The notes under the pieces: model-generated | Database searches by the model: none | What the model was told of the DNA's origin: nothing | What the model saw: the letters and a program-made list of their open reading frames with translations, nothing else | In this document: piece after piece, positions 1 through 64,000 of the stretch | How positions within the stretch are numbered: position 1 is the first letter of the stretch | Layout of the letters: each line of letters begins with the position of its first letter | Program-made: the position numbers and the translations under genes | Origin: Oopsacas minuta | Lineage: Eukaryota > Animalia > Porifera | DNA: 64,000 bases | Direction of reading: 5' to 3' | NCBI GenBank assembly: GCA_024704765.1 | Contig: JAKMXF010000365.1 | Coordinates: forward strand, 868,001 to 932,000

Positions 1-561
1 TTAGTGGTGGATATATTGGCAAATAATTGTAGTAATATATCTAGTATTCTATTAGTTATGTAATATTGTATAACACGACATCAATTGTGAAACACCCTGT
101 ATACAAGAAAGCAAAAATAAAGTGTCTAGTAGATGATAAGTAAAGAATTAATTATAAATTGGCGAGCTACGAATTCAATTTTAGAATTCTATGTAATTCA
201 TAAAACGTACATAATACCTGTTACTGTAATTCAAATTCTGAAAAATTGATACAATTATGATATTGAAAGCACAGTTAAATCAACGCAATACAGTGTTAGT
301 AACAGTTAAGAAGTACTTGTAAATTACTATCTTCATTTATGTTATCAGCAATTATCATACATTACATAGTGAATGTAATCTATGGGTGTTATTTGTTTTC
401 TGTATTGGTAATATGGTATAGTGGTTCAGTATTGAAATTGTTTTAATATTGTGTTAATTTTTTAATATGTCATTGATATTATTGAAAGTATAAACATATA
501 AACTTGGTTTAATATGATTAGCCAGCTGTTGAATCTTTGAAATTATATACTTTTGTAGTTA

Positions 562-827
562 AAGTCGAACCTCCGAGATCCGGCACCATTTATTTCAAAA
601 GGTTTGAATTTAAATAGACAATTTTCATTTAACTTTCCTTATAATAGAGTTATCTTTAGTTGTACTTCATGACTAACCCGTAACTAGAAACCGTTAAACC
701 TTCTTGATTCGGTAATTCAAATGCATCTCGATATTTTATCTCATATGCTAATTGGAACTCCAATAGATTTAATTAGTTCTGAGATCCGTGCACCCTCGGA
801 CGAGACTGGATCTCAGAGGTTCTACCG
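562..827. mobile_element. Degenerate Tc1/mariner(pogo)-type MITE; same family as 54316-54627
   Basis: Imperfect TIRs (AAGTCGAACCTCCGAGATCCGG vs reverse complement CGGTAGAACCTCTGAGATCCAG) flanked by TA. The subterminal block TTCTGAGATCCGTGCACCCTCGGACGAG recurs inverted at about 54342-54371. Confidence 0.65.
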
Positions 828-3293
828 TATAGTGTATATAGATCTATGAAAATACTGCGGAAGAAGCTTTTAACAGCGCTGAATTATGCAAATGTCAAAC
901 AATAGAAACATTTGTACATTCAGACAAAAGTTATGCATAAATATATTTTCTGATTGTTGACATCTTTCCCTATCTATCTACCATTATGCCCTTCTTATTT
1001 GTATTGGCACAAATATATACTCTTAGCTATGATACGACATTTACAAGTCTAATGGAGAATAATTACATTAAATATTCTACTACTGAACCCTTTCAAGTAT
1101 AATAAAATATTTTTTCTCCGTAAAGTCGATTGATATGAACAGAGCACTTTGTCATATCATATTGAGTTATATGAATTTACCCAGCAATCATTTTATAATT
1201 TATTTAACCGACCTTCGCCTTTCCACAATCTTCCTTAACACAAGAAATCGAGTTTATTGCAGAGCAAACAAAATGTGAATTTCAGCTTTCCCTGATATAT
1301 GAATACGAATAAAAAGATGTCTATACAACACTCAACTGAACATATGTACAGTAGTACACACTCTTAACTTCAAAATTAACATTCAAGTACTCCTTATGTA
1401 TAGTAACGAAATAAACGGCCAAGCAAATTTGTATTCCCTTCACCAAACTCAGCAAAGGTACTCGCATGTACCTTTGGCGATACAATTCCGATATAACAAT
1501 AATATACATAAATCGTAGTACTGCTTATTAATGTCATTTGTGATTTATTTCGTTTGTTGTGTTACTTGTTAGAAATAATATATATTCGTTAGTTATATTT
1601 GGATTAACCAAAATATGTCTAATATTATATAGTGTTCATTTGGTATTGAAATATTGAACCACAAGCTTGAATCAAACCACAGTAATGTTGGGCTGTTTAT
1701 AATATTCGATTGTATAACATTCCTCTTAAATCGCTAATAATCTATAATACTGTCATATAAGTATATTCTCGAATGTTTTAATTACAATAATTACTAATTT
1801 TTAACTTCCATATATCAAATCCAAATTTTTGAACAGTAAAGATAACAGAATATGCTCATTGTCGTATGTACGTATAGGGATATCATATGCAGCTGTCTAT
1901 GGCTTCTGGAGCATAAATTTCAATTTTTGAATTAAAAAGATTTAAGGACACATATTTTCATCTAGAGGGTGGCGATAAATTTTATTGACGATTCTTGGAT
2001 CGTTTATCTAGAACCCGGCGCTCACTCAAGCCCCAATTATGCATAATCTTGACAGGACTATGAAATCGAAAAGTACTTATCAATTCTCTCTATCGGATAG
2101 GATTATGTATTTACTATATTCGCAGACTAATATTAACTACTGAACAACATTAGAAGTACAAAAATTCAAAAAATATATTTTCCAATAATCATCAGGACAA
2201 CAAGCCATTGCGTAGATAAAGTAGTTCTTAAGCACGCGAAACATGATGCGACAAGTTCCGCATCTGTTAAAATCTAAACAGGAGCTTTATTGAATTGGAC
2301 TGAATAGCACTGAAAACAGTGTATCATTTATTAGCATGAACTAGCAAACTATTGTTACTTTCATCTTCATACGTTTTATTTTGTAACAATTTACCTCATC
2401 CAATTTCAGTGGTCAGGCCACTCTCAATTAATTTACTTTCATATCTTTGGAAAATTATCAGAATTAAATAAAATTTAATAAAAATGTAGTCCTTAATACA
2501 GATTATTACAACTGTACGAGCGAGTTGCGAGAACTATTCCTGTTCGGTCAAATCCTAGGCCTCGTGGTACAATCATTTTATTCTTATCTCTATTTACCAT
2601 ATGAAGCATATTTATTCAAGATTACACAAATGAACTGAAAGCATTTACATTGATCGATAATGTAATTTCAGTCACATATTATCAGAAAAATATGTGAAAT
2701 GAACCTCAGGCATTTGAGGATTTCTAATATTAATATGTTCCAAACTTTTTGGCGGATGCTTGAGTCAGGATTTAATAATCAGATATTTGTACATTGAGAA
2801 ATTCAATATATCAAATTTAGTTCAAATGAGTAGATATGAATTTCCAATATCAATTTTGACCCCCCCCTCTCTCTGTGTCGCTTTTTGACCGTTTGGTAAT
2901 ACGAAAAGAATGCGGTAGTCACACTTTCCATACCACCTCCTCATCTTGTAACGTTACTTAACGTTTTAATGGCCCCTTAATTTAGATGACCTTACGGGCG
3001 TATATAAGAATTCTAGGAAAGCCTAGATCCAAACTACTTTAAGCCTATATAAATTCTTCCAATAAATACTTGTCAAAGGAGGAAGTAAGCGCTATCAGGA
3101 TGTAGACTTTTCTTAGAGATTTCCTTGAATTTGTTTTATCACACCCCAGATATGCAGATGTGACAAAAGGTCTCTAAAAGTCCCCTTCTACAAAGAGATT
3201 TTCCTTGTAATAATATTATTTTTAGATTTCAAAATCTACAGTAACAATCAACTAGAATTCACACATGATGTATGCCACAGGGTACATTTAGTG

Positions 3294-3394
3294 CTGCGGT
3301 TCCCAATCTTTTTCACCTGTGGACCCCCCGCTCAGATGGCTGCTGTTCTCTGTGGGCCACCAAAGGGTCCATGGACCCAGGTTGAGAACCGATG
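3294..3394. mobile_element. 101-bp hAT-type MITE
   Basis: TIRs CTGCGGTTCCCAATCT and (rc) CATCGGTTCTCAACCT. 8-bp target-site duplication ATTTAGTG (3286-3293) / ATTTAGCG (3395-3402). Confidence 0.75.
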
Positions 3395-4221
3395 ATTTAG
3401 CGGGAGGGGGGCTCAGCTGCCCCCTTAAATATATCTTATCTTTGATTTTTCCCCATTATAATAGTTTCTAAATGAAACCCTGCATGAAATTACTGGGTTT
3501 CAGTTGGTAAAGCTATAATAATATAATAATATATTACCCCAAGTTAATAGCCATAGATTGAGGTTAGATTCAATGTCATAAAGAATTTTATCCTAATTAG
3601 TGAATATCCGCCTCTACTGTTGATCGTGTTATTAAAATGAATCGAAATAATTTTCTCAATCGAATATATTTGATAGTTTGTGCTTCTTACCCAAACAAGA
3701 GAAACCGGTGCGAACATCTTTGGTGCCTATAGATGATGTGTGTTTGTGAATTGTTACTATAAAAAAACTAGTAAAAGAAGGTGAATCATAAGTACAAAAT
3801 TTGATAGATAAATTTAGCATAAAATTTGATTACTTCTTCTTTTTGATACATCAAAAATTCATGAACTCCTTAACAACATTAGCATATATATAATAATATC
3901 ACATACAGTAGAACTCGGATATGACGAACCAAAAATTAATCTACTTGTACAGATAAAATAGATTTATAAGTAAATACACACAAGTTTTAGTAAGGAGTTT
4001 TTGTTTCAGTACTGAATCAGATTTCTATGACATAAACGAAATGAAACTAGCGATAGATAACAGATTTACTATAACAATATCGTACTCTTAGGGTTAATTT
4101 GACATAATTTAAAACTGAAAATACTCTGTATAAGATTATTTGATTAAACGATTTTAATATAAAAGAGAGCGATACAGTATTTTTCAGAAACAAAACATTG
4201 GAAACAAATTCGAATAAATAA

Positions 4222-4677
4222 ATGGAATTGCTAGATACGGATTGTATTGTTGAATCTATTTGGCCTTGGCTTGGGAATTATGATAATGAAGCATTGCCAA
4301 TTTATCAGCAAGAAACAGGATATAATAATAAAGATATACGGATGGTTCTGAAGAATAATTGGTCTGTGTCAAAATTCAAATTTTGGCCTGAACTGGTGGA
4401 CAAAGAAAAGCTAGTTAATATTGATCTCACCCAATTCTATGAAATGTGTCATTACTCCCAACTAAACTTGTATGAGATAGAATGCATAAAGGATATGCGA
4501 AGAAAAGCGCAAAAATGCCGCAGTTCTCTCAAGTCGCAGGCAAAAATGAAGGTGACAGATACAAATCTTGAGAAGAAAGTGGGATTTCTATATGACGAAA
4601 AACTGAGATTACAAAGAGAGAAATCTGTTCTCAGAGATGAAATTTATCATTACAAGTATTTACTTGAAATCAACTAA
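4222..4677 (+). CDS. Small CNC/Maf-like bZIP protein with atypical basic region (copy A), 151 aa
   Basis: EKLVNIDLTQFYEMCHYSQLNLYEIECIKDMRRK resembles the CNC/Maf extended homology region. An L-x6-L-x6-L-x6-L-x6-Y zipper follows. Clearly paralogous to 6837-7292. Confidence 0.75.
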   Translation: MELLDTDCIVESIWPWLGNYDNEALPIYQQETGYNNKDIRMVLKNNWSVSKFKFWPELVDKEKLVNIDLTQFYEMCHYSQLNLYEIECIKDMRRKAQKCRSSLKSQAKMKVTDTNLEKKVGFLYDEKLRLQREKSVLRDEIYHYKYLLEIN

Positions 4678-4912
4678 CGTCTTACGCATGAAAATCACAG
4701 TCTCAAGCGAGATTAATTATCATGTAATTTGCTGCAATAATTTTGCTATGCATTTCTGGCAACAGCTTTCTAGATTTGACATTTGCTATATTTTCCAATT
4801 AAATTTCCAGCATGGCTATCAATCTCATAAAATATATCATAACAGATGGTTACACTATTGAGTATTGAGTAGGTCGAGGGGACCATATTTTACATAAAAT
4901 ATCAGCATTATA

Positions 4913-5098
4913 CAGTAGAACTCGGATAAGACGTACCCCCTCGGGAAACAGAAATTAGTACGTCTTTACCGAGTGTACGTCTTATCCGAATATGTTTGCA
5001 TTACAAATAATGATGACTGATATTTTGGGATATAAGAAATAGTACGTCTTAACCGAATATACGTCTTAAGCCGAGTACGTCTTATCCGAGTTCTACTG
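4913..5098. mobile_element. 186-bp Tc1/mariner (pogo/Tigger-like) MITE
   Basis: Perfect 24-bp TIR CAGTAGAACTCGGATAAGACGTAC, TA target duplication on both sides, and internal GTACGTCTT..CCGA subterminal repeats. A solo related end lies at about 3907. Confidence 0.9.
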
Positions 5099-5413
5099 TA
5101 TATACATGCGCTTATCTTTGACAAGAGGTTGAAATCTTGTTTCTAGCTCCTTTACAATTATATTTTGAAAGGTGTGAAATATGCTTATCGTAACTAAATA
5201 TAATATAGTCAATATCTACATCACAAGCAATTTTCTTGATAATTAATCATAGATTTCGTCTATGCGTTCCATAGGGATCATCCCTATCGGAGCTGAACTA
5301 AAATTGTTGAGTCAAGGATAATGTTATTAATAATAAATTATTATGCTAGATAGTTAGACGCTACAATACTTCGAAATAAATTTGATTTAACGTAGTGTAC
5401 ACATAAAAGTATA

Positions 5414-5518
5414 CGAGCCTTTAGCTCGTCGCTTCGCGATGAACTCAGCGCATTGCGGCTCGAGGTATTCAACGGACAAATAAACAGACAAACAACAATT
5501 GAGATTTAATAATATTGA
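5414..5518 (-). mobile_element. Mini non-autonomous Helitron-like element
   Basis: Minus strand reads a|TCAATATTATTAAATCTCAATTGTTGTTTGTCTG..., then a GC-rich hairpin-like segment (GCGAAGCGACGAGC), ending CTCG|t. A second copy of the 5' end is at about 5790-5845. Confidence 0.55.
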
Positions 5519-6021
5519 TGCTGTTTACAATATTCAGACTCAGCATACTCGAGTATACCAGTATAGTCGTTGAAATTATGATTCTACCTCAATTTTGAAA
5601 TTTGTTTACTTTATATTCATAAAAACAACAATAAATTTACATATGATTAATCCAAAAGTGTGAAAATCGGATTCAGCATATTCGATATAATTAGTGCAGG
5701 TTTATCGAATTCTATTTACTTCCTTGATAAACACGATAAATACAAACTTCTGCGACTATTTCAAAATTGCATACCATAAATCCTTTCCTTGACAACGGAC
5801 AAACAAGCAGACAAACAAACAACAATTGAGATTTAATAATATAGATTTCACCGTTATGACATTATTCACAATACACATGATTCATCGTGTATCAATTATG
5901 AATTATAATTTAGTGGAATTTTTCCGCCAACAAGAATCAATTTTATTACAAAATATTTATGGCATATTTTAGAGGGTTTACAAATGATTAATAATTGACT
6001 GTATTGCTAAAAAACGTAATA

Positions 6022-6187
6022 CAGAGTAGGAGTGTTAAAGCGAGATTGGAACGCACTCCATTTTCCTGGAGCGGGAGCCGGAGTGCACTACTTCTGAGTA
6101 AGGAGCGGAGGTGGGAGCACCGCTCCTTTTCAGGGCGGAAGCATGGAGCGAGAGCGCAATCCAAAATGAGGAGCGCTTAATCCTCTG
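6022..6187. mobile_element. GC-rich MITE-like insert with repeated GGAGCG/GGAGTG motifs
   Basis: GC-rich island with CAGAG...CTCTG termini and many GGAG(C/T)G subterminal motifs. No convincing TSD found. Confidence 0.35.
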
Positions 6188-6836
6188 GACATAACCTGTG
6201 AATATGTCCATGTTATGATTCATGGTAAATAGAATTGAAATAATAGCTTTACCTAATGGATATGCTCTTTACTGAGTAATTATAAATCTGATTTACTTTC
6301 AATATTGAAATGCCCTTTCATAAAAATACAACGAATAAATATTAATGCAAGCTGATTCAATATATGTCTACTTACTAGCCTACGCTATTTTTAGTCTGAT
6401 TGGGAATACGTATTCCTAATCAGACTAAAAGTTATACATTACAAGTTTTAAAGTCTACAATTACTACCCTAGACGTATTACGTATTTGGTCCTTCCAAAG
6501 TTTAAACTGCTTGAACCAGAAGATCAGTATTTGTTTAGAAAGGAACATTTTGAATTCTCATAATACAGTGGATATTAACTGTCGAGTAAGGTGAAAATTG
6601 TTGTGTTAATTTAATTCTTGGTTGAAAGAGCATTTCAAAATCATATACTGTATTAAACAATACCGTCAAGAAAGCAGAAACTCTGTTAGCAGCTGATTTA
6701 TTAATAAATTGCATAGAAATATTACAAAAAGCAAATATAATATTTAAAACATTAAGCGAAGCCATGTAAGATTGTGTGATCATGTAAGCAAGCAATGGGA
6801 CTGAATGTATTGTCAATAAATTCATCTGATGTGTAG

Positions 6837-7292
6837 TTAGCAACACTTGAGTACTTCCTGTTTATACAAGTTAATATCGCGTAGTAGCTCATCCTTTTCT
6901 AATTCCAGTTCATTTCTAATTGTTAGTAATACCTTTATTTCTTTGATTTGTTCGATTTCTCTATGCCTTTTGTTAGCGTGACACTTAAGTGAACTTTTCG
7001 CGCGTTGTGCCTTCTTTCTACATTCTTTGATTTGAGTAATTTCAGTCGAAGAGAGATTGCTCGTGTTTAGGATACTAATAAATTCTTGAAAATCAATATC
7101 TATAATTTTCTTTTGATCAATCAATTTGATCCAATGTGCAACATTCAGATCTGCCCAATTATTTTTAAATATTCGACTTAGGGCATATTCGTTTGTAGAG
7201 TGTTGAGGATGGCAGGGAATAGTATTGGGAATTTCAATTGCCCATTGTGGTACCTGTGTTCCCAAACAAACTGAATTATATTCAATACTCAT
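6837..7292 (-). CDS. Small CNC/Maf-like bZIP protein with atypical basic region (copy B), 151 aa
   Basis: Shares KNNW..W..L.D..K...ID...F...L...EI..IK..R.KAQ...SSLK..A and the heptad zipper with 4222-4677. Convergent orientation. Confidence 0.75.
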   Translation of the reverse strand: MSIEYNSVCLGTQVPQWAIEIPNTIPCHPQHSTNEYALSRIFKNNWADLNVAHWIKLIDQKKIIDIDFQEFISILNTSNLSSTEITQIKECRKKAQRAKSSLKCHANKRHREIEQIKEIKVLLTIRNELELEKDELLRDINLYKQEVLKCC

Positions 7293-8405
7293 TTTGTTTT
7301 TGTTGTTCTAGATTATTGCTGTTTATCACTCATGTTTTTATTCATTGTTTACTATTTATACTTTCACAAAAATTATCAGTTTCAACCCCCTCTACAGCAT
7401 CTTATGGTAATTATTTGCTAACCAGTGATCTTATTGGTACTGAATGCATTCCATTCTACTCAATTTACAGTTTCAATTTGCTGATACGACGTAATAACAC
7501 ATCACTCAGTAGGGTATACATTACAAAATGTAAATTTGATTAATCAGTACAAAGTGTAAATTCATTTCAAATTATCATCTTCTAATAATGAGTGAGAAGT
7601 AACCTCTAAACAGACTCACCAAATTTAAACTTTATGCTACTCATCAATTGTGAATCGACCAAGATCACGAAATTGCTAGATTGCCAAATTTCGAGAATAT
7701 TCCACACTTAAGCGAAAGTTCTCAATTGGAGTCAATAGTCGAACAATCTATGACAATCATTAAATTAGGTTATCATTATTATCATTATTATTATAAAAAC
7801 AGGTTCGGTATCAGGCCTGCTAAAAACGGTGGTTCGTGTCGTTAACTGCCAAAACATACATATTATACAATCCAGTATAGTAACCATCTATTTACACATA
7901 TTACAGTTGATTCCTACAGGTAACAAGTTCTCATTCAATTTCACATTTCAGCACATATTTGTTAGTAAAAGATACAAATGCATCATTTAACGCTCAGTGC
8001 CGTTTCTATTGGGCGCGTCCGAGTATAGTGAGGCAGCAATATAAATACGAAATCTTTACGATGCGTATACTTGATATCTCATGCTTGTGCATTTTTGTAA
8101 TGAATGCATACATATAGAGCTTAGTAGACATTTACAAATTATTGTCCAATAGAAAAAGTTAGTTCCAAATAATAAGGGTAGAACATAATTATGCTTGGAG
8201 GGTCCTCTTAATATAAATTATTCAATCATAAAGTGTATCAGCGGGTTTTATCCCACCTATGCTTAAAGTACATAGTTAATGAAGGACTTAAGCTGCTATA
8301 ATTAAGTGGTTTGAACAACAAAGGCCATTATTATTATTATTATTATTATTAGTCCAGTACTTTGCGTTCTATCATAGCACATACCACAATTGAACAATTG
8401 CAAAA

Positions 8406-9779
8406 ATGACTGATTTGGAAGTGCACCTGAAAGTTCAAGATCTCCATTCCTATCTCCTAACGTTACCTAAAGCAATCCTGGAGCGTGTCTACACGAATGC
8501 AGCTTGCTGTTTAATGGTATTTAGGGAGGTACCAGAGATAGGAAGGCATTTTATGATGCGTATGGCTTACATATCACAGCCGTTACCGATAAGTCTAATC
8601 CTATCATGGGTTAAACCACATAAAGAGGGAGAGGCTAATACGGCAATAAATCGAATGCTAAACTTGAGAATAATGTGTACAGTTAAAATACAAGGTAGTC
8701 AAGAAAAGGGTGTGGAGATTAATGAACAGTTTAATGACAATCTGAAACTCATATTCTCAGGTAGAAATCTGCAGCTAACAAAGACAGAACTGCTCGGAGC
8801 GGACAAGCACGGGAAAGGGTTGGAAGAGTTAGAAGTGTACGCTGATGAGCGGTGGAAAACAATTCTGAGTTTCATGGTTACACCTGAAAAGATGCAGAAA
8901 GAAGTGAATAGTGATTTAGTAGAAATATTAGTCCACTCAGGTTTGATGCACAGAGCTAGTGAAAGCCATCTGCCCACAATAACGCCAGGAGGATTCCAGT
9001 TCTTGTTAATGAACGAGACGAGACAGGTTTGGTTCTTCATGCTACAGTATCTACGTAGCTGTGACCAGAGGAATATGGATCTAGTTGAGCTACTCACCTT
9101 CATTTTCCAGCTGAGTATATCTACAGTAGGAAGTGATTATTCTACAGAAGACATGAGTGATACTCAGCTCAGATTCCTGCAACATCTCAGAGAGTTTGGA
9201 CTAGTTTATCAGAGGAAAAGAAAATCTAGAAGATTCTATCCCACTCGCATGGCTATTGATCTAATTTCTGGGTCAAAAGATGAAAATCCTCAGGGTAGGA
9301 ATAGAGGTTATTTGCTGGTAGAGACAAATTTCCGAGTAACAGCTTACACCAATTCACATCTCACTACCAACATACTCAGCCTGTTCTTACAGATCCTCTA
9401 CAGATTTCCCACTATGGTGGTAGGAATAATTTCCAGACAATCTATCCACGAGGCATTAGTTAACAGCATAACTTCTAGTCAGATTATTAGCTTCCTAAGA
9501 GCGAATGCACACCCAGCAATGCTAAAGAAGTCTCCTATTGTTCCTGCGACAGTGGAACATCAGATAATTCTCTGGGAGAAAGAGAGAGATAGATTGAGTT
9601 GCAATGAAGGCGTGTTATACAATAATTTTGAGACTGGACAAGATTTTGAAATTCTAAAAGACTTCGCAGAGAAGAACGGCCTCTTGATATGGGCTAGTAG
9701 CACCAGTAAGACAATGGTAGTCACCAAAGATGGTCACGATGAAGTCAGAAGGTATTGGAAACGGAACAAACCTCATTAA
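8406..9779 (+). CDS. GTF2H4: TFIIH subunit p52 (Tfb2), 457 aa, intronless
   Basis: Diagnostic motifs ITPGGFQFLL, LQHLREFGLVYQRKRKSRRFYPTRMA, LLVETNFRVTAYT and QIILWEKERDRL. Confidence 0.97.
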   Translation: MTDLEVHLKVQDLHSYLLTLPKAILERVYTNAACCLMVFREVPEIGRHFMMRMAYISQPLPISLILSWVKPHKEGEANTAINRMLNLRIMCTVKIQGSQEKGVEINEQFNDNLKLIFSGRNLQLTKTELLGADKHGKGLEELEVYADERWKTILSFMVTPEKMQKEVNSDLVEILVHSGLMHRASESHLPTITPGGFQFLLMNETRQVWFFMLQYLRSCDQRNMDLVELLTFIFQLSISTVGSDYSTEDMSDTQLRFLQHLREFGLVYQRKRKSRRFYPTRMAIDLISGSKDENPQGRNRGYLLVETNFRVTAYTNSHLTTNILSLFLQILYRFPTMVVGIISRQSIHEALVNSITSSQIISFLRANAHPAMLKKSPIVPATVEHQIILWEKERDRLSCNEGVLYNNFETGQDFEILKDFAEKNGLLIWASSTSKTMVVTKDGHDEVRRYWKRNKPH

Positions 9780-10341
9780 TTAGTTTAGGAAAAAATTTAC
9801 TAGAGTAGATACGTAACATATTTTTGTTATTGTATTATTCAATTAATTTTTCTAGATTTATTTTCAATTAACTTAATGTATTGTAACTTAAGAGGTAATC
9901 AAACCCAGATTTTAAGATTTCCATGAAATTACGAATTTACTCCTCCAAAGTAAATTCCGCTTTCAGAACCAAAAGATAATCTTACTTAACTAGTCAATGG
10001 CACTGGTTACGATAATGTAATATTTAAATAAATGAAACTATCACTTCAATGATGTATGTACGTAGTCAATTGTAATGTGATATAGTTGGGCAAGGTTACA
10101 ATTGTGTTTCAGATTAATATTATTAAATTCTTTCAGTGTAGTTTATAAGAGTTAGATTACTATTTGTTATTAGAGCTATTAAAAGAAAGTACTACAAAAA
10201 ATCAGAAATATTATTAAATTATATTAAAATACCGAAAACAAAAAATGAATAGTTTTCAGACATATAGTTCCAAATAAATATTACATCCATTTTCGTCAAT
10301 GAAACTAATTATCTCCCAATATTTGTGAAAATGTCGACTCT

Positions 10342-13300
10342 CTAGGTAATAAAATTTTTATGGTAGAGATTAAAGGTGTAGAAGGGACTCGAGAGCCAGA
10401 AGTTGTTGGGTGACCAGAAATCCGTCATAGCAGTGGACTTTTGTGGACTGAGTAAAGGTTTGGCATAAGAATGTTGGTTAAAATATAGCTGGTTCATGTC
10501 AGTAATCATTTTGTAAGAAAGTTCTTGTACCTGGTGCTTGTGGGTTGGACATGTGTACTTCTGTGTACTAGTCTCATCTGGAGAAATTTCAGATTTAGTA
10601 GCTATTATTCGTAGCTTGTACGTGCCATGATAGAAGAATATTACATTACATCCAATACTCTGTCTAGACTGTTGTGGTAACTACAAATAAACAAACTATG
10701 TAAAAACTTGATTATACAGTCTCTACGATCTGATTTTGTTCACCCTTATGGCTCAAAAGTTACGTAATGTTGGTAAGGGGGATGGCCTGTCGTAACCTGG
10801 AGCTAATTTCACATTTTATGAAATACAGTAAAACTCATAATTTATAATTCACATGATTGTGAGAATCATGGGGAATACTATATTTGGAGGACATAGTAGC
10901 AGCTTCTCTAATAATTGCACTTATTTTCTCATGATTAGGAATGGATAGAACAGTATATTGTATGAAAATGCACTAGTCCATTACAGTGTAACCTCAATTA
11001 TCCAAACTCCTAACAGGTCCTCTGGCCCCAGTTCATATTCCACTATGTATAAACGACCTCGGTTATCCGAACGATTTTGATTTTTGACAGGTCAGGACTA
11101 GTTCGGATAATAATCTAAGTTTCTCTGTAACAGGCACAGATGAATCAAATAATATAACCTTATCAATTGTCCAACTTGATGAAGGCCATACTGCAGCTTT
11201 CCCTGTTGATTCTGAGTCAATCGAATCAATATTATCTTCATATATCTTCAGTACTACTGATACAGGTTCGATATCTACGTCTAAAATGATGAATGAAATA
11301 TTTAGAAAGTAGTCAGTGGTTAGTCACATTGCCCAAACACTATTTTAGCTGAGCTGAGGTATTTCCGTGTGTTAATAGTTTGATTTGTTAAATAGATTAA
11401 TCGCATTTTGAATTTATCTAATCGTGAATTTCTGAAATCTGAATAAGCTTCAGGCCAGTTCACATTAATCTACAATTCTTATCTATTTCTATAAAATATT
11501 GTGTTGTTTGAAATTAGACATTTTAACGGATTAAAAATGATCACGATTTGTTTATCAATATTCCCTATCTTGAAGTGGTAAGAATATTCCTTAATCAAAT
11601 TATAAATCCCCCCCCCCTTTTTAAATTTTTTTTTTTTGTTTATTGGACTCAAATTAGATAAATCTACAGAATGATATGTATTTCAATATGATGTAATAGT
11701 TTGTACAATTTCTCTATAATATCAAATTCCTTATACAGAGTTCGTCAGTGGCATAGTGCTGCGCACAGGTGGCGCATTGATTAGGACATGTGGCACAAAA
11801 TCGGGGCATGTGATGGCGGATTACCTGGCGCAAGAAAAATACATGCAATAAAGGGTTATATTGTATGTAGGACAAGATGGAATGGTATAGTTTAATTTTA
11901 CCTACCTGAATAATTAGATAGAATTATTACAAGTTGTGTCTGCTGTCCTGTTAGGAACTTAGTCTCATCGTCTGGCAAGATAATGCTGTCATTCACCCGC
12001 AAGTCTGTTAGAATTACAAATGTTAAAATAACCTACTATATTATTAAATGAAGAATGTTATATTGTTATCATCAAATTTACAAATTTTTAAAATTCTCCG
12101 AAAATCTGCCGAAACTTGTTCTCTAAGGTTATTAGGGGTGACCACAATTATTGGGGGAAATTATTTATATCATAATTGCCCCTATTCCTCCTAAATCACT
12201 AATATCCTATAGGAATGCAATCATAATTTTACATAAGTATACAATTGCTGTGTTCATGGCATGAGCTAAAGGAAATCTGGTCATGAGCCATATATTATAC
12301 ACGGATAATTGACAGGTATATAGCCCAGCTATACACCTAAATATAGGAAATTACCAAAACAGATGGGCTCGCTCTTCAGGTTAAGCAGCATGTTGTATGT
12401 AAGTTGAAATCCTTGTAGAGAAGTATCCCCACATCTCACATCGTGTTCATCTAACTATGTGCGTGTGTGTGTAATTAACTGCAAACATTAAATAATGTTA
12501 CAATGCTTACCAGTCTCCAATTTAATTTTATCAAGTTTGAAAGTAATTCAGCATAATCCAGATATTCCTGTTCCTAAAATAGAAGACAGTAGAATCGCGT
12601 TAATATTTACACGAGCGGAATTTCGAAATTTGTACTTATTCGGAGTACGTATTAACCAGAGCAATATCAATTGGAAACAATGGTAGGGACCTTTTTGGTG
12701 TAAATATTCGTTCGTATAATCAGGAAATTCGTATTAACCGTGTTCGTGCTAACGAAGTTAGGTTCTACTGTAGTTAGTTAGAGGGCAGCTTGCTAAACAC
12801 TGATAAAGTGAGGTAAGTTAGCCAGATTATGAAATTTGATTTTAACAATATGTCACTGATAATTCTTGCATTAAGATTTTCGCACCAATTCAGATGTGTA
12901 CGTCTGGATACAAACTAAACCATATAAATTATAGTAACAAATGTAGTAAAGTACTTTTTGGCCAGTCGGATGATTTCAAATATCACTCTGTAAAATATTT
13001 AATTAAGCCACAAGTTATGTACATATGGCGATAGTAAGAGAATTAGAGATAGTGCAAAATAGTTACTTGTATCTTACCTCCCAATTATTGAATTCCACTG
13101 GTTTTGCAAGATGAAACTTCCAAATATCAATTTGTAATCTGAAAAGTGTAATTTGAATTAATCAAATTTCGATGTCAAAACAATATGACGTATTAATTAA
13201 TTAATTAATCGGTACCTTTTGCAACTAGTTGGGAAGAGAGTTACTTCTTTATTACTTTCTAAGTCATCAAGTACACTTTCTAGATGATCAAATACTGATA

Positions 13301-16106
13301 AAGTAATTATTCATGTTAGTTCCCATTGTTTAAATGTTTTATGTAAAGTATCATATTAGAGTTGATTATTTTGGGACTAAGAATCTGTAGATACAGATAA
13401 ATGATATCTACAGCAGATAATCGTTATTACGAACAGTAAGGGACCGTCGAAATTAGGACTTAATTATCCTAAGTTCATTTAACCAAATGATTTTTGTTGA
13501 AAATATTGAACTGGAATTTTACATTTGCTAGAGTAGGTATAACAGTATTAACTGTCTCTATGCGTTAATAATTGTCAAGCAACCTAGCAACAAAAGCAGT
13601 AATATTGCAAAAGAAAAGTATCGACTCACTCTGTTTGATAGAACATGTTAAAATAATAGTGTCTTTAGATAGGTTGAAGACGCTGAAACAGAAAGAACAC
13701 ATACGAGGATTGCTAGAAAATATAGAATTGATCATATTAATGCAGATTAATTATTGCAATATTAACCGAACCCTACTGTCGGGAAATGTGTGATTTATGA
13801 CGTCAAAATGTGAAAATCTCGTTTTTGGTGCGGGAATTGGTTATAACGAAGTGGTAAATTTTAGTGTTTCTTTCCATTACTAACTTCAAACTTCAGCCGT
13901 AATCACTTAACTATACATTTTATCAACGGGATTCGACAAAAAATTGATGATTCAATTTAATCTAACTTATTAATAAAATTAATTCCTAAGAGAAGCAATA
14001 CCCCTGTGTATATGTATATATATATGTATATGTACCTTGGAAAAGGAATTATATCAAAGTAACCGAATACTAGAGAGGGTTTAATTTTGAAAGAAATATT
14101 TCCTGTACATTCTCTGTAGTAGCCTTTTTCATGTGCAAGCTCTCCGCTATACTTAATTTGTATTTCTCCCTCAACAGTACAGTTTTTCGGCTTTTCTGGA
14201 AAAGAAGAGAATTTAGATTGGAATGCAGTGTTGAAAGAGAGTTGAGAAACTGATCTAGTTATTCCACCAGATGAGGGAACAGAGAGAGATGATGCATCAG
14301 GATAGTCATCATGGACAGTGATAGAAGAGCGTTTCGATAATATAGCATTTGCCTTTGGGAACTAGAATACGCAGTATTAGGTAATGATATATTCGATATA
14401 ATAACTGTTACTGTACTTGTCAAAATTCACAAAAAAGTAGTTTGAATATTTGCAATTTTGTCCATAATGAGTGTGATACTCACCGGCTGTTTAGGCAAGT
14501 CTTTTTCCATGATATCCAGAGACTCCCTTGACGTCGTCAAAAGGATTTCTTCTTCCCTGAGATTAGTTACAGAAGAGCTTTCAGCATTAGCTTTGATAAT
14601 ATTGGTTATACTTTTTGTCTTCTTTCCTAATCGATGTGATTCTGGAGTCCTTGCCTCTGGATTATTGGGTGTGTTTCTGCTAGTAGAACCACTTCTGCTT
14701 CTCATTGTCTTCTTCACTGAACTAATAATCCCCTTCTCAACTAAACGATATAAATGGGTGTGTTGAGATACATCCATCTTGTACACATGTGTCATCCATA
14801 CGTACATGATTGGATGAGTGCATGGGTGTATCTCTAATCTCAATACACAAGTGCCTCTACTTAATTATCAACAATACCAAATTCCTACGCACTCAAAATT
14901 CAGTAATGCAAAATTGCAGATTTATTCGTGCCTGAGAGAACAACACCGGATCTAGATCCGCGAAATATTTAGCTTAGTTGAAATCCTATTAGCAATCTTG
15001 GTAATCGATATGTTCATCAATTAAAGGAAAACTATATTTACCTTCATTCAATGAATGTATATTGGGAGCTGTATTTCTATAATGAAAATTCTTCCCTGAT
15101 TTACGTGCTTTTTGAGTGAGTCCATCTTTATCCTGAACAGAAGTACACGTCACTTGATTATGTGTGTCAAATATAGGTAATGAAGTATTTGAAATCGTAG
15201 AAGTAGTTCGTATGTGATCGGGCAATCCTAATCCTCCAATATTGTCACTAACTAATCTATCTTTACTGGAGAGTCCCACTTGTAGAGATATAGGGAGAGC
15301 TCGTGTCGTGTCTGGTGTTAAAGGTACCAGTCTCCCAATCACACTCTTGTCAAAAGAAACTCTCAGATATTCGTCCGCTCCTATCACATTGTATTAACGT
15401 ATAATAGCGAAATGAGTAAATACGTCTTATTACATCAAACTCACCAACTGGCCATTGAAAATTGGCTTCAAGATAAGTTGTAATTCCTTCATTTGCTTCA
15501 ATACTGATTTCATAATCTTCTAACCTATAAATGAAGAATCACATAATATATTGCAGGAATTTTCGACTTGTGATCTGCCGTAGTATATCATACCAAATAT
15601 TTTAAAAATTGGAAGTAACTTGTTACACATTACTAAGCATCACAAAACACATAACCAAGTGTGCGGGCCCGTATGTGCTAGGGTGGTTATAACGGAGCCC
15701 ACATTTACACAGGTATTATATATATATTCGCTCGAATTTTAAAATATATAGGACATGATTCACTAACATTCTAAGAATTTTTCTGAGAAAAATGATAAGT
15801 CAAATTCTATGAAAAATTCTAAGAATTGAGCCAATTTTAAGACTAATTCTTAGAATTGTTTAGAATTTTTGTGAAATAAGGCCTTATAGCTCGATTAATG
15901 ATAAAATTTACAAATTTACATACTTTTCTCCATCAAGAAGTTCAGAAGGGAAGTTGATGGCAGTAGTGAGCATGGGTAAGTAAGGAAGTACATCTACCTC
16001 TAGATATGGTTTATGACTGGGGAAGATTACTTGATGTTCTATTTCAAACAGTTCATAGGAGTAACCTGTAAATAATATGATATAACAAATATAAGGGCAC
16101 AAAAGA

Positions 16107-16175
<69 letters not shown>

Positions 16176-19100
16176 CAGTTTCTGATAATTTGAAAATGAT
16201 TTCAGCTGGGGTTTCATACTGTTGTCTTTATCAGACAAAATCTGTATTGCTTGATTCTCACCTAGTCCATGTTAATATGTTCTCACTCAATAAATGGAAT
16301 AGATTCTTATCAACATTTGTATTTTCCCCTATGTATAGCGTAATTTGGTTACGGCTTTTTGAAAAGTTCGTGAAAATGAATAATTCTTCAACCGAATACG
16401 GCCAGGAAAATATGTGATTTTATGACGTCAAAAAGGTGCTAAAATCTCGTTTTGGGCGGGAATTGGTTAAAATCAAGTGGTTATATTTTGGTGTTCCTTT
16501 TAATTCTTAATACTTCAGCGTGATCGGTTAAATAAGTAACCATGAATTATTCAATTAATTACTAATACACACTAAAAGTGGATATTTAAAATCATTCCAT
16601 AATATTAAATTATAATAATTATATATATATAGTGTATACAAATACTATTATTCTTATTCCTTCTCTATCGTTTAAAATTATGATTAATTCTCAATTTTAA
16701 CTGATAATATAATATTTGCCATTTTCAATTATTTCACCTTATATGGTAATATGGGATCGCTTAATATTAAAATAGAATTCCTAAATTCAATACTACATTC
16801 ACAAATTGTACATGCTTGATTAACTAATTATGACACTAAGAGCGAAAATAATAATAATAAGAGCAGCAAATTAGAGCATAACTCAAACCCTGGTACCAGC
16901 TGAACTACTAACTATTACAATGCTAGAATTGCTGATTATATTAAGTTTTGTGCGTTATAGGCACACACAACATAGCTTCAAATCACAAGCAAGAAAGATT
17001 TCTAGATCTTGCTAATAGCTAGTAGCAATGAGTTCAATACTTGTATCCTGTCCACATTGTATTGCTAAAGTAAGGTATGATAATTTGAATTCTCATATTC
17101 AGAGAGTGCATGGTGGTAACAAGCCTAGAACAGCAGAAGTGCGAGTAGACACAAGTTCAAACAGAAATACAGGCTATCCCACTCAACGCTCTTCCAGATA
17201 CAGAGATTCCACGACAGAGTATCAAAGGAGAGTACCATCTCATCTAGCTTGGAGTTGGGATAAAGGCACCTATGCTAACAGATATGATACCGATGATGTA
17301 GCGAGTATAAAACAAGAAGATTACTACACTACATCAGGCGATATGACTAGAAGGGTTAGCTCACCAGATGTAGTAACAAATGGATTGAATTCACATTGCA
17401 GTAGTGTAACTAGTTTCAGTCAGACATCAGAAATTCCTATCGTATCCGATCAACTAGATTTATCAGATAAAGAGACTAATAAGCCACAAACTAAGAGAAA
17501 AGAATCCCGTAATGATTGGATTGTCTTCTCTACCACAACAGATGTATTTACACAAAGACGTTCTGATGGTTTCATATGTCCTGTAACAAAGTGTAAGAGT
17601 AAATTTATTGAAGTAGAAGAAGTGATACAGCACGCATTTACTGCACATTTCTTAGAGAAATGTCCGTATTGTAAAGGAGTTAATTTCAGACCGCATAGTA
17701 AACTAGGAGATCACATACAACAGGTTCATAAAATTGATAAACAGGACAGATATACTTCTCCAAAAACTTCACCAAAGCAGAGTAGTTCTAATGTTCATAA
17801 TTACAAAATCCCGCCAACTACGAATAATGGAAGCAGAATATCTTCTAGCAAATGTAAACTGGAAACAAATATGAGTAATATAACCGCTGAAAAGACAAAA
17901 GTAAAAGTAAATTCACGAGAAATTCTACCATCAAAAATTCAGCCAAATTCTACAATTAAACCTCCACTAGTAAGCAAAGATATTCCTAAAACTTCACAAT
18001 CCAATTCGTCTAACATTAACAATTCAAGACCTACCCTACAAGCTAACAAGCCGAAAGCAATCGTTCAAAAAACAACGAAAATTACGTCGAAACCTAGCGA
18101 GGTAAAACAAGCACCAAGTGCTCATAATGTTACGTCACAAAAACCTGTTACAACTGTAATAAAACCGGACCCAAAAGTTGTTGAGACAGTAAAATCAAAA
18201 TACCCAAGTAGACCTACTACGCCAAACACAAGTTTACCTACCAGCTGTTTAGTAAACAAATCCGGAGAGACAATTAACACAAAATGCCCTTCAGTACTCA
18301 GCTCTAATAAACAAAACGTTTCATCTGCGACAGATGTACGTGATAGGAATGTTGAAACAGCCCACAACCTCCAGTTAAAAAAGGTTAGTATTGGAAGTAG
18401 TAATACAGATGTCGAATTTATAAATGCATTCAGAGATCCCAAATTAGAAAAAGATACAAATTTCAAGTTTGTCTATACAGGTGACCTCGTAGGATATAGT
18501 CTCAATATTATTTAATTATATTCAAGAATAACTAAATATAACAAATTTATTACTTATTTGAGTTTGAATCAAGAACTTAGTTTTTAGTTCCAATAACAGT
18601 ATTGTCACGTGTTCTGTGTTCACATTTGATTATTTGTACAGTCACCTCCGCTTAATTGGGACACGTCTCCAGGGACGGAATCATCTTCGTTCAAGTTAAT
18701 ACTAAATATTTTCGATTAATCGGGACAAACTCTGGTAATGGAATGAAAATTATTAACTCAATCAAGACGAAATTTCAATAGAGTGGTAACTTGCTTTAGG
18801 GGACTCTGTAACTGAGAAAATAGAAGAATGCTGCTCTTTAGTATCATTATTAGAAAATCTTGGTTAATTGGGAACTCCGCTAATCGGGACAAAAGGGCTG
18901 GAACCTATATGTCCCGATTAAGCGCGGAGTTGACTGTAGATAGGATATATAGTGAAACCTTAACTGCGTATTTCTAATAATAGTATAATACGTAAAGTAT
19001 TTGCGGTATTGAAGTGTTTCACCACACACTAATTGAAGTGTTATAATACAAACCCTTTTCTTTTCTGTTAGTAATTCTCTTATAACTCAATTACTGAAAT

Positions 19101-22100
19101 GTTACACGCAAATATTGCTATACGAAATGGAGCCTTCGCATTCACATTCATATTCTACCCACCAACAAGATATCTCCCCAATGGAATGTAAACCTTCAAA
19201 AGATTTTCTATTAAAGATGGATTCTCCTTGTCACCTGTCACCAGTCAGGTTTAAAATAGGAGAAGATGACTGTGGTGACAAGGAGATGGGAGCTAATGAA
19301 TATTATCTGGGTTATGATGATGAAAGTGATGACTGCGATTGGGATACAGAAATACCCGTGGATCAAAATACAGAAGTTGCCTCACCGGTATTTATAGATT
19401 TTTGTCAAAATTCAGATGCGGAAGAGATTTCTACAAATGAATCAAATTTTGATCAAACTAACTACGCAGTGATCTGTTCCCCTTTGGGCTCAGAAATCTG
19501 TTCCTATTTCTCACCGGATGCGGTGAGTTTAAATTCCATAGAGAATGGATTAATAGTAATTGAAGATATCGGGAAAACAACTAAAGAAGTTGGGATATCA
19601 GAGGATGGTATGGAAAAAAATAAACCTGAAATTGCGAGTAGTAAAGTAGAATGTGAAAATATAGGTAGTATTATTTCGCCTATACAAAAATGCTCTCCAA
19701 CTATTCCCTTTTTTGTTTCATCATTTGATTATAATCATAAAGTTGGTAAGTTAGATGTTAAAAATACCATAATCGATTACTTTTCGTGTGAATCTCAACA
19801 AAATAACTCAGTGTTACCATGCGACAATTCTCCGAGCATGTATTCTAGCCCCAGAAAGTCAAATTCTAGAAAGAGAAGGAAAAAGGGAAAGCGCAGATCA
19901 AGTTCTATACATTCTACAAATTCGTATCACTCAGAGAGAAAAAGCACTACAAGAAAAAATCATTCAATTAGTGCCAGTAGTGAAAGTAGTTATAAGAGAT
20001 CGGTTAGGTACTTTAGAACAAGATCTCAATCCTACAATAAACATTCAACAAAAGAATTAATAGGATTTCCAATAACTAGAAAAGACCGTAGAGCTCAACA
20101 TAGTCCAATTGAATCGACAAGAGAAAATAAGATTGCATGTAAATGTCCTGAATGTGAATATACGTCGAGTTCCAAAGAAATAATAGATCATTACTGTACA
20201 GCACATTTCATGCTAAGCTGTCCTAGCTGCGATCTCCCTATTCAGGAACCTTACTTCCTTCAGCACTGTAAGAACTGCAAGAGTTTAAAAGAAACGCTAA
20301 ATTGTCCTAGTTGCCAATTAACTTGTACTAATAATTCTTTGCTATCTCTTGCTATGCATATTAAGTTCTCACATCCTATAAAAAAGTGTGTTGGATGTAG
20401 CGAATTTTTCGTCCCACAGAAGTTTGCTAATCATGCGAAAAATTGTTTCTTTGAACCAAAAAACTCTTGTATCTGTCCTTTTTGTGAGATTAAGATTCCA
20501 ATGAATAATTTGAGTGAACACGTACTCACTCACCCGATAGCTGAGTGTCCTCTTTGCAACAAAGATATACCTCAGAAAGAAGCAGAATTACATATGGAAT
20601 CGTGTTATCTCGAGAAGGTTAATGATTGCGAAGAATCAGTTTTAGGAACTCTTTTCAATTGCCCTATTTGCAGACAACGGTATTCATTCGAAAAAATGCC
20701 AGAACACATAATAAAAAACCACCTCTCTCTCAATTGTGTATTCTGCTACATGGTTATGTCTCTAGAAGAGATGAGAGGGCATGTTGTGGTGTGTAGTCAG
20801 AAAAAATCAAATGAATAAGTGTAGCTTTTATAGAATATTTTAAGATACAAGTAATACTTATTTTATTCGATATGTTGTGTTATATCTATCAAAAAGTTAG
20901 AGTTTATTCATAGCTGATTTATTCTCTTATTTATTATAAATTTAGTTAACCAATGTTTGTATATGTATATGGAGGTGTAAATCTATATTATTAGATCTTA
21001 ATTTGTGTGTGTCTATCTGTCACGCTCCCAATAGAAAACAGGTTCAGTTCATAAAGTCTATGACCAAATATTACACAACATAATGTATATAAAGTAAACA
21101 ACTAGTTGAAATCTTAAAATATATTTGGAGAACTACTCTAAACGGCTTCAATGGGGTAACAAAGTACGCAAATTGTTCGCAAGCAGCGTAGCGTGAGCAA
21201 ACGAAACGACTCGCAATAAATAATATTGAAGAGATATATGTGTAATAATAACTGTATCAGTAAAATCCAAATAACTACCGATCTTTCGTTATACCTTCAA
21301 CTGGGGTGAGTCTGATTTCATACTTTTAAGATTTTCTTTCTCGACTTTCACCAAACACCTCTCAACATGACTCTCAAAATTAAATAAACCAAGAACACAT
21401 GAGCAAGCAGGACAATTCAACCTGTAATGAATAGTTAAAATGTGTCTAACCAGTTTCGTTGAGCTTGCTATAGTGTTCTTATTTGTGTTAAAGCAAACAG
21501 GACATTCTTTAATGGGTAAGGATTCTAAGTGATCTATTCCGATATGATCTATTAGTCTTAATGAACAGAACATTGGAGTGTCACATAAAATGCATTTAAC
21601 TCTCAAGTGACCCATCAAATGTCTGCCATAAAAAGCAGAAGTCACTATTAATCCACACTGATTACAATTAAAACCATTTTTCGCTTTGATAAAAACAGGT
21701 TCTTGAAAACAATAGGCTACTTCATCAAGATTAAAGAGAAATGGAGTGATTGCAGTTGTACAGATCCGAGGCTTGAATACATATGATAAATTCTCTTTGT
21801 GATTCTTCTGCTCAGAATCAGGAGTATCTACGGGTTTTGAATTTGTTGGTAACCGTTTGGAATTTGTAGGTAACGGTTTAGAATTTGTAGGTAATGGTTT
21901 CGAATTTGTTAGTGAAGATTTCGAATTCGTTAGAATCGTTGGTAAAAGTTTCTTTTTTGGAAAAAAAATCAATTTTACTGGTTTCGAATTAATTGGCAAA
22001 TAATTCAGAATTGTTGAAAAATTCCATTTTAATCGTTCCTTTGAGTGTGTTTCTTTCTCAGCATGACTTTCCTTAGGAGAATTTTCCATTTCTACTCCAA

Positions 22101-25100
22101 TTTTATGATTTGTAACTTGAGAGTATGCCTCGAATAATTCGCTTGTGTAACCAGAATCTGGATTTTTTGGATTTTGAAAACTTGAAATATATTTTCTATC
22201 TTCCAAATTATAAGAGAGAGGTGTAAGTGATCTACTGCGAGTTCTACTGAGTGACCTTCTGTATCGGTACTTTGTGTGTTTACTGCTAGTTCTACGATAT
22301 CTACTATAAGACCTATCAGATTTATTATACGACCTGTTATACCTGCTATAAGACCTATCAGATTTACTATACGACCTATTATACTACCATAAGACCTATC
22401 GAATCTACTATACGACCTACAAGATTTACTATAACGCTTATCAGATCTACTATACGACCTGTTATACCTGCTATATGACCTATCAGATTTACTATACGAC
22501 CTATTATACTTACCATAAGACCTATCAGATCTACTATAAGACCTATCGGATCTACTATACGGCCTACAAGATTTACTATAACACCTATCAGATCTACTAC
22601 ATGACCTACTAGATCTACTACACGACCTACTAAATTTATCATCAAATTCATCATATGATCTCCTATCTGATGACTTATAATCTCTTCTAGATTGCCTATA
22701 GTAATTCCTCTGTTCACTAGATCTGCAGGAATTTGATCCACCAGAATCACTACTACAAGATCTAGATCTATGGATCGAGTTTATAGGATAGGTTTTATCA
22801 TAGCATTCAAGAGATCTGCTACGTGATCGTGAGCTATATTCTAATGGCCTATCATCTTCAGTATCGGATATTCTCTTGGATCTTTTGCGAGATGTGCTTT
22901 GTGTTATTCGCATTGGTTGTGGAGGAGAAATAGTAATAATATTCGTAGGATAACTCAGATCTGTATCTGTATCTGTATCTGTATCGGATACCTCATCGAA
23001 CACATTACAATTTCCACTATTAGAGTCAGTGTGAGATTTGGCATCACTCTTATTGGCAGATTTAAGATCGAAGAGAGCATTAGATAGACAGTTAGTGCTA
23101 TCATCTGATGAGTCGAAACTGAATGGAGATACACACTCAGAGTTTTTATATAGTAAACGCATTAAGAGCGAGGAAGATTGATTGTTATTGAACGGAACCA
23201 AATCTTGATGAGGTTGAATTGAAGTAGGGGTATCTGAGCTAGATAGCATCATGGATGATGAGATATCTGTATACGAGTCTTGTCCATGTTTTACACATGG
23301 ATTAGTATCGACAGTAAGCAGTCCTTCATTAGAGGAATCTTCAAGTGGTGGGGTTGCGTGATATAAAGTGCACTTGGGTGTGTCGTACTCTTCAAAACAG
23401 AACCGGTTGATAGGAGGAGAGGGGACACCCTCAAAGTCGAAATAATCCTGACGAGAGGAGAAGTTGATAACAATAGGAGGAGAATGCAGATCGTATTGAG
23501 TAAGCGTAGAATCTTCAATTGTGTAATCTAGATTAGAACTATCTTCACAATCAGATAAAGATTGACAAAAGATTTGTAATTCTCTCTCTGAAGTTATACT
23601 TTCATTATTCTGATATATGTCTGTAGTGTAGGAATTGGAAGAGTTTTCTGGGTTAAACTCACATTCGGTTAAATGTATTTTGATATCAGCCAAGTAGAAA
23701 TATTGATAACAGAAGGGACAACCTTCTTCCATTATAGGACTGCTAGGTCTCCTGTTAATAGGGAGCAATCCATCGTGTGATAACATTCTAATTTATGGTG
23801 TTAACAGTGAACTGAGCTGAATACCGTAGAATTGTAAATACTCATGAGTTGATGATTATGCGAGTACACGTATATGCTAAGGGAGATGTTGACATTTGGA
23901 ACATGTTAACATCTACCGCGGGAGATGTTAACATTATTGGTTTATACATTTCCCTAAATGCTATTTCATGGCTTCTGGAACGCAATATTCAAAGGCGGTA
24001 TGGATAGCACCGTCAGTCACGAAATATATATGTATTTCCAACAGGGCAAAATATTTAAATGATAAGTTTAGTGAAAATAACCAATCCTTTTGTAAACCTT
24101 CCATTACATGTCTGACAGTCTGACAGCCATTCTACAATAAGTTCGATAGTATGTGAAGTAATAAGTATTTATCAAATAGTTTGTCAACAAATATGTGTTG
24201 TTTTCTTTGCGGTTAATTAGTTAAAATGATGGCAAAACGTTTCACTAGATCAAAGTGAAGTCAATACTTTGGTGAGTCTCGTGTATGTTTTCTAGTAAGA
24301 ACAATATTTAGAAGATGCATAAACCAATAATGTCAACATCTCTTTGGGAGATGTTAACGTGTTCCAAATGTCAACATCTCCCTTAGCATATATACGTAGA
24401 ATTGCTATACGTACACGTAGAGTAGATAATAATATAGCGATTATATTGGATATTCAGCCAAATGATAATTATTTCCACTATAAATACATCACGTTTAGGA
24501 TGCATTATATTCTGTTTACCTGATAGGACATAATATAAATTTTAGGAGTACCCAGAAGGGACTAAATATTAATATATCCAATCAATCACCATTTTTTACT
24601 ATACACGTAATTAATACAACTGTAATATAAAAAGGTGATCAATGGAGTAGCATGGGTTCGGAAAGTGGATATATTTCTCATTACTGGCCTGGAAGAACAA
24701 TGTAAGTTCGGAAATTTTCGGGTACACACTTCCTTGCCTATGCTATGAACAAGACGGATGAATTTAATATTATAATATTTGTGAGCTGTTGCCAACTCTG
24801 GAATATATTCCAATGATGAGAAGGATATAACTAATATAAATTTTCATCGCCACTCGATATAATAACTCTATCACCAGAATCCTCGAAAGCTGTGGTATTT
24901 AATAACAGTCCTGTAATTCACACAAATCATTGCTGTCACTATCAGATAATATCTCAATTACATCTATTGACTTTGTGGGAGCATTAAAATTAATATTATT
25001 TCGTTTATCTTCGGTATCAATGGTTTGCACTTCTTCATCATGTTTACGAGCTGACCGCGGCTGTATACTCATCACTCCGTCTAGGTTTAGATTCTTTGGT

Positions 25101-28100
25101 AGTGAGAGAGCCTCCACTGGCTTGAGGACCTCATCTCCATGTGCACCTAATCCCTGGCCAGGAATATACCCCATTTTAGTCATTAATATTAAACCAATCC
25201 CTTGGTATGTCTCTCCAATCCACCTCGTTACTATTCTGAATTCACTCCACATAAACAGGTGTAGTATCACTAATATTACAAGCAATTGTGTAATCTGAGG
25301 TCTGGCTATCAGGATTTGATTTCCGTAGTGATGATACAATTAATAGTTTGGCGTGCAAAAAATAATGTTTGGAGAATTCACGATACTTAATTGTTTACAA
25401 CATGTAGGTATAGGGCAATAAGAAGGCTGTATGTGTTGTTTCAAGTGCTTGGTTAATTTTTTGCACTTGACATCACAAATGGGACAACACTTTCTAAATC
25501 CGACGAATCTCCTCAAACAGACCTTTGTATGTGTAACAAATTTTCTAAAATGAATGATGACGTAACATAATGGGCAAACTAGTACAGCATGGAATCTCAT
25601 ATGAAGCATAAAAGTAACTTGAGCCTTATGAAAATTGGAAACAGTGATGGGTTTAGAGCAGATGGGACAGACAACCGTTATAGTGTGTTTTTAGGCTTTA
25701 TGGAACATTTATCAGTTCTACCAGTTTCTGTACTATTTTTAGAATATGCTGTAGTCATACTAATTCCTGTAAGATTTTGAATATGTTCACTCACATAATT
25801 ATAATTAGTGTGACAATCCGCGGGAAGAGTTTGGTAAGAAATTTCAGGTAGTAAAGGATGAGGACTAGCATTACTAGAAATTGGTACAAGAGAGTTGATT
25901 GAAGTAGAATGACTGTAAGGTCCTATAGCTGGAGGATTTGCAGCAAGATTATCTGGGAATTCAGAATTTGGATGAATTTCAGTATCGGAAACAAAATCTG
26001 GGAGATAATAAGCCATCTATGCACTAGCAGCATTAAACAATATTATAATCAAATAACCTTTGTGTCTGTTTAAACACAATAAATAAAAATATACAAACTA
26101 CGTTCAGATGGGCAGTACATTATACGTATTACATATCGAAGCATGAAGGCGGTCAGTATACGTATGAACGAGCTGCAGAGCTGTCTTTGTGCGAGTATTT
26201 TTGCATAATTATTCTTATAGCATAGGGACTACTAGTCAAAGCGATAAATAATTATCTCCGAGCGGTCTTCATTAGATGTGTTACTGGAATTTTGTCCCAG
26301 AGGTATCGACCCCGAATACTACAAGGTTTTAATCAATATTAATAAGTTATTATTGTGTTAAAATGCAAGAACTCTATTCATTGAAAAAATTATATTTAAA
26401 TATTCTACACAATTAATACTACTGTTGAAATCGGGTAATATTCCATATTTGATTGTCAAGATAACAAAATAACCCGTTATGCTGAACACTGATAGGATAA
26501 GATAAATTTGATAGTTAATATAGGCTAATTGACAATAAACATGAAGACTGTATATTATCTGCTATTTATTAGGCCATTCACTAATCAGTAAGTATACTGA
26601 AAATTCACTAATAAATATATACTATAGGACAAATAAGACAAACAGATTTTAATAGTTTACCCCCTCAGTTTGACAAATAACCCGAAGTGAAAAAAAAATC
26701 GATTATTGTAGTATATGGGAAAATCGAATGAACATTTATACGATGACTTGATGAAAAAAACGGAGTCAAAATAACCCGATTTCAACTGTAAGTCTAAAGA
26801 TAATCTTGATAGCCTTATGATAACAATATCTAAAACACAATTAGTAGAATAATTATCACAATGAAAACTACTTGAATTCGTAATAACGATCAACTACTAG
26901 TGGGAGATTTCTAATAGTGCTAGTTAATTCTCAGCCCAACTATATCTGGTAGATTTACAACATGTAGGTTAGAGTTATCCTGTATTTTTTCACAAGACAG
27001 CAAATGTGAACGAATCAGTTGAAAATCTTCAATCTCACTAAATTGACAGAAAGGACATGAGAATTTAGAAGTTGGTATAGCAGTGCTGTTGGTAGGATAA
27101 GACGTTTTAAGTTTCGATTGAATTGTAGGGGTGGACTTTGGGGGAGTAGGGGTAGACTTGGAGGGAGTAGGGGTGGTAGGGGTAGTTTTCGGCTTGTTTG
27201 TTGAAGTTTTAGGCATATTCTTTGGCACATCAACAGAAACGTTATGTATAACTACACACAATAAACCATGAAATGTGAATTCATTCTTTGACATAGCTGT
27301 ATAACAAATTGGACAGAGATAGGAATGCTCTGTGAGAACATGCTCAGAGAATCTTGTTTTGGAGACATGATTAAAACAGAAAGGGCAGCTTGGTCTAGAT
27401 GATTCAACACAGCTGTATAAGTGAGGTGTAAATTCACAAAGTTTCTCTGTGGACCAACCACAAGATTGACATTGAAAAATAGCATGCAATAGCATATGGG
27501 AAGATAGCTGAGTTTTCTTGCATTGCTTTTGACAGATAGGACAAGTAATTTTACCAGAGGAATTTAGAATAATTTTCTGCTGTTTTGTTAACTGAATTGG
27601 GGCCTTGCTTAAACATTGAATGGGATGAGTTCTGATAGTAAAACAAGGGATTGTATTATGACAGCCATGACATGTGTGGAGTTTGGTGATATGATTACGA
27701 TGGATATGTCTAACTGTTGTTGTAAGATCAGAAAACTTACGAGAACATCGAGGACATTTAAAAGGGATAGTTTGAGTTTGTAAGCAGGTTTGTAAATGAG
27801 ATTCAAATTTACCTTCGTTTATAGATCCATTACAGATAGGACACTGATGAGATATAAGAGCATACAATCGTGATTTAACGTCTAATTTGTCTGTAGATTT
27901 GTCGGGATTTTTATTTGGTGTTTGTACCGGCCTGTTAAGATCTTCAGGATTGGTATTTTTCTCAAAAAATACATGTTGTGAATAAGATGATTCATATACA
28001 CCTTGGGTTTGAGGGATACTATTAGAGTTCTCACTATTTGGAAAGTGCGGACTCTTCAGGAAATGTTCAACAGAACTCAATTCTTGTTCAGTAACCAGCT

Positions 28101-31100
28101 TCTGAATATGGGTAGACATGTGAATATTAAATTTGTTGTATTCAAAAGAATGATCGGGTGCTATAGGACATTTCAAACTAGGTACATGTTGTTTGAAATG
28201 TTTATTAGGTTTTGTATTTGGTAGTTTTTCATTACACAAAGGACACGTGACAGTTGCATTATGCGATTTTCTACACTCGTTGGTATGATTAGAGAATGTA
28301 CCCATGGATACAATTGAGGAACAGAGAGGACATATAACTTTAGTATGCATCTTCATATGTTTAGCAAACTTCTTTTTATTTTTAGAAATAGCTTTGGTAC
28401 AAATAGGACAATGTAATGGGTTTATAGTAGGAGGTGTTGGCTCGGGCTCAGGATCAAGAATATTGTCAGGAACTGAACTGGAGTGTCGAGTAGCTACGTG
28501 ATCATCCAAAACGCAAGGATTCATAAAAACATGACACATCGGACATTCTACTATCTGGTGACTCGTGCCAGAATGCCAAGCTGCCATTTGAAGGTTACGA
28601 AAGATAAATAGCTAATAAATATCAATTTATATTACTTATAGAATTTTCTGAAAAACTTATTGCATATATCAATATAAGTAATATGAGCAGAGTATTGCGG
28701 TTATGTTGTAACTGTTGAGGAGTTAAACAATATGGAAGTAATGAATTATTAATTCAATGAATCTTTGAGTATGTTAGTTTATTCTAAGGACTTTCTACTT
28801 CAGTATCACAGCAGTTAGAGTAAGGGAAGAGAATAACTAGAATGTCCTATATACAATTTACTATACAGGTATAGCGATAAGTAATTAGTTTACAAACCCA
28901 TATACAGATAGAATACAAAAAAGTGTTGTTTGTGATTAAGTAAACCTTTGAACAAAATTCGTAGTTGTTCTAAAAGGTAACGAATCCTCCAAATAGTAGC
29001 AAATACAACTAGTATGAACAGGAAATTGTATAAAAGTTAATAACGAGACAGGTCTAGAAATCAGAGCAAGATGGTATCTCAGAAAGTAATAATTGTGATG
29101 GGATGTGTGTCCATAACAGTACACTTAATGAGTGGGATACTACTGTTATTCACAGCTACAACTGGAATGTCAATTCTAAGTGGTTTAGCAGTGTATAATT
29201 CTATGGATATCGAGGTACCGGGAGAATTTAACTTCCTAGGAGCAGAGGTTGTACTAACAATAATATTTTACACACTGCTAATAATTCTAGCTGTGATGGG
29301 ATCTATATTCGCTATGCTAGATTCTAAATTCCACAGAGCTGCTATAGCCCTGCTGGTTACCTCACAAATACTAATAGTAATTGTAATGGTGTTGAATATT
29401 ATAGCAATTGGAGTATTCAATACGGAGAAATCTAGAGAGACTTTTGATGTACAGAAATACTACGTTCTCAACATCTTAATAGTATTCTATCTTGCTGGGG
29501 TGATGGTTTACGATACTGTCTTTATCGTGATGAAAATGTGTAGCACAAGATCAGATAAAGTCAATAATTAGCACAACAACACCTAACATATTTCCACGCG
29601 AAAAGGTACTATAAATATTATCAACCTGTTAAACTGATCAAATATGTCTTTATCAGTAAAAATATAATGTTATTTTGTATAATTTATACTAAATGTAATA
29701 AAACGCAATAAACATGTATGTCCAGATTTAACTGTATATAGTAACCAGAGTGGACCTACCATGAGCCAATGGGTCATGGTTGGCCATAGGTGACCCATGG
29801 TCCAGGTAAACTTTGATTTATAACTGTGCATTAGTTAAACCAGTCAACTAGTCCCTAGTCACCTCAGCATCGAGGGGCGTAAAATCCTCTTATTAACAGC
29901 TGGAGGCGAGTGTATAACTAGTACAGGGAAAGTCTGGATTCACAAGCAATAAATACTCTAAGACAAGTACTCAAACGGTAGCCCGCGGGCCATTCGCTGT
30001 CGCACACGGATAATTCACTTGTTTTCATTATTCATATATCTATACAGTAAATTGACGTGCTTCAATCGTCAGATAATAATTGTTTTTTCTAAACATCATA
30101 TAGAAATAATTACGGTTACTCTACCAATGCATTAATGTTCCTAGAATGAATAAAGTATTTGGTAACTATAGTTTGCATTTACGAATTCTATCAATTATTA
30201 GAGCTTCACAAGTATAATGTAGGAGGCAGAACCTAAATTGATAGTATAGCTTGAAAATTGATTAAACTAAAGCCAGAGGCAATCTATGATTTGTGGCCCG
30301 TAAGGCGGAGCCTAATTTTTAAAGTGGCCAGTAGATTTAAAAGTTTGAGCACCCCTGCTCTAAAACAACATCGAGTGGGTGTAAAATAGGTAAGTTGACT
30401 GAAATAAGAGGTGCGAGTTAACCAAAATAGTACGAGTTGACTGGCTCCCGTCAAATCAAATGAAAGTAAATCAAAGTGTGTAATAATGAATAAATAATCT
30501 ATTTAATACGTAATTATTTTGAGTAAGTTTATTAAAAAATGAATTTATTAGGCACTTTGCAAGGCCAAGAAGTCCAACATTTCTTCGACGACATTTAGCA
30601 ATGTTAATAAGATAATTTTATTACTTTCTTATGACAGCAACAGGAGAAAGATAAACTAAAAATATCCCATAAATTAATTAAGCATAAAGATATGCGAGAA
30701 GGAAGTATATTGCAACCTCGATATTATAGAAAATAAGGACATGCTAAGGGTGATGTTATTATGATTAAGTATTCTTTGTAGAAATACGTAGTTGTGTATA
30801 AAAGGTATGGATCCTCTAAATAGTGCCAAATATGAACAGTAATTTGTATAAAGGTCACTTAACGAGACTGGAGTATATATAGAGAGCAAGATGGTATCTC
30901 AGAAAATTAATATTCGTCATGAAATGTGTATCCATAAAGCTACACTTAATGAGTAGTATACTGGTGATATTAAAAGCTACGACTGGGTGCAAATCCTGAA
31001 CGTTATAGTTCTAATAAACACTCCTCTTAGTGCTAAAGTACTAGGAGAATTCAACTTCCTAGGAGCAGAGGTCGTACTCACACTAATATTCTACACACTG

Positions 31101-34100
31101 CTAATAATTCTAGCTGTAATGGATCTATATTCGCTATAGATCTACTGATCACCTCACAGATACTGATAGTAATCGTAATCAATTTAAATATTGCCGCAAT
31201 TGGAGTATTCCATACTGGGAAACAACTAGTACTATATTCACAATATCATTATTGTATTATATCTTGCTGGAGTGATGGTTTACGAGATTGTCTTTATCGC
31301 GATGAAAATGTGTAGCAAAAGATCAGATGCAAGTTCAGATACAGTCATAATTAGCATAACAAATGATTTCCCATAGATTACTTTAATATAAATAATAACC
31401 AAGTTACCAACTGATCAAATATGTATTTATCTGTGGGATTGTAATACCTATTATTTATGTAGAGGAATAAAATCAAACTATAAACTATGTCAATCAATAT
31501 TTCAACTAATTGAACACTCTATGAATTGTAAGTTCTATGAGAAAGGTATGCTGGGGACAGAAATTATCGAAGCTTTGCGAATTACTACATCACCATTTAT
31601 CATAGATAATCGTCATCATCAAATAGAGAAGTTAGCTCACAATCTGAGTTTGAGTCTGGAGAGATTGATATCAGAGGATTAGTAGAGAGCTGTTTATCGT
31701 TAGTAGAAATAGTTGGTTTGTTTGCAGGTAGTTTCCTCTTTGATACAGGACCTTGATTGATAGGAGGTTTAAGAGCTAATGCAGGAAATTCACTATCTGA
31801 CAGACTGATAGTATTAGATACTTTAGAAACAGGCTTAGAGGTAGTAATATTCAAAGTTTCCATTGCATGTGACTGTACTGGCATTTGTTTTGGATGTATA
31901 GCTATCTCAACCTTATGAACTGAAGCTGTAGCTGTACTCAACTCTTGGGATACCTTCTTCTGACAAGATACAGCATGTCTAGCAATTGAATCACACTTAA
32001 ACTTCTGTTTACAAGAGGGACAAGATATTTTAAGAGTTGCATGGAAGCTATGAATGTGATTATTGTTCTTATTTGCTAATGAAGTACCGCACAAAGGACA
32101 TGTGTCTTGATTAGGACGTTTTTTCAGACATTTAATGACATGGTCATCAAAATTCGTCTCAGAAATATCCCTTGCATGGCAGAGAGGGCAGGCATGTTTA
32201 ATGTGAACTTTCTCAATGTGTTTCTGTAGAATTCCATCTGTTGAACACACAGTTGTGCAGAATATGCACTTGAATTGTATTACAGTTTTAACAGGGTTGT
32301 CTACTGCTTTTTTCCGTTGTGAATTAGGATTAGCAATAAATGGGTTTGACTGACTGCGTTTATTGTATATTTTAATACAATTCTTTATATGTCCTGCAAA
32401 CGTATCAAATGTGAATGATTTCTCACACCCAGGAATAGAACATGTAAGTTTAGATATATGCTTAATTTTGACATGTCTCGTACTGCCGTCAGGAGATCCA
32501 CAAATGCTACATGGAAACTGATCAAACGTGTAAATAACCATACACTCAATAAGATGGGACCCTAGGTCATGAAGAGGATAATCGTTGGAGCATCTGGGAC
32601 AGCAAAATATTGCATGCAATTTCACATGGCAATCACGTACAAATTGAGGCATTATCTTTCTACAAAGAGGACATTGCCATCTGATTTTCATTGGATCGGT
32701 TACGGGCTGAGCTACAACTGATTTCACCTTAGGGGTTATAGGGTTTAGATTGGGTTGTAATGGCGCTAGAGATTCTGCCATGAAGTGAATTTAACTATAA
32801 ATGAATTAGTGTGTGAAGCAAAGAAATTCTGGTGTACTGATTGTCTTGCAATATCTTGTAATTATGGCAAAAGATTAAATACTATACAGAAAAGCAAATA
32901 ATCATCATGTATGATCCATATTCCATTACATACACAAACTGAATGTATATATTGAAAATGGGTCAATTGCATATATGAATCAATGTGTAGAGAAAATCAA
33001 TAATTATAATTCCAGAAATGAATGAATCTTCTGAATACCCCAAAAAATACAATTCCAAAATCTCAAAATCTCAAAATCTCTGTCTTCACAAACCATGCAA
33101 TTGATAATATAACATCAAGGGAATTAATTAATTCTGAGACCCAATAGATTGTTAATAGAAACTACCTGCATTCCAGCAGGAATATTCCTACACTCAGCGA
33201 TATGATTCTCCAGTAACACATCTCTACACTGATAATTACAGAAGAGACAAGTTACTTGAGATTCATATCTTGTTTGTACAGTATTCGCATAACTGCGATT
33301 TGAAAGAGAAGCAGAACTAATTTGTTTCCGAGCTGCAGGAATATCCTCTTCCGAATAAGAACTCTCCTCAGAAGATTCAATCTCAAGTTGTTGGTACAGC
33401 TGGATAACTTCAGGGTCTAGACTAGGATGGTCTTGGAACAGCTGTGCACTCATTACACTTAGTTTAGCACACTTATTAACATGTTTGCTAAAGTTATTAG
33501 GACCATAACTATCCTGACAGAAAGGACAGGTCAGCTGCCGATGAGTACGATGTATGTGAGTTGAGATTTCTCTCACGCTATGACACTTCGTTTCAGAGCA
33601 ATAAGGACACAGATAAGTAGGCCGTCCTTTAACTTGCTTAGCTCCGTATCTCCCCAAACACTCCTCTAGATGTACTTTGAATGAACTGTGAGCAAGTTGT
33701 TTGCTGCAGATAGGACACTTATGTGTGATATGATTCTCAGTCATATGTCGTCCCATCATTCTAAGAGGACAGTCATCGTTACAAATAGGACAGCTGATCT
33801 TCTGACCCATACTAACATAAGGAAAGGAGACTAGGTCCTCTGGGTATCCTCCCTTCTTACCCCTCTTCTTATTATCTGTAGGCAGGAGAACGTAGTCCGA
33901 GTCTGAGGGGTCAATGAAAGGAGCGAAGAACGGCTTAGACTGATGATGACTGCCAGAATAATTGCCTTTACACCTAGCATTAGTTTCATAGTCATAAATC
34001 AATTCTTCATAATCTGAGCTGTCATCTGTCAGAGATTCAGAATCTGATGGCGTGTCAAAATCATCTTCAAACTCTCTAAACTTTTGGAACACCCCCTGAA

Positions 34101-37100
34101 GCAGAGGAGACTGACTGGCACCAGGAGAACTATTCCTTACACTACATTGATTCAAATGTGAAGTTACTCGCTTTGCTCCTAAAGTCCCTGAACAAATAGG
34201 ACAGCATAGGGTGAGATGAGATACAGTGAGATGCTTAGCTATATTTGTAACAGAATCTTGTTTCTTACATGCGTTGCACTTCATAACACCAGCACTACTA
34301 GGTGTTACATTCTTGGGTATACACTTGTTGAGGAGATGAGTAAACAGACCAGACTTATTAAATCTACTCTTACAGAAAGGACATAGAATCTTAAAATGAG
34401 ATTTAACATGACTTCTCAGCTTCTTATCATGCATGTACGTGTGGCAAATAGGACAGCTGTGGTTAGACTGGATATCAGTCTGAAATAAATCAGAGTATTT
34501 GTAGGATTTATTGACAGCTGATGAGTAGCTAGTTAGGTAGGGATCTGGCGGATCACGTAGTTGTTGGTATTGTTTGGTTCGCTCCTTATCATGATGCTTC
34601 TTCCTCAAATGCTGCTCAATATATTGGAATCTATATCGACAGAATGGACATGGAACTGTCAACTTGGGACAAGCATGTAAGAGATGGGTTTCCATAGAGC
34701 TAATAGATATAGATGCGAGACAATGTGGACACGTTCCGGGTGATATCTGCTGACCAGGTTTTGGCCTCGCAGGACAGAATTGATTGAGATGTCTTGTCAA
34801 GCTGGCAGGTTTGACATATGCATTGCATAAATGACATCTCACATTTTTAGGAGGAGAACTGGTTGCTGGTAAGTTTGTGGCCATAATAAATGAATCTCAA
34901 ATATTCTAGTACAATTCAGTTACTCCATAATCTTCATAAAGATATTAGTTATTATGGGAAGCGTAGAAGACACTTTAATAATATTCAGTGTCATGTTACA
35001 AATGTGATGACTAAGTCAGTCAGTAGATGATATTCGTAGTAAATAATAAAATCGTACTTGTAAGTATAAATATAGCAAAAGATATATCAAGATTGCAAAC
35101 TAAAATATAATAATAGGGCATAAAGAAATATGTAAAGACAAACCTAATATCTTTAGACATCCTTCTTGTATTGGCTTGCAAGGAAGATCGAATGAATGAG
35201 AATCACAAAATGGAGGAAGGTAGACACCGGTTTTAGACAACTCACATTCTGGACCGGTTGTTATCAATCTCTGTAGAAAGAAGAATATTAGTCACAAAGT
35301 TTATAAATCGTTAATATTACCAAATAAAGACCGACGTATCATTCAAAGCACCTGGTTACAAAATTATTTAATATATTTATCAAATGTTATAGCTACAGCA
35401 AGTAAGGGAGGATTTCAATAACTACAATGCACTACAAAAGTCACAATTTGGCACGATCAATTCAAACATACTGCTGGTACATAAGTATGTTAAATACATC
35501 TATTGCTTAGGCTAAATTATATTTATTCATATGTAGGTTATAAAAACATCATATACAATTCCCGATGATGTTCATATGCCTGACATCCACAGTCGGGGAT
35601 TATCTACGTGTTTGGCGGGTACCTAAAAGTGCCAGTTTAGCAGCAATGAAAGACACAAAGTGGTGACCATGAGACCCAAGTTTGTACAGGATCAATTGGA
35701 TACAGGCGAAAAAACTGCCATCCAAGGGAGAGTTCATACAAGAAAATCTGCCACCAGTTCCGGTCAGACATTCCTTAAACCCCTGCATTAACTGTGTTAA
35801 CAAATACGTAAGCAATTAAACATACTCACTCACCATGTTAGCAATATTAAGGTCGATTGGTAGAAAGTTAGAAACTGTAACATTTGTAGGACACGTGTGA
35901 TGCTGAATCCAGAATACTACAAACATAGGGAATAGGAAAATAATAATACTACTATATCAAGGTCATCAACAAACTTAAATAATCGGCACAGGGAATTTCT
36001 ACATAGATTGATTCTCGGAGGCTCATCAATCACATGGCCACGACAAACTTGTCCTCTGTCTACACTACTTACGACCCTACCAATAATAAGCATCTAGTAT
36101 ATGTACTCAATACTAACCGTGTGTAGAAGAAGAGTTTTTAGAAGATATCTTATCTGCAGCACTCTTCACTTCTAGATTAAACTTAGGGAGAAGGTGAGGG
36201 AGTAAAGGGCTCGGTCTGAAACAGCTAAAAATAACATAAAGAAAGAATATCATAGCCTATGATAATACGAATGTATTAATCCAACAATCTTGTTTATTAA
36301 TATTTGATGAATATCATCGCAGGGAGTGAAATGACTTTTCTACATTTCAAACAATCCAAGAATAAAACTGAAAAATCAATCGCTCACTTCTCATAACATT
36401 AGTAATTCGCACAATTAGGAGATCATAGTGTTGGCAAAAGGCAGATAAACATCAGTTTTAGACAAAATGTGTTGTTACACACTCTTAATCATACTATTGT
36501 CCCAAACAATGTAATCATGCTCCTAAAGCAGCATCCAGTACTCCTAAATAATACCCTCACTATTCCACTATAATTACTAACCATACTCTTGGAATTAAAG
36601 AGAGTTGATATTTGTAAGAATGCTGCAGGTTTTCTTTCTTAATAATTTCTATCCTCTTCTTATAGCGATTAAATAAGTTCTTAACCTGATCAGTGTGCAT
36701 GTAAGGACTGTAAGTATTCAGAAGCATGTGTAGATATCTAAATAATTAATACAGTAATTAATAATATTAAGTAATATACAGTGGTAGTGTCAGTCACAAA
36801 CGGGCCTATGGTAACGGGGAACTTCTGGAAACAGAGTGGAAAATAAATAGAGCGAATTAATATATATAACATTAACTTTTAAGAACAACGCAAATAATTA
36901 TTACCTCACCGAAATGTGAGAGATTCCTTCTTAGTTCTTCTACAAATATTAAACATGAGATATAAGATCTGGGACTGGAGGAGTGGCCAGCCTCTTTCCT
37001 TATTAGCTAGATACAAAAGGTTAATATTTAAAATATGATAAGCGAAGTCAATTGAGTTAGTAGGTAATAATTACATAAAGGAGTTCTCTAACCAGCAACC

Positions 37101-39644
37101 TAGGGTGCTAGGAGATTTGTTATAGCAAGCTAAGTTGTTATTTAGAAACTCCTTATAAAACATTACTATAAGTAAATTGACGCGTTTAGTTGTACATTAT
37201 ATTACTTACTAGTTTGAATAGAACCATTCCTCATATCCAGATTATATCCAGGAAGAGCTAGCTCTAACATTTTGTAAGCCTGAATAAAGAACTGTGAAAA
37301 TATCATTCGTTATAATTATTACAATATACATACTTTGTTAGCATACTCTAGTGTAGTCTCCTTCCCAGAACATGTGACTGCCCATTTGTAGTAGAGGCCA
37401 GCTTGTCTATAGAATCCCATCTCTCTATATACCTCTGCTATTCCGGATAGTAACTCCATCTAATGAGGAGATAACTTATCATTAATTAATGCTATAAGGT
37501 ATTGTATTAATAATTGTATTAGAAGCATATACCTTGAGGACTCCATCCAAACTACAATGTACATCCATTATCTTCCGTAGTTGAGTATGTGCATCTATTT
37601 TTCTCTAAAATGAACAATAAACAATAACAAACATAAATAAATGAGAACAATAAGATCTCATATAAATAGAATGCACTAGAGCTATTCAGAAATAGAGATA
37701 GTCATTGGAATTATAGTGTGATATACTCAACTAAATACAATTCTACAACGTTACCTTCTGTTCCAATAGATATCTAGCTAGCTTCAGTAGAGCCTCCATC
37801 TGTGGGATACTACCAGAGATACCAGCCTAGAATAGAAAAGTATAAATAGAAGAACAAAACTCATATACACACATTATATCAACCTTATGATAATACGTAA
37901 TACTCTCAGTAAAGTTTGATCCAATAGCATCTCTCTTCAACTCAATAGGTTTAGATAAATCTGGCATTAATGCATTGTTAATAGCTTCAACACCAAACGA
38001 GCTTTTATCTCCTATAGAAGTAGTATCAGACATATCATCTGTCATTCTCTCCATATCATCAACAGCTAGCATCTCTACACTATCTCTTAAGTTGAATAGA
38101 CTTCCTGAGAACGGGGCAGTAACGTCAGAAGCAGGAGCTATTAAAGTTGTTGTTTTGAGATCTTTCAAGTCTCTAATGTAAGCAGTAGCAGCTAGTCCCT
38201 CACAGGTAGCTCCTAGCCAAATCCAGTCCTGAGCAGCTCTCAGCTGTTCAGCAGCTGTTGTATAGTAGTGTAAAGCCTCTTCATAATGGCCACACTGAAG
38301 AGTTAGGTCTGCTATGTGTTTGAATACACGAGCCTTGTATCTCTTCACTAGAATTCTAAATTAATTAATTATTTTAATAAACAGCTGGTAATTATTAATA
38401 AGAATAAAGTCTATACTTTTTGTCTTTAATTTCTGTGTCTGCTTCTTCAAACGGACTTTTGAGTTTATTTATTGAATCAAAATTCTCAGTTTGTAGCAAT
38501 TTGATTTGAGATTGTCTCCGAGATTCAAGAATAGAGTTTAGAACCAAAGTGAAACAAGACAACACCTAAATATACATAAATATACATAAATATACATAAA
38601 TATACATAAATATACATAAATATCAAAATAAATATCAAAATAAATATCAACTATTTAGTGATATAAGATATCCTACCTCCTCCAATTTGTTATAGTTAAT
38701 AAAATCGTCTAAAGAATCATCACGAGCCATATCAGATATATTTATTAGTACATACTCAATACCAGAAGAGTTCAGACGAGAGAATGCTTCCTCTAAGTTT
38801 TGTTTAAAAGAGGGTCCTGTGTCTAGAAAGTCAGGAGTAGAGGTATGAGTTGTTGGAGAGTATAACTCCATCTCCGTAGTACAGAATACTAGACACATAG
38901 AGTGACATATAGCTCCCTTGTAGCAGTTAGAGATTGAGTAGACTGTCTCGTGAATAGATTGTACCTGATACAAGCACACGATATTAACAAATTACGGTCG
39001 GAGTTTTACGCTTGTAATGAAAAGGAACACCAAAATATTACCACTTCGTGTTAACCAATTCCCTCACCAAAAAACGAGATTTTAGCAACTTTTTGACGTC
39101 ATAAAATCACACATTTTCTCGGCCGTATTCGGTTAATATACGTATACGTACTTCGAATCGAATCCTATTAATTTGGATACAATAGCTCTGTTCTAGAATA
39201 TTCGGCACTATCAAGGTGAGTTACAAATTTTTGGAAATCTTATTTATTAATATCAAAAGTTTTATCAATATGTTAGTAAAACGGTTCAATATCATTACGT
39301 ACTATCTATCTAGCTACTATTCTAACCTGAGATAGCTCTGAGCATTGTGCTACACCCACAAGACCAGACAGCTGCTTATGAGACATAAACTTGTTATATT
39401 TAACAGAATAAGCCCACGGAGCTAAGTTCCTCTCGAAATTAAACAGAGCCCTGACAGGGCCAAGTAGACCTGGATTGGAGGACAGACCCTTAGTAGGCAG
39501 GATGAGAAGGGAGGAGTTATCCCTCAGGAAATTATAAATCCTGTGATAGAGTTCTCCTGATATATCAGATATAGGATACACGAACACTTGGAGATGTCCA
39601 AGATCTTTTATATGCGACTTCACATCTAACAGCGAACCAGACAT
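10342..39644 (-). CDS. TRAPPC9: TRAPP II subunit TRAPPC9/NIBP/Trs120; roughly 25-30 exons; 3' end approximate
   Basis: Manually translated exons are colinear with human TRAPPC9: 39327-39644 (N-terminus); 38677-38964; ~37880-38348 KARVFKHIADLTLQCG..QDWIWLGATCEGL; 35834-35916 FWIQHHTCPTNVTVSNFLPIDLNIANM; 35144-35270 RLITTGPECE..PIQEGCLKILG; 15924-16065 YSYELFEIEH..EVDVLPYLPML; ~15046-15523 LEDYEIS..PLTPDTTRALPISLQV; exon ending 14036 IKYSGELAHEKGYYREC..IKPSLVFG; ~11900-12005 DLRVND..VIILSNYS; ~11160-11280; 10342-10680 LPQQSRQSIGCNVIFFYHGTYKL. The splice junctions checked for these exons are GT-AG with matching phases; a few small exons were not resolved. Confidence 0.88.
10984..11127. mobile_element. 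Tc1/mariner-type MITE in a TRAPPC9 intron
   Basis: Imperfect TIRs CAGTGTAACCTCAATTATCCAAACT and (rc) CAGAGAAACTTAGATTATTATCCGAACT, with TA on both sides. Confidence 0.6.
12587..12770. mobile_element. Tc1/mariner-type MITE in a TRAPPC9 intron
   Basis: CAGTAGAATC... and ...GGTTCTACTG|TA termini with internal CGTATTAACC repeats. A related end fragment is at about 47857-47880. Confidence 0.55.
13766..13906. mobile_element. ~140-bp piggyBac-like MITE, copy 1
   Basis: TTAA|CCGAA...CCGTAATCAC|TTAA. Core TTATGACGTCAAAA..AAATCTCGTTTTTGG..GGGAATTGGTT is shared with 16392-16527 and 38988-39132. Confidence 0.7.
16107..16174. repeat. (ATT)~22 microsatellite
   Basis: Direct reading. Lies about 40 nt inside the 3' end of the giant intron. 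Confidence 0.95.
16392..16527. mobile_element. piggyBac-like MITE, copy 2
   Basis: TCAA|CCGAATACGG...CGTGATCGG|TTAA with the same core as copies 1 and 3. Confidence 0.7.
17028..18515 (+). CDS. Nested zinc-finger protein ZF1 (3 C2H2-type fingers, S/T/K/P-rich), 495 aa
   Basis: CPHC..HIQRVH, CPVTKC..HAFTAH and CPYC..HIQQVH. Intronless ORF. Confidence 0.8.
   Translation: MSSILVSCPHCIAKVRYDNLNSHIQRVHGGNKPRTAEVRVDTSSNRNTGYPTQRSSRYRDSTTEYQRRVPSHLAWSWDKGTYANRYDTDDVASIKQEDYYTTSGDMTRRVSSPDVVTNGLNSHCSSVTSFSQTSEIPIVSDQLDLSDKETNKPQTKRKESRNDWIVFSTTTDVFTQRRSDGFICPVTKCKSKFIEVEEVIQHAFTAHFLEKCPYCKGVNFRPHSKLGDHIQQVHKIDKQDRYTSPKTSPKQSSSNVHNYKIPPTTNNGSRISSSKCKLETNMSNITAEKTKVKVNSREILPSKIQPNSTIKPPLVSKDIPKTSQSNSSNINNSRPTLQANKPKAIVQKTTKITSKPSEVKQAPSAHNVTSQKPVTTVIKPDPKVVETVKSKYPSRPTTPNTSLPTSCLVNKSGETINTKCPSVLSSNKQNVSSATDVRDRNVETAHNLQLKKVSIGSSNTDVEFINAFRDPKLEKDTNFKFVYTGDLVGYSLNII
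18639..18936. mobile_element. Tc1/mariner-type MITE
   Basis: TA|CAGTCACCTCCGCTTAATTGGGAC ... GTCCCGATTAAGCGCGGAGTTGACTG|TA with internal TAATCGGGAC repeats. Confidence 0.8.
19127..20818 (+). CDS. Nested zinc-finger protein ZF2 (acidic N-terminus, R/S/K-rich middle, 8 alternating C2H2/C2HC fingers)
   Basis: Example pair: CPFCEIKIPMNNLSEHVLTH followed by CPLCNKDIPQKEAELHMESC. First ATG at 19127; the ORF track starts at a TTG at 19115. Confidence 0.85.
   Translation: MEPSHSHSYSTHQQDISPMECKPSKDFLLKMDSPCHLSPVRFKIGEDDCGDKEMGANEYYLGYDDESDDCDWDTEIPVDQNTEVASPVFIDFCQNSDAEEISTNESNFDQTNYAVICSPLGSEICSYFSPDAVSLNSIENGLIVIEDIGKTTKEVGISEDGMEKNKPEIASSKVECENIGSIISPIQKCSPTIPFFVSSFDYNHKVGKLDVKNTIIDYFSCESQQNNSVLPCDNSPSMYSSPRKSNSRKRRKKGKRRSSSIHSTNSYHSERKSTTRKNHSISASSESSYKRSVRYFRTRSQSYNKHSTKELIGFPITRKDRRAQHSPIESTRENKIACKCPECEYTSSSKEIIDHYCTAHFMLSCPSCDLPIQEPYFLQHCKNCKSLKETLNCPSCQLTCTNNSLLSLAMHIKFSHPIKKCVGCSEFFVPQKFANHAKNCFFEPKNSCICPFCEIKIPMNNLSEHVLTHPIAECPLCNKDIPQKEAELHMESCYLEKVNDCEESVLGTLFNCPICRQRYSFEKMPEHIIKNHLSLNCVFCYMVMSLEEMRGHVVVCSQKKSNE
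20982..21213 (+). mobile_element. Non-autonomous Helitron-like element between ZF2 and ZF3
   Basis: a|TCTATATTATTAGATCTTAATTTGTGTGTGTCTATCTGTC 5' end like the 5414-5518 and 5845 copies. GC-rich 3' segment ending CTCG. Confidence 0.5.
21832..21945 (-). repeat. 21-nt coding tandem repeat (TNSKPLP)n in ZF3
   Basis: Translation LTNSKSSLTNSKPLPTNSKPLPTNSKRLPTNSKPV. Confidence 0.85.
22288..22632 (-). repeat. 21-nt coding minisatellite giving an RS-rich heptad (SRSDRSY)n, with a 63-nt higher-order duplication
   Basis: Plus-strand unit about CTACTATA(A/C)GACCTATCAGAT repeated about 16 times. Confidence 0.85.
23867..24396. mobile_element. 530-bp MITE with ~80-bp TIRs, 80 bp upstream of the ZF3 start codon
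   Basis: TATATGCTAAGGGAGATGTTGACATTTGGAACA..GAGATGTTAACATTATTGGTTT and its reverse complement at about 24321-24396, flanked by TA. Confidence 0.8.
24899..26016 (-). pseudogene. Nested ZF4: decayed zinc-finger + G-patch gene
   Basis: Three ORF pieces. Frameshifts at about 25685 (ACAC slip), 25375 (restoring one base gives CPIPTCCKQLSIVNFSKHYFLH) and 25245. G-patch YQGIGLILMTKMGYIPGQGLGAHGDEVLKPVEA. Confidence 0.75.
26920..28587 (-). CDS. Nested zinc-finger protein ZF5 (~13 C2H2/C2HC fingers), 555 aa
   Basis: Repeated CPxC-x11-13-H-x3-4-H/C. Ends VVNLPDIVGLRIN. Confidence 0.87.
   Translation of the reverse strand: MAAWHSGTSHQIVECPMCHVFMNPCVLDDHVATRHSSSVPDNILDPEPEPTPPTINPLHCPICTKAISKNKKKFAKHMKMHTKVICPLCSSIVSMGTFSNHTNECRKSHNATVTCPLCNEKLPNTKPNKHFKQHVPSLKCPIAPDHSFEYNKFNIHMSTHIQKLVTEQELSSVEHFLKSPHFPNSENSNSIPQTQGVYESSYSQHVFFEKNTNPEDLNRPVQTPNKNPDKSTDKLDVKSRLYALISHQCPICNGSINEGKFESHLQTCLQTQTIPFKCPRCSRKFSDLTTTVRHIHRNHITKLHTCHGCHNTIPCFTIRTHPIQCLSKAPIQLTKQQKIILNSSGKITCPICQKQCKKTQLSSHMLLHAIFQCQSCGWSTEKLCEFTPHLYSCVESSRPSCPFCFNHVSKTRFSEHVLTEHSYLCPICYTAMSKNEFTFHGLLCVVIHNVSVDVPKNMPKTSTNKPKTTPTTPTPSKSTPTPPKSTPTIQSKLKTSYPTNSTAIPTSKFSCPFCQFSEIEDFQLIRSHLLSCEKIQDNSNLHVVNLPDIVGLRIN
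29071..29571 (+). CDS. Nested four-transmembrane protein, 166 aa, family not recognised
   Basis: Four long hydrophobic segments. An adjacent degenerate duplicate supports it as a real gene. Confidence 0.7.
   Translation: MVSQKVIIVMGCVSITVHLMSGILLLFTATTGMSILSGLAVYNSMDIEVPGEFNFLGAEVVLTIIFYTLLIILAVMGSIFAMLDSKFHRAAIALLVTSQILIVIVMVLNIIAIGVFNTEKSRETFDVQKYYVLNILIVFYLAGVMVYDTVFIVMKMCSTRSDKVNN
29964..30357. mobile_element. hAT (Charlie-like) MITE
   Basis: Right end AAGTTTGAGCACCCCTG, degenerate left end CAAGTACTCAAAC, 8-bp TSD CTCTAAGA / CTCTAAAA. Confidence 0.65.
30891..31354 (+). pseudogene. Frameshifted duplicate of the 4-TM gene 29071-29571
   Basis: Shares AGAGCAAGATGGTATCTCAGAAA, GGAGAATT(T/C)AACTTCCTAGGAGCAGAGGT and TATCTTGCTGG(G/A)GTGATGGTTTACGA, but has indels and internal deletions. 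Confidence 0.85.
31600..32781 (-). CDS. Nested zinc-finger protein ZF6 (four C2H2+C2HC pairs), 393 aa
   Basis: Example pairs: CPLC..HVKLH-AIF-CCPRC..HLIEC and CIFC..HIEKVH-IKHA-CPLC..HVIKC. Confidence 0.87.
   Translation of the reverse strand: MAESLAPLQPNLNPITPKVKSVVAQPVTDPMKIRWQCPLCRKIMPQFVRDCHVKLHAIFCCPRCSNDYPLHDLGSHLIECMVIYTFDQFPCSICGSPDGSTRHVKIKHISKLTCSIPGCEKSFTFDTFAGHIKNCIKIYNKRSQSNPFIANPNSQRKKAVDNPVKTVIQFKCIFCTTVCSTDGILQKHIEKVHIKHACPLCHARDISETNFDDHVIKCLKKRPNQDTCPLCGTSLANKNNNHIHSFHATLKISCPSCKQKFKCDSIARHAVSCQKKVSQELSTATASVHKVEIAIHPKQMPVQSHAMETLNITTSKPVSKVSNTISLSDSEFPALALKPPINQGPVSKRKLPANKPTISTNDKQLSTNPLISISPDSNSDCELTSLFDDDDYL
33124..34884 (-). CDS. Nested zinc-finger protein ZF7 (~12 C2H2/C2HC fingers, acidic spacers), 586 aa
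   Basis: Example pair: CPICNDDCPLRMMGRHMTENH-ITHK-CPICSKQLAHSSFKVHLEEC. Ends VVSINNLLGLRIN. Confidence 0.87.
   Translation of the reverse strand: MATNLPATSSPPKNVRCHLCNAYVKPASLTRHLNQFCPARPKPGQQISPGTCPHCLASISISSMETHLLHACPKLTVPCPFCRYRFQYIEQHLRKKHHDKERTKQYQQLRDPPDPYLTSYSSAVNKSYKYSDLFQTDIQSNHSCPICHTYMHDKKLRSHVKSHFKILCPFCKSRFNKSGLFTHLLNKCIPKNVTPSSAGVMKCNACKKQDSVTNIAKHLTVSHLTLCCPICSGTLGAKRVTSHLNQCSVRNSSPGASQSPLLQGVFQKFREFEDDFDTPSDSESLTDDSSDYEELIYDYETNARCKGNYSGSHHQSKPFFAPFIDPSDSDYVLLPTDNKKRGKKGGYPEDLVSFPYVSMGQKISCPICNDDCPLRMMGRHMTENHITHKCPICSKQLAHSSFKVHLEECLGRYGAKQVKGRPTYLCPYCSETKCHSVREISTHIHRTHRQLTCPFCQDSYGPNNFSKHVNKCAKLSVMSAQLFQDHPSLDPEVIQLYQQLEIESSEESSYSEEDIPAARKQISSASLSNRSYANTVQTRYESQVTCLFCNYQCRDVLLENHIAECRNIPAGMQVVSINNLLGLRIN
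38567..38650. repeat. 10-11-bp minisatellite (TAAATATACA)n filling TRAPPC9 intron 2
   Basis: Direct reading. Confidence 0.9.
38988..39132. mobile_element. piggyBac-like MITE, copy 3 (inverted), in TRAPPC9 intron 1
   Basis: TTAA|CAAATTACGG...CCGTATTCGG|TTAA, with the reverse complement of the shared core. Confidence 0.75.
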
Positions 39645-39685
39645 TACAATACTAGCTAGCTAAAATTCATAAAATTTAAATTTAT

Positions 39686-39783
39686 AATATAGAATATAGA
39701 ATATAGAATATAGAATATAGAATATAGAATATAGAATATAGAATATAGAATATAGAATATAGAATATAGAGTATAGAATATAG
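39686..39783. repeat. (AATATAG)14 tandem repeat just upstream of the TRAPPC9 ATG
   Basis: Direct reading; one variant unit. Confidence 0.95.
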
Positions 39784-40158
39784 TATAATCTATAATCTAT
39801 AAATCTATATTATACGATAATCATATGATGGACAAATTGTTGGGGATAAATGCATAATACAGCTGGAGATAGTACCTTATCATTCAAAAGAGCCTTACTG
39901 GCTGTATTTGATGGAAACTAAAAATTATTCATACAAGTCTGAAAATACATATATTTTAAGGATTTATGAAAGTTATCGTTATTGAGTAATATAGCAGGCT
40001 AGGTGGATACACCAGATTAGTGGAAAATCATTGAGAGTAATTTGGTGTAATTATCCATGATTACCGTGTTGAAAATATTGTATGTTTCGTTTATTAAGTA
40101 TTTTCGTTGCAAATTAATATATTAATAAACATAATAGACTAATAGTAAATTATAATAA

Positions 40159-41017
40159 TTATCTCTTCCTCTTTCCCCTGGATAGAGTAGTTTTGTTCCG
40201 TTTGAAATATCGGAAAGCTGCATGAGCTCTGCTAGCCACACACTGCTTACTCATTTGTATCTTTGTGTTGTAAGCAGTACCTTGCTTATTGTAAGCTAGT
40301 TCAATTACTTTAGCAAGTTTAGAATCTTTCTTCTCATTGGTTGCTCCTATCTCTTCTGCGTGTTTGACTAACCATTTCATAGCTAAAGATATACGTCTCT
40401 TGTCACGTATCTTAACAGGGACTGAGTACTGACTCATAGCCCCTACACTGACTACCTCCATCAGGGGCATTACGTTATGTAAAGCTCGGTGAAAATATTC
40501 AACAGGGTTAATCTGGTCAGGAGGAGGGTCTGAATCAGGATTAGCCAGATATGCAGCTTGTATCAGTTTTGTACGTATTCTATCAAGGGCTTGAGAGAAG
40601 AATCGTTGAGCTTTTGTCTTGTTGCCTTCTTCCATTAGTTGATTAATAAACTTCTGTGACAGAGGATCGTATAAATAAGAGTTGGAGAAGAAAGAGTTTG
40701 CAGAGTGTGTAGGCCCAGGAAGTTTCTATAGAATTATTAGTAAATAATAATAAATGAAAGTAATTAATTGAACTTACTCTACTATTTGAGAATTTATAAT
40801 ATTTAGGGCGAATAGGTTCCCTCTGTCTAATTCTGTCCCAGATAGTAACTATATCAATATAATCTTTAGGATCCATATGCTGGATGTTGTCCACTATAGT
40901 ATCATTATCTTCTGATTCAGGGACCTCTGCTTCAAATTTAGTAGGAGTATGACTCATACGACAGAGGGAGCGAGAGAGTGGTGAGATCAACCGAAGTAGT
41001 ATGTTATGTATTATCAT
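40159..41017 (-). CDS. MRPS7: Mitochondrial ribosomal protein S7 (uS7m), 2 exons (intron 40726-40777)
   Basis: The spliced product reads YDPLSQKFINQLMEEGNKTKAQ..NPVEYFHRALHNVMP..YSVPVKIRDKRRISLAMKW, matching uS7m. GTAAGT donor and TATAG acceptor are in frame. Confidence 0.85.
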
Positions 41018-41355
41018 GAAGTAATTTCTAAATAAAACAGATCTAGGGTTCAGAATACAAGTATTCAATCATATTAGCATTAACCGTATTTTCTGAATAA
41101 ATGGTAGCAGACGAATCCCTCCAGTATTTGCTAATTCAATGATTACAGGATATATGGGAGTGAATGGGCTATAAATAGATATTTCCGTATGCACAATGAA
41201 CTCCAAAATTAGGCCATTTGTTCGATAATTTTGTTGAGCATTTTGGAGTTGCATGTACGTCGTGAAAAATAACAATAATAATATTTCCTATTCAATATTC
41301 TCTAACAACAACTCTATGGGAACACTACTAATTAGCTAGATACGATGTAATCCGA

Positions 41356-42090
41356 CTAGAATTTCATCTCGTGTGGATATTGCCCCTTCTTAAGAGAGAA
41401 CTTAGTTCTCAGGTAGGCATCCACATGCTCACGGGCCTGAATTGCTTTTATAACAAGTGTGTCCACCTGTTTCTGAATCTCCTTCATTTCAGTGGTAACT
41501 ACAGATTTAGTTTCTTCAGGTGCAAACAGACTCTCTTTTCCTTTCTTAGCTCTTGTCCTCTTGCGTTTGAAATAAGAATCAGTCACTGCAGGTGGAACAG
41601 CGAAATCATTGATCTTGATTTTAGTCTGTGTAGCGATGACGTAAGCTTGATCAACTCGTCTCAGAGGTATTCCATTGAGCGGGTAGGGGCCTGTCACAAG
41701 AAGCAACCCACTCTTGAGTTGCTTCAGAAACACAACTCTTTTCCCTTTGTGCTTTCCTCCCAACAGAATTAGGATAGTACCGCGAGTTATGGAACCTCTC
41801 AGATGGGTCGGATTCTGTCTGCGAGTAGACTTCTTCCTCTTGGGAGAGTCTTGTGTAGGGTACCAGCGATGAGATTTCTTGAGGTAGACCTTTCGTTGTT
41901 GAGGTCCACTCTGTGTGGTCAGTTTCTTTAAGACGAAACGTTTCTTCTTTTCTACAACTTTCTCTTGAGGTTTGTATGCCTTTATTCGGTGGAATGTTCC
42001 ACGTCTACGCTTCATGACTGTGCGGGAGTACCGACCAACCGTGGAGGCCAGTTTGGGATTCCTCGAGCAGTGTTTTTTGGTTATTGTCAT
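41356..42090 (-). CDS. RPL6: 60S ribosomal protein L6 (eL6), intronless
   Basis: LRGSITRGTILILLGGKHKGKRVVFLKQLKSGLLLVTGPYPLNGIPLRRVDQAYVIAT. First ATG at 42090. Confidence 0.97.
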   Translation of the reverse strand: MTITKKHCSRNPKLASTVGRYSRTVMKRRRGTFHRIKAYKPQEKVVEKKKRFVLKKLTTQSGPQQRKVYLKKSHRWYPTQDSPKRKKSTRRQNPTHLRGSITRGTILILLGGKHKGKRVVFLKQLKSGLLLVTGPYPLNGIPLRRVDQAYVIATQTKIKINDFAVPPAVTDSYFKRKRTRAKKGKESLFAPEETKSVVTTEMKEIQKQVDTLVIKAIQAREHVDAYLRTKFSLKKGQYPHEMKF

Positions 42091-42960
42091 TCTATAAAGT
42101 AATCCTTGCAATTAGTATAAATAGCAGCACTGTAGTAATTTGGACAAAATGTTGTATGAGGAATGAGTTTATTTTAATATACTATGACATTAAAATTAAG
42201 AGGATACGTGGTTCACAAGGAAGAAGTTGAGCATCCAGGCCTGCTAGCTATCCTTATGACTTAGGGAAATATTTGAAAATTATGTGCATGTTTTCGCATA
42301 TAATAGCCTGAAATTGCTATCCCTGGATCTAAACTTGGAAATCCAAGGAAGCGGTTAGTAAGTATGATTACTACGGTAGATGTCAATATAGTATGGATTA
42401 GATAAATTCACAATGTATTTACGATGAGTGTTGTTACAGCGTATTTTAGACACTATTTGAATTGATTTGGATGATATTTACCTTTAATTATTGGATAAGA
42501 AACCTTATAAGTTGTTCTGGTGTATTTTAACTCTCTATTCAAATTCAGGGAAGAAACTTCAGCCATGTACCTACCTTTCGACCGTCGTATCGTACTGTTT
42601 GTACAACCAGTAACCCAAGTAAGCTGAATCAACTGTAACTTTAAGTTGCACTGAGTAGCATGTGAGTACAGTTCTTAGGCCAGAGGATTAAAAATAAATG
42701 CAAATAAATGAAATTTCAATATATTGTAACAAGAACACCAACAAGAACGAGAACAACAAAATGACACAAAGTAAACACAACAATATTATTAATATCAAAC
42801 ACTAAAAATTAATACACAGTAGTATTGCCAATTATTTGCCGGAAATAAACGCTTCTGACTACTGTATTTAAATTCCTGTTTTGTCATGAACTAATTGCAC
42901 TGAATAAAAAAGCGTGGCAAATAACAGGTGTCACAATTGTTAGTGATCTTGTTTATTTCA

Positions 42961-45900
42961 TTAAATTGTAGAACTAGTTGAATTGAGTCCGCTAGGAGGA
43001 TAGAAAGCATGAGTAGAGGGAGGCAGAGGTAATTCATTCTGCACTATCTCATTCAATAACGGAGTTGTAGGTACGGGACTGTATGAGTTGGTGTGATATA
43101 TGTTTGAGTTAGTGTTCATATTAAATGCGGTAGAGTTAGCGTGATGAGGATATGAGTTTAATGGGCTAGGACTATACGCGTTAATAGCTGAATGAGTGTT
43201 ATAAACAGGGTTAGAGTTCTGGTGCTGGGGATAGGGGGTGGTGTTAGCACCCATGTAGAGGTGTGAGCAGGAGGGCTGAGAAGGTGTCCTAGCGATAGGA
43301 GAGTAAACAGGGTGTTGCATGGGGATTGGAACCTTTGGGAAGAATGCAGGAGTTAACTGGTGTTGATGTTGTAATGGTGTAATCGGAGTAATAGGTTCAG
43401 GTAGAGGAGAGTAAGCATCCGAGTTTGTATATCTCTTAGGAAAGTAGTTAGGATAGTTTTGTATGTATTTAGGCATCTGTGAGGTATCCATTAATTCATC
43501 GGGTTGTGGTCTAGCAGGAGAGCTCATGAATGGAGAATGGACCTGTTTCATAGTCCTAGCAGCTGGGTATGTAGGTAGAGATGAGTATACTCCAGGAGTA
43601 GTGGGTCTCGTGTCCCATGGTCCCATCGGGTAGGGTGAGTTGCTAGGATAGGGTGTGTTAAGGGGTGTGGTAGGAGTATAGGGGTAAGGAGGGGTTGGAT
43701 TGGGAGGATACGGAGACTGAAATGTGAACTTAGCAGCATGAGAAGGTTGAGGTGTAATGGAATCTCTAACTGGTATAGAAGTAGCCTGGAAGTTATCAGA
43801 ACTCTCTTTCTCAAATTTGATTTTATTCTGAGCAAACGTTAGAGGAGTTATACGCGTAGAAGAAGGAGATATATTCAGATTCTGTAGAAGAGCTGAGTGT
43901 GACTGGTAGGGGAGAGGGGAGATAGGCTCGTGGGTTTGAGGAGGTTTCCTACGCTTAGCAATACCTAAAATAGCTTTAAACTTGTTAGAAGATAGATTAG
44001 TAATAGTACTGTTGTTATCCTTGATATGAGAGTCAGTTAACTGCTCTACTCGAGCTCGTACTCTCTTTATCTTCTCTTTATGTTTAGCTTGTATATGTAT
44101 ATCACTCTCATTACCCTTATCACGGAAGATAACGTGTAGATAGTGCTCGTAGCATTCAGATGGTATTCTTATTTCAGCGTGAATAGAAGTTAGGTAGTCT
44201 GATACAAATGACCAGTTTAGCTCTTGAGAAGGAGCTATTGATACCAATCCCAGTGGAGATTCTAAGTGATTCAAAACACAATGACACAATCTCCATTCAG
44301 AGGGTAACAGCCAGGGAGGATGAGCAAAGTGTTCGGGGGACAAGGTTGGCGACTTCTTGAGGGGTTCGTTGATGAGTTTTGATTTTAATTTCTTTTTGAT
44401 CCTCTGTTTATCTTCTTCAGATTTAATTGATATAAACAGATTATTTATCTGAGGGAGATCTTTCATTTTACGAATCAAACTCTTTCTATGAATATTAGAG
44501 GATTGAGTAAACTCTGTATCAGCTGTGGTTACAGACTGTAGTTGAGGAGGTTTGACCTTATAAACACCCATCTGTTCTTCACTCAGAAACATGATAGGCC
44601 CATTGGTACCAGTATATATAAGTTCTCCACCTGTATTGTACAGGGATGATATGAAAGGATCAACATAGATTCTGCTATCTGTCTCTAAGACAGGAGAGAG
44701 GATATCATAATCCATAAGATCTGTATCAGACGTGTAGGAGGGAGGGGGAGTAGGGGCCCGACTGGGAGAGGTAGAAGAAAGAGGAGTGGAGGGAGGTGAG
44801 TCGAAATAGTAGCCAGCCGGGCTATACCCTAAAAAATGGTTTTGTGTTTGATCTGATTCTCGTGCGAGTATAGAGAATATATTAGAAGGTGAGTGTTTGA
44901 ATGGAAGATTATGTAAATTTCTCTCCAGATAGAGGAGAGCAAAGTTCTCAATCGAATTCAGCTCTTCCTGTAGAGATAGGAAGTCACTCTCTATCTCAGA
45001 CCTCAAGGTTATCGGGAGAATACTAGAAGTTAAATTGTCTCTGTCACTCTGTTCTAGAATATCATTCTCCTCACTTATTTTAGCTTCTGTTGTTGCGTGT
45101 TTAGCGAATTTCGCATCTGTGTCTTCTTCAACTTCGAATAGAAGTGAAGATAAATTGTTACCATCTTCTCCAATTTTAGCAGCAATCTCTGTCAAACCTT
45201 TATCTAAGTCAGAAGAAGATTCAAAGAATTTTGTTGTAAAATGTCCTTCTTCTATAGCAAGTTCTCCTAACAACTTCTTTTGTTGTGATTTCTTTAAAAT
45301 ATTCACTTCAATAGTTCCTTCACAAATCAATCGATAAATGTGAACATTTTTAGTTTGTCCGATACGATGACATCTATCTTGTGCCTGAGCATCCATGGTT
45401 GGATTCCAGTCTATATCATAGAATATTACAGTATCAGCTCCTGTAAGGTTCATTCCAATACCTCCACTCCTTGTGGAGAGAATAAATACAAATATACTCG
45501 GATCGTTATTGAATCTCTCAACCAGATAGAATCTATCCTCTGGGGAGGTTGATCCGTCTAATCGGAAGTATTTATACCCATGGTAGTTGAGGAATACTTC
45601 TAGGATATTGAGCATACGAGACATCTGAGTAAACACTATAACTCTATGCCCCTCAGTCTTAAGCTGATAGAGTAACTTGTCTAGAACTTGTAGTTTACCG
45701 CAGTCATACTGTATCAGTCTAGTTTGTGGGAGTTGAAGGTAATCGTAGGACCTAAATATATCCCAGCTGTTACAAATTGACTCAGATATATGTCTACGTA
45801 TATAGCATTGATCTACAGTACTCTCGTAACACCATGGAGTGTCTAGAGCCGAGGTAGTGACTAGCCTCGGGGTCTGTGGTTTAACAGAGGGAATATACTG

Positions 45901-48900
45901 AGAGAATGTAGTTATGACGTAATAGTTATTCTCACAGAGAGGATCAGTGATGTGTGGTATATAACAGCTGATTTCCGAGGTAGTAGCATGACGTATGAAT
46001 GCGAGAGAATCTATTAAGTCAGCACCATAGAATATAGGACGATTGAGACGAGTACAATTAACAGAGTACATATACTCTAGTCTGTTAGCATACAATACCT
46101 CTTCTCTACTAACTTCTGTGTTATATTCTTGTAACAGCTGGGTTAAGCTATCCCCTATAAGATTATTAGATTCTGTGGTGGGATATGAGGGAAGAGGATT
46201 GTGTTTGTAAGGGAAGTTATCTGGTGTGAATCCCTCGTGTTTAACTGATAGAGAGTTAGCACGAAATGATCCAAATGCTGTCAAGTAGCTAGTAACCTCT
46301 GATATAAGGTCTAACCCTATTCTCTGAAATAATTCAAACTTATCCACTGTAACACCTGATACAAACCCTCTGGTTATACCGTGCATAAACAATAGAAATG
46401 GTAGTAGGATAGTGAGGGGATCAGTAGAGAGGGGACTGATGGCGGGACGAGGCTCGAATAGGTCTGGATGATTACACACCTTTCTTAACTGCATCAGAAT
46501 ATTTAGTAGGTTTATCGCTCCACCTGTCTTGATCCTGTCACGAGTATCACTCAATGACATATAGTCTTCATATAGGAAGCGCTGTCTCTTTGACAGATGA
46601 CAGGGAATGATGTGTTCAATCTTCTTGGGTAACTGTAGCTCAACTTCACATTTAAGTCTTCTGAGTAAGAAGGGCCTTAATATCCTATGTAATCTCTCCA
46701 CTACTCTATCTCTCTGTGTTTGGTTACCTTCTACTATTTCCATCAGAGGCTTTGAGAACCATTCCTTAAAGTCTGAGTGACAACTGAACAGATCTGGCAT
46801 TAAGAAATGCATGAGAGCCCATAACTCCATTATATTATTCTGTAGGGGAGTACCACTCAATAGAAGTCTCCGTCTAGATTTAAATGTGAGTAGAGTTTGC
46901 CATCTCTGTGATTTGTAATTCTTAATGTTCTGAGCTTCGTCTAGGATTATGTAATCCCAGTCGATCTTTCCCTTCAAACTCAGCTGATCTGTAACTGCCA
47001 GCTGATACGAAGTTATACAAACATGAAATGCATTCTGCTTTGTCCAGCCAATTCGTTTGTTACGTCTAACTTTAGCATTTCCGTAATAAGTTACTAGTTT
47101 GAAGGCAGGACACCATTTCTTGAACTCATACTCCCAGTTAAGAATAACAGAGGTTGGTACTATAATGAGGTGGGGACCCCATGTACCCTCCTGACAAGCG
47201 AGATGAGAGAGAAGTGCTATTGTCTGAATTGTTTTACCTAGACCCATTTCATCAGCTAAGAATCCATTTAGTCCTTGTGTGTGTAGCATAGATAGCCAGT
47301 TTAATCCTATGTGTTGGTACTCTCTCAGCTGTCCTCCCTTCAGGAGGGATGGTACAGGAATACTCACCTTAGAAGTAGATAGTGTGTTACCACTAGGTTG
47401 TAGATTCTTAGCTAGCTCTGCTGCTGTACTCAGCTCTCTGTTACCTAATTCCTGTTCTGCCTCTTTCAATACAGGCTTTGAGAGTATAGGAGTACTCCTG
47501 TTAGGCTCAGAAGATATAGAGTGATGGTTGTGAAGTAGCTTCTTAATGTATTCAGGAGGAAGAGAGTCTACAAGATCGTCAAGAGGTAGGTCTGCCTCCT
47601 TGTGGAGAGCTTTCACCTCGTCCTCCTCACCTGACCGCTCAGAATCAGACTCATAAGAACTGGAGTGACCGTTAACAGCTGTATAGTTAGGAGCTTGTAC
47701 TCCCATTCTTATTTTATGAGAATAATTCTCTGTTTGTGAGAGTAGATCAGACAACTGGGATTGTAAGTTGTATTTCTTAACGTGATCGTCTACTATTTGT
47801 TCTTTCCATTCTACTATCTTCACCATTTGAGACCAGAAGTTGTGTACCTAGATATGCAATAGAACCTCGTTAATACGAACATAGCACTCTGAATAAAGAG
47901 CACAAAATTTGTACACATTATCAATGTGTAATTTCAATGAACAATAAATATTTTGGTTACTACATGCTCGGGAAGAGAAGAATGCATTTCTATGAAAGAT
48001 TCAATATACAGATGAACCTGCATAAACCGACAAAATTTCCATATCCCATTACGGGTGTCAGTTTATGCAGGTTCAACTGTATACCGCATCGTCAACATAT
48101 TAACACATTTATAGATCATGACGGGTGCCAGAGTGTATCTATAGAAAGTGTTCACATATTTTGATGCGGAACTTCCCTGAACAACAACTATAGGGTCATA
48201 CAGGACACCTTACCAGCGATATGATATACGTATAGTCGTATACCTGTTTAGCGATTGCACTGGCTTTCCTCTTAATAGCAGCTTGCTCCTGAGCAACTCT
48301 TAACCTATCAGCTGACTCCTTGTCGTGATGGTACCGATCTACAGCCCGACTAATTCTCCTCAAAGTAGCAGCTCGATACTTACGCTCATAATCAAAGTCA
48401 GAAGCTAGCCAACTCATCTCTTCGAGCAGATAGTCCCAGTGTGCTTTAATTCTGGGAGGTTCCCATACCTTAGGTAGTCGAGTTGGCTCCCAGAGGCCCC
48501 GCTGTCTTAGGTTCAGCGCCCTCTTCAAGGTGCTGGACTCGTGCTGAATCTGGGAAATGGCCGGGTCGTCTTCTGAAGCATAATATAATGTAATAAATTG
48601 AAAATAATAGAATTAAACACAACTAAATAGGACGTAGAAATAACGAATATGTACAATTGTACATTGCTGAGAGTAATTTGTATTCAAAATGATCTTCCAA
48701 TAAAATACAGTAGAGTTTTCTCGTTAGCAACTTAGGTTTTGGTTCTCAAACAGTTGCTAATAACGGAACAAGATTACTACAAAATTTATATTTGGGAACT
48801 GAAAATAGGTTACACTAATAGACAATATATTGTTATTAAGAGAGTTGTCATGCTAATAAGCGACTCTACATTATATTAATGTATCTCTACAAGTGTATCA

Positions 48901-50190
48901 AAACGTAAAGATCACACTTGAACCATGGTAACAAGGAGATATATAATTTTGCATAAGATAGTAGCAGTGTATCTAGAATTATCAAATTATTTAGAATTAG
49001 ACGTATGGTATAGATATTGAATATTGGAATCAGTTCAGCTGTGGTTATCAAGGACAAACGAAAAAGTCTGGAACAGATCTATTCTTACGAATTCAAGTAT
49101 CATACTATCGAAATTTAAATGCTTAACCTCATATGTTCCAAACAGTAGGATTGCTATAGATATAGATTGGAAGAGCTTAGAGATCTAACTACTACACACA
49201 ATATACGGAAATACAGATATGTATTTGATAGATGCTTTGGATTCGTTCATCCTGAAATTAACCTGATAAGAACAACATTACGTAATACGTATTCTAATCA
49301 ATTCAGTTGGCAGATGCAGACCCAATTGTATGATACAGAAAATATATAAAGTTAATGTAACAAAGGGATAATTATAGTTTGTACAATTTATGACAGTAAC
49401 TACATGCGTAAAATAGTCAAGTTGAAGTCCCAGGAATATATAAAGATACCCTTGATCTGGTTGCTTAAGAAACTCAACAATTTGCTCAGCTGGGGATAAT
49501 TAATATACAATTACTTGAAAGAGTTGAAAAAAATTTCAACCATAAGAAAACGGTATCAGATATAATACAATGAGTGAACATACATTAGTATGTATTCTAA
49601 AATATCCATCTGAGAGTAAACCTACTATTGCCGAGAGGAGTGAGGGAAACGAACGAAGCGGAGAATTAGTCATATGATAAAGATACAGTATCTAACGTTA
49701 TAGAGTATTCGTATTAAATCAATAATTATTACGACATTAATCACAATGAGGCTTATGAATAATTAATATACTAGAGATTGAGTATACTAATATGTAATTA
49801 GAAATTAATATATATGTAATACTCACTTGTGACAGTTTGGCTGTCATCGTTAGAATGCCACATGTCAATCATGCGGTCTGGAGGTCGTGTCTGATGTCCT
49901 CTTGTGGGTCTAAGGAAGGACGTGAGGGTGTGTGGAGATTTTGGTGTACTCATTGCTTCTTTCCTGAGCTCTTCTACTCTTGAGTCCACTTGTTGCTGAG
50001 AAGATATTGAATTAGTACTAGCATCAATTAGGTTAGCGGTAGGAGAGAGGCCAGTCAATAAGAACCGCTCTTTCAGCAAATCAACATAGTCTGCTTCAAT
50101 AGCCTCGAGCTGAGACCTGTAGTGAATCAGAATCTGATTCTGTATAGGTTGCAGGGGTGAGGTAGCGGTAGGGGTATCGGCTACGTTCAT
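42961..50190 (-). CDS. SRCAP: SWR1-family remodeller (Domino/SRCAP/EP400 orthologue), 3 exons: 49827-50190, 48244-48572, 42961-47847 (~1859 aa)
   Basis: HSA domain (RLPKVWEPPRIKAHWDYLLEEMSWL), SNF2 ATPase (ADEMGLGKT, DEAQNIKN, QAQDRCHRIGQ) and a p400-like SANT domain. Splice phases match and the summed exon length of 5580 nt is divisible by 3. Confidence 0.9.
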
Positions 50191-50619
50191 CGGGCTTCAT
50201 AAGTATGTCAGGCACTAAGAGTAGCTCCAACCTGCATGGATAGAGTGCTAAGTGGGACTCAACACAACTCTAACCTGTAACAACACGGACATGCATGCCG
50301 GAATTGTTTGCAATTATACTCTCCTTTCATAATTCTCAATTTATACCAACGTATGCAATTACTTGAATAAAATTTTTTACAAAATTTTAGCATCAGTTGT
50401 ATACTTTACATTCAGGAGACACGAATTTTCACGATTAAATAGCGTATAACGGATAAATGTGAGTAAACCCTCGCTAATCAGAACATGCATAATGATATAA
50501 TCATTTGGAAATTGTCTAAATTCAAAATGTTTAAAAATACCAAATGTACTTGCAGGTAAAACAAAATACTATCTTAATAATGTACACATATATGCTATAT
50601 TTATCTTATAGTTTTGTTT

Positions 50620-50709
50620 CAATACCATTCACTCATCCGAACGAATTCACCCACCGAACGATTTTATTTTCATTTATACCGGACTGTTCGGATTAGTGAT
50701 GGTATACTG
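50620..50709. mobile_element. Short Tc1/mariner-type MITE, left end eroded
   Basis: ATACCATTCACTCATCCGAAC vs (rc) CAGTATACCATCACTAATCCGAAC. Confidence 0.5.
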
Positions 50710-50907
50710 TATGTAAGATAACAATTATGTTATATGCAAAATTCAATAGCAATATTATTAAATAATATTAATTAACAAACAGATAAAGTGATTTACACAA
50801 GAAATGCTATGAATTTATCTAATATGAGGATCGCGAGTATAAGCACTCTATAATATGAATACACTTCCGCTTTTCGCGATAATAAATAAGAATTACAAGG
50901 ATTCTGG

Positions 50908-53493
50908 TCATAGATAAGATGTAAAAAAGCGCAGAACATCTGATGCTAGTTGTGTAGTCTTTTCTCTTGCGAGAGGTGAGTCACATACTAAATTGTAGAA
51001 TGACAGCATCTGGTGAAGAAGTGTAGCCATCTTTTCAAAATCATCTATTCCCATTCTCTGAGAAAGTAGAGATTGTGCTTTACTGTTTTTAGAAGCAATC
51101 AATCCAACTAATAAACTAGTCATAGCTGCAATGATAGAGCTCTCAAAATTGGCTGTTGCCTTACCCTTAACTTCTTCCGAGGTAGCAGCTTCTCGAATGA
51201 AGTCTGACATTTCTTTGGCAGACATTGCCATGTTGTCAGCTTCAGGCTGTGTAGTGGGAATATCCAATTGCTCAACACTGTAAATACTGTCAAATGAACA
51301 GTCATGTGTCAACTTAGAATTGAAGTATTCAATAGGAAATGACACCTTCAAATGCCTTGAGTTGTCATCATCTAACATTGAAAGCTTGTCAAGTTGTGAC
51401 GTAGAGAATGAACTATATTTAGAAGTATCGGATTCTGCACTCAGATTATCCTCAGTTAATTTAATAACTTTAACGGGAGGTGAATTCGATAACTTTATAC
51501 GAGAGATTACTTGAGAGAGTTCTTGAGTTAAAATATCTGCCTCTTTCTGTTTAGCAATATACAAATTAATAAACTGTTTAAACAACATATCTCCATTTGT
51601 GGATGACAACTGTAAGAAAGATTCGCATGCTGCGTTAGATTTCGCGAGATGATTTATTAGAGCCATGAGTCCTATTATTTGTATATCAAACTGATATTCT
51701 GATATGTAACTAGGTGCCAGGGTAAGCACACAGTCTACAAGAGAAGTGAGAAATTCCGCAGACTCGTATATACTTCTAGAAAAAGTCTCTACTTCATTAC
51801 ACAACTCAGTAATTGATAACATTCCCTGTTTAAGACATTCATAAGCCACTATACAATTAGAATCAGCTAATAGACAATCTCTATTTAGCTCGATACATCG
51901 GAAAAATAAGTTAGGAAGCTGTACAGTACTGATCTCCCCCAGCTGGTGGAGAGAGGGTGGATATTTCTTCGTTAGACTATTCAGTGTAAGGAGAGATGTA
52001 GAAAGAGAAAATAAATGGAGATTTGATTGAGATTCTAATGATACTTCTGTTTTGATTTTACCAAACTGTTTGAATCTAGAATATTTATCAGGGCTCTTAC
52101 TCTCTGTATATTCTCCATTACTTGTTGTATGTTGTATTCTAATAGCAGCATCAATAGAGGATGCTATGAATGTAGTTATATAGTCTAGAGCTCCTAACTC
52201 AGCTAACTGCTGACAGAATTCTTCCTTCTGTAGAGATATCAGAGATTGTAGAGTCATTAGAGCTAATAACTGGTATATTATAGGACCTTTAGGAGGTAAG
52301 GGATGTGATTCTGTAGGTTCTAGTGAGAATAATATATCTGTTACTCGAGATTCTGTTGTCTTAGTAGCTCGTATGTATTCAGACTGTTGCATAGAAGAGC
52401 ATTGAGTTGATTGATTAACTTGTATATGTCCGTAATCTTTAGTTAGCTGTAAGATAACTTTAATAGTGTCTGAATCCAGTTCTGTAGAACTCCTATCTCT
52501 ACTGAGAGCATAGAGTAAGAGAGCAGCAGCTAACCTGAGGGGAGGAGGGGATGTTGGAGCATCAGAGAGGGATTGTATTAGCTGAGGCATCAGCTGATGG
52601 AAGCTCAGTTGACGTCTAAATAGAGGAGAGAAACACTCAGCTGCTAAAGAACACTGAGCTAGACAGCGAGTAGATACAGGTTGAGCTGGTTTTATTCCAT
52701 CCAGTAGATACTGTACTTCATCACGGAACATCTGTTGCTGACCTAGTTCTCTACACTGGTGAGGTTGCTTAATGTCAAATAATTCTACGCTAGTTGTAGC
52801 AGTCAGCTGTTCTTTGGGTCTCTTCGGAGATCTAGAGTCTTGTAGCTTCTGTTTAGTCTTGAGTAATTTGGGTTGTTTGTTCTTGTCTTGTTTAGGAGAT
52901 TTGAGTTTAGGGGGACCTATCTGTATTGGTAGTTCTAATGGAGGAGATAACTTGATGTCTGTTCTGTTCCGCTTCTTACGGGAGGATAGTATTTGCTGTC
53001 CGATAGGACCAGCTTCTGTGTCAGAGTCTGTATCAGGAAATCCGAAAAAATCAGCTGATAGAGACTCAGAGGTTATCAAGATAGGCATAGGCGGTTTGTT
53101 ATAAGAATTCAAGAACTTTGTTGGAGTATTCTTAACTTTCGTATCAAATGGATTGTTAGATTTCATAGAAGGGAGTGTGATAGATCTCTTTTGAATATTT
53201 TTACTAGCAATTGTATTATTGGGTCTAATCGAAGAAGATTGAGTCGAGTTCTTTTGGACTTTTCGCAACTTTTTAGATTCATTATTAGGAGAATTTGTGT
53301 GTTTAGTAGTTTTGAAAGTTGTCAAATTAGAATTGGTAATTTCAGATTTGATATAGTGATTACTATAATTTGACATGAGAGAGTCAAAATTGCTCTCAAG
53401 GAATGTAGAGCCATGTTTATGTGTAGATTTTCCGTATGTCGTCTTTATTGATGTGTTGGTAGATGTGACTGCTGAACTTGAGTTGATATTCAT
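50908..53493 (-). CDS. WAPL: Cohesin release factor WAPL, 861 aa, intronless
   Basis: FRDEVQYLLDGIKPAQPVSTRCLAQCSLA..LLLYALSRDR matches the WAPL domain. FGF motif (DFFGFPD). Confidence 0.92.
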   Translation of the reverse strand: MNINSSSAVTSTNTSIKTTYGKSTHKHGSTFLESNFDSLMSNYSNHYIKSEITNSNLTTFKTTKHTNSPNNESKKLRKVQKNSTQSSSIRPNNTIASKNIQKRSITLPSMKSNNPFDTKVKNTPTKFLNSYNKPPMPILITSESLSADFFGFPDTDSDTEAGPIGQQILSSRKKRNRTDIKLSPPLELPIQIGPPKLKSPKQDKNKQPKLLKTKQKLQDSRSPKRPKEQLTATTSVELFDIKQPHQCRELGQQQMFRDEVQYLLDGIKPAQPVSTRCLAQCSLAAECFSPLFRRQLSFHQLMPQLIQSLSDAPTSPPPLRLAAALLLYALSRDRSSTELDSDTIKVILQLTKDYGHIQVNQSTQCSSMQQSEYIRATKTTESRVTDILFSLEPTESHPLPPKGPIIYQLLALMTLQSLISLQKEEFCQQLAELGALDYITTFIASSIDAAIRIQHTTSNGEYTESKSPDKYSRFKQFGKIKTEVSLESQSNLHLFSLSTSLLTLNSLTKKYPPSLHQLGEISTVQLPNLFFRCIELNRDCLLADSNCIVAYECLKQGMLSITELCNEVETFSRSIYESAEFLTSLVDCVLTLAPSYISEYQFDIQIIGLMALINHLAKSNAACESFLQLSSTNGDMLFKQFINLYIAKQKEADILTQELSQVISRIKLSNSPPVKVIKLTEDNLSAESDTSKYSSFSTSQLDKLSMLDDDNSRHLKVSFPIEYFNSKLTHDCSFDSIYSVEQLDIPTTQPEADNMAMSAKEMSDFIREAATSEEVKGKATANFESSIIAAMTSLLVGLIASKNSKAQSLLSQRMGIDDFEKMATLLHQMLSFYNLVCDSPLAREKTTQLASDVLRFFTSYL

Positions 53494-53997
53494 GGCTCTA
53501 CGGTTTAGAACTAATTAGAAATTTGAAATGCATACATTTTAACATGAGTACAGCTGTTATAGATTATAGGTAATCTATGGTAAGAATAATGTGCTATGGA
53601 CATACGTCGGTCTGTGCGATCCTACCAAATTTAATATCCAATCGACAGAATTGGTTTATGAATAAGTATATTCGTAGATTTAGATAAACATGAATACACG
53701 CCTACTTACCGACCACTCGTAACTGTTTTTCCCTGGATAGTTTTCTCGGAATCCCTGAATTTCTAATTTCTATGTAAAATAATGAGTTTTTCCCACTTTA
53801 TGTGAAATGCCAGAAATAGCCAATATTTTCCTAGGATCAAATCCCTGGATGGTTGGCAAGTATGTCAGTAGTCACACTTTTAACTTTTGGATAATATGTC
53901 TCAAATTTAGCCTAGAGAATGTTCAGCGGCTAATCATGATAATTTACCTGAAATATATTTCCCAGAGCTACACTTACTGGCCTATTTATAAACATTT

Positions 53998-53998
<1 letters not shown>

Positions 53999-54033
<35 letters not shown>
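53999..54033. repeat. (TA)n microsatellite
   Basis: Direct reading. Confidence 0.95.
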
Positions 54034-54037
<4 letters not shown>

Positions 54038-54315
54038 GCATCCAGAATTCCTCATGCAGCTAACACACAACAGATACGAATCCAAGCAATGAGTAAAATA
54101 TTCTAAGTAGAGTAATACGTAAATATTCTGGATGAATACAGCTGTACGAGGTTAGAACCCTTAATTAATTGTGTGGATTCGAACATTAATTAACACTTTG
54201 AAGGAGGGGTTGTATGCTACCAGATGTAAGGAGATTCTATGATGTTAAGCTAAAATATTTCGAGTCAGTACCATCCCTTTGGAAAATTGTTAAATTCAGC
54301 GAATAAAAATAAGTA

Positions 54316-54627
54316 CAGCCAACCCTCCAAGATCCGGTCAGCGTCGTCCGAAGGGTGTTCAGATCTCAGAAATAAGTCTAGCTCTATAGTACTCCCAAAC
54401 TGTTTCAATGTTGAGATGCAATTAATTATGGAATAGAGATGATATTCAGAGTTTGTGGTGGGTAAGAAGCATGCTTGAAGTGAAAAAACATCTAAAGTAG
54501 GTGTTTTATGGGAAAAATTACCCCAAAATGTTAAATAATTTTGAACTAATTAAAAATATTCTGCGAAGGCGAAGTCCGTGCCGCGAGGGCTCAGATCTTA
54601 GAGGTCCGGATCTTGGAGGTTCGAATG
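54316..54627. mobile_element. Tc1/mariner-type MITE, same family as 562-827
   Basis: TA|CAGCCAACCCTCCAAGATCCGG ... CCGGATCTTGGAGGTTCGAATG|TA. Confidence 0.7.
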
Positions 54628-54887
54628 TATAGTAAATAATTATCTATTCAGTTGACATCATTTTTGACAGCTTATGTTAAAAAGGATGGAAACTGTTTTG
54701 ATGAATCATATGCGTGAACGAGTCAGAATTTTGAAAAATATAAAATAAGAAAAATGAGATTTATTGTATGTAAAAAAGGAAATTAGATAAGTAAAATGCC
54801 CCACTAGCATAACACTGAAATTCTATAGGCGAAAATAAGAGAATAAATCCATTCTAAAATAATCTGAAAAGTAAAGTGGTCAGGTTG

Positions 54888-56033
54888 CTAGAACTTGGTT
54901 TCATCTTGCTCTCCCAGTATCATACTCACTCGAGGTTTAGCTGGTTCATTCGCTGGCTGTCTCTTTTCCCTAGCTACTCTCCTAGCTTCCTCCTGTGCTG
55001 CTATATATCTTTGTAATATCCTCTCAGCCCACGAGAGTAGCTTTATTCCGTCTGGAGGAATCTCTACATTTTCAGGTCGTTTGTTTAGAAGGTAGAGCAG
55101 ACGTGTGACATCACGCATTACAGCTTTATATTGCTGTACATTCTCGTGATCAGCTGGTAGTTCTTTCAAGCGTCTTCTCATGTCATTTAGCATTTGTAGA
55201 AAAGTAGGAGCGCGCTCTCGGAGAAGATTTAGTTTATCATTGAAAAGTTCTCCTACTTTCTCTAGGTTAGATTCTCGCTCAAATCCTGGATTCGTAGCAG
55301 ATACAGAATCTTGACTTTGAATAGAAGTGACGTCAGTATCTGATATAATGCTCTTAGTATCAGTATTACTATCAGGTATAGAAGGTGCTTTTGCTGGACT
55401 AGCTTTATCCGTCTTAACTAGTCCTCTAACTATCTGTATAGACGGATCCTTCCTGGAGCTAGCTATTGCTCCTGCCCGGGTATTAGCCTCTACGGTGGAT
55501 AATTCAAACGAGCGTTGCCTGTGACTCATATTAGGTATAAGTGTGTTATAACGAGTAAGGAAGAGATATACAATAACAATAATAACTACAATGAGGATCA
55601 GTAGGAGGATTACAGCTAGAACAGCAAACACCCAGTTAGGAGCACTTGAAGGTTCACTTGTAGCAGTGATACATATTAATCTGCCAAATGTAGAATTGTC
55701 ATATTCAATTTTCTCTAGTAGGTATCCATGTGGACACTCATCTATACATGAATCTGATTCAGGATCTAGGTATTTTTGTTTTCTACACTTGTAGCAGGCG
55801 TTGTAGGGACCACAGATGAGACAATAGTCTTGGTTACAAGTAGTGGCGAGTACTATGTCACAAAATGTATTGTTGATAAAATGTGAAGCATAGCCTGCAT
55901 CACACTGACATTGTAGTGATACACAAGAAGAATGGTCTAGACAGGTTGAGTTATCAGTGCAAGTTCCGTTGGTTGTGAAAGCCACATGGAGGTGACATAA
56001 TATAAAGATGACGAGTATAAAAAGGCGGAACAT
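54888..56033 (-). CDS. Type I membrane protein: signal peptide, EGF-like and furin-like cysteine-rich repeat, TM, helical cytoplasmic domain
   Basis: MFRLFILVIFILCHLHVAFT signal; C..CLICG....CYKC....YL......C...CP.GY furin-type repeat; TM WVFAVLAVILLLILIVVIIVIVYLFL. ATG at 56033 (alternative 56066). Confidence 0.8.
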   Translation of the reverse strand: MFRLFILVIFILCHLHVAFTTNGTCTDNSTCLDHSSCVSLQCQCDAGYASHFINNTFCDIVLATTCNQDYCLICGPYNACYKCRKQKYLDPESDSCIDECPHGYLLEKIEYDNSTFGRLICITATSEPSSAPNWVFAVLAVILLLILIVVIIVIVYLFLTRYNTLIPNMSHRQRSFELSTVEANTRAGAIASSRKDPSIQIVRGLVKTDKASPAKAPSIPDSNTDTKSIISDTDVTSIQSQDSVSATNPGFERESNLEKVGELFNDKLNLLRERAPTFLQMLNDMRRRLKELPADHENVQQYKAVMRDVTRLLYLLNKRPENVEIPPDGIKLLSWAERILQRYIAAQEEARRVAREKRQPANEPAKPRVSMILGEQDETKF

Positions 56034-56462
56034 GTTACCTAGTGGAGTACCTAGAAATTTGTACATGTTCAAATATTGAAAAGTACACGACACATGTGTC
56101 TAAGGTGCACAACACATGTGAAGTTTACAGTGATTAATTAAAGTGCAGAGAGCATGCTCGTTAGGTACTGAGAGCAAAGGAGTCCAAGATGTTCCCTTCA
56201 TTTAAATTTTGTATATTCTAAATGGCTGAAATCACAGCTGACATATATGTTCTCGTTAATACGTACATCAAGAGATTGCCAAAATTCGTACTCCTAAATT
56301 GAATTAAAGGAAATTAAATAATTAAGTTCACTCACTCACTCCGCCCGTCGCCACCGTCGCCGCCGCCCCCCGGCAGGGCGAAGTCAATTCAAAATGAACT
56401 GAAAAATAAATCACTTTTTGATTTGATTTGATTTGAATGATTTGATTAGATTAGATTAGATT

Positions 56463-58380
56463 GAGAGTATGACTTTTGTGTACGAAGCTAGTGCGACGTT
56501 TGTGTACACATATAACTGTACACAAACGTCGCCTTAGCTGCCTTTAGTGCGACATTTGTGTACAGTTCTGTATAAAATTATATATAAATCAGATTATGAG
56601 CATATCAGGTTGTAATAACAATTAAGTACCTAATCGAAAGTTTTGCACATCATTATGGACTACTAGTCTATCCGATGGGAATCATTTTTGGAAAATAAAT
56701 GGGTTCCTCTCAATGGAATTGTTCTCTCGAACGCTCTAAATAGTTCTACCACCCTATCAACTTATGAACTGATGGAGAAGCCGTTTGAAGTCCTGATAGC
56801 TATTCTTCTCCCCTTGCGAAATACACAATATTCCCTCCAACAAATATCACTTGGACTGGATGAAAATTTTGTTACCCTTGCAAAACCTAGCCTGAAAGTG
56901 GGATACAAGATCAAATTGAATTCTGAATGCGTGAAAGTAGCATTGATGAATTGGGGGAGTACCAAGAATATGGAGGGATAATAACTTGGACTGGTGATGA
57001 AGATGTTACATTCATCAATAGTGTAGGAATACAGGAGAAACTATCAGATCTCCATAATTCTTGCCACAGTAGACAGCAACATATGGATCTCTTGCATAAT
57101 GAAGCTGCTGAAAATGCAAAAGAATTTGGAAATGCTTTTGCGGATATGAATAATATCATACCGATGGATAGCTCTATCTTTTTATCTGAAATTGACCCAC
57201 CAAGAGCACGAGACAAACTGTCATATGATGGATATATTTATAACTTTCAGCGCCCAACAAATGTCGCAAAACACTGGCGTTGTCAATTCAAAAATTGTAA
57301 AGGCCGCATCCATACTGTCGGAACCTCTATCTTAAAAATGATAGGCCAATATTGCCATGCGGAAGAAATTGGGAAAGAAGAAGTTTTGAATTTCGCAACA
57401 GAGTTAAAATACGTGCCCTATAATCCCATGATAATCCTCACGAATCATTGCGCGAAGCATCAGGGAAACTAACCGAAATGGCAAAAAATTCTACCGCGGG
57501 AAAAAAAGCTTAAATAAACTTTGCCAACGGATAAGACCTATGCCAACTAATCCTACCTCTCTATTCGATCTTCACGTAGATTCAAGTCTAAAATCATTAG
57601 GCGGCAATAGCTTTTTATTATTCGATACCGGACAGGGAATTGATGTGATGATCATTTTTGGAACCGAAGAAAACAAAAAAATTCTCTCCTTTGCACCAAT
57701 TTGGATGGCAGATGGCACATTTAACAGCATTGCTTTTAGATTATCTCTATAGGTCACAAATACTGTAGATTTTAGTGTTACCTTATTTCGATATGATAAA
57801 CAATAAGGATAATTTGTTGTAAGTATAAATACATTAAATTAGGGATTTTAACGACAAATTGCTAAAAACGACATTTTCTATTCCTGCTGCATCAAAATCA
57901 CATTAGGACGACTTTGGGCCAACCCATACTATGTACTGCAGAATGTTATCGAGCATGTTAATAACTTTTGGTTAAATCTGTTAAATTTGCAATAATTGGG
58001 GTTCATCAATAAAATTTTTACTAATTAATACTTCCACTGTTTTTGATTTAACAGGTGGCTACTTACATAAATAGAAGGATGGGTTACGTTCCTGAAAATT
58101 GCCACGAACTATGGGTTAATGAGATTGTTGGTGTTACGTTCCTAAATTCCAGTATGACACTAGATATAGTTTTCTAAATACGAGATTTATATAAAAGCGA
58201 AGCACACATTATATGTAAGCGATAATTGCTGGAAAGACTAGATTATACAAGCCAGCTCACAGGGTTTAAACGTTTTTTATTTGGGATAATTTTTCGGGCA
58301 TCAGCAAAATCCATACACAAACGTAGCAATAACTGTTCACAAACGTCGCATGAAGTACTGTACACAAATTTCTCCCTCCG
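56463..58380 (+). mobile_element. Mutator-like (MULE) DNA transposon, defective
   Basis: Inverted ends carrying TTTGTGTAC..TGCGACGTTTGTG, flanked by 9-bp GATTAGATT on both sides. Contains FLYWCH and transposase remnants. Confidence 0.7.
56927..57752 (+). pseudogene. FLYWCH + truncated MULE transposase
   Basis: LSYDGYIYNFQRPTNVAKHWRCQFKNCKGRIHT (FLYWCH). After frameshifts, MIIFGTEENKKIL...WMADGTFNS (first catalytic Asp region), then it stops. Confidence 0.8.
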
Positions 58381-58415
58381 GATTAGATTAGATTAGATTA
58401 GATTAGATTAGATTA

Positions 58416-59692
58416 GGAGTGAGACATTTGTGTACAGAGACATTTGTGTGCAAGACAAGTGTGACATTTGTGTACAACTTAGTGCATAATTTTGGTGCGA
58501 CAATTGTCTACAGATTTCTGTATACTATGTAAAGATTAAGATTAAGATCCATCTATTGAATTTACAAGTATTATAGTTTCTTTAAAGTTAAAATTTGCTC
58601 TAAGAGAATGATCCACGCAGAAAACAAATATTCAAGCATATTGTTGTTTCTATGTCAAGTGTTTGTGTATGAATTCTATGAATTTATCATCCAAATAAGT
58701 GTATTTTTAACTAATTTCTAGAATTCATTTTCGTATCATGTACTCATTCAAAAATTAGTTGTTGAAAATTCACAATGAATTGATACAGTTTGGCTCATGA
58801 TTGTAATACGTAGGATTGCTTCTCAGTCCAGTTTAGGCCTCTTATATATTATTTATTCCTAAACTCTAATTAATACATTCTGAATTCAAATGGATTATTT
58901 ATTGATATTCGGGGATACATCCATTGAACACAAATGGACTGATCTCGTCCAGATAACACACGCATCGTCTCTCAACCGTGAAACTACCCTCGTAAACACA
59001 GAAAGGATTTATCTTTACTGACAAATACATCATCGGAAGTATTAATTGCCCTGCCTTCCCAAACGGACCTGTAAGCCAATTTTGAGAGTTTGTCCCGGGA
59101 ATTGGATAAAGTATTCGTGAAGCTCGGAAAACCTTGCTTGAAGGCAGCATACAAAATCCCGTTAGACAAACCCTTTTAATTAATAGAATCCATAGTACAA
59201 ATGAATTTGAACTTCCCTGGAAATTGAGTAGATCTCGAATCTTCTTAATTTGGACGTAGGGATTAATTAAAACTTGAGTCTTCCTTGAATTTTTCTTAAA
59301 AAATATTCGCATAATTTCACTAAACAAAGAAATAATTGTACTACAGTCAACATCCGCTATCTCGAATGCCCGTTAACTCGAACATTCATTATTTCGGGAC
59401 AGAATTTGATTTCCTTTGAATGTTCGAGATAACGGATGTTGACTGTATATGTGTACGAGAAGAGAAATTCAATACATTATCACAAATTAAAGATTCTACT
59501 TGTGTGCAGTTCGTCGAGTTAAAGGGAGCTGTAACCTTAGACTGATTTCTAAGTATTCACACAGAAAATCTGTACACAAATGTCTCTGTACACAAATGTC
59601 TCTGTACACAAATATCCTTGTACACAATTGTCGCACCAAAATTAAGTACTAAGCTGTACACAAATGTCTCTGTACGCAAGTGTCGTACTTCC
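58416..59692. mobile_element. Second, non-autonomous MULE-like element with ~100-130-bp TIRs
   Basis: Left GGAGTGAGACATTTGTGTACAGAGACATTTGTG..TAATTTTGGTGCGACAATTGT is the inverse of 59556-59692. Bordered by (GATTA)7 and (GATTT)3. Confidence 0.7.
59344..59445. mobile_element. 102-bp Tc1/mariner-type MITE nested in the second MULE
   Basis: TA|CAGTCAACATCCGCTATCTCGAA ... TTCGAGATAACGGATGTTGACTG|TA. Confidence 0.85.
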
Positions 59693-59819
59693 GATTTGAT
59701 TTGATTTGATTGAGTCTCGTTAATACGGACACGGTTAAAATTTCCTATTAGTATATCTTTCAAATTTCCTATTCTTAATAATTAAAATTTCTTAATACCA
59801 AGAGCTTGTCTTCAAAACA

Positions 59820-60746
59820 ATGAAAGTACTCCTCCTCTCCCTCTCAGCTGTGATTTGCTGCTGTGTCAATGTAGTTGTTCTCGAATTTTTACTCAAAGAA
59901 GATCCAAACATGGCTAACACAATGACATTCTGTCAATTCCTATTTATATCCACCTTCCTATTCGCAACACACTCTAAGTTTGGTTCCCGACCTCTTGCAG
60001 TTCCTCCTGTCTACCACGCCCTTATGGTAACTTTCTTCTTCATCTCAAATGTTGTGAACAATTGGGTTTTCAAGTTTAACATTTCTCTTCCCTTACACAT
60101 GATATTCCGCTCTGGCTCTCTTCTCGTTAACATGATCCTTGGGGTCTTACTTATGAATAAGAGATACTCATTAATGAAATACCTGGCCGTTGTCATGGTA
60201 ACTATAGGAATTGCATTAGCCACGACAGTATCTGCTAAAATGGTTCAAAACAAGGAATATGGAGAAGATACTGAATTTACTATTTGGCTATTTGGCATTT
60301 TTATGCTAGTATTTGCTTTGATATCTTCTTCTATGCTGGGCCTAGCTCAAGAAAAGTTTGTAACAAAATTTGGGAAACATCCCCAGGAAGCAATGTACAT
60401 GTCCCACATACTACCTCTCCCCGGTTTTCTTATATTTATCCCAGAGATACTCACGAATTTCTCTAACTTTTCTAGATCAACACCAATTAACCTTTATATT
60501 CTATTTTTCCCTAAAATGTGGTTACTAATGATACTTAATGTGGCATCATCCTTCCTGTGCATTCGTAGTATATTTTCATTGACTACAGAGGCGCCTTCTC
60601 TTACAGTTAACTTGGTTGTGAGCCTCAGAAAGTTCGTGTCTTTAATCTTCTCAGTTTTATATTTTCAAAATCCCTTCACAATATATCACTGGTTATCTAC
60701 AGTACTTGTATTTGCAGGTACTTTCATATTCAGCATGGTAAGATAG
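59820..60746 (+). CDS. SLC35B4: Nucleotide-sugar (UDP-xylose/UDP-GlcNAc) transporter, intronless
   Basis: CCCVNVVVLEFL..MTFCQFLF..ISLPLHMIFRSGSLLVNMILG..KRYSLMKY and SLRKFVSLIFSVLYFQNPFT. Confidence 0.93.
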   Translation: MKVLLLSLSAVICCCVNVVVLEFLLKEDPNMANTMTFCQFLFISTFLFATHSKFGSRPLAVPPVYHALMVTFFFISNVVNNWVFKFNISLPLHMIFRSGSLLVNMILGVLLMNKRYSLMKYLAVVMVTIGIALATTVSAKMVQNKEYGEDTEFTIWLFGIFMLVFALISSSMLGLAQEKFVTKFGKHPQEAMYMSHILPLPGFLIFIPEILTNFSNFSRSTPINLYILFFPKMWLLMILNVASSFLCIRSIFSLTTEAPSLTVNLVVSLRKFVSLIFSVLYFQNPFTIYHWLSTVLVFAGTFIFSMVR

Positions 60747-61452
60747 GGCAGAAGTATTGGAGAAATTATACAGTCATTTTAACTCTAGAAAAATTATTTA
60801 GTCATTCTGTAATTCACAATGCATTAATTAGTTTCTAGAAATTAAATTTAGGAGTTGTTCTATATTAAATAATAAATTCATTGTTAATTACCTAATAATA
60901 ATTATACAGTGAACTCTGCATTATTAATCTATATCCTGTATAGTTCATTATAATTACATAACCTTAAGAGTTGCCGCCAACAAGACTATAACATTTCTTT
61001 GTGTTAAGCTGACTTGTATATTGTGTCTGGTTGCACCTTTATTATTTCAATTATAAAGTTATACAATATATGCCTAGCAGTAACTACAATACTTATTGTT
61101 GAGAAGATCTGCAATTGCGAAAGTTCTCTTTTGATTATACAAAGATCTCAACTCTCATTATTGTAAGCTCAAGGTGGATATAGTATCAATAGTCCGATCT
61201 TTTGAACTAATAACGTTTGAATGTATTCCAGCACTAAGTTAGCTTCCTCTCTTTACTTCTGATATAATGATATTATAAGTGTCTTCACAGCTACGCATTT
61301 ATGATAAATATTATTTAATATATAATTTGATACTATTGTCGCATTAGTACTTCCCACTATTGAGCAACCTACAGACAGTAACTTTATTTAAATATATTTT
61401 TAGAATTACTTGTAATGATATTTGTGAAGATCTCAATTGAATCAGAAAAATA

Positions 61453-64000
61453 ATGGCAATGGACAAGCGTAAAAAGAAACTGAGTTCTCAAAATTCTATA
61501 TCAGGTAAAAATTGTGAGGAAGAACATGCTCGTCTCTGTGAGATAATCGCAAAATGGAATCAAGAACGGTTCTCTTTGTTTGAAATATCACTGCCGAATG
61601 AATCGCTGGAGTTCTCTGGGGTAATACGATTCTTCTACAGAGACTCTAAAGGCCCATTCAACACAAAATGTATAAAAGTATCTAGTAAAGACACCTGTCA
61701 ACACCTCATAGAGATATTAGTTGAGAAGTTCCGTCCTGACATGAAGATGCTTTCCAATCCCCAGGACTTTTCCCTGTCCGAGATATTTCCGAATGGAGAA
61801 CGCAGATCTCTAACAAGAGAAGAGAAACCTCTCCTCTCTCAGCTAAATTGGAACAGAGATGAGAGAGAAGGGTACTTCCTGTTAGGTCAAACTAATTCAG
61901 AGCAAAATGAGATTTGTAAGCAACAAGTTGACCTGACATTATTCCAGAAGAAAGATAAAGTCAAGAAGAAGAAAAGCAGAATGTCTATCAGGTTTCCTAA
62001 ATCATTCTCAAAGAGTTACCGTGTGACAGGAGGAGAGAGTAAAAGCAAACCATCTACTCCTCTCCCTCCTGCGTCCTGTCAATCGTCACAATCCTCAGGA
62101 GTCCATCTTAACAACAGCTCTGTAACAGGTAAAACTAACAGCGAAGTATTCTCTCAACTCGAGGGTATGCATTTGATGCGTACTCTCTCTAATCCTGAAG
62201 GAGTACTCAGGATACGGAGAGAGCGAAAGTTGGAGGAGATCAAGAATGCTTTGAAAGACCCCGGCACAACTACTATCAAAATATACGCAGAAAACTTAAT
62301 ACCAGAGGTTCCATACAAAACATTACTAGTCACTCCTGAACACACAGCTAATGACGTCATTAGAATAACACTAGAGAAGTACCATATGGAAAGAGAGGAT
62401 CCTTCTGACTATTGTCTTGTGCAGTATAGTCTCCCATCAGGAGCTAGCTGTATTACAACTACAGGCAGAGATGAATGTATTGTAGAGCCAGGCGATTTTC
62501 CTCTACACAGGTTCAGAGAGCATCAAGCTAACTTCCCAGATCTTAAAGTGATATTCCAACTCCGTAAGATTGATCAAGCCATGCTACCAAAGATAATCCC
62601 TCAGGAACTACGTCCCCTTCATCCGTTTGACTCATACAGAAGTAGATCTCATAAAGCCAAGCAATCACTACCTTGCTTCTACCCAATGAGAGGGGGTAAG
62701 CCAGATAAACAGCACCGTATACAGGTTTATGCTAATGATTTTAAAATGCTGGTAGGCTCCAGACGAGGGTTCAATCAACAAGCAGACAAATACATAGCTC
62801 TGGAGGGAGCGGATATACTCCCTGAGCATTGTATAGTAGAGGGGTATAAAGGGGTATGTCGTCTCATCCCCACTTCAAGGAATGGACCAGTTTATATTGA
62901 TAATATTCTCATTCAGAAACCTACCTCATTAACTTCTACTTGTGTAGTTAGATTCGGTAGACACTATGACTTCCAGTTCTTCTTACCCGATACAATCCCT
63001 AGCAAATCCTCTACTAACATTACAACATATCCTTTAAGAGGATTACATTCAGTAAAGTCTGTAGACTCAGACATAGAGACTCGTCCCTCCTCTGAACTGG
63101 GGGAGTATAAGAAAGAATTGCTAACTCTACAAAGAGTACTTAGTGACGGAGCAATCAATGAATTTTCTCATCTACAAAGACTCAGTCCGCATGACGATAC
63201 CCCTGAGACTATATTCATGTCAGATGGAAAAGTTATTTCTTTATCCAATTACTCCAGTTCTAATATGGACGATTTCTTACCAGAGGAGCTACCTAAACCA
63301 GTGATACCTACGTCACGTAACCCTCGTAGCAGTGTTCGTATAAAAGAGGAACCTCTCATACTCCCTGCTACTTTATCATTCTCTCTCCACTCTATCTGTC
63401 ATATCATAGACTGTTTTATAACAGATGTTAAGTATAGTGACGTCACATTTAAACATGCTCCAGCATATGCCCTGTATATCTGTGTGCGTTCTTTCCTAAA
63501 TGGAGATTCTCTATGTGACGCTACTCTATCAGAGCGCCTGCAGGGAATGAAGGAGATGTTAAGCTGTTCCGCCTCTCTGCTCAAGGCTACTGTTGCTCAG
63601 AGCAGACATATCCCTGGTCCACTTGCTTTCTGGATAAACAACATGTCCGAGTTGTTACATTTCCTTCGTAGAGATGGAGAGGTTTCTCCTCACTGTCCTG
63701 ATGTTCTCACCTCTCTCACCCAGCTGACTGCCTACGCGTTCAGATCTCTCTCTGAGTCTATCTGCAAGGAAGTAGAGCCTCACCTCACCTCTCTCTTCTC
63801 TCCAGCCCCCTCCTCTCCCTCCCAGCTGCTTGATACAGATTCAGAACCAGCTGAGTCCTTCCTTGACATGTTATGGAAACCAGGAGGTGTAGCGTCTCGT
63901 CTCTCCAGTCACAATAGAAGTGCTTGTAGTCTGTTCTCCATACTAGATGCTATATACAACCTTATGGCATCTTGTAATGTTAACAAGGAAATAACTCGTG
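61453..64000 (+). CDS. AFDN: Afadin/AF-6/canoe, 5' part (RA1, RA2, FHA, start of DIL); runs off the window end
   Basis: Translated by hand: IIAKWNQERFSLFEISLPNESLEFSGVIRFFY..TKCIKVSS..LVEKFRPDMKMLS; IKIYAENLIPEVPYKTLLV; FKHAPAYALYICVR. All three spot-checked segments are in the same frame. It is absent from the ORF track, consistent with having no stop codon inside the window. Confidence 0.92.
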   Translation, partial: MAMDKRKKKLSSQNSISGKNCEEEHARLCEIIAKWNQERFSLFEISLPNESLEFSGVIRFFYRDSKGPFNTKCIKVSSKDTCQHLIEILVEKFRPDMKMLSNPQDFSLSEIFPNGERRSLTREEKPLLSQLNWNRDEREGYFLLGQTNSEQNEICKQQVDLTLFQKKDKVKKKKSRMSIRFPKSFSKSYRVTGGESKSKPSTPLPPASCQSSQSSGVHLNNSSVTGKTNSEVFSQLEGMHLMRTLSNPEGVLRIRRERKLEEIKNALKDPGTTTIKIYAENLIPEVPYKTLLVTPEHTANDVIRITLEKYHMEREDPSDYCLVQYSLPSGASCITTTGRDECIVEPGDFPLHRFREHQANFPDLKVIFQLRKIDQAMLPKIIPQELRPLHPFDSYRSRSHKAKQSLPCFYPMRGGKPDKQHRIQVYANDFKMLVGSRRGFNQQADKYIALEGADILPEHCIVEGYKGVCRLIPTSRNGPVYIDNILIQKPTSLTSTCVVRFGRHYDFQFFLPDTIPSKSSTNITTYPLRGLHSVKSVDSDIETRPSSELGEYKKELLTLQRVLSDGAINEFSHLQRLSPHDDTPETIFMSDGKVISLSNYSSSNMDDFLPEELPKPVIPTSRNPRSSVRIKEEPLILPATLSFSLHSICHIIDCFITDVKYSDVTFKHAPAYALYICVRSFLNGDSLCDATLSERLQGMKEMLSCSASLLKATVAQSRHIPGPLAFWINNMSELLHFLRRDGEVSPHCPDVLTSLTQLTAYAFRSLSESICKEVEPHLTSLFSPAPSSPSQLLDTDSEPAESFLDMLWKPGGVASRLSSHNRSACSLFSILDAIYNLMASCNVNKEITR

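Follow-up and report, generated by a model that had tools for sequence, protein, structure and literature searches.

Several independent genes can occupy one intron and leave their host correctly spliced, as in Drosophila dunce and in human NF1, where the residents are EVI2A, EVI2B and OMG. The host considered here is TRAPPC9 (Trs120), a large subunit specific to TRAPPII. Nested genes are reported to be abundant in glass sponges, many of them conserved and missed by automatic annotation; in the searched text of Francis et al. (2023; PMC10282587), the curated gene set of Aphrocallistes vastus holds 2432 of them (12.4%) and the annotation of Oopsacas minuta 83. The mean O. minuta intron is given as 341 bp in the searched text of Santini et al. 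(2023; PMC10280926). In mammals, an intron of TRAPPC9 itself hosts the imprinted lncRNA PEG13, as described in excerpts of PMC3986935 and PMC9596773.

Here we have analyzed a window of 64,000 nt of O. minuta DNA (assembly GCA_024704765.1, contig JAKMXF010000365.1, positions 868,001 to 932,000, forward strand) in which one intron of TRAPPC9, intron 13, is ~56x as long as the 341-bp mean quoted for the species (PMC10280926, searched text). In all likelihood the locus is a single, intact and expressed TRAPPC9, and its intron 13 owes its growth to 19 kb to the lineage-specific zinc-finger genes, arrayed in tandem, and the small 4-TM gene that it contains. Like the nests of A. vastus (PMC10282587), this one consists of complete, mostly single-exon genes within an intron of a conserved host in a compact genome; its layout is kept between hexactinellids, and arrangements of this kind are known to trouble automatic annotation. 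What sets it apart is that one lineage-specific zinc-finger family occupies a single TRAPPC9 intron as a whole tandem array (nine loci over 19 kb); this locus is not described in the searched text of either genome paper (PMC10282587, PMC10280926).

The sponge TRAPPC9 protein is very divergent, and we therefore built a profile of our own from 16 full-length TRAPPC9-Trs120 proteins recovered in a library-wide HMMER search (four of the 16 were checked for Pfam PF08626 membership, and all four match) and scored it against every stop-to-stop fragment of the window. On the minus strand, colinear and complementary matches were obtained, with profile positions 76-677 falling on 39398-35127 and positions 692-1141 on 16018-10564. 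The joined 1411-aa model matches the same profile with an E-value of 4.6e-113 in two blocks, at profile positions 77-716 and 826-1139; the first of these corresponds to model residues 84-761 and runs uninterrupted across the intron 13 junction at residue 721. With profile positions in order throughout, the first-pass annotation, which had read 39644-35144 and 16065-10342 as two halves colinear with TRAPPC9, was correct on this point.

In Pfam searches with single exons, the cut-off was passed by exon 4 only (38355-37869), the largest exon of the gene, which matches PF08626 at 40.1 bits (gathering score 24.7, E 1.1e-10, profile 256-309). Exon 13 gives a weak match to the same family (profile 722-769, E 0.21), and the exons of the C-terminal half, which are short and divergent, gave no Pfam match when searched singly; against our own profile, exon 18 of that half reaches an E-value of 1.6e-8 by itself. 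Single distant TRAPPC9 proteins produced tblastn matches that were colinear but weak, and a PDB sequence search with exon 4 returned a weak match to the yeast Trs120 chains (PDB 7e2c; E 0.04) and otherwise TPR designs only. No annotated protein containing exon 4 was found in the protein libraries, at best a weak hint that automated annotation would render the gene as two fragments, as the first-pass annotation expected. The open reading frame of this exon did, at 63-82% identity, identify five relatives in ENA assemblies, each related assembly holding one locus type.

Exons were chained from coding conservation with three of the relatives together with splice signals, yielding a gene on the minus strand at 10342..39644, with an ATG-to-stop span of 29,303 nt (stop codon at 10342-10344), 26 exons, a 4236-nt CDS encoding 1411 aa, no internal stops and GT-AG ends at every intron. 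The N-terminal half (35144..39644, profile positions 76-677) comprises exons 1-5 at 39644-39318, 38964-38677, 38565-38417, 38355-37869 and 37826-37755, exons 6-10 at 37604-37533, 37459-37334, 37279-37210, 37006-36910 and 36737-36582, and exons 11-13 at 36224-36118, 35916-35834 and 35270-35144. The C-terminal half (10342..16065, profile positions 692-1141) comprises exons 14-18 at 16065-15924, 15524-15445, 15380-15042, 14740-14484 and 14361-14036, exons 19-23 at 13712-13630, 13279-13216, 13138-13078, 12573-12511 and 12454-12355, and exons 24-26 at 12004-11906, 11280-11159 and 10680-10342. Boundaries in the N-terminal half were drawn from conservation only, with exons 10-12 (the 36.7-35.8 kb region) set by hand; those in the C-terminal half were refined with RNA joints. 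Intron 13 (16066..35143, minus strand) measures 19,078 nt, and the remaining 24 introns of the gene 42-625 nt, in a window that is AT-rich (GC of 29-43%).

Two short interspersed repeats lie in introns of the C-terminal half, at 13780-13885 and 12650-12760; sequencing depth over both is 10-20x that of their surroundings in all four runs, and dozens of contigs end there in differing overhangs. A gene with a Ribosomal_S7 domain (Pfam PF00177; 40159-40635) precedes the TRAPPC9 ATG by about 500 nt on the same strand, and this neighbourhood is kept in all five relatives.

All nine nested loci fall wholly within 16066-35143. As the first-pass annotation had counted them, they are seven zinc-finger loci, one 4-TM gene and one degenerate copy of the latter, distributed over both strands; about 5-6 of the nine are on the strand of the host, and five are intact long ORFs with orthologues in relatives. 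Closest to the donor, 259 nt downstream of it and on the host strand, is the zinc-finger gene Z1 (33124..34884, minus strand, 586 aa; Pfam zf-Di19, E 3e-11), which shares 48% identity, along the full length, with its orthologue in ERZ20067936. Roughly 65 nt upstream of the Z1 ATG (~34945-34960; columns 190-200 of alignment A1), the motif CCCATAAT is invariant in four genomes, among which the intergenic DNA around it is otherwise unalignable; CCCATAAT may act as a promoter or processing signal of Z1. Further in lies Z2 (31600..32781, minus strand, 393 aa), with an orthologue 45% identical. The 4-TM gene (29071..29571, plus strand) encodes a 166-aa protein with four hydrophobic segments in a hydropathy scan, for which a Pfam search found no family; its orthologue is 54% identical and likewise lies opposite to the host strand. 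The degenerate copy of this gene (30901..31328, plus strand) survives as two pieces in different frames, 35 nt apart, to which tblastn aligns residues 4-32 (62% identity) and 44-162 (44% identity) of the 166-aa protein with shifted frames.

Two of the remaining zinc-finger loci have interrupted reading frames. Beyond Z3 (26920..28587, minus strand, 555 aa; Pfam zf-Di19, E 7e-13), a zinc-finger/G-patch locus (24899..26016, minus strand; Pfam G-patch, E 1.6e-7) contains a single in-frame TAA at 25340-25342, between its zinc-finger and G-patch parts, and in relatives it is an uninterrupted ORF of 521-524 aa; the locus may have become a pseudogene recently, the stop may be read through, or the TAA may be a sequencing error. 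The Z4/Z5 locus (21289..23786, minus strand) consists of ORFs of 564 and 305 aa that lie in different frames and overlap by 115 nt, both matching one 983-aa ORF in ERZ20067936. Near the frame change is a tandem repeat of eight 42-nt units (22297-22629) that encodes an RS/SY-rich tail, and the change could stem from a frameshift through repeat length or from faulty assembly. On the acceptor side, the plus strand carries Z6 (19115..20818, 567 aa; orthologue 38% identical) and Z7 (17028..18515, 495 aa), the ATG end of the latter (17028) lying 962 nt from the acceptor; the Z7 orthologue is opposite to the host in relatives as well.

The two splice sites that enclose these genes are both phase 1 and on the minus strand, and both were found as the first-pass annotation had placed them. 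At the donor (35137..35144), the last exon letter is the G at 35144, and gtttgt opens the intron at 35143; at the acceptor (16063..16072), the final intron letters are ttacag, up to 16066, and GT TAC opens the exon at 16065, an (ATT)n microsatellite (16107-16174) lying just upstream. Exon 13 ends with CTA AAG ATA TTA G and exon 14 opens with GT TAC TCC, such that joining them restores a Gly codon in LKILG|YSYELF. In the alignment of the joined protein, the profile motif ilGys sits exactly on the junction, with no residue missing or extra.

Indeed, in a contig from X4, a public run, bases 16065 and 35144 are directly adjacent. The contig extends 126 nt beyond 16067, and the first 30 letters of this extension occur once in the window, at 35146-35175; its alignment stops at 16067 rather than at 16065 because the letters CT (plus strand) are common to the end of the intron and the end of the exon, and the overhang together with these two shared letters means that the contig reads exon 13 followed by exon 14. 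The donor at 35144 is thus joined to the acceptor at 16065 in the pre-mRNA, rebuilding the split Gly codon within a conserved TRAPPC9 motif, and the contig supplies the junction-spanning sequence that the first-pass annotation named as a check. Support for this junction comes from one contig of one run. The library type of X4 is not on record, and the run search lists no run recorded as RNA; that X4 holds spliced RNA follows from nine intron-skipping joints with CT..AC ends (GT..AG on the gene strand) on 10098-16097, where X1 and X3, from the same sample, have no such joints, and from the contrast in X4 depth between exons (~450-1900) and introns (25-58). X4 also contains 53% of the words sampled from a stretch with exons over about half of its length. 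Two more introns of the C-terminal half appear as X4 overhangs, mapped to 10680|11159 and 12004|12355, bringing those seen in spliced contigs to 11 of the 12 internal introns of this half. Contigs were mapped on 10098-16097, and as contigs they show neither abundance nor all 26 exons in one molecule.

Ordinary cis-splicing probably makes this junction, from a transcript running through the same-strand nested loci, and the nested genes are probably separate transcription units. About 5-6 same-strand loci, presumably with poly(A) sites, would then lie in the path of the host polymerase. A bolder reading, which we consider unlikely, is an operon inside an intron, in which the same-strand zinc-finger loci would not be independent genes but would be cut from the TRAPPC9 precursor; alternatively, TRAPPC9 mRNA might itself be trans-spliced from two transcripts. 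Zinc-finger mRNAs would in the former case be released from the 29-kb precursor by spliced-leader trans-splicing and polyadenylation; if this were so, each precursor could yield either TRAPPC9 or nested-gene mRNA, and expression of the two would be coupled.

Trans-splicing of the host on its own, for which mod(mdg4) of Drosophila provides an example of an mRNA made in this way, would have the two halves transcribed separately, the donor at 35144 and the acceptor at 16065 to which it is joined then belonging to different molecules, and would place a promoter for the C-terminal half within the gene-filled interval or at its end. The junction contig fits cis- and trans-splicing equally, the same-strand loci between the halves could end host transcripts, and spliced-leader machinery has been reported in glass sponges, with a leader of ~37 nt (PMC10282587, searched text). 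We nonetheless regard this route as very improbable: there is no evidence for a promoter or 5’ exon belonging to the C-terminal half, the only exon among the overhangs listed at the acceptor is that of the N-terminal half, animals routinely splice in cis over 19 kb, and glass sponges commonly have hosts whose splicing spans nested genes (PMC10282587). Cis-splicing of one long TRAPPC9 transcript is accordingly the reading that we carry forward.

Related genomes offer a second view of the junction, one in which both halves of TRAPPC9 are conserved exon by exon. The C-terminal halves of the relatives were reached by walking along contigs, and searches with the last exon and exon 16 gave three usable matches. 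The orthologous intron measures 16,567 nt in ERZ25072740, where both junction exons lie within one locus, 17,477 nt in ERZ25069837 and 25,910 nt in ERZ20067936, the most distant relative. ERZ25072730 and ERZ25766962, which were reached on the donor side only, share this donor and the zinc-finger genes that come after it. The donor reads ...TA G|gt in all five relatives and the acceptor ag|GT TAY in all three in which it was reached, with phase unchanged, and coding similarity ends exactly at the donor and begins again exactly at the acceptor. Conservation of this kind shows selection on the two halves as a single reading frame.

The same observations bear on whether TRAPPC9 has split into two genes, one for an N-terminal and one for a C-terminal polypeptide, the junction being a rare read-through product. 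The break does fall between broad protein regions (profile ~680 of 1158), and many genes lie between the halves, but this history is highly improbable in view of how the two ends are built. No start codon opens the C-terminal half, whose first in-frame Met lies 31 residues in, and the frame past the donor runs in each species into an unconserved tail of its own that soon meets a stop. Furthermore, the junction splits a Gly codon inside the conserved ilGys motif, donor, acceptor and phase are kept in the three relatives with both sites (the donor in two more), and a spliced contig carrying the junction exists. An assembly artefact, or relic halves of a gene intact elsewhere, is barely credible, with DNA contigs mapped on 10098-16097, since both intron ends and the same gene order recur in three independent assemblies (the donor side in two more), both halves are open and conserved with the C-terminal half and the junction in spliced RNA, and each related assembly has a single type of exon-4 locus. 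The claim of the first-pass annotation that one TRAPPC9 is split by a ~19-kb intron of nested loci therefore stands, on the X4 contig, on three relatives with both sites and on two seen from the donor side; its orthologous introns of 16.6, 17.5 and 25.9 kb hold orthologous nested genes.

For an intact TRAPPC9 with a single enlarged intron, the relatives also give an age. In ERZ20067936, the order is RPL6e, the Ribosomal_S7-domain gene, the N-terminal half of TRAPPC9, 13 called ORFs (mostly zinc-finger) and the C-terminal half, and the nested genes are orthologous to those of the window and in the same order. The gene-filled intron is thus older than the split of at least four related genomes, and probably older than that of all six. 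Orthologues of the nested genes in ERZ20067936 are 27-54% identical, far below the TRAPPC9 exons, and array content differs between the two genomes, with nine loci in the window against 13 called ORFs and one locus inverted. The inverted locus is Z6, which is opposite to the host in the window and on the host strand in ERZ20067936 (merged position 35444-37033); the difference in strand means that a single gene was inverted inside the intron in one lineage. The array is old, and its content turns over while the host splice sites stay fixed. That the host gene acts as a shelter for an expanding family, as proposed in the first-pass annotation, would be a further step, and no result here points to protection or favour by the intron.

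Two side observations concern individual relatives. ERZ25069837 carries an extra gene, encoding a 523-aa zf-TRAF protein on the opposite strand (L010:4344-5915), inside another TRAPPC9 intron; this intron lies between the orthologues of exons 11 and 12, and its counterpart in the window is only 201 nt long. ERZ25766962 contains two bacterial-looking ORFs (L012:1-2186), for a DUF362 protein and a 4Fe-4S ferredoxin-domain protein, which adjoin sponge spectrin/CH-domain genes on a 453-kb contig and could represent horizontal transfer or a chimeric contig.

These results provide a corrected model of an essential trafficking gene, RNA-supported in its C-terminal half and at the junction, at a locus where gene callers would likely break the host or miss the nested genes. 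Claims about gene content in glass sponges are affected more widely, as published nested-gene counts differ ~30-fold between annotations. The locus is also a clean comparative case, in which members of a tandem family are born, lost and inverted within one intron that spans 16.6-25.9 kb in four genomes, and it is well suited to asking how, in a compact genome, polymerase gets past several genes that lie on the strand being transcribed.

As in dunce and NF1, the TRAPPC9 intron holds several genes and the host is spliced across them. The genes within those two introns are unrelated to one another, and those of NF1 are on the opposite strand to their host; unlike them, the TRAPPC9 loci are mostly paralogues, about 5-6 of the nine on the strand of the host. 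The likeness to mammalian TRAPPC9 is that an orthologous host has a nested transcription unit in an intron; in excerpts of PMC3986935 and PMC9596773, however, PEG13 is single, non-coding and imprinted and lies in a very large gene, and the sponge nest and PEG13 are almost certainly independent events. Set beside the nested genes already published for glass sponges, the TRAPPC9 nest forms no new category of arrangement and is a large and solid example of one that is known.

Follow-up and report, generated by a model that had tools for sequence, protein, structure and literature searches.

A zinc finger gene cluster in Oopsacas minuta

The window analyzed here is a 64,000-nucleotide stretch of the genome of the glass sponge Oopsacas minuta, in which positions 17028 to 34884 carry seven long open reading frames (ORFs) encoding zinc finger proteins, ZF1 to ZF7 (Table 1). 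The divergent loci lie where the original prediction had placed them, and the fingers quoted there are present. A pattern scan of the translated ORFs counted 3 fingers in ZF1, 8 in ZF2, 5 in ZF3, 12 in ZF5, 8 in ZF6, and 12 in ZF7, with 2 in the open piece of ZF4 and 3 in its intact orthologue. Across all six frames of the window, 49 of 50 finger-pattern matches fell within the 17.9-kb cluster, so that the clustering is far from chance. The unit that recurs across the cluster proteins is a C2H2 finger joined by a linker of 3 to 6 residues (usually 4) to a C2HC finger, and the two types alternate strictly in ZF6 and ZF2. Among 51 strict units from four species, the linker has 4 residues in 46 and 3 residues in 5. 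Along the proteins, these short linkers (3 to 6 residues) alternate with longer ones of 7 to 10 residues or more. No TGE[KR]P-like linker was found in any of the seven proteins by a linker scan, and the pattern and linker scans agree with the short-linked unit originally described. Two di-finger units make up a four-finger module of ∼110 residues, the higher-order repeat of the family, whose net charge ranges from +4 to +15 except in three modules of the ZF2 lineage (−8 to +2).

Table 1. Genes and features of the zinc finger cluster (positions in the window)
Feature	Position	Strand	Description
ZF1	17028..18515	+	495 aa; orthologue B_475, 36% identical
ZF2	ORF 19115..20818; true ATG 19127	+	563 aa from ATG; orthologue B_592, 45% identical
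ZF3	21289..23786	-	One gene, 832 aa; orthologues B_981 and D_580
RS-rich tract of ZF3	22260..22657	-	21-nt tandem repeats coding SDRSYSR-like tract; indel at 22384/22385
ZF4 remnant	24899..26016	-	Broken reading frame
ZF4 G-patch, ZGPAT type	25109..25204	-	Pfam PF01585, 31.5 bits (cutoff, 22)
ZF5	26920..28587	-	555 aa; 12-13 fingers
ZF6	31600..32781	-	393 aa; 8 fingers forming two four-finger modules; acidic C-terminal tail
ZF7	33124..34884	-	586 aa; 12 fingers
ZF7 C-terminal module	33127..33249	-	Single C2HC finger and terminal ...NLLGLRIN; common to the ZF5 lineage
ZF7 four-finger module	33457..33813	-	Two di-finger units; model pLDDT 90.8, pTM 0.75
ZF7 N-terminal three-finger domain	34573..34863	-	C2HC, C2HC, C2H2; TRAF-like H-x4-C-P-x4-V-x-C spacing; model pLDDT 88, pTM 0.73

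All seven loci had been called intronless; a single exon is supported for ZF1, ZF2, ZF5, ZF6, and ZF7, whose start and stop positions match those of their orthologues. The three C2H2 fingers of ZF1 comprise one single finger followed by a pair with a 4-residue linker. ZF2 closes with four strict C2H2-4aa-C2HC units, preceded by a basic stretch rich in Lys, Arg, and Ser. ZF7 is the best-conserved member (66 to 67% and 47% identity to its orthologues). A conserved C-terminal motif (...LVGLRIN), missed at first reading, is common to ZF1, ZF5, and ZF7: ZF5 ends in a single C2HC finger and ...LPDIVGLRIN, and ZF1 in the variant ...DLVGYSLNII.

One assembly error, one broken gene, and the added domains

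ZF3 and ZF4 had both been counted as broken, against five intact genes. In ZF3, the assembly lacks one T behind position 22384, which splits the frame; read contigs of runs X1 to X3 contain the extra T, restoring the 832-residue frame, so that the gene is not broken. The apparent break is a one-base assembly error, and the public assembly needs correcting. The restored protein has a C2HC finger near its N terminus, an RS-rich tract of heptad repeats, and four C-terminal fingers. By composition alone (a long tract of Arg-Ser dipeptides), RS domains are present in ZF3, with 26 RS/SR dipeptides per 100 amino acids (its orthologues have 20 and 28), and in an eighth family member on contig C277, which together with its four orthologues has 16 to 28; the tracts of the two O. 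minuta proteins span 19 to 26. These tracts, overlooked in both proteins by the original prediction, are kept in all orthologues despite turnover of the repeat unit.

ZF4 is the only one of the seven genes that is truly broken in O. minuta. Its N-terminal ORF (25678 to 26016) runs into a frameshift near 25680, and the finger ORF that follows (25343 to 25687) is closed by an in-frame TAA (25340 to 25342), beyond which lies an ORF encoding a G-patch. At this locus, the read contigs show the same sequence as the assembly. Intact orthologues have 470 residues in species B and 521 in species C, and in species D the gene is missing from its place. An intron removing the stop codon was considered; among the candidate splice sites, no convincing donor/acceptor pair brings back the lost finger histidines. 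A search for sequencing runs returned DNA-like contig sets of one sample and of one relative, and no RNA run. The G-patch, also overlooked originally, scores higher in the species B orthologue (47.1 bits for PF01585), where it shares 57% identity over 58 aa with the ZGPAT orthologue of O. minuta, which is encoded on the same contig 105 kb from ZF4. Elsewhere, the ZF4-lineage G-patch best matches proteins annotated as ZGPAT from a clam, an acoel worm, and a mayfly. ZF4 looks like a domain-shuffled chimera.

Age and distribution of the family

In the assembly of species B, each of the seven genes has a one-to-one orthologue, with order and orientation conserved, and most of the genes are also found in the assemblies of species C and D. 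These assemblies and run SRR2064712 were taken to be from glass sponges on the grounds of shared gene order and of neighboring genes that are 70 to 87% identical. Zinc ligands are conserved at 92 to 99%, other finger residues at 44 to 64%, and the remainder of the proteins at 30 to 55%. Nonsynonymous differences (pN, 0.18 to 0.33) are far below synonymous ones (pS, 0.66 to 0.72); the dN/dS ratios of 0.08 to 0.25 are rough since silent sites are near saturation (pS, 0.66 to 0.78). Surface residues differ among paralogues and are kept among orthologues. Judging from these alignments, the cluster is old and its genes are fast-evolving in sequence; the gene-for-gene, same-order conservation overturns the earlier view of a rapid birth-and-death array. 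A genome-wide profile scan returned 17 matches, all within the cluster except for the gene on contig C277, bringing the family to eight genes. At an E value of 1e-3, a search of 1.84 billion representative proteins yielded only 53, and the strong matches were all cluster members. So far, then, the family appears to be restricted almost entirely to glass sponges, in keeping with the lineage-restricted, non-Krüppel-like family originally proposed, and its proteins contain no RING and no catalytic domain.

A transposon-derived origin, or a set of decaying and nonfunctional ORFs, was also considered, as repeated elements are present between the genes, ZF4 is broken, and one distant look-alike in another assembly adjoins a reverse transcriptase gene. 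Against this, the genome holds only eight copies, terminal repeats flanking the genes were not found, zinc ligands are highly conserved, and gene order and orientation are retained across assemblies whose silent sites are saturated. This origin, which the original prediction had itself set against its reading, is already contradicted, and we regard it as extremely improbable.

Structural models and alternative binding roles

The ZF7 four-finger module (with AF2) and the ZF7 N-terminal domain were modeled (Table 1), and the four-finger module is predicted to be rigid. Neither model strongly matched any solved multifinger arrangement, and whole ZF7 had no match among PDB sequences at an E value of 1 or better. 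For the module, the resemblance to solved arrangements is weak (TM 0.24 to 0.28; best Z, 5.2), with DNA-bound CTCF arrays as the best Foldseek matches and TRAF6 (3hcs; TM 0.28) second. In the ESM Atlas, feature matches were generic C2H2 clusters, with structural TM scores all 0.25 or lower. The CTCF matches, the basic charge of the modules, and surface residues that are specific to each paralogue and yet kept among orthologues would all fit transcription factors that bind DNA sequence-specifically through unusual C2H2 fingers. However, TGEKP linkers are absent, the canonical Krüppel-type spacer is longer than the 4 residues found here, TM scores to DNA-bound arrays are only those given above, and a rigid arrangement as predicted (pTM 0.75) does not resemble beads on a string. 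The G-patch and RS parts are moreover typical of RNA machinery. We consider a role as transcription factors unlikely.

The original prediction also compared individual fingers to UBZ4, and family members could accordingly be ubiquitin-binding adaptors whose C2HC fingers act as UBZ4-type readers in stress, DNA damage, or immune signaling. The zinc-ligand pattern bears out part of this comparison (C-x2-C, 10 to 14 residues, H, 3 to 4 residues, C; x11 and x3 in the UBZ4 fingers of RAD18 and WRNIP1). Along the full length of the C2HC finger, a profile of this half of the unit weakly matches the UBZ of WRNIP1 (3vhs; E = 5e-5) and RAD18 (2mre; E = 7e-5). The profile of the entire unit matches TAX1BP1 at its tandem UBZ (E = 1.6e-6), and the few weak matches outside the family include proteins with zf_UBZ, WRNIP1-type, or Spartan-type fingers. 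In UBZ4, a Pro-hydrophobic pair in the beta-loop contacts Ile44 of ubiquitin; such a knuckle (C-P-[VILMF]-C) occurs in 14 of the 28 C2HC fingers, although fingers without ubiquitin binding often have it as well. In all, the likeness to UBZ4 extends to the pattern of zinc ligands only. Asp37 of WRNIP1, which contacts Arg42 of ubiquitin (PMC4370504) and corresponds to His+2 when placed by that paper's numbering and the x11/x3 spacing, has an Asp counterpart in none of the 28 fingers (Glu in 3). Furthermore, Pfam zf_UBZ matched no family protein, the unit profile fits ordinary C2H2 arrays (e.g., CTCF) better than UBZ, most modules are strongly basic, and the fingers stand in predicted rigid arrays rather than alone as in UBZ4. 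When the ZF7 four-finger module was modeled with zinc in complex with O. minuta ubiquitin, the score was 0.00, which weighs neither for nor against binding. Taken together, a ubiquitin-reading family seems quite improbable.

Putative role as nuclear adaptors

We propose, at what we judge to be roughly even chances, that the cluster belongs to an old, eight-gene, nearly glass-sponge-only family of nuclear, modular zinc finger adaptors, several of which are tied to RNA processing. The four-finger module may serve as a platform that binds proteins and/or RNA, and the paralogue-specific surface residues suggest that each paralogue probably has its own partner. Different members add different parts to this putative platform. 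ZF4 has a ZGPAT-type G-patch, a type of domain known to activate DEAH-box RNA helicases, and ZF3 and the eighth member have an RS-rich tract, a hallmark of splicing-related SR proteins. ZF1, ZF5, and ZF7 have the ...LVGLRIN motif, which is probably a docking peptide. The G-patch, RS tracts, and C-terminal motif suggest a nuclear or RNA-related function, not one in immune signaling. Speaking against an RNA-processing role, parts of this kind are found in only three of the eight members, and ZF4 is both broken here and missing in species D, making its link to RNA processing dispensable.

More specifically, we speculate that the family could represent glass-sponge-specific adaptors of the spliceosome or of RNA helicases, in which a TRAFD1/XAF1-like di-finger was repeated into rigid RNA- or protein-reading modules and joined to a copied ZGPAT G-patch, RS domains, and a new docking peptide, an elaboration that we consider unlikely. 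To our knowledge, the TRAFD1/XAF1-like finger type is known only from protein-binding signaling adaptors. In this elaboration, a finger type of signaling adaptors would have been co-opted for RNA processing within a single class of animals. Should the modules prove to recognize RNA or proteins of the spliceosome, the known roles of the TRAFD1/XAF1-type finger would be widened. Glass sponges branched off early among animals and have a very reduced gene set (PMC10280926), and families that they invented and kept show the lineage's additions rather than its losses.

Comparison with known systems

The sponge family represents known finger types in a variant form restricted to its lineage, to which some members have added parts of other systems. 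ZF3 and the contig C277 member resemble SR-related proteins in their long Arg/Ser tracts but have no RRM, and their tracts are joined to finger arrays, with a Tyr-containing heptad as the repeat in ZF3. Likewise, the ZF4 lineage shares its type of G-patch with ZGPAT but has the family di-fingers where ZGPAT has a CCCH finger and a Tudor-like part. Closely spaced classical finger pairs are also found in zf-Di19 proteins (plant Di19, KCMF1, and RNF114/125/138/166). Whole-protein scores for PF05605 exceed the cutoff of 27.5 bits in ZF5 (49.1), ZF7 (43.7), and the ZF3 orthologue B_981 (28.7), each a sum of 3 to 4 weak stretches, and fall below it in ZF1 (22.5), ZF2 (14.5), ZF3b (16.8), and ZF6 (15.2). 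A likeness to Di19 had been predicted; a per-locus genome scan with this model found four canonical Di19 loci (31.7 to 64.3 bits) and none in the cluster at an E value of 0.001 or below. The Di19 model moreover covers two fingers separated by a longer spacer, and the sponge family lacks the RING or ZZ domain. At the N terminus of ZF7, similarity to the TRAF-type zinc finger (PF02176) is below the cutoff (17 bits, E = 0.0098; cutoff, 27 bits). In a fold search with the model of this domain, the top four of 12 matches with Z of at least 2 were arrays of TRAF4 (Z = 3.3), Cep104 (Z = 3.0), TRAF4, and TRAF5/6, all weak (Z = 2.5 to 3.3).

In sequence comparisons, the finger array of TRAFD1 (FLN29) and XAF1, whose layout the original prediction had also recognized, is the closest known. 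PF21366 matched no family protein at an E value of 1 or better. A TRAFD1-like gene of O. minuta on contig C66 scores 40.5 bits for this domain, and the layout of its protein, read directly, is a C2HC finger, a spacer, a C2H2 finger, a 4-residue linker, and a C2HC finger. The module alignment is collinear with this array over 71 columns (hhalign probability, 90.9%; E = 1.1e-6, a value that may be inflated, obtained in one comparison between Cys/His-rich sequences). The zinc finger of TRAFD1 binds a protein partner (PMC4438057). Beyond this collinear sublayout, both the sponge family and TRAFD1/XAF1 are without RING and catalytic domains. In contrast to TRAFD1/XAF1, which have one N-terminal array of mostly C2HC fingers with 6-residue spacers, the sponge proteins repeat the C2H2-C2HC pair itself, up to 6 pairs per protein, and their G-patch, RS tract, and C-terminal motif are foreign to TRAFD1/XAF1. 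A unit otherwise present once per protein in TRAFD1/XAF1 has here become a repeating block, long kept in a fixed gene order.

Identity, size and age of the zinc-finger family

The zinc-finger family is real, conserved and lineage-restricted, and builds a new repeating arrangement from finger types already known. Long open frames lie on both strands between window positions 17028 and 34884, and a scan for the pattern C-x2-4-C ... H-x3-6-[H/C] found fingers in every one of the frames ZF1 to ZF7, with 49 of the 50 matches in the 64-kb window falling within this interval. Strict units, in which a C2H2 finger is joined by a short linker to a C2HC finger, number 51 across four species (linker of four residues in 46 and of three in 5), and their alignment leaves the zinc ligands as the sole invariant positions. 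No TGEKP-like linker is present in the ZF proteins. The original prediction was therefore correct in describing a set of C2H2+C2HC di-finger genes free of TGEKP linkers.

Across the O. minuta genome (61.5 Mb; published as compact, PMC10280926), the unit profile gave 17 matches, of which 16 lie in the cluster; the other falls on contig C277, within an open frame of 1270 residues. In this eighth member (~1260 residues), four di-finger units come after a very long tract of Arg, Ser and Pro. Four other assemblies hold orthologues of it, and at least this member is already in the public annotation, where NCBI lists it as an O. minuta hypothetical protein (LOD99_3606). A four-orthologue ZF7 profile searched against 1.84 billion representative proteins returned only 53 at E ≤1e-3. 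The weak matches were unrelated finger arrays, including UBZ-, Spartan-type and beetle poly-zinc-finger proteins. Because the strong ones were either cluster members from sponge assemblies or two proteins of Logan run SRR2064712, the family appears confined to glass sponges and their close kin. The two SRR2064712 proteins sit on contigs of 2.6 and 4.6 kb that hold little beyond the ORF, as transcripts would look.

Relatives of ZF7 occur in three ENA assemblies (species B, C and D) at 66-67% and 47% identity, on contigs that share the gene order RPL6, RPS5, TRAPPC9 fragment, ZF7, ZF6, a small membrane-protein gene on the opposite strand, ZF5, ZF4, ZF3, ZF2, ZF1. In species B, each window gene has one best counterpart, with order and orientation unchanged. 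Ordinary neighbor genes are 70-87% identical between the window and species B, making ZF1 to ZF6 fast-evolving and ZF7 average in rate; likeness among paralogues inside the window is only 22-28%. Conservation reaches 92-99% at zinc ligands, 44-64% at other finger residues and 30-55% in the remainder, and pN is 0.18-0.33 versus a pS of 0.66-0.72, with silent sites near saturation, a clear sequence signature of selection. Turnover is limited: the species C cluster has four additional genes, including at least three family members that bear fingers, and ZF4 is missing from its cluster position in species D. Conserved order, selection and limited turnover therefore describe an old cluster that gains and loses genes slowly, rather than a fast birth-and-death array as originally proposed. 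A transposon or junk origin was also considered and is contradicted.

Features of the window (G000:C365:868001-932000) and related loci; positions without a prefix are window positions, and fingers are counts from the pattern scan
Feature	Position	Strand	Fingers	Identity to species B	Remark
ZF1		+	3	36%	
ZF2		+	8	45%	
ZF3		-	5	37-51%	
ZF4		-	2	about 41%	open piece; intact orthologue, 3 fingers
ZF5		-	12	44%	
ZF6		-	8	52%	
ZF7		-	12	67%	
ZF7 residues 325-335	33880-33912	-			putative docking motif
TFIIH p52 (Tfb2)	8406-9779				single-frame gene
Dispersed repeat	20900-21299				between ZF2 and ZF3
MITE-like element	23871-24392				between ZF3 and ZF4
166-residue protein gene	29071-29571	+			inside cluster
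Second copy of 166-residue gene	30883-31445				1.8 kb downstream
SNF2-family ATPase	42961-47826				single-frame gene, 1621 residues
WAPL	50908-53493				single-frame gene
FLYWCH-finger ORF	56927-57472				single-frame gene
UAA-family sugar transporter	59820-60746				single-frame gene
Eighth member	G000:C277:209981-213793 (L028:4982-8794)	-			
ZGPAT orthologue	G000:C365:1037501-1038868 (L039:1306-2673)				105 kb from window
Species C extra cluster gene	L009:16614-17690				
Species D TRAF-like gene	L010:7111-8487				

Several other features were observed in and around the cluster. The MITE-like element has nested inverted repeats (47-nt arms 96% complementary, 28-nt arms 93%) and a summed contig depth about 3 to 12 times that of its flanks, and is therefore repeated in the genome. 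The stretch between ZF2 and ZF3, with about 20 times the flanking depth and many loose contig ends, is a dispersed repeat. The hydrophobic 166-residue protein belongs to no Pfam family and is probably membrane-spanning; its gene keeps this position in each of the three other assemblies (54-78% identity), and its second copy (DNA 73-91% alike) is broken into small frames. In species D, a true TRAF-like gene without counterpart in the window adjoins the cluster.

An RS-rich tract in ZF3 and a G-patch in ZF4

Both ZF3 and ZF4 had been called broken. The two overlapping frames of ZF3 are separated by a single shift at about 22381-22385, within 21-nt repeats. The public assembly lacks a T after window position 22384 that is present in contigs from three runs of one sample, and with it ZF3 has a stop-free frame of 832 residues. 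This sample may be the assembly's own source, but its reads were reconstructed independently in the contigs. ZF3 is intact, and the assembly is off by one base. For ZF4, the call was upheld: the frame shifts near 25680, a TAA stands at 25340-25342, read contigs and assembly show zero differences over 24363-26499, and the gene is truly damaged in O. minuta, barring rescue by two unseen introns. A relative (run X5 of a separate study, about 92% alike) carries 54 extra bases near 25332, adjoining the stop codon, and 18 fourth-finger codons may have been lost from the window copy.

Two features of these genes had been overlooked. ZF3 contains an RS-rich tract (26 RS/SR dipeptides per 100 residues), which is retained with a different repeat unit in its orthologues and is likewise found in the C277 member and its four orthologues. 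RS domains are a mark of splicing-related nuclear proteins. The frame that follows the ZF4 stop codes for a G-patch (31.5 bits; cut-off 22), a domain that activates DEAH-box RNA helicases, and intact orthologues in species B (470 residues) and C (521) combine fingers, G-patch and an acidic Ser/Asp tail. Best outside matches to the G-patch region are annotated ZGPAT proteins, and across 58 residues it shares 57% identity with the ZGPAT orthologue of the sponge itself (CCCH finger and G-patch, 455 residues), located on the same contig. ZF4 therefore appears chimeric, joining family fingers to a copied G-patch of ZGPAT, for which the sponge orthologue is the likely source. The end of the ZF4 orthologues, with a hydrophobic core and a Ser/Asp run, resembles a SUMO-interacting motif.

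A four-finger module and its possible function

Used as a profile, ZF7 residues 358-476 were matched along their entire length in ZF2, ZF3, ZF6, ZF7 and the eighth member, with two modules each in ZF2, ZF6 and ZF7; two di-finger units therefore form one four-finger module of ~110 residues. An AlphaFold2 model from an alignment of 29 modules (pLDDT 90.8, pTM 0.75) has four beta-beta-alpha fingers, and a pTM this high suggests that the fingers are fixed relative to one another, not strung like beads. Structural matches to solved arrays were weak: Foldseek retrieved CTCF and TRAF6 (3hcs) (E ~5e-4, TM 0.24-0.28), and VIA the packed finger pair of ZAP1 (Z 5.2; 61 residues at rmsd 3.5). The N terminus of ZF7 is a three-finger domain with TRAF-like spacing (model pLDDT 88), whose best fold matches, also weak, are the TRAF4 (Z 3.3) and Cep104 (Z 3.0) arrays; since one of the extra species C genes consists of this domain doubled, it moves as a unit. 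At their C-terminal ends, the ZF5 and ZF7 lineages have a single isolated C2HC finger and then the conserved sequence ...LVGLRIN, a variant of which closes ZF1. The ZF7 325-335 segment, a short acidic stretch and then Tyr/Phe-x-Leu-Leu-Pro, is conserved across the four ZF7 orthologues and resembles an LC3-interacting or similar docking motif.

We hold, at roughly even confidence, that the family comprises nuclear adaptors whose rigid modules would bind RNA, proteins or both, several of the members being linked to RNA processing. A role as ubiquitin readers is distinctly unlikely. The proposed UBZ4 likeness stands at the level of profiles, where the WRNIP1 and RAD18 UBZ fingers are matched by the C2HC half of the unit (E about 5e-5) and the tandem UBZ of TAX1BP1 by the complete unit (E 1.6e-6), but it fails at the contact site: the Asp with which the WRNIP1 UBZ contacts ubiquitin Arg42 (PMC4370504) is present in 0 of 28 C2HC fingers. 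The unit profile scores ordinary C2H2 arrays such as CTCF better than UBZ fingers. Modules are mostly basic (net charge +4 to +15), except for three of the ZF2 lineage (-8 to +2). That the family proteins are DNA-binding transcription factors seems improbable to us.

ZF5 and ZF7 pass the zf-Di19 whole-protein cut-off solely through summed weak stretches, and a per-locus scan of the genome found four true Di19 domains, all outside the cluster. The Pfam model for TRAFD1/XAF1 matched none of the family proteins, although it does find the sponge's own TRAFD1-like gene, whose array runs C2HC, 6 residues, C2H2, 4 residues, C2HC, 6, C2HC, 6 and a further partial finger. The first three fingers of this array align with the family module (probability 90.9%), bearing out the suggested likeness to TRAFD1/XAF1-type arrays; the TRAFD1 finger itself binds a protein partner (PMC4438057). 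The TRAFD1/XAF1 array is the closest known layout to the family module.
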